Below, piece by piece: positions 1 through 42,771 of a stretch of 42,771 nt of DNA. The stretch is from contig JADFXX010000014.1 of the NCBI GenBank assembly GCA_015233335.1, forward strand, positions 1 to 42,771, read 5' to 3'. The notes beneath the pieces were generated by a model. That model was not told the origin of the DNA. It was given only the letters and a program-made list of their open reading frames with translations, and did no database searches. This stretch comes from Candidatus Omnitrophota bacterium (GTDB lineage: Bacteria; Omnitrophota; Gorgyraeia; Zapsychrales; Fredricksoniimonadaceae). The first letter of the stretch is position 1, and each line of letters opens with the position of its first letter. Position numbers and translations under genes: made by a program.

Positions 1-9
1 CGATATGAG

Positions 10-87
10 TGGCGGGGTCGACGAGATTTGAACTCGCGGTCTTCAGCGTGACAAGCTGATGTGTTAACCAGACTACACCACGACCCC
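10..87 (-). tRNA. tRNA-Asp(GTC)
   Basis: Reverse complement GGGGTCGTGGTGTAGTCTGGTTAACACATCAGCTTGTCACGCTGAAGACCGCGAGTTCAAATCTCGTCGACCCCGCCA: paired acceptor stem, GTC anticodon, TTC T-loop, encoded CCA. Confidence 0.95.
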
Positions 88-109
88 TTTAATCTTCAAC
101 AGAAAAGAT

Positions 110-138
110 AGTCTAATATCCCTTCTATGCTTTGTAAA
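110..138 (-). promoter_or_regulatory. Putative sigma70 promoter for tRNA-Asp
   Basis: TTTACA-17 nt-TAGACT on the minus strand, about 20 nt upstream of tRNA-Asp. Confidence 0.5.
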
Positions 139-146
139 GAAAAAAC

Positions 147-223
147 TGGTGGGCGGTGAAGGAATTGAACCCTCGACCTTCTGAATGTAAGTCAGATGCT
201 CTAACCAGCTGAGCTAACCGCCC
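147..223 (-). tRNA. tRNA-Val(TAC)
   Basis: Reverse complement GGGCGGTTAGCTCAGCTGGTTAGAGCATCTGACTTACATTCAGAAGGTCGAGGGTTCAATTCCTTCACCGCCCACCA; TAC anticodon, encoded CCA. Confidence 0.95.
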
Positions 224-1668
224 TTTAATTCTTTATTCAAACGACTATTGAAACGGCTATAAGTAAAATAGATGATCAGCCCTATGACAAGCCATATCAA
301 AAGCCGCCACCATGTATCATGGTCCAGTGAGGTCATCATCGCCAGACACACCAAAATTCCCAAGAACGGAAAAAGAGGAAAACATGGGCACCGGTAAGCC
401 CTAATCACTTTAGGCTGAGTATAACGCAAAACCATAACTCCGGCACATACAATAATAAAAGCCAATAGTGTGCCTATAGATGTCATGTGTCCCAATTTAG
501 AAATAGGGAAGATCCCTGCAAAAAAACTCACAAAACCCATAAACAATAAATTCGACCGCCAAGGCGTACGCCACTTAGGATGGATATCTGAAAAAAGTTT
601 TGGTAAAAGTCCGTCACGCGACATAGCATAAAAAATCCGTGATTGGCCCAAGAGCATAACCAAGATCACCGATGTAAAACCCCCAATAATCCCAAGCTTG
701 ATCAAAATATGCAGCCAAGGATACGGGGTTAAATTAATAGCCGTTGCCACTGGAGCGGCATCTCCCTTCATTAATTTATAATTAAGCATGCCTGTCAGCA
801 CAAAGGAAAAAAGGATATACAGCACCGTACAAAGGACCAAAGAACCGATAATTCCTCGAGGAATATCCCTTTGAGGATGGTGCGCTTCCTGGGCTGCAGT
901 TGAGACCGTATCAAATCCGATATAGGCGAAAAAAATAATGCCTGCTGCCCGCATAATGCCGCTGAAACCGAATTCACCGAAAGTTCCGGTATTAGGAGGG
1001 ATAAAAGGCACATAATTCTGTGCTTTTATATAGTGAAAGCCTACTACAATAAAGGTCAAAACCACCGCGAGTTTAACGATCACGATCACGTCATTAACAC
1101 TTGCACTTTCCTTGATTCCCAGCATTAGCAAAAGAGAAATAAGAACGATGATCACCATTGCCGGAATATTGACCAAGCCGTGCCCCTGGGTGCCGTCAGG
1201 CAAGGTGATCACATCAAAAGGACAGGCGGCCAAGCGTACCGGAATAACGATCCCCATATCCTGCAAAAAAGATCCCACATACCTCGACCAGCTCACGGCC
1301 ACCACAGCTGATGCCACGGCATATTCCAAAACCAAATCCCAGCCTATGATCCAGGCAATAAACTCTCCCATCGTGGCATACGCATAGGTATAGGCACTGC
1401 CTGCAACCGGAATCATGGAGGCTAACTCGCTGTAGCACATCCCCGCAAAAGTGCAGCCGATCGCTGCCACAACAAAAGAAAGCACTACCGCCGGACCGGC
1501 GTTCTCCGCGGCGGCAATGCCTGTCAGAGAAAACAACCCTGCTCCGATAATGGCACCGATCCCCAAAGACACTAAATTGAGCGCCCCCAGGGAACGTTTC
1601 AATTGATATTCGCCGCCTTCGGAGGTTTCGATCAGATGCTTTATGGATTTCTTAGCAAAAATGTTCAT
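214..1668 (-). CDS. APC-superfamily amino acid permease (YhdG/YfnA-like)
   Basis: GAIIGAG TM1 motif, GSAYTYAY, FFAYIGFD TM6 motif, about 12-13 hydrophobic segments; the stop codon lies inside tRNA-Val. Confidence 0.93.
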   Translation of the reverse strand: MNIFAKKSIKHLIETSEGGEYQLKRSLGALNLVSLGIGAIIGAGLFSLTGIAAAENAGPAVVLSFVVAAIGCTFAGMCYSELASMIPVAGSAYTYAYATMGEFIAWIIGWDLVLEYAVASAVVAVSWSRYVGSFLQDMGIVIPVRLAACPFDVITLPDGTQGHGLVNIPAMVIIVLISLLLMLGIKESASVNDVIVIVKLAVVLTFIVVGFHYIKAQNYVPFIPPNTGTFGEFGFSGIMRAAGIIFFAYIGFDTVSTAAQEAHHPQRDIPRGIIGSLVLCTVLYILFSFVLTGMLNYKLMKGDAAPVATAINLTPYPWLHILIKLGIIGGFTSVILVMLLGQSRIFYAMSRDGLLPKLFSDIHPKWRTPWRSNLLFMGFVSFFAGIFPISKLGHMTSIGTLLAFIIVCAGVMVLRYTQPKVIRAYRCPCFPLFPFLGILVCLAMMTSLDHDTWWRLLIWLVIGLIIYFTYSRFNSRLNKELKGG

Positions 1669-2387
1669 CTGCTTTTTATATCCTCTAAAATCTGCACGGC
1701 AGCTGCTCGGGGCGATGATGCTTGAATAATAGGTCGACCCACCACTAAAAAATTGCTGCCTCCGGCTATGGCGGCTGCAGGTGTCGCCGCACGTTTCTGG
1801 TCATCTTGGGAAGCCCCCGCTGGCCGTATGCCCGGGGTCACGATCAAAAATTTATTCCCTAATTCCCGACGGATGACAGCCAGTTCCTCAACAGAGGCCA
1901 CAACTCCGTCCAAACCCGACTCTTTAGCTAAGCTGGCACGCTCAAGCACGGTCTTTTCTAAATTAACATCCCTCGCGGTGCTGGTCAACACAGTGACACC
2001 AACAATGAGCGGCCGAGACACTCCCAAAGCTTTAGCTTGGGTCTGTGCTGATTTTACCGCGGCCTCCATCATTTCTTTCCCGCCTGCGGTGTGCACCGTC
2101 AGCATAAACAAAGGCGCAAAACCGGAAGCATGATTTGGCGAAACGCTCAATCCTACCGCACTCTTGACGGCTGATGCGACAGTATTGGGTATATCATGAA
2201 ATTTTAAATCTAAAAAAACCTTTTTCCCCTGAGACTGTAAATAACGAGTGATAAAGGGGCCATAGGATGTGAACATCTGACTTCCGATTTTAAAAATATC
2301 GACCACATCTCCTACATCATCAATAAGTTTTCTGGCCTCTTCAAAATTATCTACATCTAAAGCCAAGATCAATTGAGCTTTGTTCAT
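1665..2387 (-). CDS. pyrF: Orotidine-5'-phosphate decarboxylase
   Basis: ILALD, FLDLKFHDIPNTV catalytic motif, TPGIRP, VVGRPI. Confidence 0.97.
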   Translation of the reverse strand: MNKAQLILALDVDNFEEARKLIDDVGDVVDIFKIGSQMFTSYGPFITRYLQSQGKKVFLDLKFHDIPNTVASAVKSAVGLSVSPNHASGFAPLFMLTVHTAGGKEMMEAAVKSAQTQAKALGVSRPLIVGVTVLTSTARDVNLEKTVLERASLAKESGLDGVVASVEELAVIRRELGNKFLIVTPGIRPAGASQDDQKRAATPAAAIAGGSNFLVVGRPIIQASSPRAAAVQILEDIKSR

Positions 2388-3292
2388 ATTTTTAAACTTC
2401 CGATGATTTCACGGATATCATCAATTTTATTTTCTTTCATATAAGCCTCAATTCCCTCTAAAACATCGATGGGCGCGCGGGGATTGACGAAATTGGCTGT
2501 CCCTACGGCCACCATCGTCGCTCCGGCAATAAGAAACTCCAGGGCATCACGGAAATTCATAATACCCCCCATCCCTATAATCGGGATTTTGACATGACGA
2601 GCAGTCCGATACACCATATAAACAGCCATGGGTCTGATCGCCGGACCTGATAGTCCTCCCGTCACATTCCCGATACGACTTTTTCTGGTCTTGATGTCAA
2701 TGGCCATGGCCGTAAATGTATTGACCAAGCTCACCGCATCTGCTCCTCCGTCTTGGGCCGCTAGCGCTATGTCAGCGATATCCGTAACATTCGGGGACAA
2801 TTTGGCAATGATAGGAAGTTTAGATACTGCTTTGATCTTTTTGACTAACTGCATAGTTGCCTGCGGATCCTGCGCCACCAGAACTTTATGCTTAAGATTA
2901 GGACAGGATAAATTCAACTCAATCGCCGCAATGCCGTCTTGCGTATTTAATTTTTCAACAATTCCCAAAAACTGTTCCTCATCTTTCCCCCAAATACTGA
3001 TGATCAACGGAACTCCAATACTCTTTAAAGCCGCCAGCTTATTCGCTAAAAAGACGTCAATCCCCGGATTTTCAATGCCAATGGCATTGATCATACCCGC
3101 AGGGGTTTCAAAAATCCGTACCGGTGGATTGCCTGTCTGGGGATAAAAAGTCACTGTCTTGGGGACAATGGCCCCCAGCTTCTTGACTTCCTCGAGGCTA
3201 TAGTAACGTTCAGTATGTCCGAAAGTCCCGGAGGCGACCGTCACGGGATTCTTGAAAGTGATGCCAGCAATTTTAACGGATAGATTCATCAA
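2384..3292 (-). CDS. pyrD: Dihydroorotate dehydrogenase B (NAD+), catalytic subunit
   Basis: NPVTVASGTFG, ELNLSCPN, KLSPN, GGLSGPAIRP; adjacent to pyrK. Confidence 0.96.
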   Translation of the reverse strand: MMNLSVKIAGITFKNPVTVASGTFGHTERYYSLEEVKKLGAIVPKTVTFYPQTGNPPVRIFETPAGMINAIGIENPGIDVFLANKLAALKSIGVPLIISIWGKDEEQFLGIVEKLNTQDGIAAIELNLSCPNLKHKVLVAQDPQATMQLVKKIKAVSKLPIIAKLSPNVTDIADIALAAQDGGADAVSLVNTFTAMAIDIKTRKSRIGNVTGGLSGPAIRPMAVYMVYRTARHVKIPIIGMGGIMNFRDALEFLIAGATMVAVGTANFVNPRAPIDVLEGIEAYMKENKIDDIREIIGSLKI

Positions 3293-4065
3293 TGAAAAAT
3301 AACCTCATCTAAATTAAATGCCGGACCGTCATGGCAAACAGTTTTATACCCATTTTTGGTTTCAATCGCACAACCCAAGCAAGCGCCCAGGCCGCAGGCC
3401 ATCATTTCTTCGCAGGCAACTTGGCCTAAAATATTGTGTTTAACCGCAAAAGTCTGTACTGCTTTGAGCATAGGATTAGGTCCGCAGGTATAAATAAATG
3501 TACGGGCAGGGTCTTTTTCGATCTTATCAAATAAAACGCTGACCCGGCCGCGGACACCCACCGATCCATCCTCTGTCGCCACATGAACTTTGACCCCATT
3601 ATCTTTGAACTCTTTCATTGGATAGACACAGTCACGGCTGCGGGCACCATACAATAAGACCAGTTCACATTTTTTCTTTTTTAACACATCGGAAAGAATA
3701 AGCATGGGTGCCACACCTATGCCCCCGGCGATCAATATGACCTGTTTCGTGCTCTGTGGAGGCATTTCAAATGGTGTCCCCAAAGGGCCTAAAACATCAA
3801 CCATGTCCCCTTTTTTCTTTAAGGAAAGCAGTTTTGTGCCGCGTCCCACCTGGGCATAAAATATCTCGACGTATTTCTGGGCTCTATATACGCTGAAGGG
3901 GCGTCTGAAAAAGGGCTGCAGACCTTCTTCATCGCAACGTATATGAACAAACTGGCCTGGTCTCACCTCTGCGGCCAGTTCTTGGGCATCAAAAACCATA
4001 TGCCAATACTGTGGGCAAAGACTTTCGTTAACGAGGACTTTATATTTATTTTGTATCTTTTTCAT
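3289..4065 (-). CDS. pyrK: Dihydroorotate dehydrogenase electron-transfer subunit
   Basis: PGQF, RRPFS, GGIGVAP, CGP, MACGLGACLGC...C [2Fe-2S] motif. Confidence 0.96.
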   Translation of the reverse strand: MKKIQNKYKVLVNESLCPQYWHMVFDAQELAAEVRPGQFVHIRCDEEGLQPFFRRPFSVYRAQKYVEIFYAQVGRGTKLLSLKKKGDMVDVLGPLGTPFEMPPQSTKQVILIAGGIGVAPMLILSDVLKKKKCELVLLYGARSRDCVYPMKEFKDNGVKVHVATEDGSVGVRGRVSVLFDKIEKDPARTFIYTCGPNPMLKAVQTFAVKHNILGQVACEEMMACGLGACLGCAIETKNGYKTVCHDGPAFNLDEVIFH

Positions 4066-4089
4066 AAATAAAATATTCCCAGTATATCA

Positions 4090-4896
4090 TTATTTCTGAC
4101 AACGCGCACAATAAAATGTGCTCCTTGAGGACTGGGCTATTCGTTCGATCAACGCATGACATTTCAGACAATCCAATCCCTCCCGGCCATAGACTGCCAG
4201 GCGTTGATTAAAATTCCCTTTTTGACCTGTTCCGTCACGGTAATTGCGTACGGAAGATCCCCTGTGCTTGATCGCTTCTTCCAAAACGTCAATGATCTGG
4301 TGATAAATAACATCCGCCTCCTGAGCACTTATTTGACAGGTCAAACGCTTTGGTGAGATGCCGCTGCGAAAAAGGATCTCACAGGCGTAAATATTGCCTA
4401 TCCCCGCAACAAAAGTGTGGTCTAACAACAGGCTTTTGATAGGACGCGCTGATTTTTTAAAGTATTTCTGAACATACAAGGAGTTAAATTCTTTAGAAAA
4501 CGGTTCCGGCCCCAAAATGTTAAAATATTTAATTTCGTTTAAATTCTTAACGATTTGCAAACGTCCGAACCTCCGCTGGTCATTGTATAATAACTTGCCC
4601 CCGTCTAAAAAAGTGAACGTGACCCTCGTGTGTCGATTGCTGTCCGCATTAAATATCAATTGTCCCGTCATCATCAATTGGACGACCAAAATCTCTCGTG
4701 AGCCCAGATGAATGACCACAGCTTTCCCCCGTCGGATGATCTTTTTAATGGTTTGCCCTGCCAATTGTTGGATAAATTTCCGCTTAGGCCCCAAAAGCAC
4801 CAAAGCATCGTGGACAATCACATCAGAAAAAGTCTTATTAAAAAGGGATTTGCTTAAATCACTGACAATAGTTTGGACTTCCGGAAGTTCAGGCAT
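4090..4896 (-). CDS. mutM: Formamidopyrimidine-DNA glycosylase
   Basis: True start MPELPEV at 4896 (catalytic Pro2); LGPEP, GIGNIYACE H2TH motif, C-terminal CxxC...CxxCQ zinc finger. Confidence 0.96.
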   Translation of the reverse strand: MPELPEVQTIVSDLSKSLFNKTFSDVIVHDALVLLGPKRKFIQQLAGQTIKKIIRRGKAVVIHLGSREILVVQLMMTGQLIFNADSNRHTRVTFTFLDGGKLLYNDQRRFGRLQIVKNLNEIKYFNILGPEPFSKEFNSLYVQKYFKKSARPIKSLLLDHTFVAGIGNIYACEILFRSGISPKRLTCQISAQEADVIYHQIIDVLEEAIKHRGSSVRNYRDGTGQKGNFNQRLAVYGREGLDCLKCHALIERIAQSSRSTFYCARCQK

Positions 4897-5362
4897 CTTG
4901 CAGCTTTTTAATAATTTTTTTGATCTTATCCTTGGCCTCAGAAACATTCTTAGCAGGGATCATGCCCTTCATGTTCCACCTGCCTAAATCAATGACCGGC
5001 CGTTTATAAACCAACCCGTAACAAATTTCAGAGTTAGTGCCAAAACTCCCGGGGAGCGCAATAATGATATCCGCCGAACAAGCCACCATGGCGTTACGGG
5101 CATATCCGATCGTCGTAGGCAATGCAATATCAATATACGAATTGGCATCAATTTTATTTTTCCCCGGCAAAAGGCCGATCGTCAGTCCCCCAGCCATTTG
5201 TGCCCCTTGGGCAGCCGCTTCCATGGCCCCGCCTAATCCCCCACAAACAAGGACACAGCCTAATTCGGCGACCATCCCTCCGACAGATTCTGCTAAAACC
5301 TTAACCTTAGGAGTGATTTTACTCCCCCCGATGACAGAAATAGTGATTTTTTGTTTTCGCAT
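4889..5362 (-). CDS. LOG-family (TIGR00725-type) nucleotide-binding protein
   Basis: ISVIGG, VCGGLGGAMEAA, ARN, PGSFGTNSE; start at 5362 preceded by a GAGGT Shine-Dalgarno. Confidence 0.88.
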   Translation of the reverse strand: MRKQKITISVIGGSKITPKVKVLAESVGGMVAELGCVLVCGGLGGAMEAAAQGAQMAGGLTIGLLPGKNKIDANSYIDIALPTTIGYARNAMVACSADIIIALPGSFGTNSEICYGLVYKRPVIDLGRWNMKGMIPAKNVSEAKDKIKKIIKKLQDA

Positions 5363-5364
5363 AA

Positions 5365-6567
5365 TTACCTCGATTCCCAACGTACAAGTTTTCTCCAGTT
5401 TTCTTCAACCTCTTTGGTGTATATGTCATATTCTGGACCGACGGAGCGTAGATGAGCTTCTTCTGTTTTGGCCCTTAGATAATATACTCCGACCAACAAG
5501 CTCCAGAGAATACAATTACGAATGATAGTTATAAAATTGTGCCCGATAAAAGGAACATACATCAAGAAAAATGAGCTCAATTTACCGATATACGCCGGAT
5601 GACGTAAATACGCATACGGCCCGCAAACTAAAATCCCTCTGTGGGTTAGATTAGAAAAACGGCTGCCGAATGAAATTGTTGCCCAAACATAGAGGATCAA
5701 ACACAGAACAATTAAACAAGCCCAGAAAATTTGCAAATGAGGATGCCCCACAAGCCATGATCCCCAATTGCTCCCGTAAGTCAAATAACTTGAACCGATG
5801 GTCGTCCAAAAAGGTTCATAACATATTAACGTACAGACCCACCCAAGCATGGTCGGCTCTGATGAGCGGATATGCGTATCAATTAAATTGTTCGCAAAAA
5901 TGTATCCCACACAAACAAATGCGGTATCAATAAAGAAAATAATATTATAAAGCGTATTATATGTCCCAAAAACACCGTCAAAATTAAAACTAAAACAGTT
6001 ATAATTGACTAAATAGACAAACATGAGCGGCAGGAAATATATTTTTATAAGCCACCCTAAAATGTGCTGTTTTAAGTTTATATTTTTTAATGACTTAAGA
6101 TTAATATAAAAAAAGGCTTTAGCAATCCAATAGTTCGCATCTTCGTGTTCATCACTGCGCGGGTCTTCCCATACTATACAAAAAATAAAAAAAGCGGCCA
6201 AATAGGGCCATGTCGACGCTAACGCTTGAAAATACGGCTTATAAAAATCATCATAATATTCAGGGAATATCCAATACGCAGAAGATAGGCATGCTATGGT
6301 TATGATCAAGCCTGCTATCTTAAAAAATATACGCCCTGTATCAACCTTTCGCTTAAGTGCTGCCCCTATCAATCCAAAATTCCCGCGAAGACACAAAAAA
6401 GCTTCAACACAAAACATCGCAACAAATAAAACTCCAATGAGGATCGCGGCCTGCAGATTAAGCTCAACACTGCCCTGATGCAAGAACCATGAAGAAACAA
6501 GAAGTGCGCCTAAACCACACCATCCGGGCCACGTTGTTCTTACCAGGTTTTGGGTCTTAACTGACAT
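5365..6567 (-). CDS. Isoprenylcysteine carboxyl methyltransferase/PEMT-like integral membrane protein
   Basis: Multiple TM segments; C-terminal FSNLTHRG...GPYAYLRHPAY...RAKTEEAHL motif; start moved to MSVK (6567) because the ORF-track start lies inside tRNA-Arg. Confidence 0.82.
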   Translation of the reverse strand: MSVKTQNLVRTTWPGWCGLGALLVSSWFLHQGSVELNLQAAILIGVLFVAMFCVEAFLCLRGNFGLIGAALKRKVDTGRIFFKIAGLIITIACLSSAYWIFPEYYDDFYKPYFQALASTWPYLAAFFIFCIVWEDPRSDEHEDANYWIAKAFFYINLKSLKNINLKQHILGWLIKIYFLPLMFVYLVNYNCFSFNFDGVFGTYNTLYNIIFFIDTAFVCVGYIFANNLIDTHIRSSEPTMLGWVCTLICYEPFWTTIGSSYLTYGSNWGSWLVGHPHLQIFWACLIVLCLILYVWATISFGSRFSNLTHRGILVCGPYAYLRHPAYIGKLSSFFLMYVPFIGHNFITIIRNCILWSLLVGVYYLRAKTEEAHLRSVGPEYDIYTKEVEENWRKLVRWESR

Positions 6568-6579
6568 AGGAAAATATAA

Positions 6580-6651
6580 CGCGCCCGGCGGGAGTCGAAC
6601 CTGCATGAACAGCTCCGGAGGCTGTTGCCTTATCCATTAGGCCACGGGCGC
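6580..6651 (-). tRNA. tRNA-Arg(CCG), CCA not encoded
   Basis: Reverse complement GCGCCCGTGGCCTAATGGATAAGGCAACAGCCTCCGGAGCTGTTCATGCAGGTTCGACTCCCGCCGGGCGCG; CCG anticodon, GGTTCGA T-arm. Confidence 0.92.
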
Positions 6652-7926
6652 AAATTGGTAGACCACCTTACCGCCGCAGAGGGTGTATTCTACTCTTCCT
6701 TTAAGCTTTCGTCCGATAAAAGGCGAGTTTTTTCCTTTGGAGACAAATCCTTCCCGGGTCACTGTCCATTCACAGTCAGGATCAATAATTGTAATATCGG
6801 CATCAAAACCCGGCTTGATCGTCCCTTTATTGGATAGTCCGATCAGACGGGCAGGAGTGCTGGACATTTTATCAACCATTTTAGGCAAGTCAATGACCTT
6901 CGCATGGACCAATTCAGTCATGGCAAGGCCAAGTGACGTCTCAAGGCCAATAAGCCCAAACGGCGCCCCGTCAAATCCGACCTCTTTATCTTCCTTGGTA
7001 TGCGGCGCGTGATCCGTCACAATGCAGTCTATAGTCCCGTCAGCAATGGCTTGTTTGATCGCATCCACATCCTCTTGCGAACGCAAAGGAGGACTGACCT
7101 TGGTGGCTGTATCAAAACAAGCACATGCCTCGTCGGTCAGGGTAAAATGATGGGGACACGCCTCGGCTGTCACCTTGATCCCCTGAGATTTGGCAAATCG
7201 TATGAGTTCACAGGAACGTTTAAGAGACATATGGGCCAGATGTACCCGGGCATTCAGATAAAGAGCGATCTCAATATCACGCGCCACCGTCACTGTTTCG
7301 GAAATGCCCGGATCTCCTTTTAAACCTATTCTCGTTGATACCACTCCTTCGTTCATAACCCCACCGGCGCTAAGCAGAGGGTCCTGGCAGTGTTCGATGA
7401 TGAGAACATCCAGCATTTTGGCATATTCCATGGCGAGCCTGAAAAGCCGGCTGTTGATCACAGATTTACCGTCATCGGAGAACGCCCGGCAGCCCGCAGT
7501 TTTAAGTTCCGCCATATCCGTCAATTCCCCGTCTTGCTGGCCCTTGGTGATGGCACCGATAGGATAAACATTGCACAACCCTACACGCTGGGCCTCTCTG
7601 ATGATAAATTCGACAACCATGGCATTATCAATGACGGGATTGGTATTGGGCATGCACATGATGGAAGTAAAACCGCCCTTGACGGCCGCGCGTGATCCTG
7701 TTTCGATCGTTTCCTTATCCTCACGGCCCGGCTGGCGCAGATGTGTGTGAATATCAATCAGTCCCGGTAGGACTTTTTTGCCTGCGGCATTGATGATCTG
7801 ATGGTTTTCCGACGGCAGGCTGGGGGCAATTTGGACGATCTTGCCATCAACACATAGAATGTCCTGAAGGTTATCCCAAATTTTATCCGCATTAACAATG
7901 GTGGCATTTTTGATCAATAGTCCCAT
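6637..7926 (-). CDS. pyrC: Dihydroorotase (type I)
   Basis: PGLIDIHTHLRQPG, MPNTNP, EACPHH, TDHAPH. Confidence 0.97.
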   Translation of the reverse strand: MGLLIKNATIVNADKIWDNLQDILCVDGKIVQIAPSLPSENHQIINAAGKKVLPGLIDIHTHLRQPGREDKETIETGSRAAVKGGFTSIMCMPNTNPVIDNAMVVEFIIREAQRVGLCNVYPIGAITKGQQDGELTDMAELKTAGCRAFSDDGKSVINSRLFRLAMEYAKMLDVLIIEHCQDPLLSAGGVMNEGVVSTRIGLKGDPGISETVTVARDIEIALYLNARVHLAHMSLKRSCELIRFAKSQGIKVTAEACPHHFTLTDEACACFDTATKVSPPLRSQEDVDAIKQAIADGTIDCIVTDHAPHTKEDKEVGFDGAPFGLIGLETSLGLAMTELVHAKVIDLPKMVDKMSSTPARLIGLSNKGTIKPGFDADITIIDPDCEWTVTREGFVSKGKNSPFIGRKLKGRVEYTLCGGKVVYQFAPVA

Positions 7927-7929
7927 AAA

Positions 7930-8856
7930 TTACTCCGTTTTTGTCCCAAGCACCAAATATAATACCGCCATACGCACGGCGACACCATTGGTCACCTGCT
8001 CCAAGATAACCGACTGTTTGCCGTCGGCAACATCAGCAGATAGCTCAACCCCGCGATTGGTCGGCCCCGGATGCATGACGATCAAATGGCTGTTAGCGTC
8101 ATTAAGTTTAGCCTGATTTATACCGAACAATCTGGAATATTCGCGCATAGAAGGCAGGAACTTGTCCTGCTGGCGTTCCTTTTGCAGGCGAAGGGCGATC
8201 AATGCATCTGACTCTTTCAAAACTTTTTTTAGATCATAACAGACTTGAACGCCCATCTCTTCAATACCGCGCGGCATCAACGTCGCTGGTCCGCACACCG
8301 TCACATGAGCGCCCAGCTTGGTCAATCCCCAAATATTCGAACGCGCCACTCTTGAGTGTAAAATATCCCCGACTATGCCGACTTTCAGTCCTTCAATGCG
8401 GCCGAATTTTTCTTGCAAGGTGAACATATCCAAAAGCGCCTGTGTCGGATGTTCGCGGCAGCCGTCCCCGGCATTGACCACCGAGCATTTAAGGCCTTCC
8501 GCCAGGATAAAAACCGATCCTGACAAAGAATGACGCACTACCATGGCATCGACATTCATGGCTTCAATATTGCGAGCAGTATCAAGCAAAGTCTCACCCT
8601 TGCTAGTCGATGACACATTCACAGCGATATTCAGCGTATCTGCCGAAAGGCGCTTGGCTGCCAGTTCAAAAGAAATGCGCGTGCGGGTGGATGGCTCAAA
8701 AAACAAAGTGACAACTGTCTTGCCGCGTAAAGCCGGCACTTTCTTGATATCGCGGCTGGAGACTTCCTTAAATGATTTAGCGGTTTCTAAAATAAGCTCA
8801 ATATCCTGACGACTTAGATCCTGCAGACCCAAAAGATGTTTATGTTCCCACGCCAT
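7930..8856 (-). CDS. pyrB: Aspartate carbamoyltransferase catalytic subunit
   Basis: FFEPSTRTR, HPTQALLD, GDILHSRVARS, HPGP. Confidence 0.98.
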   Translation of the reverse strand: MAWEHKHLLGLQDLSRQDIELILETAKSFKEVSSRDIKKVPALRGKTVVTLFFEPSTRTRISFELAAKRLSADTLNIAVNVSSTSKGETLLDTARNIEAMNVDAMVVRHSLSGSVFILAEGLKCSVVNAGDGCREHPTQALLDMFTLQEKFGRIEGLKVGIVGDILHSRVARSNIWGLTKLGAHVTVCGPATLMPRGIEEMGVQVCYDLKKVLKESDALIALRLQKERQQDKFLPSMREYSRLFGINQAKLNDANSHLIVMHPGPTNRGVELSADVADGKQSVILEQVTNGVAVRMAVLYLVLGTKTE

Positions 8857-8860
8857 AAGT

Positions 8861-9394
8861 TTAGTCCTCCACCATCACTTCGTCTTCTTTTCCGTCTGAC
8901 TCCCCCAAAACCACCCGCACATTCTGACTTTTTGATGTTGGTATATTTTTCCCAACATAATCCGCTCGTATCGGCAATTCGCGATGGCCCCGGTCAATGA
9001 GCACAGCTAACTGGATGATCGCAGGCCTGCCAAAATCAACCAAGGCATCTAAGGCCGCACGGATAGTGCGTCCGGTAAAAAACACATCGTCCACCAAAAC
9101 AATTTTCCTATCGTTAATATCAAAATCAATAGAGGTTGGGCGCACCACGGGTGTTTTGCCGACTAAGGTCAGATCATCGCGGTAAAGGGTAATGTCCAAG
9201 ATCCCCATAGGCACATCCACTCCCTTGATATCTTTAAGCACCTTTTTAAGACGCTGGGCCAAAACTACCCCGCGGGTGCGTATCCCCATTAATACAAGAT
9301 CATCCACATCTTTATTTTTCTCTAGGATTTCATGGGCCATGCGCAAGATCGCCCTGCGCACAGCTTCCTGATCCATAATTTTTACGGCTGACAT
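8861..9394 (-). CDS. pyrR: Pyrimidine operon attenuator / uracil phosphoribosyltransferase PyrR
   Basis: [50 protein letters not shown]. Confidence 0.97.
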
Positions 9395-9440
9395 CCTGCT
9401 CCTCCAGATTCCTTTACTCTTACGATCTGCTTTGCTTGTC

Positions 9441-9965
9441 TTAGGAGACTAACTCACTTCTTAACACATGGATCAACTGTTGTTTATCCTCATCATCAAG
9501 ATTCGCGAATGCTGAATCAAACTTCTGCAGTCTTTCTTTTTTCTCAAGATAAAAAGCAATATTGGAAATCACTCTGCCTCCGTCTTCTAATATGGCCCGT
9601 AACCTCGCAGCATTCTCAATACCCACCTCAGAACCCTTAATTTGATTGATCTGCGCAATGATCTTGTTTAGTTCTAAAACTGAAACTTTATAATCATCGT
9701 CCCTCTTTGTATAATAATCCGCATCCCCTACGATCCAAAGTCTTATGGATTTAAGGTCTTCCTGGCTTATTGCGGTCCCCGACTCTAGATCTTTGATGGC
9801 TTTCTTGATATCCTCACTGGATAGATCTTTAATTGTCTTTTTCAACTGAACTTCCCAAGAGCTAAAAATATCCGCTAATGCATCATAGGATTCTTCAGTG
9901 CTGTTCTTTTTTGCATCATTAAATGATTGATTGATCTGATCCCCGATACTTTTAAAATCGACCAT
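9441..9965 (-). CDS. Hypothetical all-alpha protein, first gene of the pyr operon
   Basis: 174-aa ORF with strong AAAGGAGGA Shine-Dalgarno; no motif recognised. Confidence 0.8.
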
Positions 9966-9977
9966 TGGTCCTCCTTT

Positions 9978-10020
9978 AAAAATAAAACCCGCCAGCTTTC
10001 CTAAGAAAGAAGACGGGTTG
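9978..10020 (-). terminator. Intrinsic terminator of the pyr attenuator
   Basis: Minus strand AACCCGTC-TT-CTTTC-TTAG-GAAAG-CT-GGCGGGTT followed by TTATTTTT. Confidence 0.75.
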
Positions 10021-10056
10021 AAAAAATCTTAATAATCGCCGAACACATATAAAAAA

Positions 10057-10090
10057 CCCTTCCCAGCCTCACAGAACCGGATTAAAGGTT
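10057..10090 (-). promoter_or_regulatory. PyrR-binding RNA stem-loop
   Basis: Minus strand CCTTTAATCCGGTTCTGTGAGGCTGGGAAGG matches the Bacillus-type PyrR site (CUUUAA...RUCCNGNGAGGCU..GAAGG); lies upstream of a terminator and pyrR. Confidence 0.85.
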
Positions 10091-10109
10091 AGCTTCTCAA
10101 ATTTGTTAA

Positions 10110-10138
10110 ACTATACCACCCTTTCAAACCCCTGTCAA
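10110..10138 (-). promoter_or_regulatory. sigma70 promoter of the pyr operon
   Basis: TTGACA-17 nt-TATAGT with extended -10 TG; the -35 box lies in the last codons of the upstream CDS. Confidence 0.75.
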
Positions 10139-12748
10139 GGAAGCCTCTTCCTTGGCTGGACCGATACCCAATAGCGGTAGGGGGTTTTGGATGGGGGTGA
10201 CATTGATGATGACCGGACTAAAACCCTGAAAACCGCCCTGCATCAGCTTATTAAGTTGGGCGGGGTCGAATTGAACATTAATGATCTTACCATTACGTTT
10301 GATGCTGATCTGATTTAAGTCGATACCGCCATTTACAACTGATTGTTTAGTTTTTGAGACGGCTTTTGGTGTGTTCATCATGGCATTGTCTATCGCGCCG
10401 GAGGCTATTAGTTTTCTAACAATAACATCATTCCCCTCATTGCGAGCTATCGACAATGGTGTCCCGCCGATATTATCTTTCGCGTTAACATTAGCCCCGT
10501 TATTAAGTAACAGTTCGACGATGTCCAGATGCCCACCCAAAGATGCATACATCAAAGCTGTCCACTCATCTCTATCTCTCGCGTCAACTTTTGCCCCTCT
10601 CTTAAGTAGCAGGTCCACAACTTCTTTATGGCCGGCCCCGGCTGCCATCATCAAAACTGTTCCTTCGTCATCGCCCATTCTTGCGTCAGGGCTAACTCCC
10701 CTTACAAGCAACCGCTCCGCGACTTTCCAATTACCCTTCTGAGCTGCCATAAACAAAGCTGTAACGGCATACTGGCTTTTCGTATCAATATCAGCCCCAT
10801 TCTCAAGTAGTAGCATTATGTTGTCTGCCCATCCCATGATGAACGCAGCGCCCCTCAAAACTGTCTCACCGGCTCTAGTTTTCGCATTAACATCAGCCCC
10901 TTTGTTAATCAATTGCCTCATGACATTGATATAATTATTCTTAGCTGCCATAAATAACGCCGTCTCACCCAGGTTGGTCTCTGCCTTGGCATCCGCTCCA
11001 TTTGCAAGCAGTAACTCCACAACATCATCCCGGCCCGCTAAAGCCGCTCCCATTAGAGCTGTCCAGCCATCTTTCGTTTTCGCGTTAACTGCGGCCTTTT
11101 TCCTAATCAATAGCTCTACGATGTCCTTACGTCCCGCCATAGCCGCAAACATTAAAGCCGTCACATCCTCAACCTTCATGTCAATATCGATCCTTTGAGC
11201 AAGCATCTTATTTATTCCCTCTATATCCCCATTCCAAGCCGCAGCCGCCCATGCTTTTTGTAAATTGCTCTCCATCGAATTATCTTTTTTAGATAACATT
11301 TGATTAAGCATGGCAGAGTCTTTACCTTTTCCATCAATCGTATTGAGCATGGAATGGTCTCTTGGCCTAGCAGGCGGGGGATTATATATTCTTGGCGGAG
11401 TTGGGACTGGTGGCGTAAACGTTGGGTTTTGTTTTTGAGGCACATATGGTTGACGTTGCGGTGTATAAGACTGCGGCGGAGTCACCGGCTTAATGGGAGT
11501 ATTTTCATTAGGCTGGGTATTTATTTCTGTACAGCTTACAGTAAAAAGCAAAAAGACGCTGGTTGCGGCTGTAAGGATTTTTGACAGCATGGACGGATCT
11601 TTGGTGCGCTTTAAATTGATTTGCATTGGGATGCCGCCGGAAAAATATTTGCGCGGGATAGTTGTTCCTGTCGAGATTACTTCGTCGGCTGCGCCTCCTC
11701 GCAATGACGCGCCAATGGGTTCATCTTTAATGTAATTGAACACGCCCTTTTTGTAGGCTTTAAGATAACGCTGATAAATTTGTTCTTTAATTGCAGGGTC
11801 GTCCAGATTGACTCCTGCGACTTTTTTCTTATTGGTGTAGACGGCATCCAAAAGGCCGTTTTGGATGGTTTCTTTGTACCATTTGGCGAGTATCAGGGCT
11901 TGGTAGATTTGGCGCAGCGGGGAGAAATTCCTTCCGGTGTTTACCTCTTTTTCGATTTCGGGAAGAATGATTTCTCTTACGATTTGAGAAGCTAGAGCAT
12001 GCGCTTTGTCATCCTGAGCGTTAGCGAAGGATCTTGAGGCACCTTTAGATTCTTCGGTCGTGCTTTGCACTCCCTCAAAATGACGGTTTAGTGCCGTGTA
12101 ATCTTCGTCCAGCATTACTTTTAATGTGGATTGGGTCACATATGCGGTATTGCCGTTTTCATAAACCTGGGCTTGGTCAGGAAGAATCCATACTTTATTA
12201 AAAGTATTTACGGGGACATCTGTTGTGCCGAACTGCTCTTGAACTTTTGCGTAGACCCTGCTCCAGAATTCTTTGCCTAAATCTTTCTCCGGATAAATAA
12301 GGGAAGCCGTCAACTGCTTTAAGATATAATCTTGGGCTAACAGGTCCCGGCCCAGGTCTGTTTGGCCTAAAGCTTCGGGGACTATGCGCTCTTTTTCATA
12401 AGGGGATAAATTGACCCATAAATCGCCTTCAGGAATGGTTAGGCCTGCCAGGAAATATTTGACCAGTTGGTTGGCTTGTTGTTTTAGTTGTTCTTGTTGG
12501 GATTGCTTCGCTTCTCTCGCAATGACACTGGAATCGCTGCCCGTATCAACAATAAACTGAAACTCTAGGGGTTTTTGGGGGTTAACTATCAGGCCTTTTA
12601 AGGCTAACGGTGTAAATGGTGCGGATTCCCCTACCATGGTTCCCGGCACAGGAAGCTGATTAATGCCAAAGTCCTGAGCATGGACGTATTGTAGGTTACT
12701 AATAATGAAGGAAAAACAGACTAGGGAAGCAATTAGGCGTTTGAGCAT
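10124..12748 (-). CDS. Secreted modular protein: signal peptide, conserved N-domain, Pro-rich and ankyrin-repeat cargo, GGIDL C-domain
   Basis: Signal peptide ..VHA|Q; N- and C-terminal regions homologous to 25476..29015; about 9 ankyrin repeats (G-x-TALMxAA...GA-VNAK). Confidence 0.9.
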   Translation of the reverse strand: MLKRLIASLVCFSFIISNLQYVHAQDFGINQLPVPGTMVGESAPFTPLALKGLIVNPQKPLEFQFIVDTGSDSSVIAREAKQSQQEQLKQQANQLVKYFLAGLTIPEGDLWVNLSPYEKERIVPEALGQTDLGRDLLAQDYILKQLTASLIYPEKDLGKEFWSRVYAKVQEQFGTTDVPVNTFNKVWILPDQAQVYENGNTAYVTQSTLKVMLDEDYTALNRHFEGVQSTTEESKGASRSFANAQDDKAHALASQIVREIILPEIEKEVNTGRNFSPLRQIYQALILAKWYKETIQNGLLDAVYTNKKKVAGVNLDDPAIKEQIYQRYLKAYKKGVFNYIKDEPIGASLRGGAADEVISTGTTIPRKYFSGGIPMQINLKRTKDPSMLSKILTAATSVFLLFTVSCTEINTQPNENTPIKPVTPPQSYTPQRQPYVPQKQNPTFTPPVPTPPRIYNPPPARPRDHSMLNTIDGKGKDSAMLNQMLSKKDNSMESNLQKAWAAAAWNGDIEGINKMLAQRIDIDMKVEDVTALMFAAMAGRKDIVELLIRKKAAVNAKTKDGWTALMGAALAGRDDVVELLLANGADAKAETNLGETALFMAAKNNYINVMRQLINKGADVNAKTRAGETVLRGAAFIMGWADNIMLLLENGADIDTKSQYAVTALFMAAQKGNWKVAERLLVRGVSPDARMGDDEGTVLMMAAGAGHKEVVDLLLKRGAKVDARDRDEWTALMYASLGGHLDIVELLLNNGANVNAKDNIGGTPLSIARNEGNDVIVRKLIASGAIDNAMMNTPKAVSKTKQSVVNGGIDLNQISIKRNGKIINVQFDPAQLNKLMQGGFQGFSPVIINVTPIQNPLPLLGIGPAKEEASLTGV
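10395..11270 (-). repeat. Ankyrin repeat array (about 9 x 33 aa)
   Basis: Recurring TALM/TALF/TPL-AA...G..D.V.LL..GADVNAK units. Confidence 0.88.
11673..11708. repeat. REP/RPE-like palindromic element, in frame within the CDS
   Basis: Minus strand GTCATTGCGAGGAGGCGCAGCCGACGAAGTAATCTC; encodes SLRGGAADEVIS, absent from the paralog. Confidence 0.75.
12008..12084. repeat. Inverted pair of REP/RPE-like elements, in frame within the CDS
   Basis: GTCATCCTGAGCGTTAGCGAAGGATCT ... AGATTCTTCGGTCGTGCTTTGCACTCCCTCAAAATGAC forms a long hairpin; same family as the intergenic copy at 12949. Confidence 0.8.
12499..12526. repeat. REP/RPE-like palindromic element, in frame within the CDS
   Basis: Minus strand GTCATTGCGAGAGAAGCGAAGCAATCCC; encodes VIAREAKQS, absent from the paralog. 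Confidence 0.7.
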
Positions 12749-12820
12749 TAATTTCCTTGAGTTGAATAAAAGACTAACAGAATATACAATGACGGGATTA
12801 AGAAAACGCTTCCTTAAGAA

Positions 12821-12848
12821 AGGATACCATATTTTCTGGAGTTGTCAA
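12821..12848 (-). promoter_or_regulatory. Putative sigma70 promoter of the 874-aa modular gene
   Basis: TTGACA-16 nt-TATCCT with TG extension. Confidence 0.5.
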
Positions 12849-12948
12849 ATTAGGCGGACCAAAAGAATATCTCGTAAAATGCTTAAAATAATGAAGTTAC
12901 AGCCTTACTAAAAAAATTATAATCTCCCGGTAAAATTAAATCGCATTA

Positions 12949-12976
12949 AGATCCTTCGGCTACGCCTCAGGATGAC
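12949..12976. repeat. Intergenic REP-like palindromic element
   Basis: AGATCCTTCGGCTACGCCTCAGGATGAC, nearly the reverse complement of 12008..12034; followed by a partial AGGATGACA copy. Confidence 0.75.
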
Positions 12977-13015
12977 ACCATAGCGTCTCTAAGGATGACA
13001 TCATATTGTTTATAA

Positions 13016-13684
13016 TTACATCTGGGTGCTATTGCCTAATAGAACAAACTCACCCTTTGGGGGGTGTTGGCTGAAATGCTCGATCAATAGGCTGGCTTTA
13101 TCTTTACGGACTTCTTCAAATTTCTTAGTGAGCTCGCGGGCGACTACGATCGTGGGGTCGTCCAAGACTTCCTGCATGTCTTTTAGCGTTTTAAGCAGGC
13201 GGTGCGGGGATTCGTAGAAAATGAACGTCCCCTTTTCCTGTTTTAAAACAGCTAATTTATTGCGTCTTGCCCCGCTTTTGGGCGGCAGAAATCCCTCAAA
13301 TACGAAACGGTGCGCAGGCAAGCCGGAAGCTGTCAAAGCGCTGATACAAGCACTCACACCGGGAATCACGGTCATCGGAATGCTGTTTTCTTGGGCTAAA
13401 CGGATCAGATGATAGCCGGGATCGCTGATACCGGGGGTGCCTGCATCGGAAACCAAGGCAATATTCTTCCCCTCTTTTAAAAGGTTGATGAGATGATCTG
13501 CTTTTTTAATCTGATTGTGCTCGAAAAAGGAGGTCAGAGGTTTTTTGATCTGATAAGCGTCGAGAAGTATCTGGGTGTGCCGGGTATCTTCGGCTGCGAT
13601 CAAGTCAACGGACTTAAGCGTTTCTATAGCTCTTAGGGTTATGTCTTTAAGGTTGCCTATGGGGGTTGAGATGATGTACAGCAC
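13016..13684 (-). CDS. rsmI: 16S rRNA (cytidine1402-2'-O)-methyltransferase
   Basis: TPIGNLKDITLRA, AEDTR, SDAGTPGISDPG, FYESPHR, RELTKKFEE. Confidence 0.96.
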   Translation of the reverse strand: MLYIISTPIGNLKDITLRAIETLKSVDLIAAEDTRHTQILLDAYQIKKPLTSFFEHNQIKKADHLINLLKEGKNIALVSDAGTPGISDPGYHLIRLAQENSIPMTVIPGVSACISALTASGLPAHRFVFEGFLPPKSGARRNKLAVLKQEKGTFIFYESPHRLLKTLKDMQEVLDDPTIVVARELTKKFEEVRKDKASLLIEHFSQHPPKGEFVLLGNSTQM

Positions 13685-15513
13685 TATTCGACTGTTACGG
13701 ATTTAGCTAAATTGCGGGGTTGGTCTACGTCACAGCCGCGCTTGACCGCGATGAAATAGGCTAAAAGCTGTAAAGGCAGGATCACCGTCAGCGGTGAGAG
13801 AAGCTCGTGGGTTAACGGCACTCCCATCACAGAATCCGCGTTGAGGTGGATTTCCTTGTCGCCGCTGGTTGCGACTGCGATCACATTGCCCTTGCGCGCT
13901 CTGATCTCTTGGATGTTGGAGGCCATTTTTTCATAGACATGGGATTGGGGATTAATGCACACTACTGCCCGGTATTCGTCGATCAATGCGATCGGCCCAT
14001 GCTTCATCTCGCCTGCGGCATAACCTTCCGCAGGGATATAGGAGATTTCCTTTAGCTTTAACGCCCCTTCCAGCGCCGAAGGATAGTTGACATGACGACC
14101 CAAAAAGAGAAAACAGCCGAAATGAGAATTAGATTCCGCTACTTTTTGGATATGATGCGTGTTCTTTAGAATTTCTTTATATATCGATGGAATATGAACG
14201 AGCTGGCGTATCAATTCTTTAGCCTTCTGGGGCGGCAATGTTTTGTGTATTTTCGCCAGCTTCAAAGCGATGAGATAGAACATCATAAGCTGTGCACTAT
14301 ACGCCTTGGTTGATGCCACCCCGATCTCAGGGCCGGCATACGTATATAAAATACCGTCGGCTTCACGGGCCAGGGAAGATCCTACCACGTTGCAAATCGT
14401 AATGACACGGGCCCCTTTAGCACGGGCCTCACGGGCCGCGGCTAGAGTATCTGCCGTCTCACCAGACTGGCTGACAGCGATCACCAAGGTATGTTTGTCG
14501 ATCAAAGGATCACGATAACGGTATTCACTGGAAGTGTCCACCTCAACGGGCAGACGGACTAATGTTTCGATGATATATTTACCGACCATCCCGGCGTGAT
14601 ACGCCGTGCCGCAAGCCACCACCAAAATTTTGCGCACATTCTTTAAAGTCTCCTCAGAAAGCCCCAATCCCTCTAAATTCAAACGCCCGCCCTTCAGGCG
14701 TAAATTGATCATTTGGGCCAGAACGGATGGCTGCTCATGGATCTCCTTGAGCATAAAATGCGCAAAACCTTCCTTGCGGGCGGCAGTAACATTAAAAGAG
14801 ACTGTGTCTATTTTCGTGGCAACTTTTTTCCCGTCAAAAGTAAAAAGCTCTTGTTTTTCTTTAGTTAAAACAGCCATCTGCCCGTCTTTAAGATAGATCA
14901 CACGCCGTGTAAAATCCAAAATAGCCGGCACATCGGAGGCAATAAAGTTTTCTTTATCCCCTACCCCTATAATGAGAGGTGAACCAACACGGGCCGCTAC
15001 CAGAACGTCCGGATGCTCACGACAGATAACTCCAAGAGCAAACGCACCTTTAAGCTGGCGCAAGGCCCCGCGCACAGCCTCTGCCAGATCCCCTTTATAT
15101 AAAGAAGCGATCAAATGCGGAATTACTTCCGAATCAGTTTCAGAAACAAACCTGCATCCTTTTTTCTTCAAAGCTTCTCTTAGGGCCTGATAATTTTCAA
15201 TGATGCCGTTGTGAACAACTGCGATATGGTGCTTATTATCTGTATGCGGATGTGAATTGATGTCTGACGGAAACCCATGAGTGGCCCAGCGGGTGTGAGA
15301 AATCCCCGTATGGGCATAGGGCACCGGCTGGGTGCGGATGAGCTCTTCTAAATTACGGATCTTGCCTTTAGATTTACGGACAACGAGATGGGCATTATGG
15401 TCTAAAAAACCCACACCGCTGGAATCATACCCTCGATATTCGAGCTTTTTAAGGCTCTCGATCAAGATGGGCAGGGCGTCTCTGCTTCCGACGTAACCGA
15501 CAATTCCGCACAT
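13684..15513 (-). CDS. glmS: Glutamine--fructose-6-phosphate aminotransferase
   Basis: MCGIVG, EYRGYDS, HTRWATHG, SQSGETADT, C-terminal PRNLAKSVTVE. Confidence 0.98.
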   Translation of the reverse strand: MCGIVGYVGSRDALPILIESLKKLEYRGYDSSGVGFLDHNAHLVVRKSKGKIRNLEELIRTQPVPYAHTGISHTRWATHGFPSDINSHPHTDNKHHIAVVHNGIIENYQALREALKKKGCRFVSETDSEVIPHLIASLYKGDLAEAVRGALRQLKGAFALGVICREHPDVLVAARVGSPLIIGVGDKENFIASDVPAILDFTRRVIYLKDGQMAVLTKEKQELFTFDGKKVATKIDTVSFNVTAARKEGFAHFMLKEIHEQPSVLAQMINLRLKGGRLNLEGLGLSEETLKNVRKILVVACGTAYHAGMVGKYIIETLVRLPVEVDTSSEYRYRDPLIDKHTLVIAVSQSGETADTLAAAREARAKGARVITICNVVGSSLAREADGILYTYAGPEIGVASTKAYSAQLMMFYLIALKLAKIHKTLPPQKAKELIRQLVHIPSIYKEILKNTHHIQKVAESNSHFGCFLFLGRHVNYPSALEGALKLKEISYIPAEGYAAGEMKHGPIALIDEYRAVVCINPQSHVYEKMASNIQEIRARKGNVIAVATSGDKEIHLNADSVMGVPLTHELLSPLTVILPLQLLAYFIAVKRGCDVDQPRNLAKSVTVE

Positions 15514-15548
15514 AGTAAATATGGCCCGGTAAGGTTATGCAGCTTGGT

Positions 15549-15794
15549 TTACGCTGGTTTAATGTTGATGAGCGTGATTACTTTATTATAACCGTTTTTA
15601 CGGCGGGTAAAATAAACTTCGCCATCGCACGCGGCCGTCAAAGAACTGCGGCCGATGACATTAAGACCGCGCTTCCACTGCTCTCCCTGACGGGTCAAAA
15701 TAGTGCCGGATTTGACCTTCTGGCCACCGGAAACCTTGATGCCTGCGGTTTCACAATAATATTTGCTGGTAATTCCACCTACACGACCGCCCAT
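15549..15794 (-). CDS. rpmA: 50S ribosomal protein L27, divergent N-terminus
   Basis: GIKVSGGQKVKSGTILTRQ..G.NV....L.A..DGEVYF core of bL27; GAGGAGG Shine-Dalgarno. Confidence 0.8.
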   Translation of the reverse strand: MGGRVGGITSKYYCETAGIKVSGGQKVKSGTILTRQGEQWKRGLNVIGRSSLTAACDGEVYFTRRKNGYNKVITLINIKPA

Positions 15795-15885
15795 AGCTAA
15801 AACCTCCTCTATTGAAACCCCTTATACGAAGGGGACAATATACACTAAAACCATTTTTTTGCAAAGAAAAATTATGCCCTATCCC

Positions 15886-16743
15886 CTATTTTCCCCCGGC
15901 TAGGATCTTGTCAATTTCCGCTTTATAACTATTGATATCACGCGCCATGGTTTTGTGGCCGTTAAGATAAAATGTCGGCGTACCGCGCACATCCACCTTG
16001 GAACCTAACTGCATATCATCCTGGATCTGTTTTTCCCACTGAGCATCTTTATTTTTATAATCAGCTATCAGTTTATTGTAATCCAAGCCTAATGTCTTCG
16101 CATATTCTTTAATTTTGGCATCAGAAACATCACCGCCGTTGGCCAGTAAATTTTCCATCATCCCCTGAAACTTGCCTTGCTCATTGGCCGCCAACGCTAA
16201 TTTGGCTGCCGGACGGGCATTAGGGTGAAACGGTAGAGGAAAATTCTTAACGATCACTTGCACACGGCCGGGATAAGCCGCTAAAACATCCTTGACCACC
16301 GGATAAAATCGGGAACAGAACGGACATTGAAAATCGGAAAATTCAACGATGGTGATCGGTGCATCCTTCTTGCCGATAATGGGAGAGCTGCCGATAGTAA
16401 TATCATAAACCTTATTAAAATCTTCGGAGGGAGGCGCGGGAGGCTGTGCTTGGCGCTGACCCTGATTTGCGAGGGCGCTCGTCATCTTCTCATCCAGCTT
16501 TGTCAACTGACTTTGCACGTCAGCTAGACGCTTATCAATGGCACTCGAATTATTACCATTGTTTAACAAGGCCAACTTATCTTCAATATATTTTTGCCGA
16601 ATGGCAATTTCAGTAACTTTGGCATTCAAAGGACTGATGGCAACGCCTACGGTATTACCAATACCCATTAAAAGGCCTATCCCCAACAAAACACCGATGA
16701 CAATAACCAATAAAACAACAACCGCGTTATTTTTGTTTTCCAT
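15886..16743 (-). CDS. Membrane-anchored DsbA/thioredoxin_4-family disulfide oxidoreductase
   Basis: N-terminal TM helix, coiled coil, EFSDFQCPFC, FPLPFH, GTPTF; start at MENKNN. Confidence 0.92.
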   Translation of the reverse strand: MENKNNAVVVLLVIVIGVLLGIGLLMGIGNTVGVAISPLNAKVTEIAIRQKYIEDKLALLNNGNNSSAIDKRLADVQSQLTKLDEKMTSALANQGQRQAQPPAPPSEDFNKVYDITIGSSPIIGKKDAPITIVEFSDFQCPFCSRFYPVVKDVLAAYPGRVQVIVKNFPLPFHPNARPAAKLALAANEQGKFQGMMENLLANGGDVSDAKIKEYAKTLGLDYNKLIADYKNKDAQWEKQIQDDMQLGSKVDVRGTPTFYLNGHKTMARDINSYKAEIDKILAGGK

Positions 16744-16821
16744 AAATACCCCCTTAATTAGTACGCACATCCTACATCAAATTAAAAAACCAAACAATAA
16801 ATTTTTATGCCAAAATCGGAA

Positions 16822-17652
16822 TTACAAATCGATATGCCCGTAATGTTCAATAATATACTTCATATCTGTCCAACGCTTACGGCAGCCGAAAACCGCCACC
16901 ACCAGAATATCATTGCCTTTGGATATATACCCCACAAAACATGACTGTGCTTCGTTAGTATAGCCGGTCTTGCCAAAGACATGTTTTTTCCAATTGAGAA
17001 AAAGAGATTTGTTGTGGGATTTTAAAAAACAGCGGTGTCTTTCTCTGGAATAGATAACATAGTATTTTAAGGTGATCGCCTGCCGGAAGAAATCATTCTT
17101 AAGCGCTTGAGTAAAGATCAAGGCCATGTCAGCAGCGGTGGTGTATTGAGCACCGCTGGAGGGAAGGCCGTGAGGATTGGCAAAATGGCTGTGTGCCGCC
17201 CCCATCTGCCGGGCACGGACATTCATCATATCAACAAACTTCTCCTCTGATCCCGCGACGGCTTCTGCCAAAGCCACGGCAGCGTCATTGGCCGACTTTA
17301 GAATAAGCCCATAAAGCAGGTCCCGCACGCGGTAATTTTCACCGGCCCTAAGCCCCAGTTTGGTCTGCGGAACTTGAGTAGCGCGTAGGCTGATTGTCAC
17401 ATATTGGTCCAAGGAAAGCCTCTCTAATACCAATATCGCCGTCAAAACCTTGGTTGTGCTGGCCGGAAAAACTTCGCGGTCAGCCCCCAAGTCGAAATAA
17501 CGATAATTACGGGCAGGGTCCCAGAGAAGCGCTGTGGTCGCTGTCACGTGATAAGGTCTGTACCTAAGATTATAAAAAGCCCTTCCTGAATCAGGAAAAG
17601 CCAAAACAGCGATCAGACCGGCTATAAGAGAGACGCGAAAGAATTTTAACAT
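16822..17652 (-). CDS. D-alanyl-D-alanine carboxypeptidase (peptidase S11)
   Basis: Signal peptide; PASTTK (SxxK), SAND (SxN), NPHGL, KTG. Confidence 0.93.
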   Translation of the reverse strand: MLKFFRVSLIAGLIAVLAFPDSGRAFYNLRYRPYHVTATTALLWDPARNYRYFDLGADREVFPASTTKVLTAILVLERLSLDQYVTISLRATQVPQTKLGLRAGENYRVRDLLYGLILKSANDAAVALAEAVAGSEEKFVDMMNVRARQMGAAHSHFANPHGLPSSGAQYTTAADMALIFTQALKNDFFRQAITLKYYVIYSRERHRCFLKSHNKSLFLNWKKHVFGKTGYTNEAQSCFVGYISKGNDILVVAVFGCRKRWTDMKYIIEHYGHIDL

Positions 17653-17728
17653 AGTCTGCAATATACTTTAGGAATTAACAGGAAACAATATTTAATTTAA
17701 AAATCAAAACCATATGGATACACTCTGC

Positions 17729-17901
17729 ATGGCTAAGCAGCTATTATGTATTCGGCACATTTAGGAATTCTTTGCCAAAAGTCTGCGAGGCTTTACGGCA
17801 AGAATGTTCCAAATGAAGAGAATCTTTAGAACATTGTTGCCGTAAACCGAAGCAGACGGCAAAAATATTCCGTGCCGAATACATAATAGCTGCTTAGCCA
17901 T
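17729..17901. mobile_element. 173-bp MITE-like long palindrome
   Basis: Perfect 30-bp terminal inverted repeat ATGGCTAAGCAGCTATTATGTATTCGGCAC (17729-17758 / 17872-17901) plus nested inner inverted segments; no ORF. Confidence 0.7.
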
Positions 17902-18817
17902 CAATAGCCGCCTGATGGACGCATTGCAAAGCACGGGCCACGGCTTGGGTTGGCATCAACATGCCACCCTCAGCTAAATTGACACGCCAGCCCTTCGGAG
18001 TATAAAAAATCCCGATACGGACATTCTGGGTCAGCGGCCCATCGCAGGCGATCACGTGAATGTGGGCAATTTTTCTCTTGGCGTCATATAAAATATCCTT
18101 AAAAGCAACCGCCACACCATCCGCTGAATAATCTTTAAAACTAAAATGATCCGGATCGAAATGATCAATGATATAAGTTTGCAAAAGAGTATCCTCCTTA
18201 AGCGGCACATCCCTGTGCTCTATTTTGGTCAGCACTAGTTCATAAAATTCGCTGCGGCCGCCTTCGACCCATTTCTTTTCAAATTTAGTGGAATAGCTCG
18301 CAGGGATCTTTTTGAACTCCGCCTTAAAACCGGTATCCCCGACGTTATCTTGCGTCCAGGCGATATAGGGATAATGGTCTGTTACGATCTTCAAAACACC
18401 CCCCGCCACCAGACGCGAATTGACCAGCTTCAAAAAATTGCCGGTAAAAAGCCTGTGTTTAGCATCAGATTTTTTGGCCCACGGCGGCGGGTAAAGACAA
18501 TGCACGCGCTCGATCGTCAAAGGACTGATATAGCGCTCAAAACCAGCCCGCGCATCCAACCTCAGGACTCTCACATTGTCTAAACCACCGCGGCTTAATT
18601 TACGCAAGGTCCTGTGAATACGTTCGCAATACTGCTCAAATCCCAGATAGTTGACTCGCGGGTTTTCTTGGCTTAATCTTTCCAGATACTCCCCGTTACC
18701 AAAACCGATTTCCACCTCCAACGGGTGGCTGTTGGCAAAGACCGCGTGCCAGTCCGTCGGACGTCTCAATTGGCCATGATTCAAAAAAGGCTTTAATGAA
18801 ATATAAAAAGGCTTCAT
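17894..18817 (-). CDS. trmB: tRNA (guanine46-N7)-methyltransferase with C-terminal extension
   Basis: EVEIGFGNG, PPPWAKKSDAKHRL, TDHYPY, TKFEKKW. Confidence 0.9.
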   Translation of the reverse strand: MKPFYISLKPFLNHGQLRRPTDWHAVFANSHPLEVEIGFGNGEYLERLSQENPRVNYLGFEQYCERIHRTLRKLSRGGLDNVRVLRLDARAGFERYISPLTIERVHCLYPPPWAKKSDAKHRLFTGNFLKLVNSRLVAGGVLKIVTDHYPYIAWTQDNVGDTGFKAEFKKIPASYSTKFEKKWVEGGRSEFYELVLTKIEHRDVPLKEDTLLQTYIIDHFDPDHFSFKDYSADGVAVAFKDILYDAKRKIAHIHVIACDGPLTQNVRIGIFYTPKGWRVNLAEGGMLMPTQAVARALQCVHQAAIDG

Positions 18818-19233
18818 GACACGGGTTGGGCGCCCGGCAGGGACTTGACCATGGGCCAGCCGCGGCCGATCAGTTTACCGTCCTTGTATACCAGCGGCAT
18901 TAACTCATCATCACTGACTACCCCGTCAGACTTACGTATAGACGAAACGTAGTACTCGATCATGTGCCCCGAACCTTTGATCTCCTGGACTTTATAGGGA
19001 TTGAGGATGGTCAACGGCTTATAGTCCGTAGACTGATAAGTATAGCCAATAACCAGTTCTTGCCCCATGATCTTATGGACTTCTTCCGGCGTCATGCCCT
19101 CTTTGACTTCTTTTAAAGAATTTTCATTTAAGAGCAATACAGGATGTGTGGACGCCTGCATGGGATTATACACAGGGGTTGAAGCACAGCCGGCTAAAAC
19201 TAACAGTGAAAATACAATCCAGACATAACGCAT
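18814..19233 (-). CDS. Lipoprotein (DUF3192/SmpA-like)
   Basis: MRYVWIVFSLLVLAG-C lipobox; GMTPEEV..IMG, PLVYKDGKLIGRGW. Confidence 0.8.
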   Translation of the reverse strand: MRYVWIVFSLLVLAGCASTPVYNPMQASTHPVLLLNENSLKEVKEGMTPEEVHKIMGQELVIGYTYQSTDYKPLTILNPYKVQEIKGSGHMIEYYVSSIRKSDGVVSDDELMPLVYKDGKLIGRGWPMVKSLPGAQPVS

Positions 19234-19276
19234 ATCATTTCCTTTATTTTTCAAATGGGAGACGTCCCTATTTATT

Positions 19277-19305
19277 TTCATAATTGCATGGTTTTGTATT
19301 ATAAT
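19277..19305 (+). promoter_or_regulatory. Putative sigma70 promoter for sixA
   Basis: TTCATA-17 nt-TATAAT, 20 nt before the ATG. Confidence 0.5.
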
Positions 19306-19325
19306 ACCTTAAAGGGGATTTTGCT

Positions 19326-19856
19326 ATGGAACTTTATTTCTTAAGGCATGCTCTTGCGGCCCAGCGCGATAGTATCAAATACAAAGATGACACCAAGCGT
19401 CCTTTGACAGCAGAGGGAGAGCAAAAAATGCAACGCTGTGCCCATGGTATGCAGGCACTTGGGCTTACATTTGATACCATTCTCTGCAGCCCTTACGTAC
19501 GTGCCAGACAAACCGCAGAAATCGTGGCTCGGGTTTTTAAATTAAAAAAAACGATCCTCCATTTGACCAACAATCTTATCCCCGACGCCCCTTTTGAAAA
19601 ATTAGTACTTGAGGTCCGTACTGATTTCCCCGATTCCAAAAATCTCCTTTTTGTCGGCCACCAACCGCATTTGGCCGACTTAATTTCTTATATCTTAAAT
19701 ACCGAAAAACCGATCCCCTTTGATCTAAAAAAAAGCGGGCTTTGTCACTTAAGCCAGCTGCCCGCTATTGGTCAAGACAATGCTGTCTTCAATTGGCTTC
19801 TCACTCCTTCCCAGTTATGCCTGATGGTCCCGGGTTCATCTAAAAAAGGATTATAA
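19326..19856 (+). CDS. sixA: Phosphohistidine phosphatase SixA
   Basis: LYFLRHA, RPLT..G, SPYVRARQTAE, VGHQP. Confidence 0.9.
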   Translation: MELYFLRHALAAQRDSIKYKDDTKRPLTAEGEQKMQRCAHGMQALGLTFDTILCSPYVRARQTAEIVARVFKLKKTILHLTNNLIPDAPFEKLVLEVRTDFPDSKNLLFVGHQPHLADLISYILNTEKPIPFDLKKSGLCHLSQLPAIGQDNAVFNWLLTPSQLCLMVPGSSKKGL

Positions 19857-20271
19857 CTGCGGTTCCCAAAATGATAAAACCTGCGCCTAAAACAACTTGC
19901 CAGGTCAGATGTTCCCCTAAAAATAGAACTCCTAAGATAATCGCGAAAGCGACGCTTAATTTGTCTATGGGCGCCACCTTGGAAACCGGCCCCAGGCTCA
20001 GAGCGCGATAATAACATATCCAAGAAAGCCCCGTGGCCATTCCTGAAAGAACCAGAAAGACCCATGTTTTCATGGCCGTATTCCCCGCCCACTGCCATTG
20101 TTGACGCCATACAAGAATACCCGTAGTCATGATCAGAACCACCAGGGTACGGATAAATGTGGCCAGGTTAGAATTAATATTCATAACACCCATTTTACCG
20201 AAAAGGGCCGTAAGCCCGGCAAAGAAAGCCGAGGCCAAAGCAAAAAATTCCCAACGGGCGTACCATTTCAT
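19840..20271 (-). CDS. EamA/DMT-family small transporter
   Basis: About 5 TM segments; FGKMG, SNLATFIRT, SKVAPIDKLSV, LGE. Confidence 0.9.
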   Translation of the reverse strand: MKWYARWEFFALASAFFAGLTALFGKMGVMNINSNLATFIRTLVVLIMTTGILVWRQQWQWAGNTAMKTWVFLVLSGMATGLSWICYYRALSLGPVSKVAPIDKLSVAFAIILGVLFLGEHLTWQVVLGAGFIILGTAVIILF

Positions 20272-20275
20272 CGAA

Positions 20276-21184
20276 TTACCCCATTAATTTCAGCCAACTG
20301 TTAAATTTGTCCTCAAGTATCCTGATCTCTTCCGGATTAAGCAGCTGCTCTAGAAAATCCTTGTACTCAAAGTCCTCAAATTTCTTATTGTGACGTCCAA
20401 CGACGAGAATGTCGAGGCTGGAATATTTAAAACGACGGTTGGCAGAAATAACAAAAAGAAAATTGTCCCGGTCGAATTTCCCGTCAACAGACGTCACCGC
20501 AAAAGACAATAAAATGTCCCCCCTGACATAAAGCGGTGTGGCTTGATCCACGCTAAAAGAAACATCAGGGGATTTGTCTTTAACAAAAACAAGGGCGTCC
20601 TGAATATCTAACACATGGTATTCGGGAAGATCTTTTAATTTCGCATATTTATGAAAGCTGGGGTCGATCAGATACGCTTCATGGATCGCATGATTCGCCA
20701 TGATAAGCACAATATGATTCGACCTGTCCGCCGAAAAAAAACCCGCTTCCGTGACCCTAGCAAATTTGACCTCAAATCGGGCATCCAGGAGGGGTTTAAT
20801 TTTTTCATATAGATACGTGGCCAGTTCCGCGCAAAGTCCATAACGACCTTGCTCTAAAACAATCCCTCCTTGTTTATCATACTCATGGATGTTCTGCAGG
20901 GTCCATGTCCGTGCGGAGAAATCGACGCCCAATTTGACCTGCGGCTTGACCATGACCGGGAGTCCTGAATATTCCAATGACTGGATCATTTGCATGATCT
21001 CATCATAAAATGGGAGATCATTTTTGATCGAATTCTTGGGAGAAACAAGACGTTCCTCACAAACGCCCATATTCGGTAAGCTCATGGCCGCGATGAACAG
21101 GACAGACAAAATGACATCCTTAACGCAGTTACACATAAAATTAATATAAGACACCCTTAGGCGGTTAACAATATTTATTTTCAA
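20276..21184 (-). CDS. Hypothetical exported protein with transglutaminase/NAT-like Cys-His-Asp triad (start uncertain)
   Basis: N-terminal hydrophobic stretch; GLCAELA, NHIVL, YLIDPS. Confidence 0.65.
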   Translation of the reverse strand: MKINIVNRLRVSYINFMCNCVKDVILSVLFIAAMSLPNMGVCEERLVSPKNSIKNDLPFYDEIMQMIQSLEYSGLPVMVKPQVKLGVDFSARTWTLQNIHEYDKQGGIVLEQGRYGLCAELATYLYEKIKPLLDARFEVKFARVTEAGFFSADRSNHIVLIMANHAIHEAYLIDPSFHKYAKLKDLPEYHVLDIQDALVFVKDKSPDVSFSVDQATPLYVRGDILLSFAVTSVDGKFDRDNFLFVISANRRFKYSSLDILVVGRHNKKFEDFEYKDFLEQLLNPEEIRILEDKFNSWLKLMG

Positions 21185-21246
21185 AAGCTCAGGCGCGATT
21201 AAAAGTATTTGCTCCGGGCCTTAAATGTATGCTATAAAATACCCCT

Positions 21247-23754
21247 GTGCAAACCATAACCCCCATGGTCAAACAATATCGTGCAATCAAGGCCCGCCAT
21301 CAGGACGCCATTCTTTTCTTTCGTCTAGGCGACTTTTACGAAATGTTCTTTGAAGATGCCACACAGGCCTCCGCTCTCCTTGATCTGGTGCTGACCTCGC
21401 GAGGGTCGGATGTCTCCGGCCGTATCCCCATGTGCGGTGTCCCTTATCATTCCAGCGACAACTACATCGCCAAGCTCATTAAAGCAGGAAAAAAAGTTGC
21501 CATCTGCGAACAAATGGAAGACCCTGCCCTAAGCCAAGGTATCGTTAAACGCGATGTCATCCGCATTATCAGCGCCGGGACATATTTGGACGAATCTACG
21601 GATTCGCGTTATCTTCTAGCTCTTGTTCCCGGGAGCACTTTCGGGGCCGCTTTTATCGATAATTCCGGCGGAACTATTTTTGCCAATGAACTGCCAGCCT
21701 CCTCGATCATTGAACTTTTAGCCAAACTCCCCGTTTGTGAATGCATCTATCCTCAAGCCCAGGAAGAAGCCCTCAAAGATCTGTTTGCCCATCCATTAGT
21801 CAAAATGCGTGCTATTACTCTAAGCCCTTTGGACGATTGGATTTTTAACAGGGACTCAGGGTTAAAGCGCTTGTGTGATCATCTGGGTACGTCGAGCCTC
21901 AAAGGCTTTGGTGTTGATGATCTGCCTTTGGCGCAGTCAGCCGCAGGTGCTTTGCTGGAATATTTAAAAACCATGAATAAAACCAGTCTTAAGCATATTG
22001 ACAAGATCGCTCTTTATGCCAAGGATGACCATGTCTTTATTTCTCCAGCCGCGCATTATGGCCTGGAGTTAGAGTCCTTGACCGAGACCCTTGATTTGAC
22101 TGCTACTTCCATGGGGCGCAGGGCTTTTCGTTATTGGCTGTACCATCCGCTCAAAGACATCTCGGCCATCCAGCTGCGCCAGCAAGCAGCCAAAGAATTG
22201 GTCAATATCCCTCGGCTCGGAGAATGTTTAAAGAATTTGCCTGATTTACAAAAAGCCCTCTCCCGCCTTTCCTGCGGCTGCGGCTCTATCAAAGATATCC
22301 TGAGTCTGCGTCAAGGCCTATTGCGAGTCCCTTTGATCGCTGAAACGCTGGGCAACAGTTCAAATCCGCTTTTAGAAATTCAAGACCTGCCTTCTTTGCG
22401 CGAATTATTGACTAAAACTATCAATCCCGACGTGCCACTCTCCAAGCCTGAAGGTAAAATGGTACAGCCGGGAATTGATAAAGATTTAGATGAACTTAAA
22501 AACATCCTGGAAAACGGAAGGCAGTGGCTCGCCCATTATCAGGCAGAAGAGATCAAAAAAACCGGTATATCGTCGCTTAAGGTCGGCTTCAATAATATTT
22601 TTGGCTTTTATATCGAGATCACCAAAACCCATCAGAAAAACGCACCTGCTCACTATGTGCGCAAACAAACCCTGGTCAACGGCGAGCGTTATATCACCCA
22701 GGAGCTCAAAGAATACGAAGAAAAGTTTTTAACCGCCCAGGATAAAATCTTAACCATCGAAAAAACCATTATTCGCCGCATCGAAACCGAAATCTTGTCT
22801 CAAGCGGCCTCTTTGCACCAAGTCTGCCACCAATTAGCCACTCTTGACTGTTTAAATGTTTTCGCTGGGCTGTCTATGTGGACCGGTTATATTTTTCCTG
22901 AAGTTAATGCCTCGACTGTTTTGGACATCAAGGACGGCCGTCATCCGGTTGTTGAAAAAACAGTAACGGACAACTTCATCGCCAACAGCACACTTTTGGA
23001 TACCAACGACAATCACCTGATCATTTTAACCGGCCCCAACATGGCAGGCAAATCTACCTACATCCGACAAAGCGCAATTTTAGTCCTTTTGGCCCAAATG
23101 GGCTCCCCCATCCCTGCGGCCTCGGCTTCAATCGGGATTGTAGACAAAATTTTTACCCGTATCGGCGCCCATGATGATATCGCCCAAGGTCAAAGCACGT
23201 TTATGGTTGAAATGACAGAGACGGCTGATATTCTCAATAATCTAACTCCGCGTTCATTAGTCATTCTTGATGAGATCGGCCGCGGGACCTCCACTTCTGA
23301 CGGATTAAGTCTGGCTTGGGGTCTAGCCGAACATTTGCATACATCCTGTACGCGCACACTTTTTGCTACGCATTTCCATGAATTGACAGCCCTGGCCGAC
23401 CGCCTGCCGGGTGTTAAAAATTACAATGTCGCTGTGCGCGAATGGAAGGACAAGATCATTTTTATGCATAAAATCGTTCCCGGCGGCTCGGATGATTCTT
23501 ATGGTATTTATGTGGCGAAGCTCGCCGGGATTCCGGAATCAGTGATCAAACGTTCAAAAGAAATCCTTTGCGAATTAGAGATCGGCACCCCAAACCCCTA
23601 CGCTCAAAAAGACAAACAATTAAACCTTTTTGTCCCAACTCCGCAACCGGTCATGGATGAGGTGCGTGCAAGTTTGGAAAAAATTGACATCAACACCTTG
23701 ACACCTATGGAAGCATTAAAAAAACTGGATGAACTAAAACGTAAATTACTATAA
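21247..23754 (+). CDS. mutS: DNA mismatch repair protein MutS
   Basis: TPMVKQY, GDFYEMF, TGPNMAGKSTY, STFMVEM, DEIGRGTS, ATHFHEL. Confidence 0.98.
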   Translation: MQTITPMVKQYRAIKARHQDAILFFRLGDFYEMFFEDATQASALLDLVLTSRGSDVSGRIPMCGVPYHSSDNYIAKLIKAGKKVAICEQMEDPALSQGIVKRDVIRIISAGTYLDESTDSRYLLALVPGSTFGAAFIDNSGGTIFANELPASSIIELLAKLPVCECIYPQAQEEALKDLFAHPLVKMRAITLSPLDDWIFNRDSGLKRLCDHLGTSSLKGFGVDDLPLAQSAAGALLEYLKTMNKTSLKHIDKIALYAKDDHVFISPAAHYGLELESLTETLDLTATSMGRRAFRYWLYHPLKDISAIQLRQQAAKELVNIPRLGECLKNLPDLQKALSRLSCGCGSIKDILSLRQGLLRVPLIAETLGNSSNPLLEIQDLPSLRELLTKTINPDVPLSKPEGKMVQPGIDKDLDELKNILENGRQWLAHYQAEEIKKTGISSLKVGFNNIFGFYIEITKTHQKNAPAHYVRKQTLVNGERYITQELKEYEEKFLTAQDKILTIEKTIIRRIETEILSQAASLHQVCHQLATLDCLNVFAGLSMWTGYIFPEVNASTVLDIKDGRHPVVEKTVTDNFIANSTLLDTNDNHLIILTGPNMAGKSTYIRQSAILVLLAQMGSPIPAASASIGIVDKIFTRIGAHDDIAQGQSTFMVEMTETADILNNLTPRSLVILDEIGRGTSTSDGLSLAWGLAEHLHTSCTRTLFATHFHELTALADRLPGVKNYNVAVREWKDKIIFMHKIVPGGSDDSYGIYVAKLAGIPESVIKRSKEILCELEIGTPNPYAQKDKQLNLFVPTPQPVMDEVRASLEKIDINTLTPMEALKKLDELKRKLL

Positions 23755-25475
23755 TGTCTCGAGTCAACATTCTCCCCCCAGATGTAATTGCCAAGATTGC
23801 CGCCGGAGAAGCGGTCGACCGGCCGGCTTCTGTAGTCAAAGAACTTCTGGAAAATGCCCTTGACGCCGGTGCTACCAGCATTGAAATCTACCTCAAAGAA
23901 GCCGGACGTGAATTGATCCACATCAAAGACAACGGTTCAGGCATCCCTCATGATGACCTGGAAAAAATCTTTGGGCGCCATGCCACAAGCAAAATTACTG
24001 CCATCGAAGATCTGGAGAACCTGCATTCAATGGGTTTCCGAGGCGAAGCCTTATATTCGATCGCCGCAGTCAGCGATGTCCTGCTCACTTCACGCACCTT
24101 GGAAAAAGAAGGCTGGCAAATTCATTTAAGAGGCGGAATCCGCCAGAATCTTGAGCCTGCCAGTCTTGCCCACACTGGTACGAACATCAAAATCACTGAG
24201 CTATTCTTTAACACTCCGGCCCGACGCAAGTTCCTTAAAAACAATAGCTCAGAATTAAATCAGATCATCAATATCGTGCTTCCTTATACCTTGATTCATC
24301 CTGAGAAACGTTTTCTACTGACCCATGCCGGACGCAGTATATTAGATCTACGCAGCGCCCCCTCGCGCATAGACCGGATGGCCGCGGCCCTGAATATAGA
24401 CATGCACCATTTGCTTTCGACCGATCAAGAATTCGTCGAAGAAAAGATCCGCGTACGCATGATCTTAGGCGATATCAATATCCAACGCCCCCGCCGGGAT
24501 ATGCAGTTTATTTTTATCAATGATCGTCCTGTTGAGAGCAAAAACCTGAGTTTCAATCTTAATGACGTATACAAGCTTATTTTGTCACCGGGAGTGTACG
24601 GCGCTTTTATGATCGATATTGGATTAGATCCATCCCATGTAGATGTCAATATCCATCCCACCAAACGTGAAGTCAGGCTTAAAGATGAGGGCCGCCTTAT
24701 TTCGATATTGCGCCGCATGACAGAATACCAGCTCATGCAAAAAGGTCAGGCAAAAGAATTTTCCCTTCCCCCGCAAGAAGGAGGATTGCCGGCTAATCAA
24801 ATGATCTTTGCTCCCGGACAATTACAAGCAAACTTTAATCCGGGAGCTTACGCTCATACAAAAGATACCGGTCTTCCTCTGGATTTTCAACTTTTCGGCC
24901 GTGAAAACACCCTGCGTTTTAAATTTGAAAAAAGCCGATTTGTAGGAAATTTTCTGCAGAAATACCTGATCTTTGAGGCGGATGAATCGCTGTTGATCGT
25001 TGACCAGCATGCGGCACAAGAACGCATCATGTTTGAGGAATTTAAGAATCAAATCGAAAAATCTCAGGTTGAAAGCCAACCCTTGCTGACACCTATACTA
25101 CTTAGATTGACACCGCAGGAAAAAATTGCGTGGGAAGAAAACCAGGAGAGATTGGCTTTAGCCGGTATTGAATCCACTCAGTTTGATCAAGACACCATTG
25201 CCCTGCAAACCCAACCGCTTTTGCTTAAAAATATCGAAATGGTCGTGCGCACCCTTTTAGCCGGAGGGGAAACTCCCCGCTTAGACATAGATACTTTAGC
25301 CCGCCGCGCCTGTAAAGCTTCAATTACAGCCGGGGACAAACTAGACAGCTCCCAAGCTGATCACCAGCGCAAAGAATTACTCAAATGTGTCGATCCTTTT
25401 ACTTGCCCCCATGGCCGCCCGACAGTCATTGAAGTAACCCGAGACTTTCTCGACCGCCAATTTCTGCGTTCTTAA
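23754..25475 (+). CDS. mutL: DNA mismatch repair protein MutL (endonuclease-type)
   Basis: IAAGE, KELLENALDAG, GFRGEAL, DVNIHPTK, DQHAAQER, CPHGRP. Confidence 0.98.
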   Translation: MSRVNILPPDVIAKIAAGEAVDRPASVVKELLENALDAGATSIEIYLKEAGRELIHIKDNGSGIPHDDLEKIFGRHATSKITAIEDLENLHSMGFRGEALYSIAAVSDVLLTSRTLEKEGWQIHLRGGIRQNLEPASLAHTGTNIKITELFFNTPARRKFLKNNSSELNQIINIVLPYTLIHPEKRFLLTHAGRSILDLRSAPSRIDRMAAALNIDMHHLLSTDQEFVEEKIRVRMILGDINIQRPRRDMQFIFINDRPVESKNLSFNLNDVYKLILSPGVYGAFMIDIGLDPSHVDVNIHPTKREVRLKDEGRLISILRRMTEYQLMQKGQAKEFSLPPQEGGLPANQMIFAPGQLQANFNPGAYAHTKDTGLPLDFQLFGRENTLRFKFEKSRFVGNFLQKYLIFEADESLLIVDQHAAQERIMFEEFKNQIEKSQVESQPLLTPILLRLTPQEKIAWEENQERLALAGIESTQFDQDTIALQTQPLLLKNIEMVVRTLLAGGETPRLDIDTLARRACKASITAGDKLDSSQADHQRKELLKCVDPFTCPHGRPTVIEVTRDFLDRQFLRS

Positions 25476-28400
25476 TCAAGCTACGGGAGAACTCGCCTCT
25501 TCTTTTAAACCAAGAAGCATCCTCAAATTTGTGACCGGGAGAATAGATTCTATCCTAAACTCAAGCCCGTCAAATCCGCTGTGCTTGATGCGCTGTATCA
25601 TAGAGCGGTCAAACTGCATTTGCACCCCATTGGCATCCTTCCTGATATTCATCTGCATATTGGCACGGTTTAAATCGATACCACCGACCTCAGAAGGATT
25701 GCCATGCATGGCCTCATCAAGTTTTGCTTTCAAAGCCTTTCTTTCTGCACGGATACGGCTGCGATCGATCAACTTGGGCTCCATATTCTCCAAATCACCG
25801 ATCAGTTCATCCCAATTGTATGGGGTCCCGTCCAAAACCGTCTTCTTATCGCGCAAATCCTTAATGTCAACATCAATCGGATGCCGCGTCGTAAAAACCT
25901 CCCCCTTTGTGGTAAACAGCGTCCCCAAAACATCGCCCTGAGCTGTTGCCCCTATTCCATTGGCCGTATGAACCTCGTTAACATACGCATTCTTGGCGAT
26001 CGTTGCAACCTCCCCTTGAATATCACTGGAGACGATCACAACACCATCTTCGATGGTGATCTTATTCACCCCAGCGGGCGGCTTGATATCTAAATACGAA
26101 TCCTCGATACGTACATTATTTCCGATCACAAGCTCAACTCCTGCCGGAACCTTGATCTTACTATGCCGGATCACGTGTGTCCCTGTATAGCTGACCTGGC
26201 CTTCAATAGTTACGTCCGGCGCAACATCCCCCTGCAGGGGCCGGCCAAATAATCCGTTAAAAATATCTTTCATGTCCCCTTGGGCAGTTCCTTCATCCAA
26301 AATGCGCTTGGCTTCGGCCGGAGACCCTGCATCTGCCCATACAGGTCCAAAATCCACTCCGACCATACCCCCAGCCATTTTCTTGACTTCCTGGGCTAAA
26401 TTGTACAGATCTTCCCAATCCCGTTGGGTGTATGTTGTCGCTCTTTCTGCCCACACGTTTAGATCAGTAGTGTCTACGGTCTGCCCCTTCTTTGCTGCTT
26501 TATCTTGCGCGGCTGCCAAGGTTTTCCTGGCTGTTGCCCAATATTGATCCATCCATTTTTTCTTACCGGCTTCATTGGCCGCATAGCTCATCGGCGTCAA
26601 GATGTGCCCCGACCAGTCCGGCAAACTGTTAATCGGAAACTTGCCCGGCTCCAGCTGTCTGGCCCAAAAACTGCCATTGTTCTTTTCTGTAGGTCGCGAA
26701 TAAAGCTCGACCATCTTTTGCATCACATCCCGCCTGATCGTAAAATAGAACGTATTGGCGTAGGTCTTTCTTCCGCCGGCATCTAAAATTCTCTTGACCT
26801 TTGCGGCTAATGCGCTATTTTCTACCATTAATCGCTGCGCCTGTTCCTGCGCATTTCGCCATTCTTCTCGGGTCATCCCAGAAAACCTATCTGCACGCTT
26901 CCCAAAAAATTCTTTGTCCTTCTCCTTCTTTGTTTCTCCTTTAAAATTCCATACATCTGCCTTGACCACAAACGGTAATAACTGCGCGGCTAAATCTTCC
27001 CCTGCCAAGCTCATATACTTAAGCAGTTCTGCGCCTGCGGCTTGGCTCGTGATCCCCGCTACCTCGGCCTTCCGAGCGGCTTCATCTTCATTCGCATTCT
27101 CTAATGTGTTGCCCAATATTTTATAATTCAACTCCCACAAATCCGGCTTCTCAACAAACCCGTTGGGTTTCACCCTTCCCTCTTTATCTAATAACATCTG
27201 ACCTAAATCTGCTAATCCATACTGTACGGCAAAACCTTCTTCCAAAGCCGGGGTTCCCTTCGCATACAGATAAAATCCTTTTTTCCCGCTGTACTGCTTA
27301 AACATCTCTGCTCCCGGCAATATGACATTATCGCAGGGTACTACCACAAAATACTCCCCCGCAGGCAACCCATAGGCCAGCGCCTTCACCTGCTCAATTC
27401 CCTGCTCCAGCAATGACCGGCCATACAACACGATTTCGCCTTTGTTCCCGGCATTGACCGTTAACGATGCCGCACGAGTACCGCCGCCCGACTCCAAAGC
27501 GATCAAATGCACTCTGACCTTCCCCGCTTTGATATCATCTTCACTCATTGGAGTGGGAGCTAACTCATTTAATATTTTCTCTGCCAACGGCATAACACCC
27601 GGCACATTCCCCCAGTTATGTATGCCATCCGGTACCGAATATGCCCTCAAATATTTTGCCTGTCTAAATATTGACCCCGGATGTTCTGCATAATTTCTCG
27701 CGACCTCTGCCATCTCCTCTGCCGCACCGGCTCTGCCTTCCAGTCCTAATCCCTGAATCGTGATCCCAACCTCTAATTTCCCATCCTTGATAGCTTGCTC
27801 TTGATCGCCATTCATAATTGGAACCATGTTTAACGCGTCTTGAAGGGGTTTCGCAAGCATCGCCTTTTCGCCGCCTGGTATATTAACCGGTACTCGAGCT
27901 ACAAAGGTGTGTTCACTTCCCGGAAGTTCAGCTCCCACTGGCAGGCTTTGATGCCGTTTAATGACCTTTGACGGGTCACCATCAGGATAGACCTGCAGAC
28001 CGCCAGAAAAATACTTCCTAGGCTCTGTAGTTTGGGTGTTTTGGTCTGTCTCTTCTTTAATATAGTTGAACACCCCCTTCTTGTAAGCCTGTATATAGCG
28101 TTGAAAAATCTTGTCCTTCTCTGCCGGGTCATTGGCATTAATACCTACCTTGACCTTGCTTTGGTTACCATAGACCTGAGTTAAAAGAGCATCTTTAAGC
28201 GCCATCTTATACCAGCTGGCTAAAATCATGGAATAAAACATTTGCCGCAAAGGAACAAAATTAGCCCCTTGATTGACTTCCTTTTCAAGTTCAGGAAGGA
28301 CAACTTCACGCAGGACCTGAGAGCTTAAAGAATGCGAATTTTGAGTTTCATCACTATTAATATGCTTGCTAAGCGCCTTATAATCCTCTTCCAACATGAC

Positions 28401-29015
28401 TTTCAAATGGGAACCTACGATAAAAGCTGTCTGTCCGTGCTCATACACATCCGCCCTCTCTGCTACGATCCAAACCTTGTTAAATGTGTCAACAGGAATG
28501 TTAGTGGTGCCGAATTGCTGCTGGGCTTTTGTATAGACCTTGTCCCAAAATGTCTTACCTAAATTCTTTTCCGGATAGATCAGCGATGCAGTTAATTGTT
28601 TGAGGATATAGTCCTGCGCCAACATATCCCGCCCCATCTGTGTCTGCCCCAAATTCTCTGAAATCATCCTGTCCTTCTCATAGGGAGACAGGTTGACCCA
28701 TAGGTCCTTTTCCGGCACCGTCATGGCCGCTAAGAAATACTTGATCAATTTCGTGGATTGCTCCTTTAAGTAGGAGCTGTTATTCGTCGCTTTAGCATCG
28801 TTACCGGCATCTAGAATAAAGTCAAAAAGAAAAGGATTTTCAGGATGCACTTTAAGCCCTTTAATTAGGAGGGGTTCAACCGCCGGACTTAAACTGATCA
28901 TGGTTCCGGGAGCAGGAAGTTGGGAAACCGCTTGAGCATAAACCCTGCCAGGAGGACAAATCATACCTGCAACAAACGTAAGAAGCACCCCGAACGAAAT
29001 GACGCGTTTAATCAT
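25476..29015 (-). CDS. Secreted modular protein: signal peptide, conserved N-domain, sugar-1-phosphate nucleotidyltransferase-like cargo with beta-helix, GGIDL C-domain
   Basis: Signal peptide ..VYA|Q; N- and C-domains paralogous to 10124..12748; LESGGGTR..L....NKG, VPCD, EKPD, WADAG, hexapeptide repeats. Confidence 0.88.
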   Translation of the reverse strand: MIKRVISFGVLLTFVAGMICPPGRVYAQAVSQLPAPGTMISLSPAVEPLLIKGLKVHPENPFLFDFILDAGNDAKATNNSSYLKEQSTKLIKYFLAAMTVPEKDLWVNLSPYEKDRMISENLGQTQMGRDMLAQDYILKQLTASLIYPEKNLGKTFWDKVYTKAQQQFGTTNIPVDTFNKVWIVAERADVYEHGQTAFIVGSHLKVMLEEDYKALSKHINSDETQNSHSLSSQVLREVVLPELEKEVNQGANFVPLRQMFYSMILASWYKMALKDALLTQVYGNQSKVKVGINANDPAEKDKIFQRYIQAYKKGVFNYIKEETDQNTQTTEPRKYFSGGLQVYPDGDPSKVIKRHQSLPVGAELPGSEHTFVARVPVNIPGGEKAMLAKPLQDALNMVPIMNGDQEQAIKDGKLEVGITIQGLGLEGRAGAAEEMAEVARNYAEHPGSIFRQAKYLRAYSVPDGIHNWGNVPGVMPLAEKILNELAPTPMSEDDIKAGKVRVHLIALESGGGTRAASLTVNAGNKGEIVLYGRSLLEQGIEQVKALAYGLPAGEYFVVVPCDNVILPGAEMFKQYSGKKGFYLYAKGTPALEEGFAVQYGLADLGQMLLDKEGRVKPNGFVEKPDLWELNYKILGNTLENANEDEAARKAEVAGITSQAAGAELLKYMSLAGEDLAAQLLPFVVKADVWNFKGETKKEKDKEFFGKRADRFSGMTREEWRNAQEQAQRLMVENSALAAKVKRILDAGGRKTYANTFYFTIRRDVMQKMVELYSRPTEKNNGSFWARQLEPGKFPINSLPDWSGHILTPMSYAANEAGKKKWMDQYWATARKTLAAAQDKAAKKGQTVDTTDLNVWAERATTYTQRDWEDLYNLAQEVKKMAGGMVGVDFGPVWADAGSPAEAKRILDEGTAQGDMKDIFNGLFGRPLQGDVAPDVTIEGQVSYTGTHVIRHSKIKVPAGVELVIGNNVRIEDSYLDIKPPAGVNKITIEDGVVIVSSDIQGEVATIAKNAYVNEVHTANGIGATAQGDVLGTLFTTKGEVFTTRHPIDVDIKDLRDKKTVLDGTPYNWDELIGDLENMEPKLIDRSRIRAERKALKAKLDEAMHGNPSEVGGIDLNRANMQMNIRKDANGVQMQFDRSMIQRIKHSGFDGLEFRIESILPVTNLRMLLGLKEEASSPVA

Positions 29016-29151
29016 TTTTATAATCCTTTTTTAGAAATTTTTAAATTTAAAACTGGGAACACCAATACACATCCACTTAATTGAAGTATAACATATGGGT
29101 ACATCAAAAAACAAATCTAAATGCTCCCGCTGTATAAATTTTTATACAGTT

Positions 29152-29508
29152 TTATACCCCCCACCATTTCTCCTTAAATTGCCCGGAACAGTTGTCGCTG
29201 ATATACTGATACACCCTGTCTTTATCCTGTTCCGAGATTTTGTTAAAAAACATGCCATAAACATACCGTCCCTGTTCTTCCTTGACCCAGGGCAAATTGA
29301 CCTCGACTTTCATAAAATCAAAATTATCATCAAGGGACAAAGACATATTAAGGGGTTGTTCTTGGGGCAACTGTCTGTCAAAAGACGCACACATCCCTTT
29401 CAGGTTTATGTCTTCGATCACACAGTGACTGAATCCCTGCCTTTGGGGCAGCCAGACCTTTGCTTCTTTTTTAACCTGCCAGCGCGGCAATTGTCTGCGT
29501 TCGTCCAT
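29152..29508 (-). CDS. Single-domain PilZ protein
   Basis: RRQLPR (RxxxR) and DINLKG (D/NxSxxG-like) motifs, YGMFF; AAAGGAG Shine-Dalgarno. Confidence 0.88.
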   Translation of the reverse strand: MDERRQLPRWQVKKEAKVWLPQRQGFSHCVIEDINLKGMCASFDRQLPQEQPLNMSLSLDDNFDFMKVEVNLPWVKEEQGRYVYGMFFNKISEQDKDRVYQYISDNCSGQFKEKWWGV

Positions 29509-29527
29509 ATTGTTTCTCCTTTCTGTT

Positions 29528-32500
29528 TTAAAGAATAAAAAATAATATAAACGTATTTAACATATAAGAAATACTGCATACAAATACGGTAATAAAAATT
29601 TGATGAATGCCCTGTAATGTAGCTATGTCGACTAGGATCCTCCTTTCCCTCAGGGTAATAATGACCTTCGTCACATTGATCAAAATGACGAGTACCCGGT
29701 GCAATAACATCCTTGTAAATATCCAAAACGGATAATTTATGAATGCGGGTAAAATGAGAAATAGAGGGGCTTTATTAAAATTCCAAAAAGTCTCTCGGGG
29801 TTCATAAGCCGATCCCGCGCCTTCTCTGATCTCAATCTTTACAGGCCTTCTAAAACAAAATCTGGGTCTCCGGACTTTTTTTGACTTAAATGCCGGCATC
29901 CATAGTGTCGGCTGATCATCTGTCCAAGGCCAATACTGAATGGTTATTAGAATATTCCTTAATATGGACATCGGTAGGAATTTGGGTCTGATCATTGTCA
30001 CAGGCATCGCGTGGATCCGCACTTGTGCCGATGACAGTCTCCGGAATGTAACAAGATAAGGATTAAACGGCCACCTTACTATCATGACAAGGAACAGCCA
30101 CATCAGCGCTAGTAACAAGAATACAACCACCAGAATTTTGATTCTTTTTTCACTTTTCTTCTCATGGTCCTTATCAATGCTCTTGGCCGATTGACAATCG
30201 GCCATCGCTGGAATTCCGCCCCGTTCAAACTTGTGAAGATTATACCGGTTGTGATACCCGGTTAACGCCTGCACGCTTGTTTGGCGCACATCTCTGATGA
30301 TTAAGGGAAGCTTCAGTTGCAAAGCCTCCCAAACACCAACATCCAGTGGAAAGCCCCCAATGTCAACTATCGTCTGTTTTAGAATAAAAACTCTATAGAT
30401 GAGCCTTAAAAATTCTCCAATAAGAAGAACATGGAACACCAGATAATAAAGCGCATCCGCTCTAAGGGCGAAGAACAACAATCTAAGTTTCTGCAGGAAG
30501 GTGGGGGCCTGCCAGGCATTGGATACGGTGTTATAAACCTGCGTATGTGCTCTGACAAATTGCCATGGTGAGCTGCGGATACCATTGGCATGGGTACGGC
30601 CGTTCTCTTGTTTATAGGCATCCTGCCAAATAAAATTCTTAAACGCCCCTTCAAATCCTTCCCTGCCTTTTAATTGTAAAACATCGGCAAGCGCCTCTTT
30701 GCAGTCCGGCAGCATGGCCACGGGATCCCCGCTGACCTTCCCTGCCAGCAACGTACGTATCCTGTTTAATTCCTGGGCAATATCCTCTTTCTCGGTTTTA
30801 GGAATATGCCTATGATGCTGCTTAAAAAGTCTTTCTGCTTCCTGGGCCTCGATGTTGGCCCGCCCCAGGTCAAGCTCTGAACCATGGTAGGGTTTGACCA
30901 ATTTCCCAATGAGAATGATCTTCCGGCGAATTTCTATATCGAACAGATCACCCTCTTTGGCTTTTTGTTCATCAAGGCTAAGAACGACAAAATCTTTGGG
31001 CGTATATTCTCTTTTATCATCAAACAGTGTTACGGGAACTTTCAAGGTGTTTGAAAGTTTCACTAAAACCGTCTTTGACGGATACTGAAGATACGCATTC
31101 TTTTCAATGCGAAAGATCGTACGGCTTGCAACACCCGATCGCAACGCAAGCTGCGGCCGGCTTAACCCAAATAATGCCCCACGCAAATAAGCTAATTTTT
31201 CACCTAATGTCGAAAAAGCCCTGACAGTTTCTCTAACAGGCTCCAAAACTTCCTGAAGTTCATTTTTTCTTAAATGCTCTTCTCTAATATGCAATGCCCG
31301 GGACAATCCTGACCATGTTTTGTAATTCAAAGTCTTAGCTTGGCCATTCTCAATACGAACGATTGTTTTAGGGCCAACACCGGCCGCTTGGGCCAGCTCG
31401 GGTTGACTCAATCGATAAACTTCCTTTCGTAAATACTTCACCTTTTGGCCCAATGTCTGCATTTTCTTAACCTCTGCCAGCTGTTGAAAACTAAGAGAAC
31501 TTTGCTCAGGGATAAGGTCATTGACCTGCACTTTGAAGGCTTTAGCTAAAACTTTAAGCGTCCTGTTATAGGGTTTACGCTTACCCCTATTATTTTCTAT
31601 CCATGAGATCCGCCTTGCAGTTAATCTCGTCTTCTGTGCAAGTCCAAGCCTTGTCCAATGAAAAACACGGCTGCGCAAGAAATAAACTCTTTCTCCGATG
31701 GTTTGTAATTGCCAAACCTGAGGAAGAAAAGCACGAACTTCAGAGATCTCCAAGGTGGGAAGATCTTCCTTCTGAACTTGGTCAAGCATAGGAGGGAGCA
31801 AAACTTCTTGCGGCACATGAAATACTGCTGCCAATTTCTCAATAGTCCATGGACGTGGCTGGGTTTTAAGATAACCGTTCTCAATCGGCTTTAAGACTCC
31901 GGGCCTTAACCCGGCGCGGTCTTCTGCTTCCCTGCGGGTCCATTTAAATTCCCGGCGCAGTCGGCTCACACGGCCGGCCATTGTTGGCAACTCTCGCACT
32001 TCCCCAAGTGTCCTCTCATCAAGAGCTTCGCGCTCAGTAGGTACCATGTCCTTTTCTGTGATGCCAAAAGCCCCGCATAACTTGTCAATGGTATCAGCCG
32101 ATGGCTTAGTTTTAATGCGTCCTTGCTCTATTCGGACGATCTGGTTTTCCGAAACCCCCGACCTCTCAACCAATTCCCGAATCGTCCAATTACACAGTTC
32201 ACATCGAAGACAGGACACCCGGCCTGCTAATGAAAAAACCATGTTGGCCCATCGACGATTGATGTCTTGATGAAGCTGTAAGGCCGCTTCCTTTGTAGCA
32301 GCTGTTTTGATCTGGTCATAAATGCGAGAGTAATACTCCTCATGCTTATCAGGCGGCATCCATGTGATATAACCGTGCGCTTTAATAAAATTTGATTTGC
32401 TAAGCCTGCCCGAACGAATAAGTGCATTTTCCGTGAGCGGTGCAGTTTCAAGCATAATCTGTTCCGCCAATTTCTTGTCACCTTGTTTCAGGGCCTTTTG

Positions 32501-35500
32501 GTATAAGATCCAATGATGTTTCATCATGCCCGGCCCGCATTGCTTCTTTAACATTTCTTTGTCCTTGGTCATTTCGTTTGCACAGGCCATGGCACTTTCT
32601 ATCTCTCCAACGAGACCGGGCAGACCGGCGTCATAAGCTTGACTCAAAAGGTCGCTCATTTTATTTTCTGCCCGTTCATGTTGTCCGTTCTTCGAGCACC
32701 ATTGGGCTTTCATGAAAGCCTCATGCAATTGATCCTCCTTCGTCGGCAAAACCTCACGACGATTGTCGCCGGCCAAAACATCTTTCAACGCCAATTCAAT
32801 TCCTAGCATCTTCCTATAGGCCGCGACCATTTCCCTGATCTTCTTACGCGAATTTAACACCCGTTGACTATTCCATTCTTCTATTTCTTGCAATGTCTCC
32901 GGGCCTATATGAAATTCTTCCGCTGCCCCACATAGCGTAAAACCGCTGCAAACACGCAAAAGCGCCATCCGTTCTCCCGGATGGCAGCATAATTTCTCAA
33001 ATGCTTCTTTCAAGGACAATCCTGTCCAAATGTGTGATATATCCACCCCCAATTCCACAGATCCTTTAAAAGCGTAGAACGCCTTGCGCATGCTTGCCGG
33101 GATATATTTATTAACACTTCGTAAATACAAACCAGACAAATAATCCGCTCTCAATTGGCAACTCTGTGCAATCCTGACCGGGTCATCAATCCCCGCTTCC
33201 AGAATCATGATCTCCCATCGTCGCGGTAATTGACGTTTGGCCTCCTCCAAATTTTTTCCTGCGGTTTCTCGTAATGCATCCATAAAAGACTTGTTCAAAT
33301 AAATGTCACAAACCCCCATGTCCAATTTAAAATAGTCCGCATAGAAACGGACAATCCTTTTAAACAAGGACCGCTGATAGATCATGCGTTCCCCTCTTTC
33401 ATAGGGACCCAACGTCGCAACACCTATTTTCGCTGCCATTCGCTCCATCGTCAGGCCATAACACAGACGCATCAATTCCAGACGTTCCCCATAATGAGCA
33501 CAACCTGACCGCAAGGATTTTATTAATCTTTGTCCCGTCCAGAACTGGCTAATTTCAAGGCCTAAGCCATACGTCAAATTTATAAAATTAATGAACTGTA
33601 ACGGATTCTGGGGCTCGTAAGGTCTTTGGGGATGCCTGGAAAATATTTTTAAGGACTGCCTGCATAACCCGGCGGCACAAGACAGATCGTCAATGTCGTC
33701 AAACCCTGTTTCATCGGCCAATATTTCCAGTCTCTGCTTCATCTGTGCTTTATTTTCAGTTAACGTCGGCCGGAAAGTGCCTTTTAGTCTCTGGTCCGCC
33801 GTACAACCCGCTCGCAGGTGGGCCGCTTGCAAAGATATCCCCAATTCATTTGAGGCCAACCTGATGAATTTCAAAATCAGATTTCGGCCAAAACGCCGCT
33901 TTCCGGCTAAAACAGCAGAAAAATTCTTTTGAGCTCCTATCTGACTGCCTACCCAATATGCGCTTCGTCCTTTGCCTTTCAACAATAGGCATAAAAACCT
34001 CATTCTTCCTAATTCATTGGGTAATCTTCTAAGTTCGTCCCAGACAGTTGATTGCAGGGCTAGGCGTTCATTTTGTTCATCGGTGTTTTCTGGATAGCAT
34101 TGCGCAAAGCCATCATGAAGGATATTGGTGACAAGCTCATTATCATCAATAATAAAAATATAAGAACGACTGTTTAGCTTAAAGTTAACTGCTTTAACGA
34201 CAAGATCCGGCGTGCAGGTTGTGCAATATTTTTTAATTTGGTCTATTAATAAAGGGGGTGCACGAGCTATGATCGTCTCTTCAAGTTGTTGGGCGATTTG
34301 CCGATCATGAGCGCATATCCAAGCTGCTAAACGTTGTTGCAGTGGTGCATAATTTTCATCACTGCGCTTAATATTGGAAATTGAACCCCTATTCTGCGCA
34401 GCATAGCCCTCAAGGATTTCACACAATGCTGCTGACTCCTCATCTGTCCTTGCCCTATTACTGCGCGCAGGGTCACCAACTTGAATCGCAGGTCGCCAAC
34501 TGCGGCTTACATCTCTTTTCGCTACAATATAAATTATTGTATGTTCTTCAATCTTCGAATTAATACCTCCTGCTCTCCGACGGGCTGTCCCGGACTCGAC
34601 TTGGCGGATTTTAGGATCCCTTCTGAGCAGTGAAAAGCCCTCTTCTCTAAAGAACTTTCTTACATATCCTTCAATGATCCTTGCATTCTTGACTGATTGT
34701 GGATTCTCAGGGAACACTGTTGCTCTGAAAATAACTCTGGATGTGGGTTTAAGGAATTGACCGACATTCTTAAAAAAGGTCTCAACATGTTCCCTATAAT
34801 TGTATATATGCCCGTCTTGCACTGAAACATCCCCGCCGTCTATCGGGGAAGGAGTAAAGACAATAAGATCAAATTGCTTGCCTGCAATTCCCTTAAATAA
34901 ATCACTCTGAATAAACTCCGAACGTCCAGCAGCACTGTCCACTCCTAACCTGCTGGCGTTTTCTTCGGCGCACATCAGAGCCTGAGGCTTAATATCAGTG
35001 AAAACCACCCTCTGAGCCCCTTTTCTTAACATAATCAGCCCCAGCACCCCTGATCCTGTCCCCAAGTCGAGACATTCGCGTCCGGATAAATCTTCAGGAA
35101 GTTCCCGGGCAACCCAACGCGTCAAAACAGGGCTTGGGGCATAGACATCATGCTCTGAAATAATATCTTCTCCCCCCAAGTCCCCTATATCTATACGCAA
35201 TCTCGCCATCTTCCTCGTTTTATTGCTCTGGGGCAGATCATTTCTGCCTTTGTCTTTCTTTGTACGATGATAAATCTTCTGACGGGTCCCTTGATCTTCC
35301 CATTCTTCCACTTGCCGCGACATACGAGGATCATGATCATACGCATACTTCGCGCCGAGGCGGGCGGCGACGGGCAGGTGTTTAGTCGCCAACCTATTCT
35401 TTGATTTGATTTCTTTGTACTGTGCTAGATTTATCTCACCTCTTGCAATCCGCTGGGCGTGAAAGCGGTCATTGCCTTGGGGGATGATACGGATAAGTTG

Positions 35501-38500
35501 CGGCAAATCAAAATCGATCACAAAATCTGCCTGATTCTTAAATTTTTGTAATTTCATCTGCAAGCCAAACTTTGACAGCATGATATTAGGTAATACTCCC
35601 AGCCACTCTCTTAGGTCTGTCATGACCTTTCCGTCTTCGTTCCAAAAACTTAGCCCGCTCTCTAAAAATGCCCCCGCAACCAATTGAACCGGCTGACCGA
35701 GGAGCCCTGCAATGCTCTCAATGCCGCAGCAGGTTGCGATCTGGAGGACATCTTCAACTCTATTACTTCTGCGACGGGGATCATTACCGTTAAACCTGTA
35801 GTGCAACATTTCCTCTAAAGCCCAAGGGGAGAATGCCTTCATATTATCTGCGCTAAATTTCTCACCCCTCATCAGATTGACACGCACCTGCATAAATAAA
35901 GCTATCTGAGCATTCTGTTCTCGGGTTCTTTCATAAGAGGGGATCCCTTGGTGTAAATCGCGCAATTCGCCCAATGCTCTGAGATATTCCGGAGTCCTGG
36001 GCTTGCCGGCAATTTCATCTGGATTAGAATGATCAACGCCAATTACGGGTTTATTTTTTTTCTCATTTCCGGTATTCCGGTAATCTTTAAACGCCGCATC
36101 AAGTTCACTGACATCACGAACGGATAATTTACTCATAGCGCTCAGGGCAAGATCTTCCCAACGCCGGTCAATTTTCTCAACAATCTCGCCTGCACTCATC
36201 CCTGCAATAATGTGCCCTACCACCTGTTCTTCTAACTCTGATAGAATAGCCCTTTGCTGACGATCTTGCCCGCCTGCGTCTATGCCCGAAAGGTCTTTGG
36301 GCTCACGGGAAAGGGCCTCTTTAATTGAAGGATGCGCCTTTGTTGATTTCGATACCGCTGCCCAGTCACGATCCTCTGTTGAAAGCACAACGAGCTCATC
36401 TGCAAACCGGCCGAGAGCTGTCAAAAAACCGCGCTCCTGTGCGTCTCTGCTAGAAAGAGATTGTGCCAGCTCTCCAAGCCGCCCTTCTGACCGAGCACGA
36501 TCCTCCAGATCTTTTGCGCTAATTGCTTCCCCTCCCATTTCTTCTAATATTCTTTCTGCGTCATCCATTAATTCATTGCTAAAGTTTCTAAAATTCCTGG
36601 TGACTGCAAACACAGCATCACGTTTTCTTAATAATTCAGCAAAGCGTCTATCCACATAATCCGCAGTGATCCCTATCCCTTTGAATTTGTCTTCATGATC
36701 CACAACGTTCTTGACCATCTCAGAAATACCGTCAACGAAACAAAGGTCATTAAAGATGCCGGTTAAAATGATGTTCTCCCAGAAGATCTCTGCCATATGT
36801 CTGCTCAACGGCGTAGACTGAATCCAGCGGTTCCGATCAAGCTTCATCCTGTTAGATACAGCCAATCCGTTAAGATATCTTTTATAAAGCTCGTAGGCCT
36901 TCTTATACGCATAGTTTGTCAACTCAAGCAAATGACCGTCCCTATTGCCGCCTGCTTTTCTCATCTTTTCGAAGTTAGCTGCTCTCATTGCAAACACAGA
37001 TGCTGCTCTTAACATCTTGTGAAGTTTCCTGGCAGTGCTTTCTTCATGTCCGTTGACAAGCAGGTCCACCAAACGGGATGATAAAAGTTGGGTTCCCCGT
37101 TCTATCGCATCTTTCAACTCCTCATCTCCTCTAAGATCAAAGTTATACCTATGTAATTCCAGAAGCAGCTGATCGGCGACTACATAGGTCATCCTATCCA
37201 TTAACGAAAGAAGCTCCTGTCTTGCCCTATTTTTCTGATAATTATCACCGGCCACATAATAAGCCGCTAATAACGGTATATCTCCCAAGCCCGCACTAAC
37301 ATACGAAATATCCGTCCCAGAAATTCTTAATCTTGCGATTTGCCGGCCTATATCTGCAATCTCAGCCGATACCGGAGCGTGGTCATCAAGTTGAGTAATT
37401 TCAGGGATCTCAAATCCTGTCTCGCGACTGCGCCGCTGCTCATCCTGTCTTATTAAAATCCCTAAGATCACCATGTCAAGGGCATTATGCCTGCCTTGCC
37501 GCCATGCCGTATAGGCTTCTTCCACTTTTTGATTTAAAGAATCATTTACCGACCCGGACATCGCCATCAGTTCGTGGACAATCGCTCCGCTACCATAGTA
37601 GGTGTCTTTCCTGACACACGGCTCTAAAAGGTTAATCCCAAATTTTGGGCTCGCATGAGCTTCAAAGATATGTTTGCCGCCTGGAGCCCTTAGAACATTA
37701 ATCGAGCGTCCGTTTTCTTTGGCTAACAATTCCCTTAAAATTTCCGCTGGAGGTTCATACTTTAAAACATCTGTAAAAAACTCCCTGATTTTTCCTGCCT
37801 GCTCATATTCATTGGGACCATCTCCATAGACCCAACCCGCATTTGGCTTCAATTGCCCTTCCTCATAATGATCCGTAATGCATTCATCAATTAGAATTTC
37901 ATGCAGTTGCCATTTGATACCGGCTGGAACATTTTGGGCGCGCAACACCTCTGCAACAACGCTTGTCTCGTTAATGCCATATTGCGGGAAGCGGACAAAA
38001 ATAGCCCTTATTCCGGCAATCTGCTGCGGGGTATAGTCGCCTGTGTTGAATAATTCTGAGAATGTCAGTTTGTCTTTCCGTGCATTATATTTGTGCCAAT
38101 CCCTGTCAAATACTTGTCGGTTTTGAGAGCCTCGAATGAAATTTCTGCACGACGGGCAGAAATACAAATTATGGTCATTGTCCCTAACACGCTCCCTGAG
38201 CTCATCAAAAGACCAAACCTGATGCATAACACAGGCCCGATCGCGGCAATGGGGCCCGCCTTTTTCATAAAAGAAAGGTCCCCCGCGAATGGGCGCCCTT
38301 AAGCCGGCCCTCTCTTGGGTAAGCTGATGTTCCGCTTCTTTTTCTGTTAAGCTGGAAGAATACGGATGCCCTTCGAGATACTTATGGCCCAACTCATGGG
38401 TGATCAGATGAGAAAGACAATACATCCTGTATAAGAGGGATTCTTGCGTATATCTGTCGCGGGAAATTTGGATCACTCCTCCCGTTGCAACGCCAAAAAT

Positions 38501-41500
38501 AAAATTATAATTCTCAACCGTTATATCCCTGTTGTAAAGAACTACGGCGATCTCATCCTGCGGCGTCTGACAATAAAGATAGGCTTGCACTGTCGGCAAT
38601 CCTGCCCCGCGAGGCACTTGGGGCAGATACATATTCACCTGTCTGTTTAAGACGATCTGTCCTGCAGCGTTAAGGGAAGCGTTCATAAGGCCCTGCAGGT
38701 TAGGCCACTTGACAAAGACATCTCCCCCATCGACCACTTCCGGCACCACCTGCAAGTTCACCTTAAAGACCCTTGAAATCTCCCCCATCAAGGCAAGCTT
38801 TTCATCACGGGGAAATCCGTTTTCATAATAAACAACGATCCGTTTGATTTTATGACCAAACTTTTGTGCTCCGATGCAGGCCGCTGCACTCAGATGTCTT
38901 ATCGCTGAATCATTCGATTTAATTTCTCTAAACTGCGATAAATTAAGCCCTTTTCTTGAAACTCGCTGGGCATGGAACTGATTGTTTCCTTGCGGGGTAA
39001 TGTGAACAACTTTCGGAAGGCCAAGATCGATCACTAGCTCCGATTGATATTTGAGTTTGTATAATTTCATCTGCACTCCGAACTTAGACCGCATGATCTC
39101 CGGTAAGAGATCAAGCCACCGTCTAAGGTCTGTCAGTGTTTTCCCGTCCTCATTCCAAAAATTCAAGCCTCTTTCTAAAAATACTCCTGCCACTACCTCT
39201 TTGGGTTGATTGATAAGTCCAGCAATGCTTTCAATGGCGCAACAGGTTGCAATCTGAGAAACATCCTTAACTCCATTAGGCCTTCGTAGATCATAAGCAT
39301 CCGCCAAAAGTGTCAAAAACTCACGGGTAAATTTAGGACCCGAGCGTTGGATCACAACAAAATTCCTTAAGAAAGAATCAATAGCGTCATAATAGCCGCT
39401 TAGCGGATGACCGTTAGTGTATTGTAAAAACACAACCGCAGGGTCTTGGGCGTTAAACTTTTCTTTTTGTAGTAAAAGTAGCTTCTCTTTAGGAACCTTG
39501 CTCCAATTCGTCATACAGACCCTCAAATGCAGCTCTCGATCCGTCAGCGGCATAAAGAAGAAACGGTAGGGGCGTTGTGGCTCTTTAGTTTGCGGCGCCA
39601 TACGCAAGGCCTGACCTCGGATCTCCTGGAATATCTTTCGACGATGAGGATTAAATTTCCCTTCCAGGAATTCGAAATAAGAACGGCTCATGATAAACTG
39701 TCTCTCTGCGATCGACGGGGTCATGACCGTATCGCGGGCATACATGTTCGCTAATACCCCCAGCCAGGCATCTGCAATATGCCTTTCTCCTGCATCTTCG
39801 GAGTGTACAGAATTGGACCCATCGATCACAATCACATGCGGTCGGTGTATAGCTATATAGCACGCTGTTTTTTCGTCGATCCATTGAGGATCCAGGCAAA
39901 ACTGATCTTTATGCATATCACGGGAACTAATCCTTGCTTCAACAAACTTCATTGCCGGCAGATGTCTGCGAAGGATTTCTTTCCCAAAAATGCCCATGGT
40001 ATGGTTTAAAACGACAAGTAATTCTCTTCCCTGTGATTGTTGCTGCAATAATTTTAATGCAGCAATGACCCGATCTGTTTCAATAAAAAATTGCGCCATG
40101 GCCAAGCGCTCTTGGGATATGAAGTTGCTAGTTCCTGTAGCCCTTAGCCACTTGTTGATCATCATTTCGTATTCCTTATAAGAAATCCCTTTATGCAAAT
40201 CAATCGGCCATTGCCTAAGGCTGTCGATTAATAAAAGATACCCTAACGCCCTCTCGCGCGTGTCATTGTAGTCAACCAAACCGCGTCGCATCATAGCATC
40301 CAGTCGCGGTAAATATCCCCGCACGGCCTGTATGCCATTTTGAGCTACAAAATTTCCAAACATTGTCAAGGCCTCGGCATAATGGCTCTCATCCGAAGAT
40401 TCGATCATCCGCCCGCATAAAGAAAGAGCACAAGGTGTACAGCGCGAGTCAAGAGACATCACACGAGAGATGACCCAAAGATAGGTCTTCTGGGCATCAT
40501 CTGTACACTCCTGCTCGATAAACGTAAATATATCCCCCCTCATCCGTCGGACATTATCCCAGTTCCCCAAAGCTGCTTGTCTTTTAAACCAATTGACCAG
40601 CCGGTGCGCCAGCTGGCTACGCATAGACTTGCTTTGCTCAGTGCTATTGATGCTTCTCATGATCTGCAACGGATCTCCACCATCCTCAGACTGACCCAGC
40701 AGCGTCTTGATCTCTTCAATAGAGGAGAAATCATGATCAGGCCTTGCTTGATAAAAAGCTGCCTGATATCCAACGGCCACTGCCGCTTCAACATTCATTT
40801 GAACATCATCGACAAATAAAATATCCTGTGGGGTGAAACCGTCAAGCGAGAGGATCCCAAGGACTTTTGAGAATAGGTCCGCTTGAGGTTTTTGATATCC
40901 TAATTCAGATGACAGAAAAATATATTTCTCATCAATTAAATCCCCATATGTATCCCGCAGCATCCCACGCCATATGCCCTCATCTTTACGGAAGCGATTA
41001 GAAAGTACCCCTATCTTGATACCGCCCGCTCTTAAACCCTGCAGTGTCCTCAAAGCTCCGGGTGCTGCTATACGCGGCCCTGTTATGATAGACATCCATT
41101 CTTCAATCGTTAATGTCCTTCGTGCGCCTTTATCCGCGAGTCTGGCGTTAACTTGGTTCATATAAAGCGCTTCATCGATCCTTCCTATAAGCAAATCTTC
41201 TCTTATTTGCTTACCCTGCCCCAAAAGGAAAATGTACCGATATAAGAGACCACTGTCTATCCTGACGCCCGTCTTTTCTTCCAGTAGGTCAGAAGCCATT
41301 TTACGGCGTACGGCTGTCTCGGGCATCTGGAATAAAACTCCATCCAAATCAAAAAGAACAATCTTCCTGCTGACCATGGCCATGACGCCGTTAGTGAAAA
41401 AAGCCTGTTGATTGTAGATGCGATGCGCCTTAATCGCCGCCTCCGGGCCTTCTCTACGGGTTAAATAGATCCAATCGAGCGCTAGATGGAAAAGTTTTCT

Positions 41501-42769
41501 CTTCTGCGCTTCTGAAGGGACTTTGCATTCGATATTTCTATTTTTAACAACAATAACTTCCGGCTGACCATTACGATTATGCGCGTCCACAAATGCCTGG
41601 GCCAGTTTCTCCGGCGGTTCACGGCTGTTTTGATCCCCAAAAAACTTTTGTTCACAACGTGCGGCCTCATCAAATAATCTGTCAAGCGCTTCCATATCCC
41701 CGCTGTCTCTGGCCTTAAGCAGCCCTTCATGCCTTCGGGGCAGCATGGCTGCCGTAGACCCAAAGGGCTTGATCACTTCCTCTAATATACGACGGAGATC
41801 TTGCTTTTCACGGTTGCGAAGCATCATCGGCACAGCACGCGCTTCTCTCTGTTTTATTGTGCGGGGGCATAGACGTTCAAATTCTTTGAATGTTAATTTT
41901 GATTCTATGCCTCGGGAAAAATCACTAATAATGTCTTCGAAAATCTGAATTTTGCCTTGAGGCAGATTAGAGTAAAGACATAAGCGAAGATATTCTATAT
42001 CGGCCTGATGAATCGATGCGATACTGCCTCTAATGGACTGAATAAACAACCTTAGCGTCTTATACTGTTGCCCATAAATACATAGCAAATCTTTTCTTGT
42101 AAGAGGGATCGCTTTGACGCGATTAATGTCCCAAGCACGGATTTCACCTTCTGCGTTAAGTCCGGTTTCATAAATAGCAAAATCTTTATCATAAAGGCCC
42201 CTGGACCACATGGTGCGAACAAACTCAATATAGTCATTCAGATACCTTTTGATCAACCGGACTTTGGCATCCTTTTCTTCCAAATCGATCCTATTTTTTC
42301 CGTCTAAGAATACTATTGACTTGGACAGCCAATCAATAATATTTAACAATGACGACATCTGGTACTGGACTATCAAGTCTTTGGCAAATCTTTTTTCTTT
42401 GCCTCTTTGATAATAAACGTTACGCATTAAGAATGTTTTAGTGAATAATCTGCCCCCATACTTTCTGGCAAAATAAAGCCCTTGTCGAAGATCTTTGGAC
42501 ATTCTTTGGCCGTTACGGGGTTTCTTGATAACGATCAGAGTTTTTGTCCCATCGATATTGATGTACGGTCGGCCAGACATTACAAAAACCTCACTACCCA
42601 ATTGATAGGGCAGGGGATCAAATGTGACCATGGCCATGACGCCATTAGTGAAAAAAGCCTGTTGATTGTAGATGCGATGCGCCTTAATCGCCGCCTCCGG
42701 GCCTTCTCTACGGGTTAAATAGATCCAATCGAGCGCTAGATGGAAAAGTTTTCTCTTCTGCGCTTCTGA
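29528..42769 (-). CDS. Giant multidomain protein (>4,413 aa, 5'-partial): kinase-like, HAD, two Cys-protease-like, Zn-metalloprotease, LuxR-like HTH, SAM methyltransferase, XRE-HTH array, C-terminal TM segments
   Basis: Frame stays open beyond the ATG at 42637 to the window edge; motifs DLDGVL, QIATCC (twice), HELGH..HC...CVM..FCPSC, LDLGTGSG, repeated G.R...LR....T..LA..G.....I..IE.G. Confidence 0.9.
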   Translation of the reverse strand, partial: SEAQKRKLFHLALDWIYLTRREGPEAAIKAHRIYNQQAFFTNGVMAMVTFDPLPYQLGSEVFVMSGRPYINIDGTKTLIVIKKPRNGQRMSKDLRQGLYFARKYGGRLFTKTFLMRNVYYQRGKEKRFAKDLIVQYQMSSLLNIIDWLSKSIVFLDGKNRIDLEEKDAKVRLIKRYLNDYIEFVRTMWSRGLYDKDFAIYETGLNAEGEIRAWDINRVKAIPLTRKDLLCIYGQQYKTLRLFIQSIRGSIASIHQADIEYLRLCLYSNLPQGKIQIFEDIISDFSRGIESKLTFKEFERLCPRTIKQREARAVPMMLRNREKQDLRRILEEVIKPFGSTAAMLPRRHEGLLKARDSGDMEALDRLFDEAARCEQKFFGDQNSREPPEKLAQAFVDAHNRNGQPEVIVVKNRNIECKVPSEAQKRKLFHLALDWIYLTRREGPEAAIKAHRIYNQQAFFTNGVMAMVSRKIVLFDLDGVLFQMPETAVRRKMASDLLEEKTGVRIDSGLLYRYIFLLGQGKQIREDLLIGRIDEALYMNQVNARLADKGARRTLTIEEWMSIITGPRIAAPGALRTLQGLRAGGIKIGVLSNRFRKDEGIWRGMLRDTYGDLIDEKYIFLSSELGYQKPQADLFSKVLGILSLDGFTPQDILFVDDVQMNVEAAVAVGYQAAFYQARPDHDFSSIEEIKTLLGQSEDGGDPLQIMRSINSTEQSKSMRSQLAHRLVNWFKRQAALGNWDNVRRMRGDIFTFIEQECTDDAQKTYLWVISRVMSLDSRCTPCALSLCGRMIESSDESHYAEALTMFGNFVAQNGIQAVRGYLPRLDAMMRRGLVDYNDTRERALGYLLLIDSLRQWPIDLHKGISYKEYEMMINKWLRATGTSNFISQERLAMAQFFIETDRVIAALKLLQQQSQGRELLVVLNHTMGIFGKEILRRHLPAMKFVEARISSRDMHKDQFCLDPQWIDEKTACYIAIHRPHVIVIDGSNSVHSEDAGERHIADAWLGVLANMYARDTVMTPSIAERQFIMSRSYFEFLEGKFNPHRRKIFQEIRGQALRMAPQTKEPQRPYRFFFMPLTDRELHLRVCMTNWSKVPKEKLLLLQKEKFNAQDPAVVFLQYTNGHPLSGYYDAIDSFLRNFVVIQRSGPKFTREFLTLLADAYDLRRPNGVKDVSQIATCCAIESIAGLINQPKEVVAGVFLERGLNFWNEDGKTLTDLRRWLDLLPEIMRSKFGVQMKLYKLKYQSELVIDLGLPKVVHITPQGNNQFHAQRVSRKGLNLSQFREIKSNDSAIRHLSAAACIGAQKFGHKIKRIVVYYENGFPRDEKLALMGEISRVFKVNLQVVPEVVDGGDVFVKWPNLQGLMNASLNAAGQIVLNRQVNMYLPQVPRGAGLPTVQAYLYCQTPQDEIAVVLYNRDITVENYNFIFGVATGGVIQISRDRYTQESLLYRMYCLSHLITHELGHKYLEGHPYSSSLTEKEAEHQLTQERAGLRAPIRGGPFFYEKGGPHCRDRACVMHQVWSFDELRERVRDNDHNLYFCPSCRNFIRGSQNRQVFDRDWHKYNARKDKLTFSELFNTGDYTPQQIAGIRAIFVRFPQYGINETSVVAEVLRAQNVPAGIKWQLHEILIDECITDHYEEGQLKPNAGWVYGDGPNEYEQAGKIREFFTDVLKYEPPAEILRELLAKENGRSINVLRAPGGKHIFEAHASPKFGINLLEPCVRKDTYYGSGAIVHELMAMSGSVNDSLNQKVEEAYTAWRQGRHNALDMVILGILIRQDEQRRSRETGFEIPEITQLDDHAPVSAEIADIGRQIARLRISGTDISYVSAGLGDIPLLAAYYVAGDNYQKNRARQELLSLMDRMTYVVADQLLLELHRYNFDLRGDEELKDAIERGTQLLSSRLVDLLVNGHEESTARKLHKMLRAASVFAMRAANFEKMRKAGGNRDGHLLELTNYAYKKAYELYKRYLNGLAVSNRMKLDRNRWIQSTPLSRHMAEIFWENIILTGIFNDLCFVDGISEMVKNVVDHEDKFKGIGITADYVDRRFAELLRKRDAVFAVTRNFRNFSNELMDDAERILEEMGGEAISAKDLEDRARSEGRLGELAQSLSSRDAQERGFLTALGRFADELVVLSTEDRDWAAVSKSTKAHPSIKEALSREPKDLSGIDAGGQDRQQRAILSELEEQVVGHIIAGMSAGEIVEKIDRRWEDLALSAMSKLSVRDVSELDAAFKDYRNTGNEKKNKPVIGVDHSNPDEIAGKPRTPEYLRALGELRDLHQGIPSYERTREQNAQIALFMQVRVNLMRGEKFSADNMKAFSPWALEEMLHYRFNGNDPRRRSNRVEDVLQIATCCGIESIAGLLGQPVQLVAGAFLESGLSFWNEDGKVMTDLREWLGVLPNIMLSKFGLQMKLQKFKNQADFVIDFDLPQLIRIIPQGNDRFHAQRIARGEINLAQYKEIKSKNRLATKHLPVAARLGAKYAYDHDPRMSRQVEEWEDQGTRQKIYHRTKKDKGRNDLPQSNKTRKMARLRIDIGDLGGEDIISEHDVYAPSPVLTRWVARELPEDLSGRECLDLGTGSGVLGLIMLRKGAQRVVFTDIKPQALMCAEENASRLGVDSAAGRSEFIQSDLFKGIAGKQFDLIVFTPSPIDGGDVSVQDGHIYNYREHVETFFKNVGQFLKPTSRVIFRATVFPENPQSVKNARIIEGYVRKFFREEGFSLLRRDPKIRQVESGTARRRAGGINSKIEEHTIIYIVAKRDVSRSWRPAIQVGDPARSNRARTDEESAALCEILEGYAAQNRGSISNIKRSDENYAPLQQRLAAWICAHDRQIAQQLEETIIARAPPLLIDQIKKYCTTCTPDLVVKAVNFKLNSRSYIFIIDDNELVTNILHDGFAQCYPENTDEQNERLALQSTVWDELRRLPNELGRMRFLCLLLKGKGRSAYWVGSQIGAQKNFSAVLAGKRRFGRNLILKFIRLASNELGISLQAAHLRAGCTADQRLKGTFRPTLTENKAQMKQRLEILADETGFDDIDDLSCAAGLCRQSLKIFSRHPQRPYEPQNPLQFINFINLTYGLGLEISQFWTGQRLIKSLRSGCAHYGERLELMRLCYGLTMERMAAKIGVATLGPYERGERMIYQRSLFKRIVRFYADYFKLDMGVCDIYLNKSFMDALRETAGKNLEEAKRQLPRRWEIMILEAGIDDPVRIAQSCQLRADYLSGLYLRSVNKYIPASMRKAFYAFKGSVELGVDISHIWTGLSLKEAFEKLCCHPGERMALLRVCSGFTLCGAAEEFHIGPETLQEIEEWNSQRVLNSRKKIREMVAAYRKMLGIELALKDVLAGDNRREVLPTKEDQLHEAFMKAQWCSKNGQHERAENKMSDLLSQAYDAGLPGLVGEIESAMACANEMTKDKEMLKKQCGPGMMKHHWILYQKALKQGDKKLAEQIMLETAPLTENALIRSGRLSKSNFIKAHGYITWMPPDKHEEYYSRIYDQIKTAATKEAALQLHQDINRRWANMVFSLAGRVSCLRCELCNWTIRELVERSGVSENQIVRIEQGRIKTKPSADTIDKLCGAFGITEKDMVPTEREALDERTLGEVRELPTMAGRVSRLRREFKWTRREAEDRAGLRPGVLKPIENGYLKTQPRPWTIEKLAAVFHVPQEVLLPPMLDQVQKEDLPTLEISEVRAFLPQVWQLQTIGERVYFLRSRVFHWTRLGLAQKTRLTARRISWIENNRGKRKPYNRTLKVLAKAFKVQVNDLIPEQSSLSFQQLAEVKKMQTLGQKVKYLRKEVYRLSQPELAQAAGVGPKTIVRIENGQAKTLNYKTWSGLSRALHIREEHLRKNELQEVLEPVRETVRAFSTLGEKLAYLRGALFGLSRPQLALRSGVASRTIFRIEKNAYLQYPSKTVLVKLSNTLKVPVTLFDDKREYTPKDFVVLSLDEQKAKEGDLFDIEIRRKIILIGKLVKPYHGSELDLGRANIEAQEAERLFKQHHRHIPKTEKEDIAQELNRIRTLLAGKVSGDPVAMLPDCKEALADVLQLKGREGFEGAFKNFIWQDAYKQENGRTHANGIRSSPWQFVRAHTQVYNTVSNAWQAPTFLQKLRLLFFALRADALYYLVFHVLLIGEFLRLIYRVFILKQTIVDIGGFPLDVGVWEALQLKLPLIIRDVRQTSVQALTGYHNRYNLHKFERGGIPAMADCQSAKSIDKDHEKKSEKRIKILVVVFLLLALMWLFLVMIVRWPFNPYLVTFRRLSSAQVRIHAMPVTMIRPKFLPMSILRNILITIQYWPWTDDQPTLWMPAFKSKKVRRPRFCFRRPVKIEIREGAGSAYEPRETFWNFNKAPLFLILPAFINYPFWIFTRMLLHRVLVILINVTKVIITLRERRILVDIATLQGIHQIFITVFVCSISYMLNTFILFFIL
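35345..35758 (-). repeat. Internal repeat copy 2 (QIATCC module) in the giant protein
   Basis: VEDVLQIATCCGIESIAGLL...FWNEDGK..TDLR.WL..LP.IM.SKFG.QMKL...PQGN..FHAQR, matching 38860..39271. Confidence 0.9.
38860..39271 (-). repeat. Internal repeat copy 1 (QIATCC module) in the giant protein
   Basis: VKDVSQIATCCAIESIAGLI...FWNEDGK...PQGNNQFHAQR, matching 35345..35758. Confidence 0.9.
41371..41517. repeat. 147-bp direct repeat, copy A
   Basis: Identical to 42625..42771 except one synonymous base (41390 G versus 42644 A); offset 1254 nt, in frame. Confidence 0.95.
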
Positions 42770-42771
42770 AG
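42625..42771. repeat. 147-bp direct repeat, copy B (runs off the window end)
   Basis: 146/147 identical to 41371..41517. Confidence 0.95.

Follow-up and report, generated by a model that had tools for sequence, protein, structure and literature searches.

MARTX toxins have conserved N- and C-terminal regions around variable, unrelated effector modules, which are released by cuts in the linkers between modules. In the polymorphic toxins CdiA and Rhs, demarcation motifs (VENN and PxxxxDPxGL, respectively) separate a conserved trafficking part from domains that are swapped. We analyzed a 42,771-nucleotide stretch of an Omnitrophota contig (the window) that encodes two putative carrier proteins, P0001 (10124..12748, 874 aa) and P0002 (25476..29015, 1179 aa), which invite comparison with both systems. 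As in MARTX toxins, the conserved ends of the carriers enclose unrelated modules that differ between otherwise similar proteins, and release by cleavage is what we infer for the carriers. However, they have no sequence or fold relationship to MARTX toxins, and Pfam detects in them neither glycine-rich RTX repeats nor an in-cis cysteine protease domain. They carry a Sec signal peptide in place of T1SS export, have a defined D-x-A-M junction and cargo that keeps its own signal peptides, and occur in 13 to over 50 paralogous copies per genome as opposed to one. The likeness to CdiA and Rhs lies in the short peptide bordering conserved and exchanged parts, but the variable part of a carrier is internal rather than C-terminal, the cargo consists mostly of enzyme, regulator and repeat domains rather than recognizable toxins, no immunity-like gene recurs downstream, and TpsB is inconsistently present (2/5 genomes).

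T9SS cargo (structural paper: PMC11285876) likewise combines a Sec signal with a small conserved C-terminal domain on dozens of unrelated proteins per genome. The carrier C-domain is shorter (~65 aa), lacks a Pfam or NCBIfam match and is modelled, at low confidence, as a hairpin plus helix rather than the 7-stranded sandwich of T9SS; moreover, the carriers have a large common N-domain that is absent from T9SS cargo.

Within the phylum itself, the available parts of two papers on archaeovorin-type giant proteins of Omnitrophota (10.1101/2023.11.21.568195; 10.64898/2026.06.07.730766) describe embedded HEAT, TPR, NUDIX, methyltransferase, PGM, receiver and PPDK domains, and make no mention of the carrier family or its motif. 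Phylum and domain palette are the same as in the carriers, and whether the product is cut into pieces is, on those parts, a question common to both. Carriers differ in being mostly 600-4,000 aa long and defined by their N-domain, and the giant ORFs of the source genome have neither the N-domain nor the C-domain. One giant ORF in another genome (G311, about 11,400 aa) ends in DQAM...DAAM...GGIDL and the C-domain.

Layout of the two proteins

Both ORFs delimited in an earlier, sequence-only reading of the window exist, on the minus strand, a detail that it had not given. That reading held that they begin and end alike around unrelated middles, and the alignments agree: by BLASTP, residues 1-373 of P0001 match residues 1-340 of P0002 (194/377 identities, 51%; E 3e-122), and the C-terminal 89 columns contain 30 identities (34%; E 5e-9). 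Because no other segment pair scored better than E 4.8, we regard the middles as unrelated. The seven motifs reported between the domains all lie at the coordinates claimed for them, the last in each protein shortly before GGIDL (Table 1), and an eighth, DRSM, had been overlooked inside the P0002 C-domain.

Signal peptides were assessed by eye and by hydropathy. As proposed, each ORF starts with a Sec-type signal peptide with a K/R n-region, a hydrophobic core and an A-x-A-type end; that of P0001 is itself conserved among homologues, and a hydrophobic 10-mer scoring at least 1.8 is found in 122/125 family N-termini anchored on LPxPG.

The P0001 cargo is made of ankyrin repeats, over which NCBIfam stretches cover residues 498-794; upstream of it, a segment that appears, from its lipobox-like LFTVSC, to resemble a lipoprotein signal peptide begins with the Met of the first motif. 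The P0002 cargo matched no Pfam family and nothing in a PDB sequence search; its similarity to Atlas clusters named NTP_transferase/Hexapep (NDP-sugar pyrophosphorylases; score 0.89-0.90) offers, as a lead only, a sugar-nucleotidyltransferase plus left-handed beta-helix type.

Table 1. Features of the two carrier proteins, in window coordinates
Feature	Coordinates	Strand	Details
P0001 Sec-type signal peptide	12677..12748	-	Residues 1-24, MLKRLIASLVCFSFIISNLQYVHA followed by QD; n/h/c layout by eye; hydrophobic 10-mer score 2.53
P0001 N-domain	11633..12676	-	Residues 25-372; last residues are the invariant PRKYFSGG
P0001 junction motif DPSM	11588..11599	-	Residues 384-387
P0001 internal lipoprotein-signal-peptide-like segment	11531..11590	-	MLSKILTAATSVFLLFTVS-C, residues 387-406; first residue is the motif Met
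P0001 proline-rich linker	11360..11530	-	Residues 407-463, from translation
P0001 three tandem motifs	11273..11359	-	DHSM 11348-11359, DSAM 11309-11320, DNSM 11273-11284; ankyrin cargo adjoins
P0001 ankyrin-repeat cargo	10391..11257	-	Residues about 498-786; Pfam Ank_2 E 2.5e-75, Ank E 2.7e-51
P0001 junction motif DNAM	10379..10390	-	Residues 787-790; Met-to-GGIDL spacing 16 residues
P0001 C-terminal GGIDL domain	10127..10330	-	Residues 807-874; profile match 3.2e-25
P0002 Sec-type signal peptide	28935..29015	-	Residues 1-27; hydrophobic score 2.59
P0002 N-domain	27999..28934	-	Residues 28-339; last residues PRKYFSGG
P0002 junction motif EKAM	27858..27869	-	Residues 383-386
P0002 cargo	25719..27857	-	Residues 387-1099
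P0002 junction motif DEAM	25707..25718	-	Residues 1100-1103; Met-to-GGIDL spacing 7 residues
P0002 C-terminal GGIDL domain	25479..25685	-	Residues 1111-1179; profile match 2.3e-30; internal DRSM

A large family with a fixed frame

P0001 and P0002 are members of a very large undescribed family, so far known only from Omnitrophota; our literature search found no paper describing an N-domain/GGIDL carrier family. The source genome has 13 ORFs with the N-domain; 12 of these terminate in the C-domain, which that genome encodes nowhere else. Among N-domain proteins more widely, the C-domain stands at the end of 113/132 and then of 159/194, and it is missing from all 12 that are shorter than 600 aa. 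For each of the 150 best matches in the library, the top N-domain stretch starts no later than residue 100. Of 8,000 candidates scored, 3,818 matched at E <= 1e-3, and a 1.84-billion-protein library gave 7,801 clusters at 50% identity (6,089 at E <= 1e-30). Among 301 genomes of the phylum, 69 have the N-domain and 31 the C-domain, all 31 being also on the N-domain list; five sister genomes have 51-86 N-domain matches apiece, and in one genome (G216) the 46 family ORFs listed total 80,130 aa, about 9% of its 2.6 Mb.

The common layout is a Sec signal peptide, an N-domain of ~340 aa running to PRKYFSGG, one or several unrelated cargo modules, and a GGIDL domain of ~65 aa. Across 12,090 pairs, identity in the N-domain and identity in the C-domain rise together (Spearman 0.80), and a BLAST match between middles is found in only 34% of the 83 pairs with N-identity of at least 0.9 and in only 13% of the 1,094 pairs at 0.8-0.9. 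The N and C modules form a joint frame between which cargo is exchanged, and the earlier view of fixed ends with polymorphic cargo is borne out: about two-thirds of pairs at least 90% identical in the N-domain carry unrelated cargo.

Neither conserved domain matched anything in Pfam, NCBIfam, PDB sequences or folds, in accord with the sequence-only reading, which could assign them to no characterized family. The N-domain has 46 invariant columns across 90 sequences and an AF2 model (pLDDT 75.7, pTM 0.75) of alpha/beta type with long helices; the C-domain, which includes an F-D-x-x-M-L element, is modelled at low confidence (pLDDT 66) as a beta-hairpin and helix.

A peptide motif under selection

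When all a.bc patterns in 156 middles were scanned without bias, D.AM ranked first by far (425 observed vs 15.7 expected) and N.AM second (76 vs 12.9). The middles of 103 homologues contain 303 copies of [DE]x[AS]M, against 33.5 +/- 5.7 in 200 residue shuffles (maximum 47); their N-domains contain 4, where 8.7 were expected. Within the source genome, D.[AS]M occurs at 1.94 per 1000 aa in ORFs of the family, 12 times its density in the remaining ORFs of 150 aa or more (0.16 per 1000 aa); one of the two giant ORFs has 2 copies and the other none.

The motif is concentrated at three places, after the N-domain, between cargo units and before GGIDL, confirming across homologues the enrichment at cargo boundaries that had been predicted from two proteins. 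It lies within 90 aa after YFSGG in 77/103 homologues and within 50 aa before GGIDL in 62/113, and 125/156 have a relaxed form no more than 30 aa before GGIDL (24 expected from shuffles). Tandem copies are frequent (48/309 gaps between successive motifs are at most 15 aa), and 17/156 family proteins lack the motif altogether. Both it and the short C-domain are restricted to one order-level clade; more distant relatives keep YFSGG ... GGIDF and lack the motif, and the architecture therefore works without it.

The codons used for the motif vary synonymously (GAT 18, GAC 11; GCC 10, GCG 7, GCA 3, GCT 2) and alternate with TCN (12), the Met being ATG throughout. Since synonymous variation is accompanied by interchange of Ala and Ser, selection acts on the peptide, and the suggested recombination joint, taken as a DNA site, is not supported.

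The Met of the motif commonly acts as residue 1 of what follows, as expected of the Met-initiated cargo postulated earlier. Response-regulator, PFK and dehydrogenase units begin there, and in P0112 each of four tandem receiver domains begins D.[AS]M-L-[SA]-G-K-R-[IV]-L-V-V-D-D. Of seven cargo proteins examined, four have a motif Met at most 10 residues before the Pfam-inferred domain start; for 3/7 Pfam-annotated cargo domains, no motif is found close to where the domain begins. Signal peptides of Sec, lipoprotein and Tat type also start at the motif Met: a signal-peptide- or TM-like segment follows 48/434 motif Mets and 117/2,549 other Mets (odds ratio 2.6, p 6e-7), and 5/7 Tat-like RR signals begin 1-13 residues past a motif Met or near-variant. 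The cargo modules therefore look like whole captured proteins, some of which retain a Sec, lipoprotein or Tat signal peptide of their own.

This pattern bears on two explanations that dispense with cleavage. The motif could be only a fusion scar, that is, a relic start codon joined to an acceptor linker and without present function, which would account for native-like module N-termini and relic-looking signal peptides at the Met. However, D, A/S and M are retained where N-domains are only ~50% identical, middles are unrelated and codons drift, and the motif also occurs in tandem without a module start and before the conserved C-domain. Such retention indicates purifying selection on the peptide, and we consider a mere scar very improbable. 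Slightly less improbable, though still improbable, is that the long ORFs are operons without stop codons, in which translation also starts internally, at the motif ATG, and yields the modules separately as well. The invariable ATG and the apparent completeness of modules from the Met onward fit this idea, as do Shine-Dalgarno-like words before 8/29 motif ATGs (39/277 other internal Mets; 190/464 first ATGs of long ORFs). Yet that excess is small and comes from 29 sites only, conservation of D and A/S at the amino acid level, while synonymous codons vary freely and Ala and Ser codons differ by G/T, is unexpected for an RNA signal, and no role would remain for the conserved N and C modules.

Topology and export

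A stronger, if still somewhat unlikely, alternative is that the carriers are intact multidomain envelope proteins, for instance surface-displayed binders or enzymes or, where a hydrophobic segment follows the N-domain, receptor-like proteins whose N-domain is periplasmic and whose output domains are cytoplasmic; D-x-A-M would then be an uncleaved linker, helix N-cap or docking motif. Several observations are in keeping with it: D and N interchange at the first motif position as in an N-cap, both AF2 models place a short helix at the motif (with pLDDT about 85 for the post-YFSGG segment), an F-D-x-x-M-L element lies within the C-domain itself, and relatives without the motif preserve the architecture. 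The first motif adjoins a confidently modelled strand and is itself given a helical turn, a predicted placement that also fits a purely structural role. Furthermore, in 51/156 members the N-domain is followed by a hydrophobic segment, and several of these segments continue into K/R and then receiver or other cytoplasm-type domains (for example in P0115 and P0010). Some of the segments resemble stop-transfer anchors, which would leave the cargo and the C-domain in the cytoplasm of the producing cell, so that topology may differ among family members. A receptor topology cannot be general, since the middles of 59/103 members lack a TM-like segment. A cap or hinge also leaves unexplained the near-invariant Met (A-M in 284/303 instances, with D first in 294/303), the tandem copies 8-15 residues apart, and the signal peptides of all three types that begin exactly at the motif Met.

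The window's gene context is housekeeping, and no gene recurs among the neighbors of the 13 paralogues, including any immunity-like gene downstream. The co-occurrence with a particular apparatus envisaged in the sequence-only reading was not seen, in that no dedicated protease, secretion apparatus or conserved neighbor gene was found. TatC is encoded in 5/5 related genomes, and Tat-type cargo therefore needs no foreign cell.

The carriers might instead be divergent cargo of a known secretion route (T9SS C-terminal domain, TPS-domain two-partner secretion, or MARTX/T1SS toxin), which we rate the least probable of all the explanations. Each route has some appeal, in the Sec signal with a C-terminal domain, the domain right after the signal peptide, and the conserved ends around modular effectors, respectively; and secretins are numerous (4, 8, 4, 11 and 6 in five genomes). 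However, Pfam and NCBIfam models of these systems do not match the proteins, the N-domain model is not a beta-helix, TpsB occurs in only 2/5 genomes and is missing from G129, which has 51 N-domain matches, and a Sec signal peptide is unexpected in T1SS toxins. SprA_N was found in 0/5 genomes, where the control was likewise silent.

Carriers as possible cleavable polyproteins

The interpretation put forward from the sequence alone is supported in part: fixed ends with variable cargo, a motif at the boundaries, a module start at the Met and the want of a known family all stand, and the DNA joint is not supported. The explanation that we favor, tentatively and at somewhat less than an even chance, is a polyprotein-like carrier, in which both cutting at the motif and the route of export are our inference. 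Against it, our search identified no cleavage product, protease or secretion partner; the motif-less members, cargo domains and distant relatives, the anchor-like segments and the TatC of related genomes described above also count against it. The N and C modules would serve export or targeting of the carrier protein, and the Asp-x-Ala-Met tag may be a cutting site. An endoprotease would recognize Ala or Ser as a small P1 residue, Asp or Asn at P3 and Met as the P1' residue, and its cut at D-x-A|M would free modules with a native-like Met N-terminus and strip off the N and C modules.

Cargo types include ankyrin, HEAT and TPR repeats, methyltransferases, NUDIX, PFK, hexokinase, NDK, receiver domains and an AvrB-like domain. 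Stand-alone PGM/GlmM (119.7-130.9 bits) is present in 4/4 near-complete relatives, and the cargo copies are weaker matches (28.7-88.2 bits). Because many cargo modules are cytoplasm-type enzymes and regulators present as extra, divergent copies, they are most plausibly effectors, and would as such act in the host-dependent lifestyle proposed for Omnitrophota.

Two proteins with common ends and unrelated middles

The sequence-only reading held that two secreted proteins of the window, P0001 and P0002 (Table), share their ends around unrelated middles, and the alignments bear this out: residues 1-373 of P0001 match residues 1-340 of P0002 with 194 identities in 377 columns (51%; BLASTP, E = 3e-122), their last ~89 columns are 34% identical (E = 5e-9), and no other pair of segments scores better than E = 4.8. 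The middle of P0001 consists of ankyrin repeats (Pfam Ank_2, E = 2.5e-75, and Ank, E = 2.7e-51, both over curated cut-offs); that of P0002 matches no Pfam family, and the protein Atlas offered as a lead only sugar-nucleotidyltransferase/hexapeptide proteins (score 0.89-0.90). That reading could assign the conserved ends to no characterized family, and no Pfam or NCBIfam model matches either end of either protein at E ≤ 0.1. The genes around the two are of a housekeeping kind (a pyrimidine operon, glmS, a DsbA-like gene, a D-Ala-D-Ala carboxypeptidase and mutS-mutL). The pyrimidine row comprises OMP decarboxylase, dihydroorotate dehydrogenase B with its Fe-S/NAD subunit, a dihydroorotase-like gene, aspartate carbamoyltransferase and a phosphoribosyltransferase, with Fpg, a SLOG/lysine-decarboxylase-like gene and a membrane-protein-like ORF of 413 aa interleaved among them.

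Features in the window and in related genomes
Feature	Location	Strand	Remarks
Pyrimidine-biosynthesis row	window 1665-9394	-	compact gene row
P0001	window 10124..12748	-	874 aa
P0002	window 25476..29015	-	1179 aa
Giant ORF	window 29528-42769	-	at least 4,413 aa; 5' end open, runs past window end
Second giant open frame	G000 contig C7:2-41746	+	13,915 aa; starts at contig edge
13th paralogue, L037	G000:C38:77190-79934		one in-frame TAG inside N-domain; runs to within 2 bases of contig end
Stand-alone C-domain ORF	L057:1393-1731 (G304:C12)	+	112 aa
Giant ORF with C-domain	L068-L070 (G311:C4:15000-66000)		about 11,400 aa
C39 match	G129:C1:236908
C39 match	G139:C13:51374
C39 match	G216:C2:191125
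C39 match	G219:C68:110436

Signal peptides were judged by hydropathy and by eye, without a dedicated predictor; on this basis, P0001 and P0002 begin with Sec-type signal peptides (a positive n-region, a hydrophobic core and a small-x-small site), and 122 of 125 anchored N-termini of the family end in A-x-A-like sites and contain a 10-mer whose hydrophobicity reaches 1.8 or more. The signal peptide is unusually conserved across many homologues (MFKRLIASLVC.TFSFSNLQYVHAQDFSINQLPVPGTMV; e.g., window 12677-12748), beyond what export alone would require. A look-up of expression data listed no sequencing run for P0001.

An AlphaFold2 model of the N-domain (the conserved front that ends in YFSGG), built on a 90-row alignment, has a pLDDT of 75.7 and a pTM of 0.75, and predicts an alpha/beta structure with two beta-hairpins and six helices of 18-32 residues; the stretch with the invariant PRKYFSGG is of low confidence, and the strand that follows it and the first junction motif are confident. 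The C-domain (the GGIDL tail) gave a weak model (pLDDT 66, pTM 0.25) of a hairpin, a helix and an extended GF.PVIINI.P stretch, which has no fold match. Neither domain found a match in sequence or profile searches of the PDB, and the protein Atlas returned only hypothetical Omnitrophota clusters (0.84); this lack of a fold match does not prove a new fold. A predicted complex of the two domains, with the cargo as a looped-out insertion, scored 0.14 against a mark of 0.32, in a run without controls.

Several candidate likenesses were rejected. A retropepsin-like aspartic protease in the N-domain has an RVP match of E = 0.038 and 14.7 bits, below the cut-off of 20.7, and the D-[TS]-G triplet is not kept among the paralogues, whose middle residue is T, A, K, R or Q, one having H-K-G. 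Resemblance to alpha-pore-forming toxins (NheA, SmhA, colicin Ia) reached only Foldseek E > 0.2 and a TM of about 0.12, which is not evidence; the sole PDB match of profile A1, to huntingtin, falls in columns of HEAT cargo; and the segment after YFSGG aligns with the C-domain over only four columns (GGI-; hhalign probability 2%).

Size and distribution of the family

In G000, the genome of the window (1.85 Mb, 38 contigs, 65% complete), the N-domain is found in 13 ORFs, which measure 737-1,883 aa. The C-domain ends 12 of them, and a profile of those 12 finds it nowhere else in G000; the thirteenth, L037, may be a pseudogene or may owe its TAG to a sequencing error. The cargo of L037 includes a weak PGM_PMM_I domain. 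Five genomes of the same taxonomic family (2.2-2.6 Mb) have 51, 63, 86, 57 and 63 N-domain matches (41-79 candidates at first look), and in one of them, G216, the 46 open frames listed sum to 80,130 aa, or about 9% of the genome, the corresponding share in the incomplete G000 being 2.4%.

In public data, 3,818 of 8,000 scored candidates match at E ≤ 1e-3, and the organism name, wherever the source gives one, is Candidatus Omnitrophica or Omnitrophota. Among 1.84 billion cluster representatives, 7,801 match at E ≤ 1e-3, of which 6,089 also reach E ≤ 1e-30; in every one of the best 150 of the 7,801 (447-3,895 aa), the best-matching part of the N-domain begins no further than residue 100. Across 301 sampled genomes of the phylum, the N-domain occurs in 69 and the C-domain in 31, all of which are also among the 69. 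About 31 genomes bear the motif, about 38 have the distant N-domain only, and about 230 have neither.

The C-domain ends 159 of 194 collected family proteins. No protein made of the two domains without cargo was seen among them, the 12 members shorter than 600 aa all lacking the C-domain and looking truncated. A search for stand-alone C-domains matched 168 small proteins, most of them on short contigs; several of nine that were inspected keep D-x-A-M upstream and look like fragments. The stand-alone ORF in genome G304, with little beyond the C-domain, no signal peptide and DKALL in place of D-x-A-M, may be genuine; it lies directly downstream of a gene that appears ParB-like by eye.

Cargo exchanged within a fixed frame

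Over 156 proteins (12,090 pairs), identity between N-domains correlates with identity between C-domains (Spearman 0.80), whereas middles have any BLASTP match in only 34% of pairs with N-identity of at least 0.9 (n = 83) and in 13% of those at 0.8-0.9 (n = 1,094). The correlation must partly reflect the shared descent of the organisms; what matters is its contrast with the cargo. Precomputed Pfam labels, which about half of the listed homologues lack, name repeats (ankyrin, HEAT, TPR), enzymes (SAM methyltransferases, NUDIX, phosphofructokinase [PFK], hexokinase, NDK, PPDK and a trypsin-like peptidase) and other domains (receivers, sigma-54 AAA, the RNA-polymerase alpha CTD and AvrB). The paralogues in G000 carry methyltransferase-like, NUDIX-like or PGM-like domains, or nothing recognizable.

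That cargo might be the cell's sole copy of an enzyme is ruled out for PGM and PFK: all four near-complete relatives have a stand-alone PGM/GlmM (119.7-130.9 bits, against 28.7-88.2 bits for the cargo copies), and in the five genomes tested PFK occurs only as a stand-alone protein. Where tested, then, cargo modules are extra, divergent copies.

A junction peptide and the start of modules

The seven motif positions read from the window are all correct (converted by hand), and an eighth copy, DRSM, lies inside the C-domain of P0002. The proposed enrichment across homologues is large: [DE]x[AS]M occurs 303 times in 103 middles against 33.5 ± 5.7 in shuffled sequences (at most 47 in 200 shuffles), 294 copies beginning with D and 284 having A. 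When all patterns of the form a.bc were scanned in 156 middles (132,489 aa), D.AM came first (425 observed, 15.7 expected) and N.AM second (76 and 12.9). Within G000, the motif occurs at 1.94 per 1000 aa in ORFs of the family and at 0.16 elsewhere, with two copies in the 13,915-aa giant ORF and none in the 4,413-aa one.

Its suggested place at the boundaries of the cargo is likewise upheld: 77 of 103 proteins have a copy no more than 90 aa beyond YFSGG, 62 of 113 have one in the last 50 aa before GGIDL, and in 125 of 156 the relaxed form [DN].[AS][MLAQVI] falls within 30 aa before GGIDL (24 expected). The motif is not general, as 17 of 156 proteins have none. A further 127 of the 303 copies lie deeper in the middles (2.39 per 1000 aa). 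In the set of 156 proteins, successive motifs are mostly separated by the length of a domain, with 114 of 309 gaps measuring 101-300 aa; another 48 of the 309 gaps separate tandem copies no more than 15 aa apart. At the 34 motif sites of the 13 paralogues, no signal was seen at the DNA level: aspartate is GAT 18 times and GAC 11 times, alanine GCC 10, GCG 7, GCA 3 and GCT 2 times, and serine TCN 12 times. Because the codons vary so freely, selection acts on the peptide and not on a DNA site.

The methionine of the motif marks the start of modules. In P0112, four tandem receiver domains each follow D.[AS]M-L-[SA]-G-K-R-[IV]-L-V-V-D-D, with Met at 408, 542, 674 and 806; after a motif-like Met, the PFK model begins 9 residues on in P0011, the receiver 9 residues on in P0115 and the dehydrogenase about 3 residues on in P0051, and no motif lies near the domain start in P0108, P0116 or P0020. 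A motif or motif-like Met thus stands close before the cargo domain in four of the seven proteins scored. Stretches resembling signal peptides or transmembrane segments follow 48 of 434 motif Mets, as compared with 117 of 2,549 other Mets (odds ratio 2.6, p = 6e-7). Some are Sec-type (K, a hydrophobic core, A-x-A-Q), and two are lipobox-like, including that of P0001, which runs M-LSKILTAATSVFLLFTVS-C and is followed by a proline-rich tether and then by ankyrin repeats. Five of seven twin-arginine signals start 1-13 residues after a motif Met or near-variant (e.g., DHAM-LGPSP-SRREFL... and DEAM-ISSV-TRRHFI...FMGC). Given these module starts and signal peptides, the cargo modules look like complete precursors fused at their start codons. 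Shine-Dalgarno-like words were counted before 8 of 29 motif ATGs, 39 of 277 other internal Mets and 190 of 464 first ATGs of long ORFs, so that any excess at the motif is small.

We infer that the motif is an endoproteolytic site: its small P1 residue, its redundancy in tandem copies, its location in linkers and the native-like N-termini that a cut would create all fit such a role. The main rival explanation takes the proteins to remain uncut and the motif to serve as a structural or docking element, which would accord with the helical turn predicted at the motif in the models, with the relatives that have no motif and with the stop-transfer-like members. If the proteins were uncut, the side of the membrane on which the C-domain lies would differ between members that have a hydrophobic segment after the N-domain and members that do not; processing at the motif would resolve this difficulty, yet the difficulty is no evidence of processing.

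Proteases and export machinery

A rhomboid was considered as the processing enzyme for motifs that precede a hydrophobic segment and was rejected, PF01694 matching in none of five genomes and in all 14 controls. The C39 peptidase has exactly one match in each near-complete relative (Table), always inside an ORF of 17,411-39,654 aa, and was not found in the 65%-complete G000; to give it a role at the two GG motifs would be pure speculation.

TatC is present in all five genomes. Secretin (PF00263) matches over the cut-off number 4, 8, 4, 11 and 6 in G000, G129, G139, G216 and G219, unusually many for genomes of 1.6-2.6 Mb. TpsB (PF03865) matches in two of the five, with a model that is silent in all 14 control genomes and hence of unverified sensitivity; the same control-silent model finds nothing in G129 and G216, which are 94-95% complete and have 51 and 63 N-domain matches. 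The type IX translocon SprA/Sov (PF14349, SprA_N) matches in none of the five, nor in any of the 14 controls.

Comparison with known modular systems

Cargo of the type IX secretion system is marked by a C-terminal Ig-like beta-sandwich sorting domain of ~80-100 aa; P0001 and P0002 have no such match in Pfam or NCBIfam at E ≤ 0.1, and their C-domain is instead modeled as one hairpin and one helix. In two-partner secretion, TpsA has an N-terminal TPS domain with a beta-helix fold (Haemagg_act) and its partner TpsB is of the ShlB/FhaC type, whereas our N-domain has no Haemagg_act match in Pfam and is predicted to be alpha/beta with six long helices. MARTX toxins carry glycine-rich RTX-type repeats at either end as well as a cysteine protease domain in cis, neither of which appears on P0001 or P0002 (Pfam/NCBIfam, E ≤ 0.1). 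In CDI and Rhs systems, a variable C-terminal toxin follows a demarcation motif and is itself followed by a cognate immunity gene; in the present family, the variable part is internal and the C-terminus conserved, and no recurrent neighbor gene lies within 5 kb of the 13 paralogues in G000. By analogy, the family stands closest in logic to MARTX and to polymorphic toxins with demarcation motifs, and its tail closest to type IX cargo, but it fails the testable defining features of all three.

Distant relatives and giant open reading frames

The N-domain also has homologues in another taxonomic family of the same class, at 30-38% identity and numbering one to eight per genome in 13 of 16 genomes; they again stand in long ORFs, the longest of 5,011 aa, and one genome has a closer copy (52%) as well. 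[quoted passage not shown] Within the order, too, the motif weakens among the remoter members. This layout indicates that the deep hallmark of the family is a signal peptide, an N-domain ending in YFSGG, cargo and GGID[LF]; to these the order of G000, together with three genomes outside it, adds the short C-domain, the motif and a large rise in copy number.

In G311, the N-terminus of the giant ORF is TM/C39-like, and at its other end stand DQAM...DAAM...GGIDL and the C-domain, with about 55 residues beyond. Because phmmer detected no N-domain in this ORF, the C-module with its motif can evidently travel alone. The giant ORF of the window shares the strand of P0002 and lies immediately upstream of it; this ORF encodes four HTH_3 domains, a SAM-methyltransferase domain and a HAD hydrolase domain, and contains no N-domain, C-domain or D.[AS]M motif.

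Significance of the carrier family

The ultra-small bacteria of the Omnitrophota are widespread and uncultured, and they are thought to live at the expense of other cells. The conserved N- and C-modules would act in export or targeting, and the cargo as effectors. One further reading, which we regard as rather improbable, is that the family forms a bacterial polyprotein and cargo-delivery platform of an undescribed kind, based on capture, multiplication and release at D-x-A|M. Whole precursors with their own initiator Met, some of them keeping their own Sec, lipoprotein or Tat signal peptides, would be captured in frame between an export N-module and the C-module and multiplied to 50 or more variants, amounting to about a tenth of a 2-Mb genome; a dedicated endoprotease would then free native-looking, Met-initiated proteins at D-x-A|M. 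Release might occur inside an attacked host cell, whose Sec and Tat pathways would route the signal-bearing cargo, and the same grammar could explain how multidomain and giant proteins of Omnitrophota get cut.

In the texts covered by a literature search, neither the family nor GGIDL nor the motif was described, and the giant-protein catalogues of two Omnitrophota preprints might list members. PMC12583861 names a publicly available proteome of the cultured relative, PRIDE PXD025008. The family comprises thousands of clusters and dozens of copies per genome, yet it is without annotation or a known fold, and there is a real chance that it stands further removed from the known modular, junction-marked carriers. 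The literature on giant genes leaves open how their products are cut, for which cuts at D-x-A|M provide a testable hypothesis. Should the motif prove to be a processing site, then the protease that cuts it would form, with the carrier modules at either end, a new export and processing system, whose parts could also serve as a useful modular scaffold. With its fixed frame, its swappable enzymes and regulators of a cytoplasmic type and its sharp junction peptide, the family is a candidate effector arsenal of the Omnitrophota.

Follow-up and report, generated by a model that had tools for sequence, protein, structure and literature searches.

The 3' part of a giant gene from a Candidatus Omnitrophota bacterium, probably encoding a membrane-anchored multi-enzyme protein with a repeated AM-edged module

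The open frame analyzed in this work is a genuine coding sequence and constitutes the C-terminal 4,413 codons of a far longer gene. It lies in a stretch of 42,771 nt (positions 1 to 42,771 of contig JADFXX010000014.1, hereafter the window), and its features are listed in Table 1. Taken as a whole, the data make it probable that the frame is the tail of a giant gene for a membrane-anchored multi-enzyme protein, and that the Ala-Met (AM) sites, considered in the first-pass annotation as junctions between unrelated units, are edges of a repeated module. This module is a domain family specific to giant frames, with a conserved EE, F...H, H...N set of residues, and is a repeated domain not yet described.

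The stop codon of the frame is located at 29528–29530, and the frame is then open up to the contig end on the minus strand, in agreement with the earlier suggestion that the 5' end is missing. Another contig of the same genome, C7, consists of one open frame of 13,915 codons with both ends open, yielding together with the window frame 18,328 codons and about 55 kb lacking stops. At the DNA level, the C7 end starts to resemble the window exactly at GCC ATG CTx CC (A-M-L-P), and the similarity climbs to near identity toward the end of C7, the protein identity being 91% over 47 residues. Moreover, the module, absent from all other frames of the genome in a profile search, is split between the two contigs, with positions 24–75 of the profile at the C7 end and positions 97–162 in the first residues of the window frame. 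Judging from these matches, the window contig most likely joins C7 across a gap of approximately 91 nt inside the repeated module; this gap could hold additional module copies or other sequence. As the first half of the module is found at the C7 end and the second half opens the window frame, the gene, if the join is right, would comprise at least about 18,350 codons, with its start probably still beyond C7.

At its end the contig repeats a part of itself, a feature favoring an assembly chimera or a decaying pseudogene array read through by chance. The direct repeat of 147 nt (41371–41517 and 42625–42771) has one mismatch; the final 127 nt of the contig form an exact repeat, and the assembly breaks at that point. 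The one-base difference between the terminal repeat and the internal copy indicates a second real copy, and the most plausible origin of the two near-identical copies is a recent duplication or gene conversion, which would halt at the domain edges, because the homology ends there. Against a chimera or pseudogenes, the stop-free 13.2 and 41.7 kb at 46% G+C are beyond chance, the composition is even, the domains are intact and score above the Pfam cut-offs, and the C-terminal architecture recurs in a genome of the same genus, rendering this explanation highly improbable.

Table 1. Features of the window frame, in the order of the encoded protein
Feature	Residues	Position, nt	Strand	Basis
Open frame, 4,413 codons plus stop, 3' part of giant gene		29528..42769	-	ORF scan
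C-terminal half of a module copy, ending GVMAM-V	2–48	42625..42771	-	profile positions 97–162
Unannotated segment, kinase-like as a lead only	49–337	41759..42625	-	language-model lead
Full module copy, AM-LP to GVMAM	341–465	41375..41749	-	profile search
HAD phosphatase-type domain	469–671	40757..41365	-	PF00702, PF13419
Cys module 1	1162–1317	38819..39286	-	confident model, weak papain-like fold signal
Archaemetzincin-like Zn-metalloprotease region	~1400–1545	38135..38572	-	HELGH at 1458, CRDRAC...CPSC
Cys module 2, after DPRRRSNR	2333–2492	35294..35773	-	57.5% identity to module 1
Class I SAM methyltransferase, HemK/PrmC-like	2537–2688	34706..35161	-	PF05175
Two ~160-residue repeats with divergent HTH-like units	3002–3331	32777..33766	-	HTH_25 at 3272–3325
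Five tandem Xre-type HTH units	3515–3913	31031..32227	-	PF01381
Last module copy, AM-LP to GIPAM	4018–4189	30203..30718	-	profile; ortholog in G010:C29
C-terminal hydrophobic, basic tail		29531..30151	-	one strong membrane segment, two weaker

The mosaic described from the sequence in the first pass, with DNA-binding units and proteases alongside unrelated enzymes, is largely recovered. The HAD domain (PF00702, 42 bits, cut-off 26.4), the SAM methyltransferase (PF05175, 42 bits, cut-off 23) and the HTH array (PF01381, 114 bits, cut-off 23) are confidently assigned, and the Zn-metalloprotease is archaemetzincin-like, with scores that fall short of the curated thresholds (NF033823, E 1e-7, 32 bits vs 145; PF07998, E 0.0064). 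Two other assignments are not confirmed: the proposed LuxR-like HTH yields no GerE/LuxR match, either with the full-length protein (E ≤ 1) or with the segment by itself (E ≤ 5), and the kinase-like segment has no Pfam match, the lead coming from one of 30 language-model neighbour clusters, where PF06293 (Kdo kinase) is present on 22% of members (score 0.94).

Both Cys/His modules of the earlier description are present as related copies, and neither has a sequence match in Pfam or PDB. The model of Cys module 1 is confident (pLDDT 81.5), and of its 20 top structural rows 18 bear the titles of cysteine peptidases, all with Z of at most 3.7; C39, staphopain, streptopain, OTU and viral papain-like proteases are found among the best ones. 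The likeness to C39/papain-like peptidases consists of these rows and of an invariant Cys opening a helix, whereas the low Z values, the lack of a Pfam or PDB sequence match and the His, which does not occupy one column across all four sequences, set the Cys modules apart.

Membrane segments, also expected from the first pass, are represented by a strong hydrophobic segment at residues 4207–4236 and two weaker ones at 4354–4373 and 4391–4413, and the same-genus frame G010:C29 likewise ends in a module and a membrane tail of similar length and make-up. Between residues 12919–12954 of C7 and residue 4207 of the window frame, approximately 5,200 residues contain no hydrophobic segment; as this stretch carries ATP-, SAM- and DNA-dependent domains, it would face the cytoplasm. 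The adjacent 1,179-residue secreted protein matches no Pfam family.

All five flagged AM sites are found where claimed (GVMAM at residues 43 and 461; STAAM at 338, Met at 41744–41746; DPVAM at 4015, Met at 30713–30715; GIPAM at 4185), and all are edges of one repeated helical domain of approximately 125 residues. Hence, modules do start or end at these sites, but AM is not a general junction, and the two GVMAM occurrences are part of one and the same 147-nt repeat. Thirteen AM dipeptides are observed in the frame vs 8.2 expected (Poisson P 0.075, no overall enrichment), and none marks the boundaries among the HAD, Cys modules, metalloprotease, methyltransferase and HTH units. The other proposed boundary motifs are rare, DP(R)RSNR occurring only twice (2330 and 2766) and SSP once. 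The giant gene contains five module copies, irregularly spaced, with most enzymes not separated by one, and there are none elsewhere in the genome. In the copy at 341–465, the second Glu is replaced by Q and the Arg by F; these replacements are found in the young copies of the window and affect two of the five. In the copy at 4018–4189, a hydrophobic insertion separates helix 4 from helix 5.

The Met of AM might be considered as an internal translation start or a fossil start codon, with the units made separately from one mRNA, given GCC ATG at seven of ten edges and the HAD unit, which would open with MVSRKIVLFDLDG, as a free-standing HAD does. On the contrary, 22 of the 53 sequences have Leu in place of the N-edge Met and 16 have L, I, V or T in place of the C-edge one, and the ten internal ATGs are not preceded by a Shine-Dalgarno-like or AT-rich stretch, which several of the 18 ordinary gene starts in the window have. 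As the reading also stops nowhere in about 55 kb, internal starts are very improbable.

Of 150 further genomes of the order, 17 carry the module according to the profile search, and outside the studied genome 28 of 31 matches reside within frames of at least 4,500 codons. Among 1,835,955,588 representative proteins just 31 match, the window's own protein being one of them. A module directly ahead of a HAD domain is also seen in G065:C1, from another family of the order. In the 53 aligned sequences, the polar set is strongly conserved (H64 in 53, E41 in 51, H116 in 50, E40 in 46, N120 in 45). At the N edge, [AG] and [ML] are each present in 48 of the 53, and the C edge shows A 43 times and M 34 times; after [ML] the edges differ, x-P-x-W following at the N edge vs a small residue at the C edge.

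The module model is confident (pLDDT 79, pTM 0.74), with the AM residues exactly at the start and the end of order, and residues 129–130 forming a beta bridge that pairs with a hairpin. The best two structural matches out of 48,161 chains both belong to the CPBP family: Rce1 (4cad_C; Z 7.4, rmsd 3.2, 107 aligned residues) and SpdC (6u0o_A; Z 6.9, rmsd 3.3, 112 aligned), the next chain having 4.9; according to the tool's own note, Z of 7.4 falls inside the range for unrelated helical folds. The module shares with Rce1/CPBP intramembrane glutamate proteases (PF02517) the succession of Glu-Glu..Arg on helix 2, F...H on helix 3 and H...N on helix 5, and in canonical CPBP domains of the relatives EExxFR, F/WxxxH and HxxxN/D follow one another likewise. 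Unlike the CPBP enzymes, which are integral membrane proteins, the module is soluble and highly charged (GRAVY –0.5 to –0.7, 30% charged residues), carries a beta hairpin and a variable insertion, and mostly has EExxR instead of EExxxR. Nor is it a member by any sequence test, in Pfam or profile-profile comparison: PF02517 has no match with the module in 20 members at E ≤ 10, and hhalign gives a probability of 0.35 and 0.28%, with only the HxxxN helix aligned. We consider it possible, though below even chances, that the module has hydrolase activity and either descends from Rce1/CPBP proteases or has converged on them.

A further step would be a bacterial polyprotein, where the module acts as a soluble glutamate protease of Rce1/CPBP type and cleaves the chain at the borders of the module itself, after ...[AG]-[ML], releasing a histidine-kinase-like block, a kinase-like block, a block of 3,500 residues from HAD to HTH, and the membrane tail. 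This would agree with the polar residues conserved in the helix order of the CPBP active-site motifs, the two top structural matches, and the similar motif at both edges (n = 53), at the limits of the ordered model. Likewise, the HAD domain begins four residues past the last Met of the module, resembling a native HAD N-terminus, the module precedes HAD again in G065:C1, and other protease-like units, two papain-like Cys modules plus a metzincin, lie on the same chain. The negative CPBP homology tests, Z values within the noise band for helical models, the second Glu and Arg missing from two of five copies, the edge motifs diverging past [ML], and the irregular spacing that leaves most enzymes unseparated all speak against it. 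Hence both cleavage by the module at its own edges and the polyprotein as a whole appear unlikely.

A non-catalytic helical connector or metal-binding bundle, with AM as structural caps and the chain never cut there, carries more weight and is a serious possibility, if still short of probable; any processing would then be performed elsewhere by the Cys modules or the metzincin. It is consistent with the failed CPBP membership tests and with the best Foldseek rows for the module, hemerythrin-like and TetR-type helical bundles with E of 0.7 or worse. In the model, the conserved hydrophobic edge residues, among them the 129–130 pair that contacts the hairpin, may simply pack on the fold, and the confident Cys-module model with its peptidase-titled rows would supply the proteases. 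At the same time, H, H, N and E-E kept in 45 to 53 of 53 sequences are rare for a mere spacer, and the low Z and the inconstant His column of the Cys modules count against their role.

MARTX-type multi-effector toxins and viral polyproteins also string unrelated enzymes, with proteases of their own among them, into one long chain, and the giant gene resembles them in this; unit release has been shown for them, whereas for the giant gene it would be hypothetical. Closer likeness is observed to giant multi-enzyme proteins of Omnitrophota (“Archaeovorin”-type, class 1), and relatives of the same order have open frames of 4,574 to 85,816 codons. C7 encodes HEAT, ROK, PPDK_N, PEP-utilizers_C, HAD, LOG, APH, GNAT and HATPase_c domains and, below the cut-off, a weak DOT1-type methyltransferase match and beta-propeller matches. 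These families match the “multi-enzyme” class, for which methyltransferase, HATPase, GNAT, HAD and ROK are listed in the relevant passages of Nielsen and Lui (2026, bioRxiv 10.64898/2026.06.07.730766), as well as the Archaeovorin list in those of West-Roberts (2023, bioRxiv 10.1101/2023.11.21.568195). The features in common are one frame exceeding 10,000 codons, tiled with unrelated enzyme families (methyltransferase, HAD, ROK, GNAT, HATPase, PPDK_N, LOG-type “lysine decarboxylase” and peptidases), the presence of membrane segments, a sequence unique even within the genus, and MAG contigs cut inside the gene. The AM-edged module is not named in these passages, and in those of West-Roberts (2023) cleavage is an open question, with no cleavage points known. 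The tail studied here differs in carrying at least five Xre HTH units; HTH or DNA-binding domains have no mentions in the main text of either paper. SecA_DEAD and C39 Pfam domains, reported for most or many giant proteins, are not found in the 18,328 codons at E ≤ 0.001, the N-terminus being missing.

The attribution to Omnitrophota fits the giant-frame trait; the closest named MutS relative, at 57% identity, comes from a MAG labelled “uncultured Planctomycetales”. As the first-pass annotation anticipated in pointing to giant multidomain proteins of Omnitrophota, the product can be placed among the giant multi-enzyme proteins with membrane anchors already published for Omnitrophota-type bacteria. 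The chain would be made as one membrane-tethered protein, with the module as a catalytic or metal-binding unit set between enzyme blocks.

The giant frame of the window comprises 4,413 codons on the minus strand (29528..42769), with the stop codon at 29528-29530; as the first-pass annotation had noted, its 5' end is missing, the frame being open at the contig end with no stop codon there. The genome consists of 38 contigs (1.85 Mb), of which the window is C5, and another contig, C7 (41,746 nt), is one 13,915-codon open frame with both ends open. Base composition is even across the window. The two GVMAM sites of the window frame are part of a 147-nt direct repeat (41371-41517 and 42625-42771, one mismatch), and the final 127 nt of the window contig are an exact repeat copy; an exact terminal copy of this kind is typical of places where a repeat has interrupted the assembly. 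The final 47 codons of C7 show 91% identity with window residues 341-387 (here and below, unprefixed residue numbers count along the 4,413 codons of the window frame). At the DNA level, this similarity begins exactly at GCC ATG CTx CC, encoding A-M-L-P, is patchy for approximately 40 nt, and then is near-perfect up to the end of C7. Moreover, a search of the genome's frames with the profile of a repeated helical domain, hereafter the module, yields profile positions 24-75 at the end of C7 and 97-162 at the start of the window frame, and no copy in any frame other than these two. The simplest reading would be that C7 continues in phase into the window contig over approximately 91 nt; the joined gene, as far as this inferred join holds, would span at least about 18,350 codons and still lack its start, C7 and the window part together supplying 18,328 codons, the gap not counted.

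Comparison of all contigs of the genome revealed no 40-mer common to contig termini at the 5' end of C7, and none of the frames running off the ends of C4, C12, C24, C30, C38, and C1 gives any sign of a link to it. The frame at the end of C4 looks CarB-like by eye. The two near-identical module copies are most readily accounted for by a recent duplication or by gene conversion; as the flanking sequences are unrelated, either process necessarily ends where the domain does.

Five copies of the module are present in the gene (see the table), each of approximately 125 residues, except for the last one, extended to about 170 residues by an insertion. The AM sites listed in the first-pass annotation, five in total, have all been found in place, and constitute the first or last residues of this one repeated domain. 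The proposal that AM marks module junctions therefore stands for the edges of this domain, but other domain boundaries are devoid of AM, and the dipeptide as such is not enriched in the window frame (13 observed vs. 8.2 expected, P 0.075); hence AM is not a general junction. Internal translation starts at AM were considered as well and rejected, as Met is replaced by Leu in 22 of 53 N edges, and none of the ten ATGs at module edges follows a stretch that resembles a ribosome-binding site.

Features of the putatively joined frame; window residues are numbered along the 4,413-codon frame, C7 residues along its 13,915-codon frame
Feature	Contig	Residues	Basis
Module copy 1	C7	8403-8545	
Module copy 2	C7	13133-13281	
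Module copy 3	C7 and window	divided between C7 end and window start	
Kinase-like segment	window	49-337	no Pfam match; sole lead, a Kdo-kinase cluster (language model)
Module copy 4	window	341-465	
HAD hydrolase	window	469-671	PF00702, 42 bits (cut-off 26.4); FDLDGVL motif
Cys module 1	window	1162-1317	internal repeat
HELGH of putative metalloprotease	window	1458	motif
DP(R)RSNR, first site	window	2330 (~35770)	motif
Cys module 2	window	2333-2492	internal repeat
SAM methyltransferase, class I, HemK/PrmC type	window	2537-2688	Pfam, NCBIfam
DP(R)RSNR, second site	window	2766 (~34460)	motif
Divergent HTH-like repeats	window	3002-3331	
Xre-type HTH, five tandem units	window	3515-3913	PF01381, 114 bits (cut-off 23); iterative jackhmmer search
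Module copy 5	window	4018-4189	
Strongly hydrophobic segment	window	4207-4236	crude hydropathy scan

In an alignment of 53 module copies, the N edge has [AG] and then [ML] in 48 of 53 copies each, with Pro two residues further on in 35 of 53, and the C edge follows the pattern G-[IV]-[LYF]-A-M, with A in 43 and M in 34 of the 53. In the interior, the most conserved alignment positions are H64 (53/53), E41 (51/53), H116 (50/53), E40 (46/53), N120 (45/53), and F60 (39/53). The AlphaFold model of the module (pLDDT 79, pTM 0.74) consists of five helices and a hairpin, and the AM residues sit exactly at the start and at the end of its ordered part. The GRAVY values of the module are -0.7, -0.5, and 0.0, charged residues make up 20-31%, and a hydrophobic insertion is found only in the last copy.

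The module is confined largely to giant frames. A profile built from three sequences detects it in 17 out of 150 further genomes from the order; 28 of the 31 matches outside the present genome are in frames no shorter than 4,500 codons, and a single 81,822-codon frame contains eight. Among 1.84 billion representative proteins there are 31 matches, the window's own counted, most of them to proteins that are long or cut at contig ends. No Pfam family covers the module (20 members scanned, none shared). In one relative from the same order (G065:C1, locus L018), the module copy at locus positions 1420-1935 is followed, at most about 20 residues past the C edge, by a FDLDGV HAD-type start, similarly to the window frame; the pairing of the module with a following HAD domain may be a conserved feature in more than one family of the order.

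Foldseek comparison of the module with PDB yields no matches at E <= 0.001, and its profile finds chance-level matches only among PDB sequences (E >= 0.14). Out of 48,161 chains, the best structural row is Rce1 (4cad_C; Z 7.4, rmsd 3.2, 107 aligned), the second one, SpdC (6u0o_A; Z 6.9, rmsd 3.3, 112 aligned), and the third has Z 4.9; by the aligner's own note, Z of about 7 is within the range of unrelated helical folds. Rce1 and SpdC are both members of the CPBP family (intramembrane glutamate proteases); a published account ascribes CPBP catalysis to a conserved Glu and mentions "three conserved active site motifs" (PMC7542359). Canonical CPBP domains from the relatives carry EExxFR, then F/WxxxH, and then HxxxN/D; the module has EExxR, FVxxH, and HxxYN in the same order, on the second, third, and fifth helices, respectively. 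Still, none of 20 module members matches PF02517 at E <= 10, and hhalign with 17 canonical CPBP domains gives probabilities of 0.35% and 0.28%, the HxxxN helix alone being aligned. Moreover, Rce1 and other CPBP proteins are built of integral membrane helices, whereas the module is soluble with about 30% charged residues; their Glu motif is EExxxR, whereas that of the module is mostly EExxR, one residue shorter; and both young copies in the window carry Q and F where the motif has its second Glu and its Arg. Given the failed sequence tests, the shorter Glu motif, the solubility, the noise-range Z, and the copies with Q and F, the module has not been filed under CPBP.

The main rival explanation is a non-cleaving helical connector or a metal-binding bundle, with the hydrophobic edge residues packing on the fold. 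On the proteolytic side, it is possible, though less likely than not, that the module works like a CPBP-type hydrolase. Cutting of the chain by the module at its own edges is a candidate activity that we consider unlikely. The most specific, putative form of this reading, that giant proteins of the Omnitrophota type hold a soluble, hitherto undescribed, Rce1/CPBP-derived protease module in several copies, cutting at the edges [AG]-[ML] and G-[IV]-[LY]-A-M, is a little more unlikely still. We have found no literature linking giant proteins of Omnitrophota to CPBP or Rce1, and these terms are absent from both giant-protein preprints (West-Roberts et al., 2023, 10.1101/2023.11.21.568195; Nielsen and Lui, 2026, 10.64898/2026.06.07.730766). 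Canonical Rce1-like PF02517 domains do occur inside giant frames of relatives, at G018:C2:306109-306390 (a frame of 39,654 codons) and G024:C1:210626-210919 (85,816 codons), the former approximately 950 codons past a module copy in the same frame.

Other protease-like parts are found in the window frame. The two Cys/His modules reported in the first-pass annotation are copies of one unit with 57.5% identity, as seen by self-comparison of the protein in 250-residue pieces. The unit has no sequence match in PDB or Pfam, and outside the present genome the only relatives searched in which it turned up are G010 and G016, where it likewise lies in giant frames. Its predicted structure is confident (pLDDT 81.5), the model being based on four sequences only; Cys is invariant in all four, and the His column shifts. 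With the exhaustive aligner VIA, 18 of the 20 best structural rows are cysteine peptidases by title, all at weak scores (Z <= 3.7), and include C39 domains of PCAT1, ComA, and LahT-type exporters, staphopains, streptopain, OTU, and viral papain-like proteases. The best Foldseek matches are parechovirus 2A proteins at E 0.12 only, and all scores in the language-model atlas are at most 0.87. The window frame has exactly two DP(R)RSNR sites, which bracket the block of Cys module 2 and the methyltransferase; a weaker form, DLRRPNG, stands before Cys module 1.

Archaemetzincins (family M54) are characterized by HExxH plus a Cys4 site. In the region of the zinc metalloprotease proposed for the window frame, HELGH is present with CRDRAC and CPSC downstream of it, and the archaemetzincin models score below their cut-offs (NF033823, 32 bits vs. 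145; PF07998, 16.9 vs. 24.4). Thus, with the module, the Cys modules, and the metzincin, there are three kinds of protease-like unit in the tail, which keep the idea of processing alive and prove nothing.

The HAD hydrolase, the SAM methyltransferase, and the HTH array assigned from the sequence alone have all been recovered by domain models, the array being of the Xre type. On the contrary, the LuxR-like HTH finds no support, as LuxR/GerE is absent from Pfam matches at E <= 1 in the whole protein and at E <= 5 in residues 1800-2330, and the kinase-like segment likewise lacks a Pfam match. In C7, Pfam domains comprise HEAT, ROK, PPDK_N, PEP-utilizers_C, a second HAD, two LOG-type stretches, APH, GNAT, and HATPase_c, while matches to a DOT1-type methyltransferase and a beta-propeller are below the Pfam cut-offs. 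Just before the first module copy, C7 residues ~8290-8410 resemble sigma-70 regions 2 and 4 by eye; this stretch has no Pfam match at E <= 0.001.

As to the transmembrane segments noted from the sequence alone, in a crude hydropathy scan of the window frame hydrophobic segments are seen only at the very end, one strong (see the table) and two further C-terminal ones weaker; the same scan gives approximately 12 hydrophobic segments in C7. The scan is devoid of hydrophobic segments from the C7 membrane segment at residues 12919-12954 as far as the one starting at window residue 4207, and we infer that this stretch is cytoplasmic, because domains needing ATP, SAM, or DNA lie there. A giant frame from a genome of the same genus (G010:C29) has the same kind of ending, with the last module copy, a short charged linker, a membrane segment, and a hydrophobic basic tail of approximately 190 residues. 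As this tail architecture is shared, the odd-looking tail of the window frame is coding.

The gene fits the published "multi-enzyme" class of giant Omnitrophota proteins. Among named sequences, the best relative of the genome's MutS is from a metagenome-assembled genome labelled "uncultured Planctomycetales" (57% identity). C7 alone has the frame size of class 1 (at least 10,000 codons), and the tiling is also that of class 1, with many distinct enzyme families and none dominant by copy number: C7 and the window contain at least 13 distinct Pfam families, with the five Xre HTH units having the highest copy number. The families named among the commonest in this class, in the available part of the source, include methyltransferase, HATPase, GNAT, HAD, and ROK (Nielsen and Lui, 2026), and the Archaeovorin type is described, again in the available text, as having methyltransferases, peptidases, PPDK_N, "lysine decarboxylase," and HAD_2 (West-Roberts et al., 2023). 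According to the same part of the latter, most giant proteins, not all, have SecA_DEAD, or a C39 or S8 peptidase near the N-terminus; a domain scan at E <= 0.001 lists none of these for the 18,328 available codons, which do not include the N-terminal part of the gene. Both preprints, as far as their available texts go, report giant-protein sequences as unique. Similarly, with the first 2,900 residues as a query, no ortholog of the whole region has been identified in 30 relatives (16 from the same genus), single domains only being matched; many of the relatives carry other giant frames, whose lengths range from 4,574 to 85,816 codons. HTH or DNA-binding domains have zero occurrences in the main texts of the two preprints. 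New features are the extent now proposed for the gene, an Xre array of five units in its tail, and the giant-frame-specific family with conserved edges and protease-like residues.

Several further frames were noted in the same genome. Adjoining the giant frame is a gene at 25476..29015 on the minus strand; its product, of 1,179 residues, starts with what resembles a signal peptide, matches no Pfam family, and has ...LDEAMHGNPSEVGGIDLN... at the C-terminus. A paralog, recognized by eye, runs off the end of contig C38. The product of this gene is perhaps the "D-x-A-M carrier" meant in the first-pass annotation. Between this gene and the giant one, abutting or just overlapping the giant-gene stop, are two short frames, 29095..29538 on the plus strand and 29152..29508 on the minus strand; the 147-residue one has no Pfam match and an odd composition, and is probably not a gene. 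Elsewhere in the window, the gene at 10124..12748 on the minus strand codes for a protein of 874 residues in which ankyrin repeats form a long array (PF12796, 249 bits). Long arrays of this kind are uncommon in free-living bacteria and typical of host-associated ones. Outside the window, a 1,805-codon frame with a signal-peptide-like start (C1, 65227..70641, plus strand) runs off the contig end, and includes many dozens of tandem repeats of approximately 20 residues, GINWND-(F/L)-GVLSKT.

Near-identical module copies are one cause of contig breaks within such giant genes, and joining contigs via split modules can retrieve more of these genes from metagenome-assembled genomes. The tail of a giant protein of this type can hold a tandem Xre array, two Cys modules, and a metzincin. 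Whether giant genes yield one protein or are cut is left open in the available text of West-Roberts et al. (2023), with no cleavage points known. The module is a concrete and cheaply testable cleavage candidate, as it is short, confined to giant frames, has a protease-like set of residues, and carries a motif at both ends; if it indeed cuts, the giant gene would be a bacterial polyprotein, and the module edges would provide the class with its first predicted sites of cleavage.
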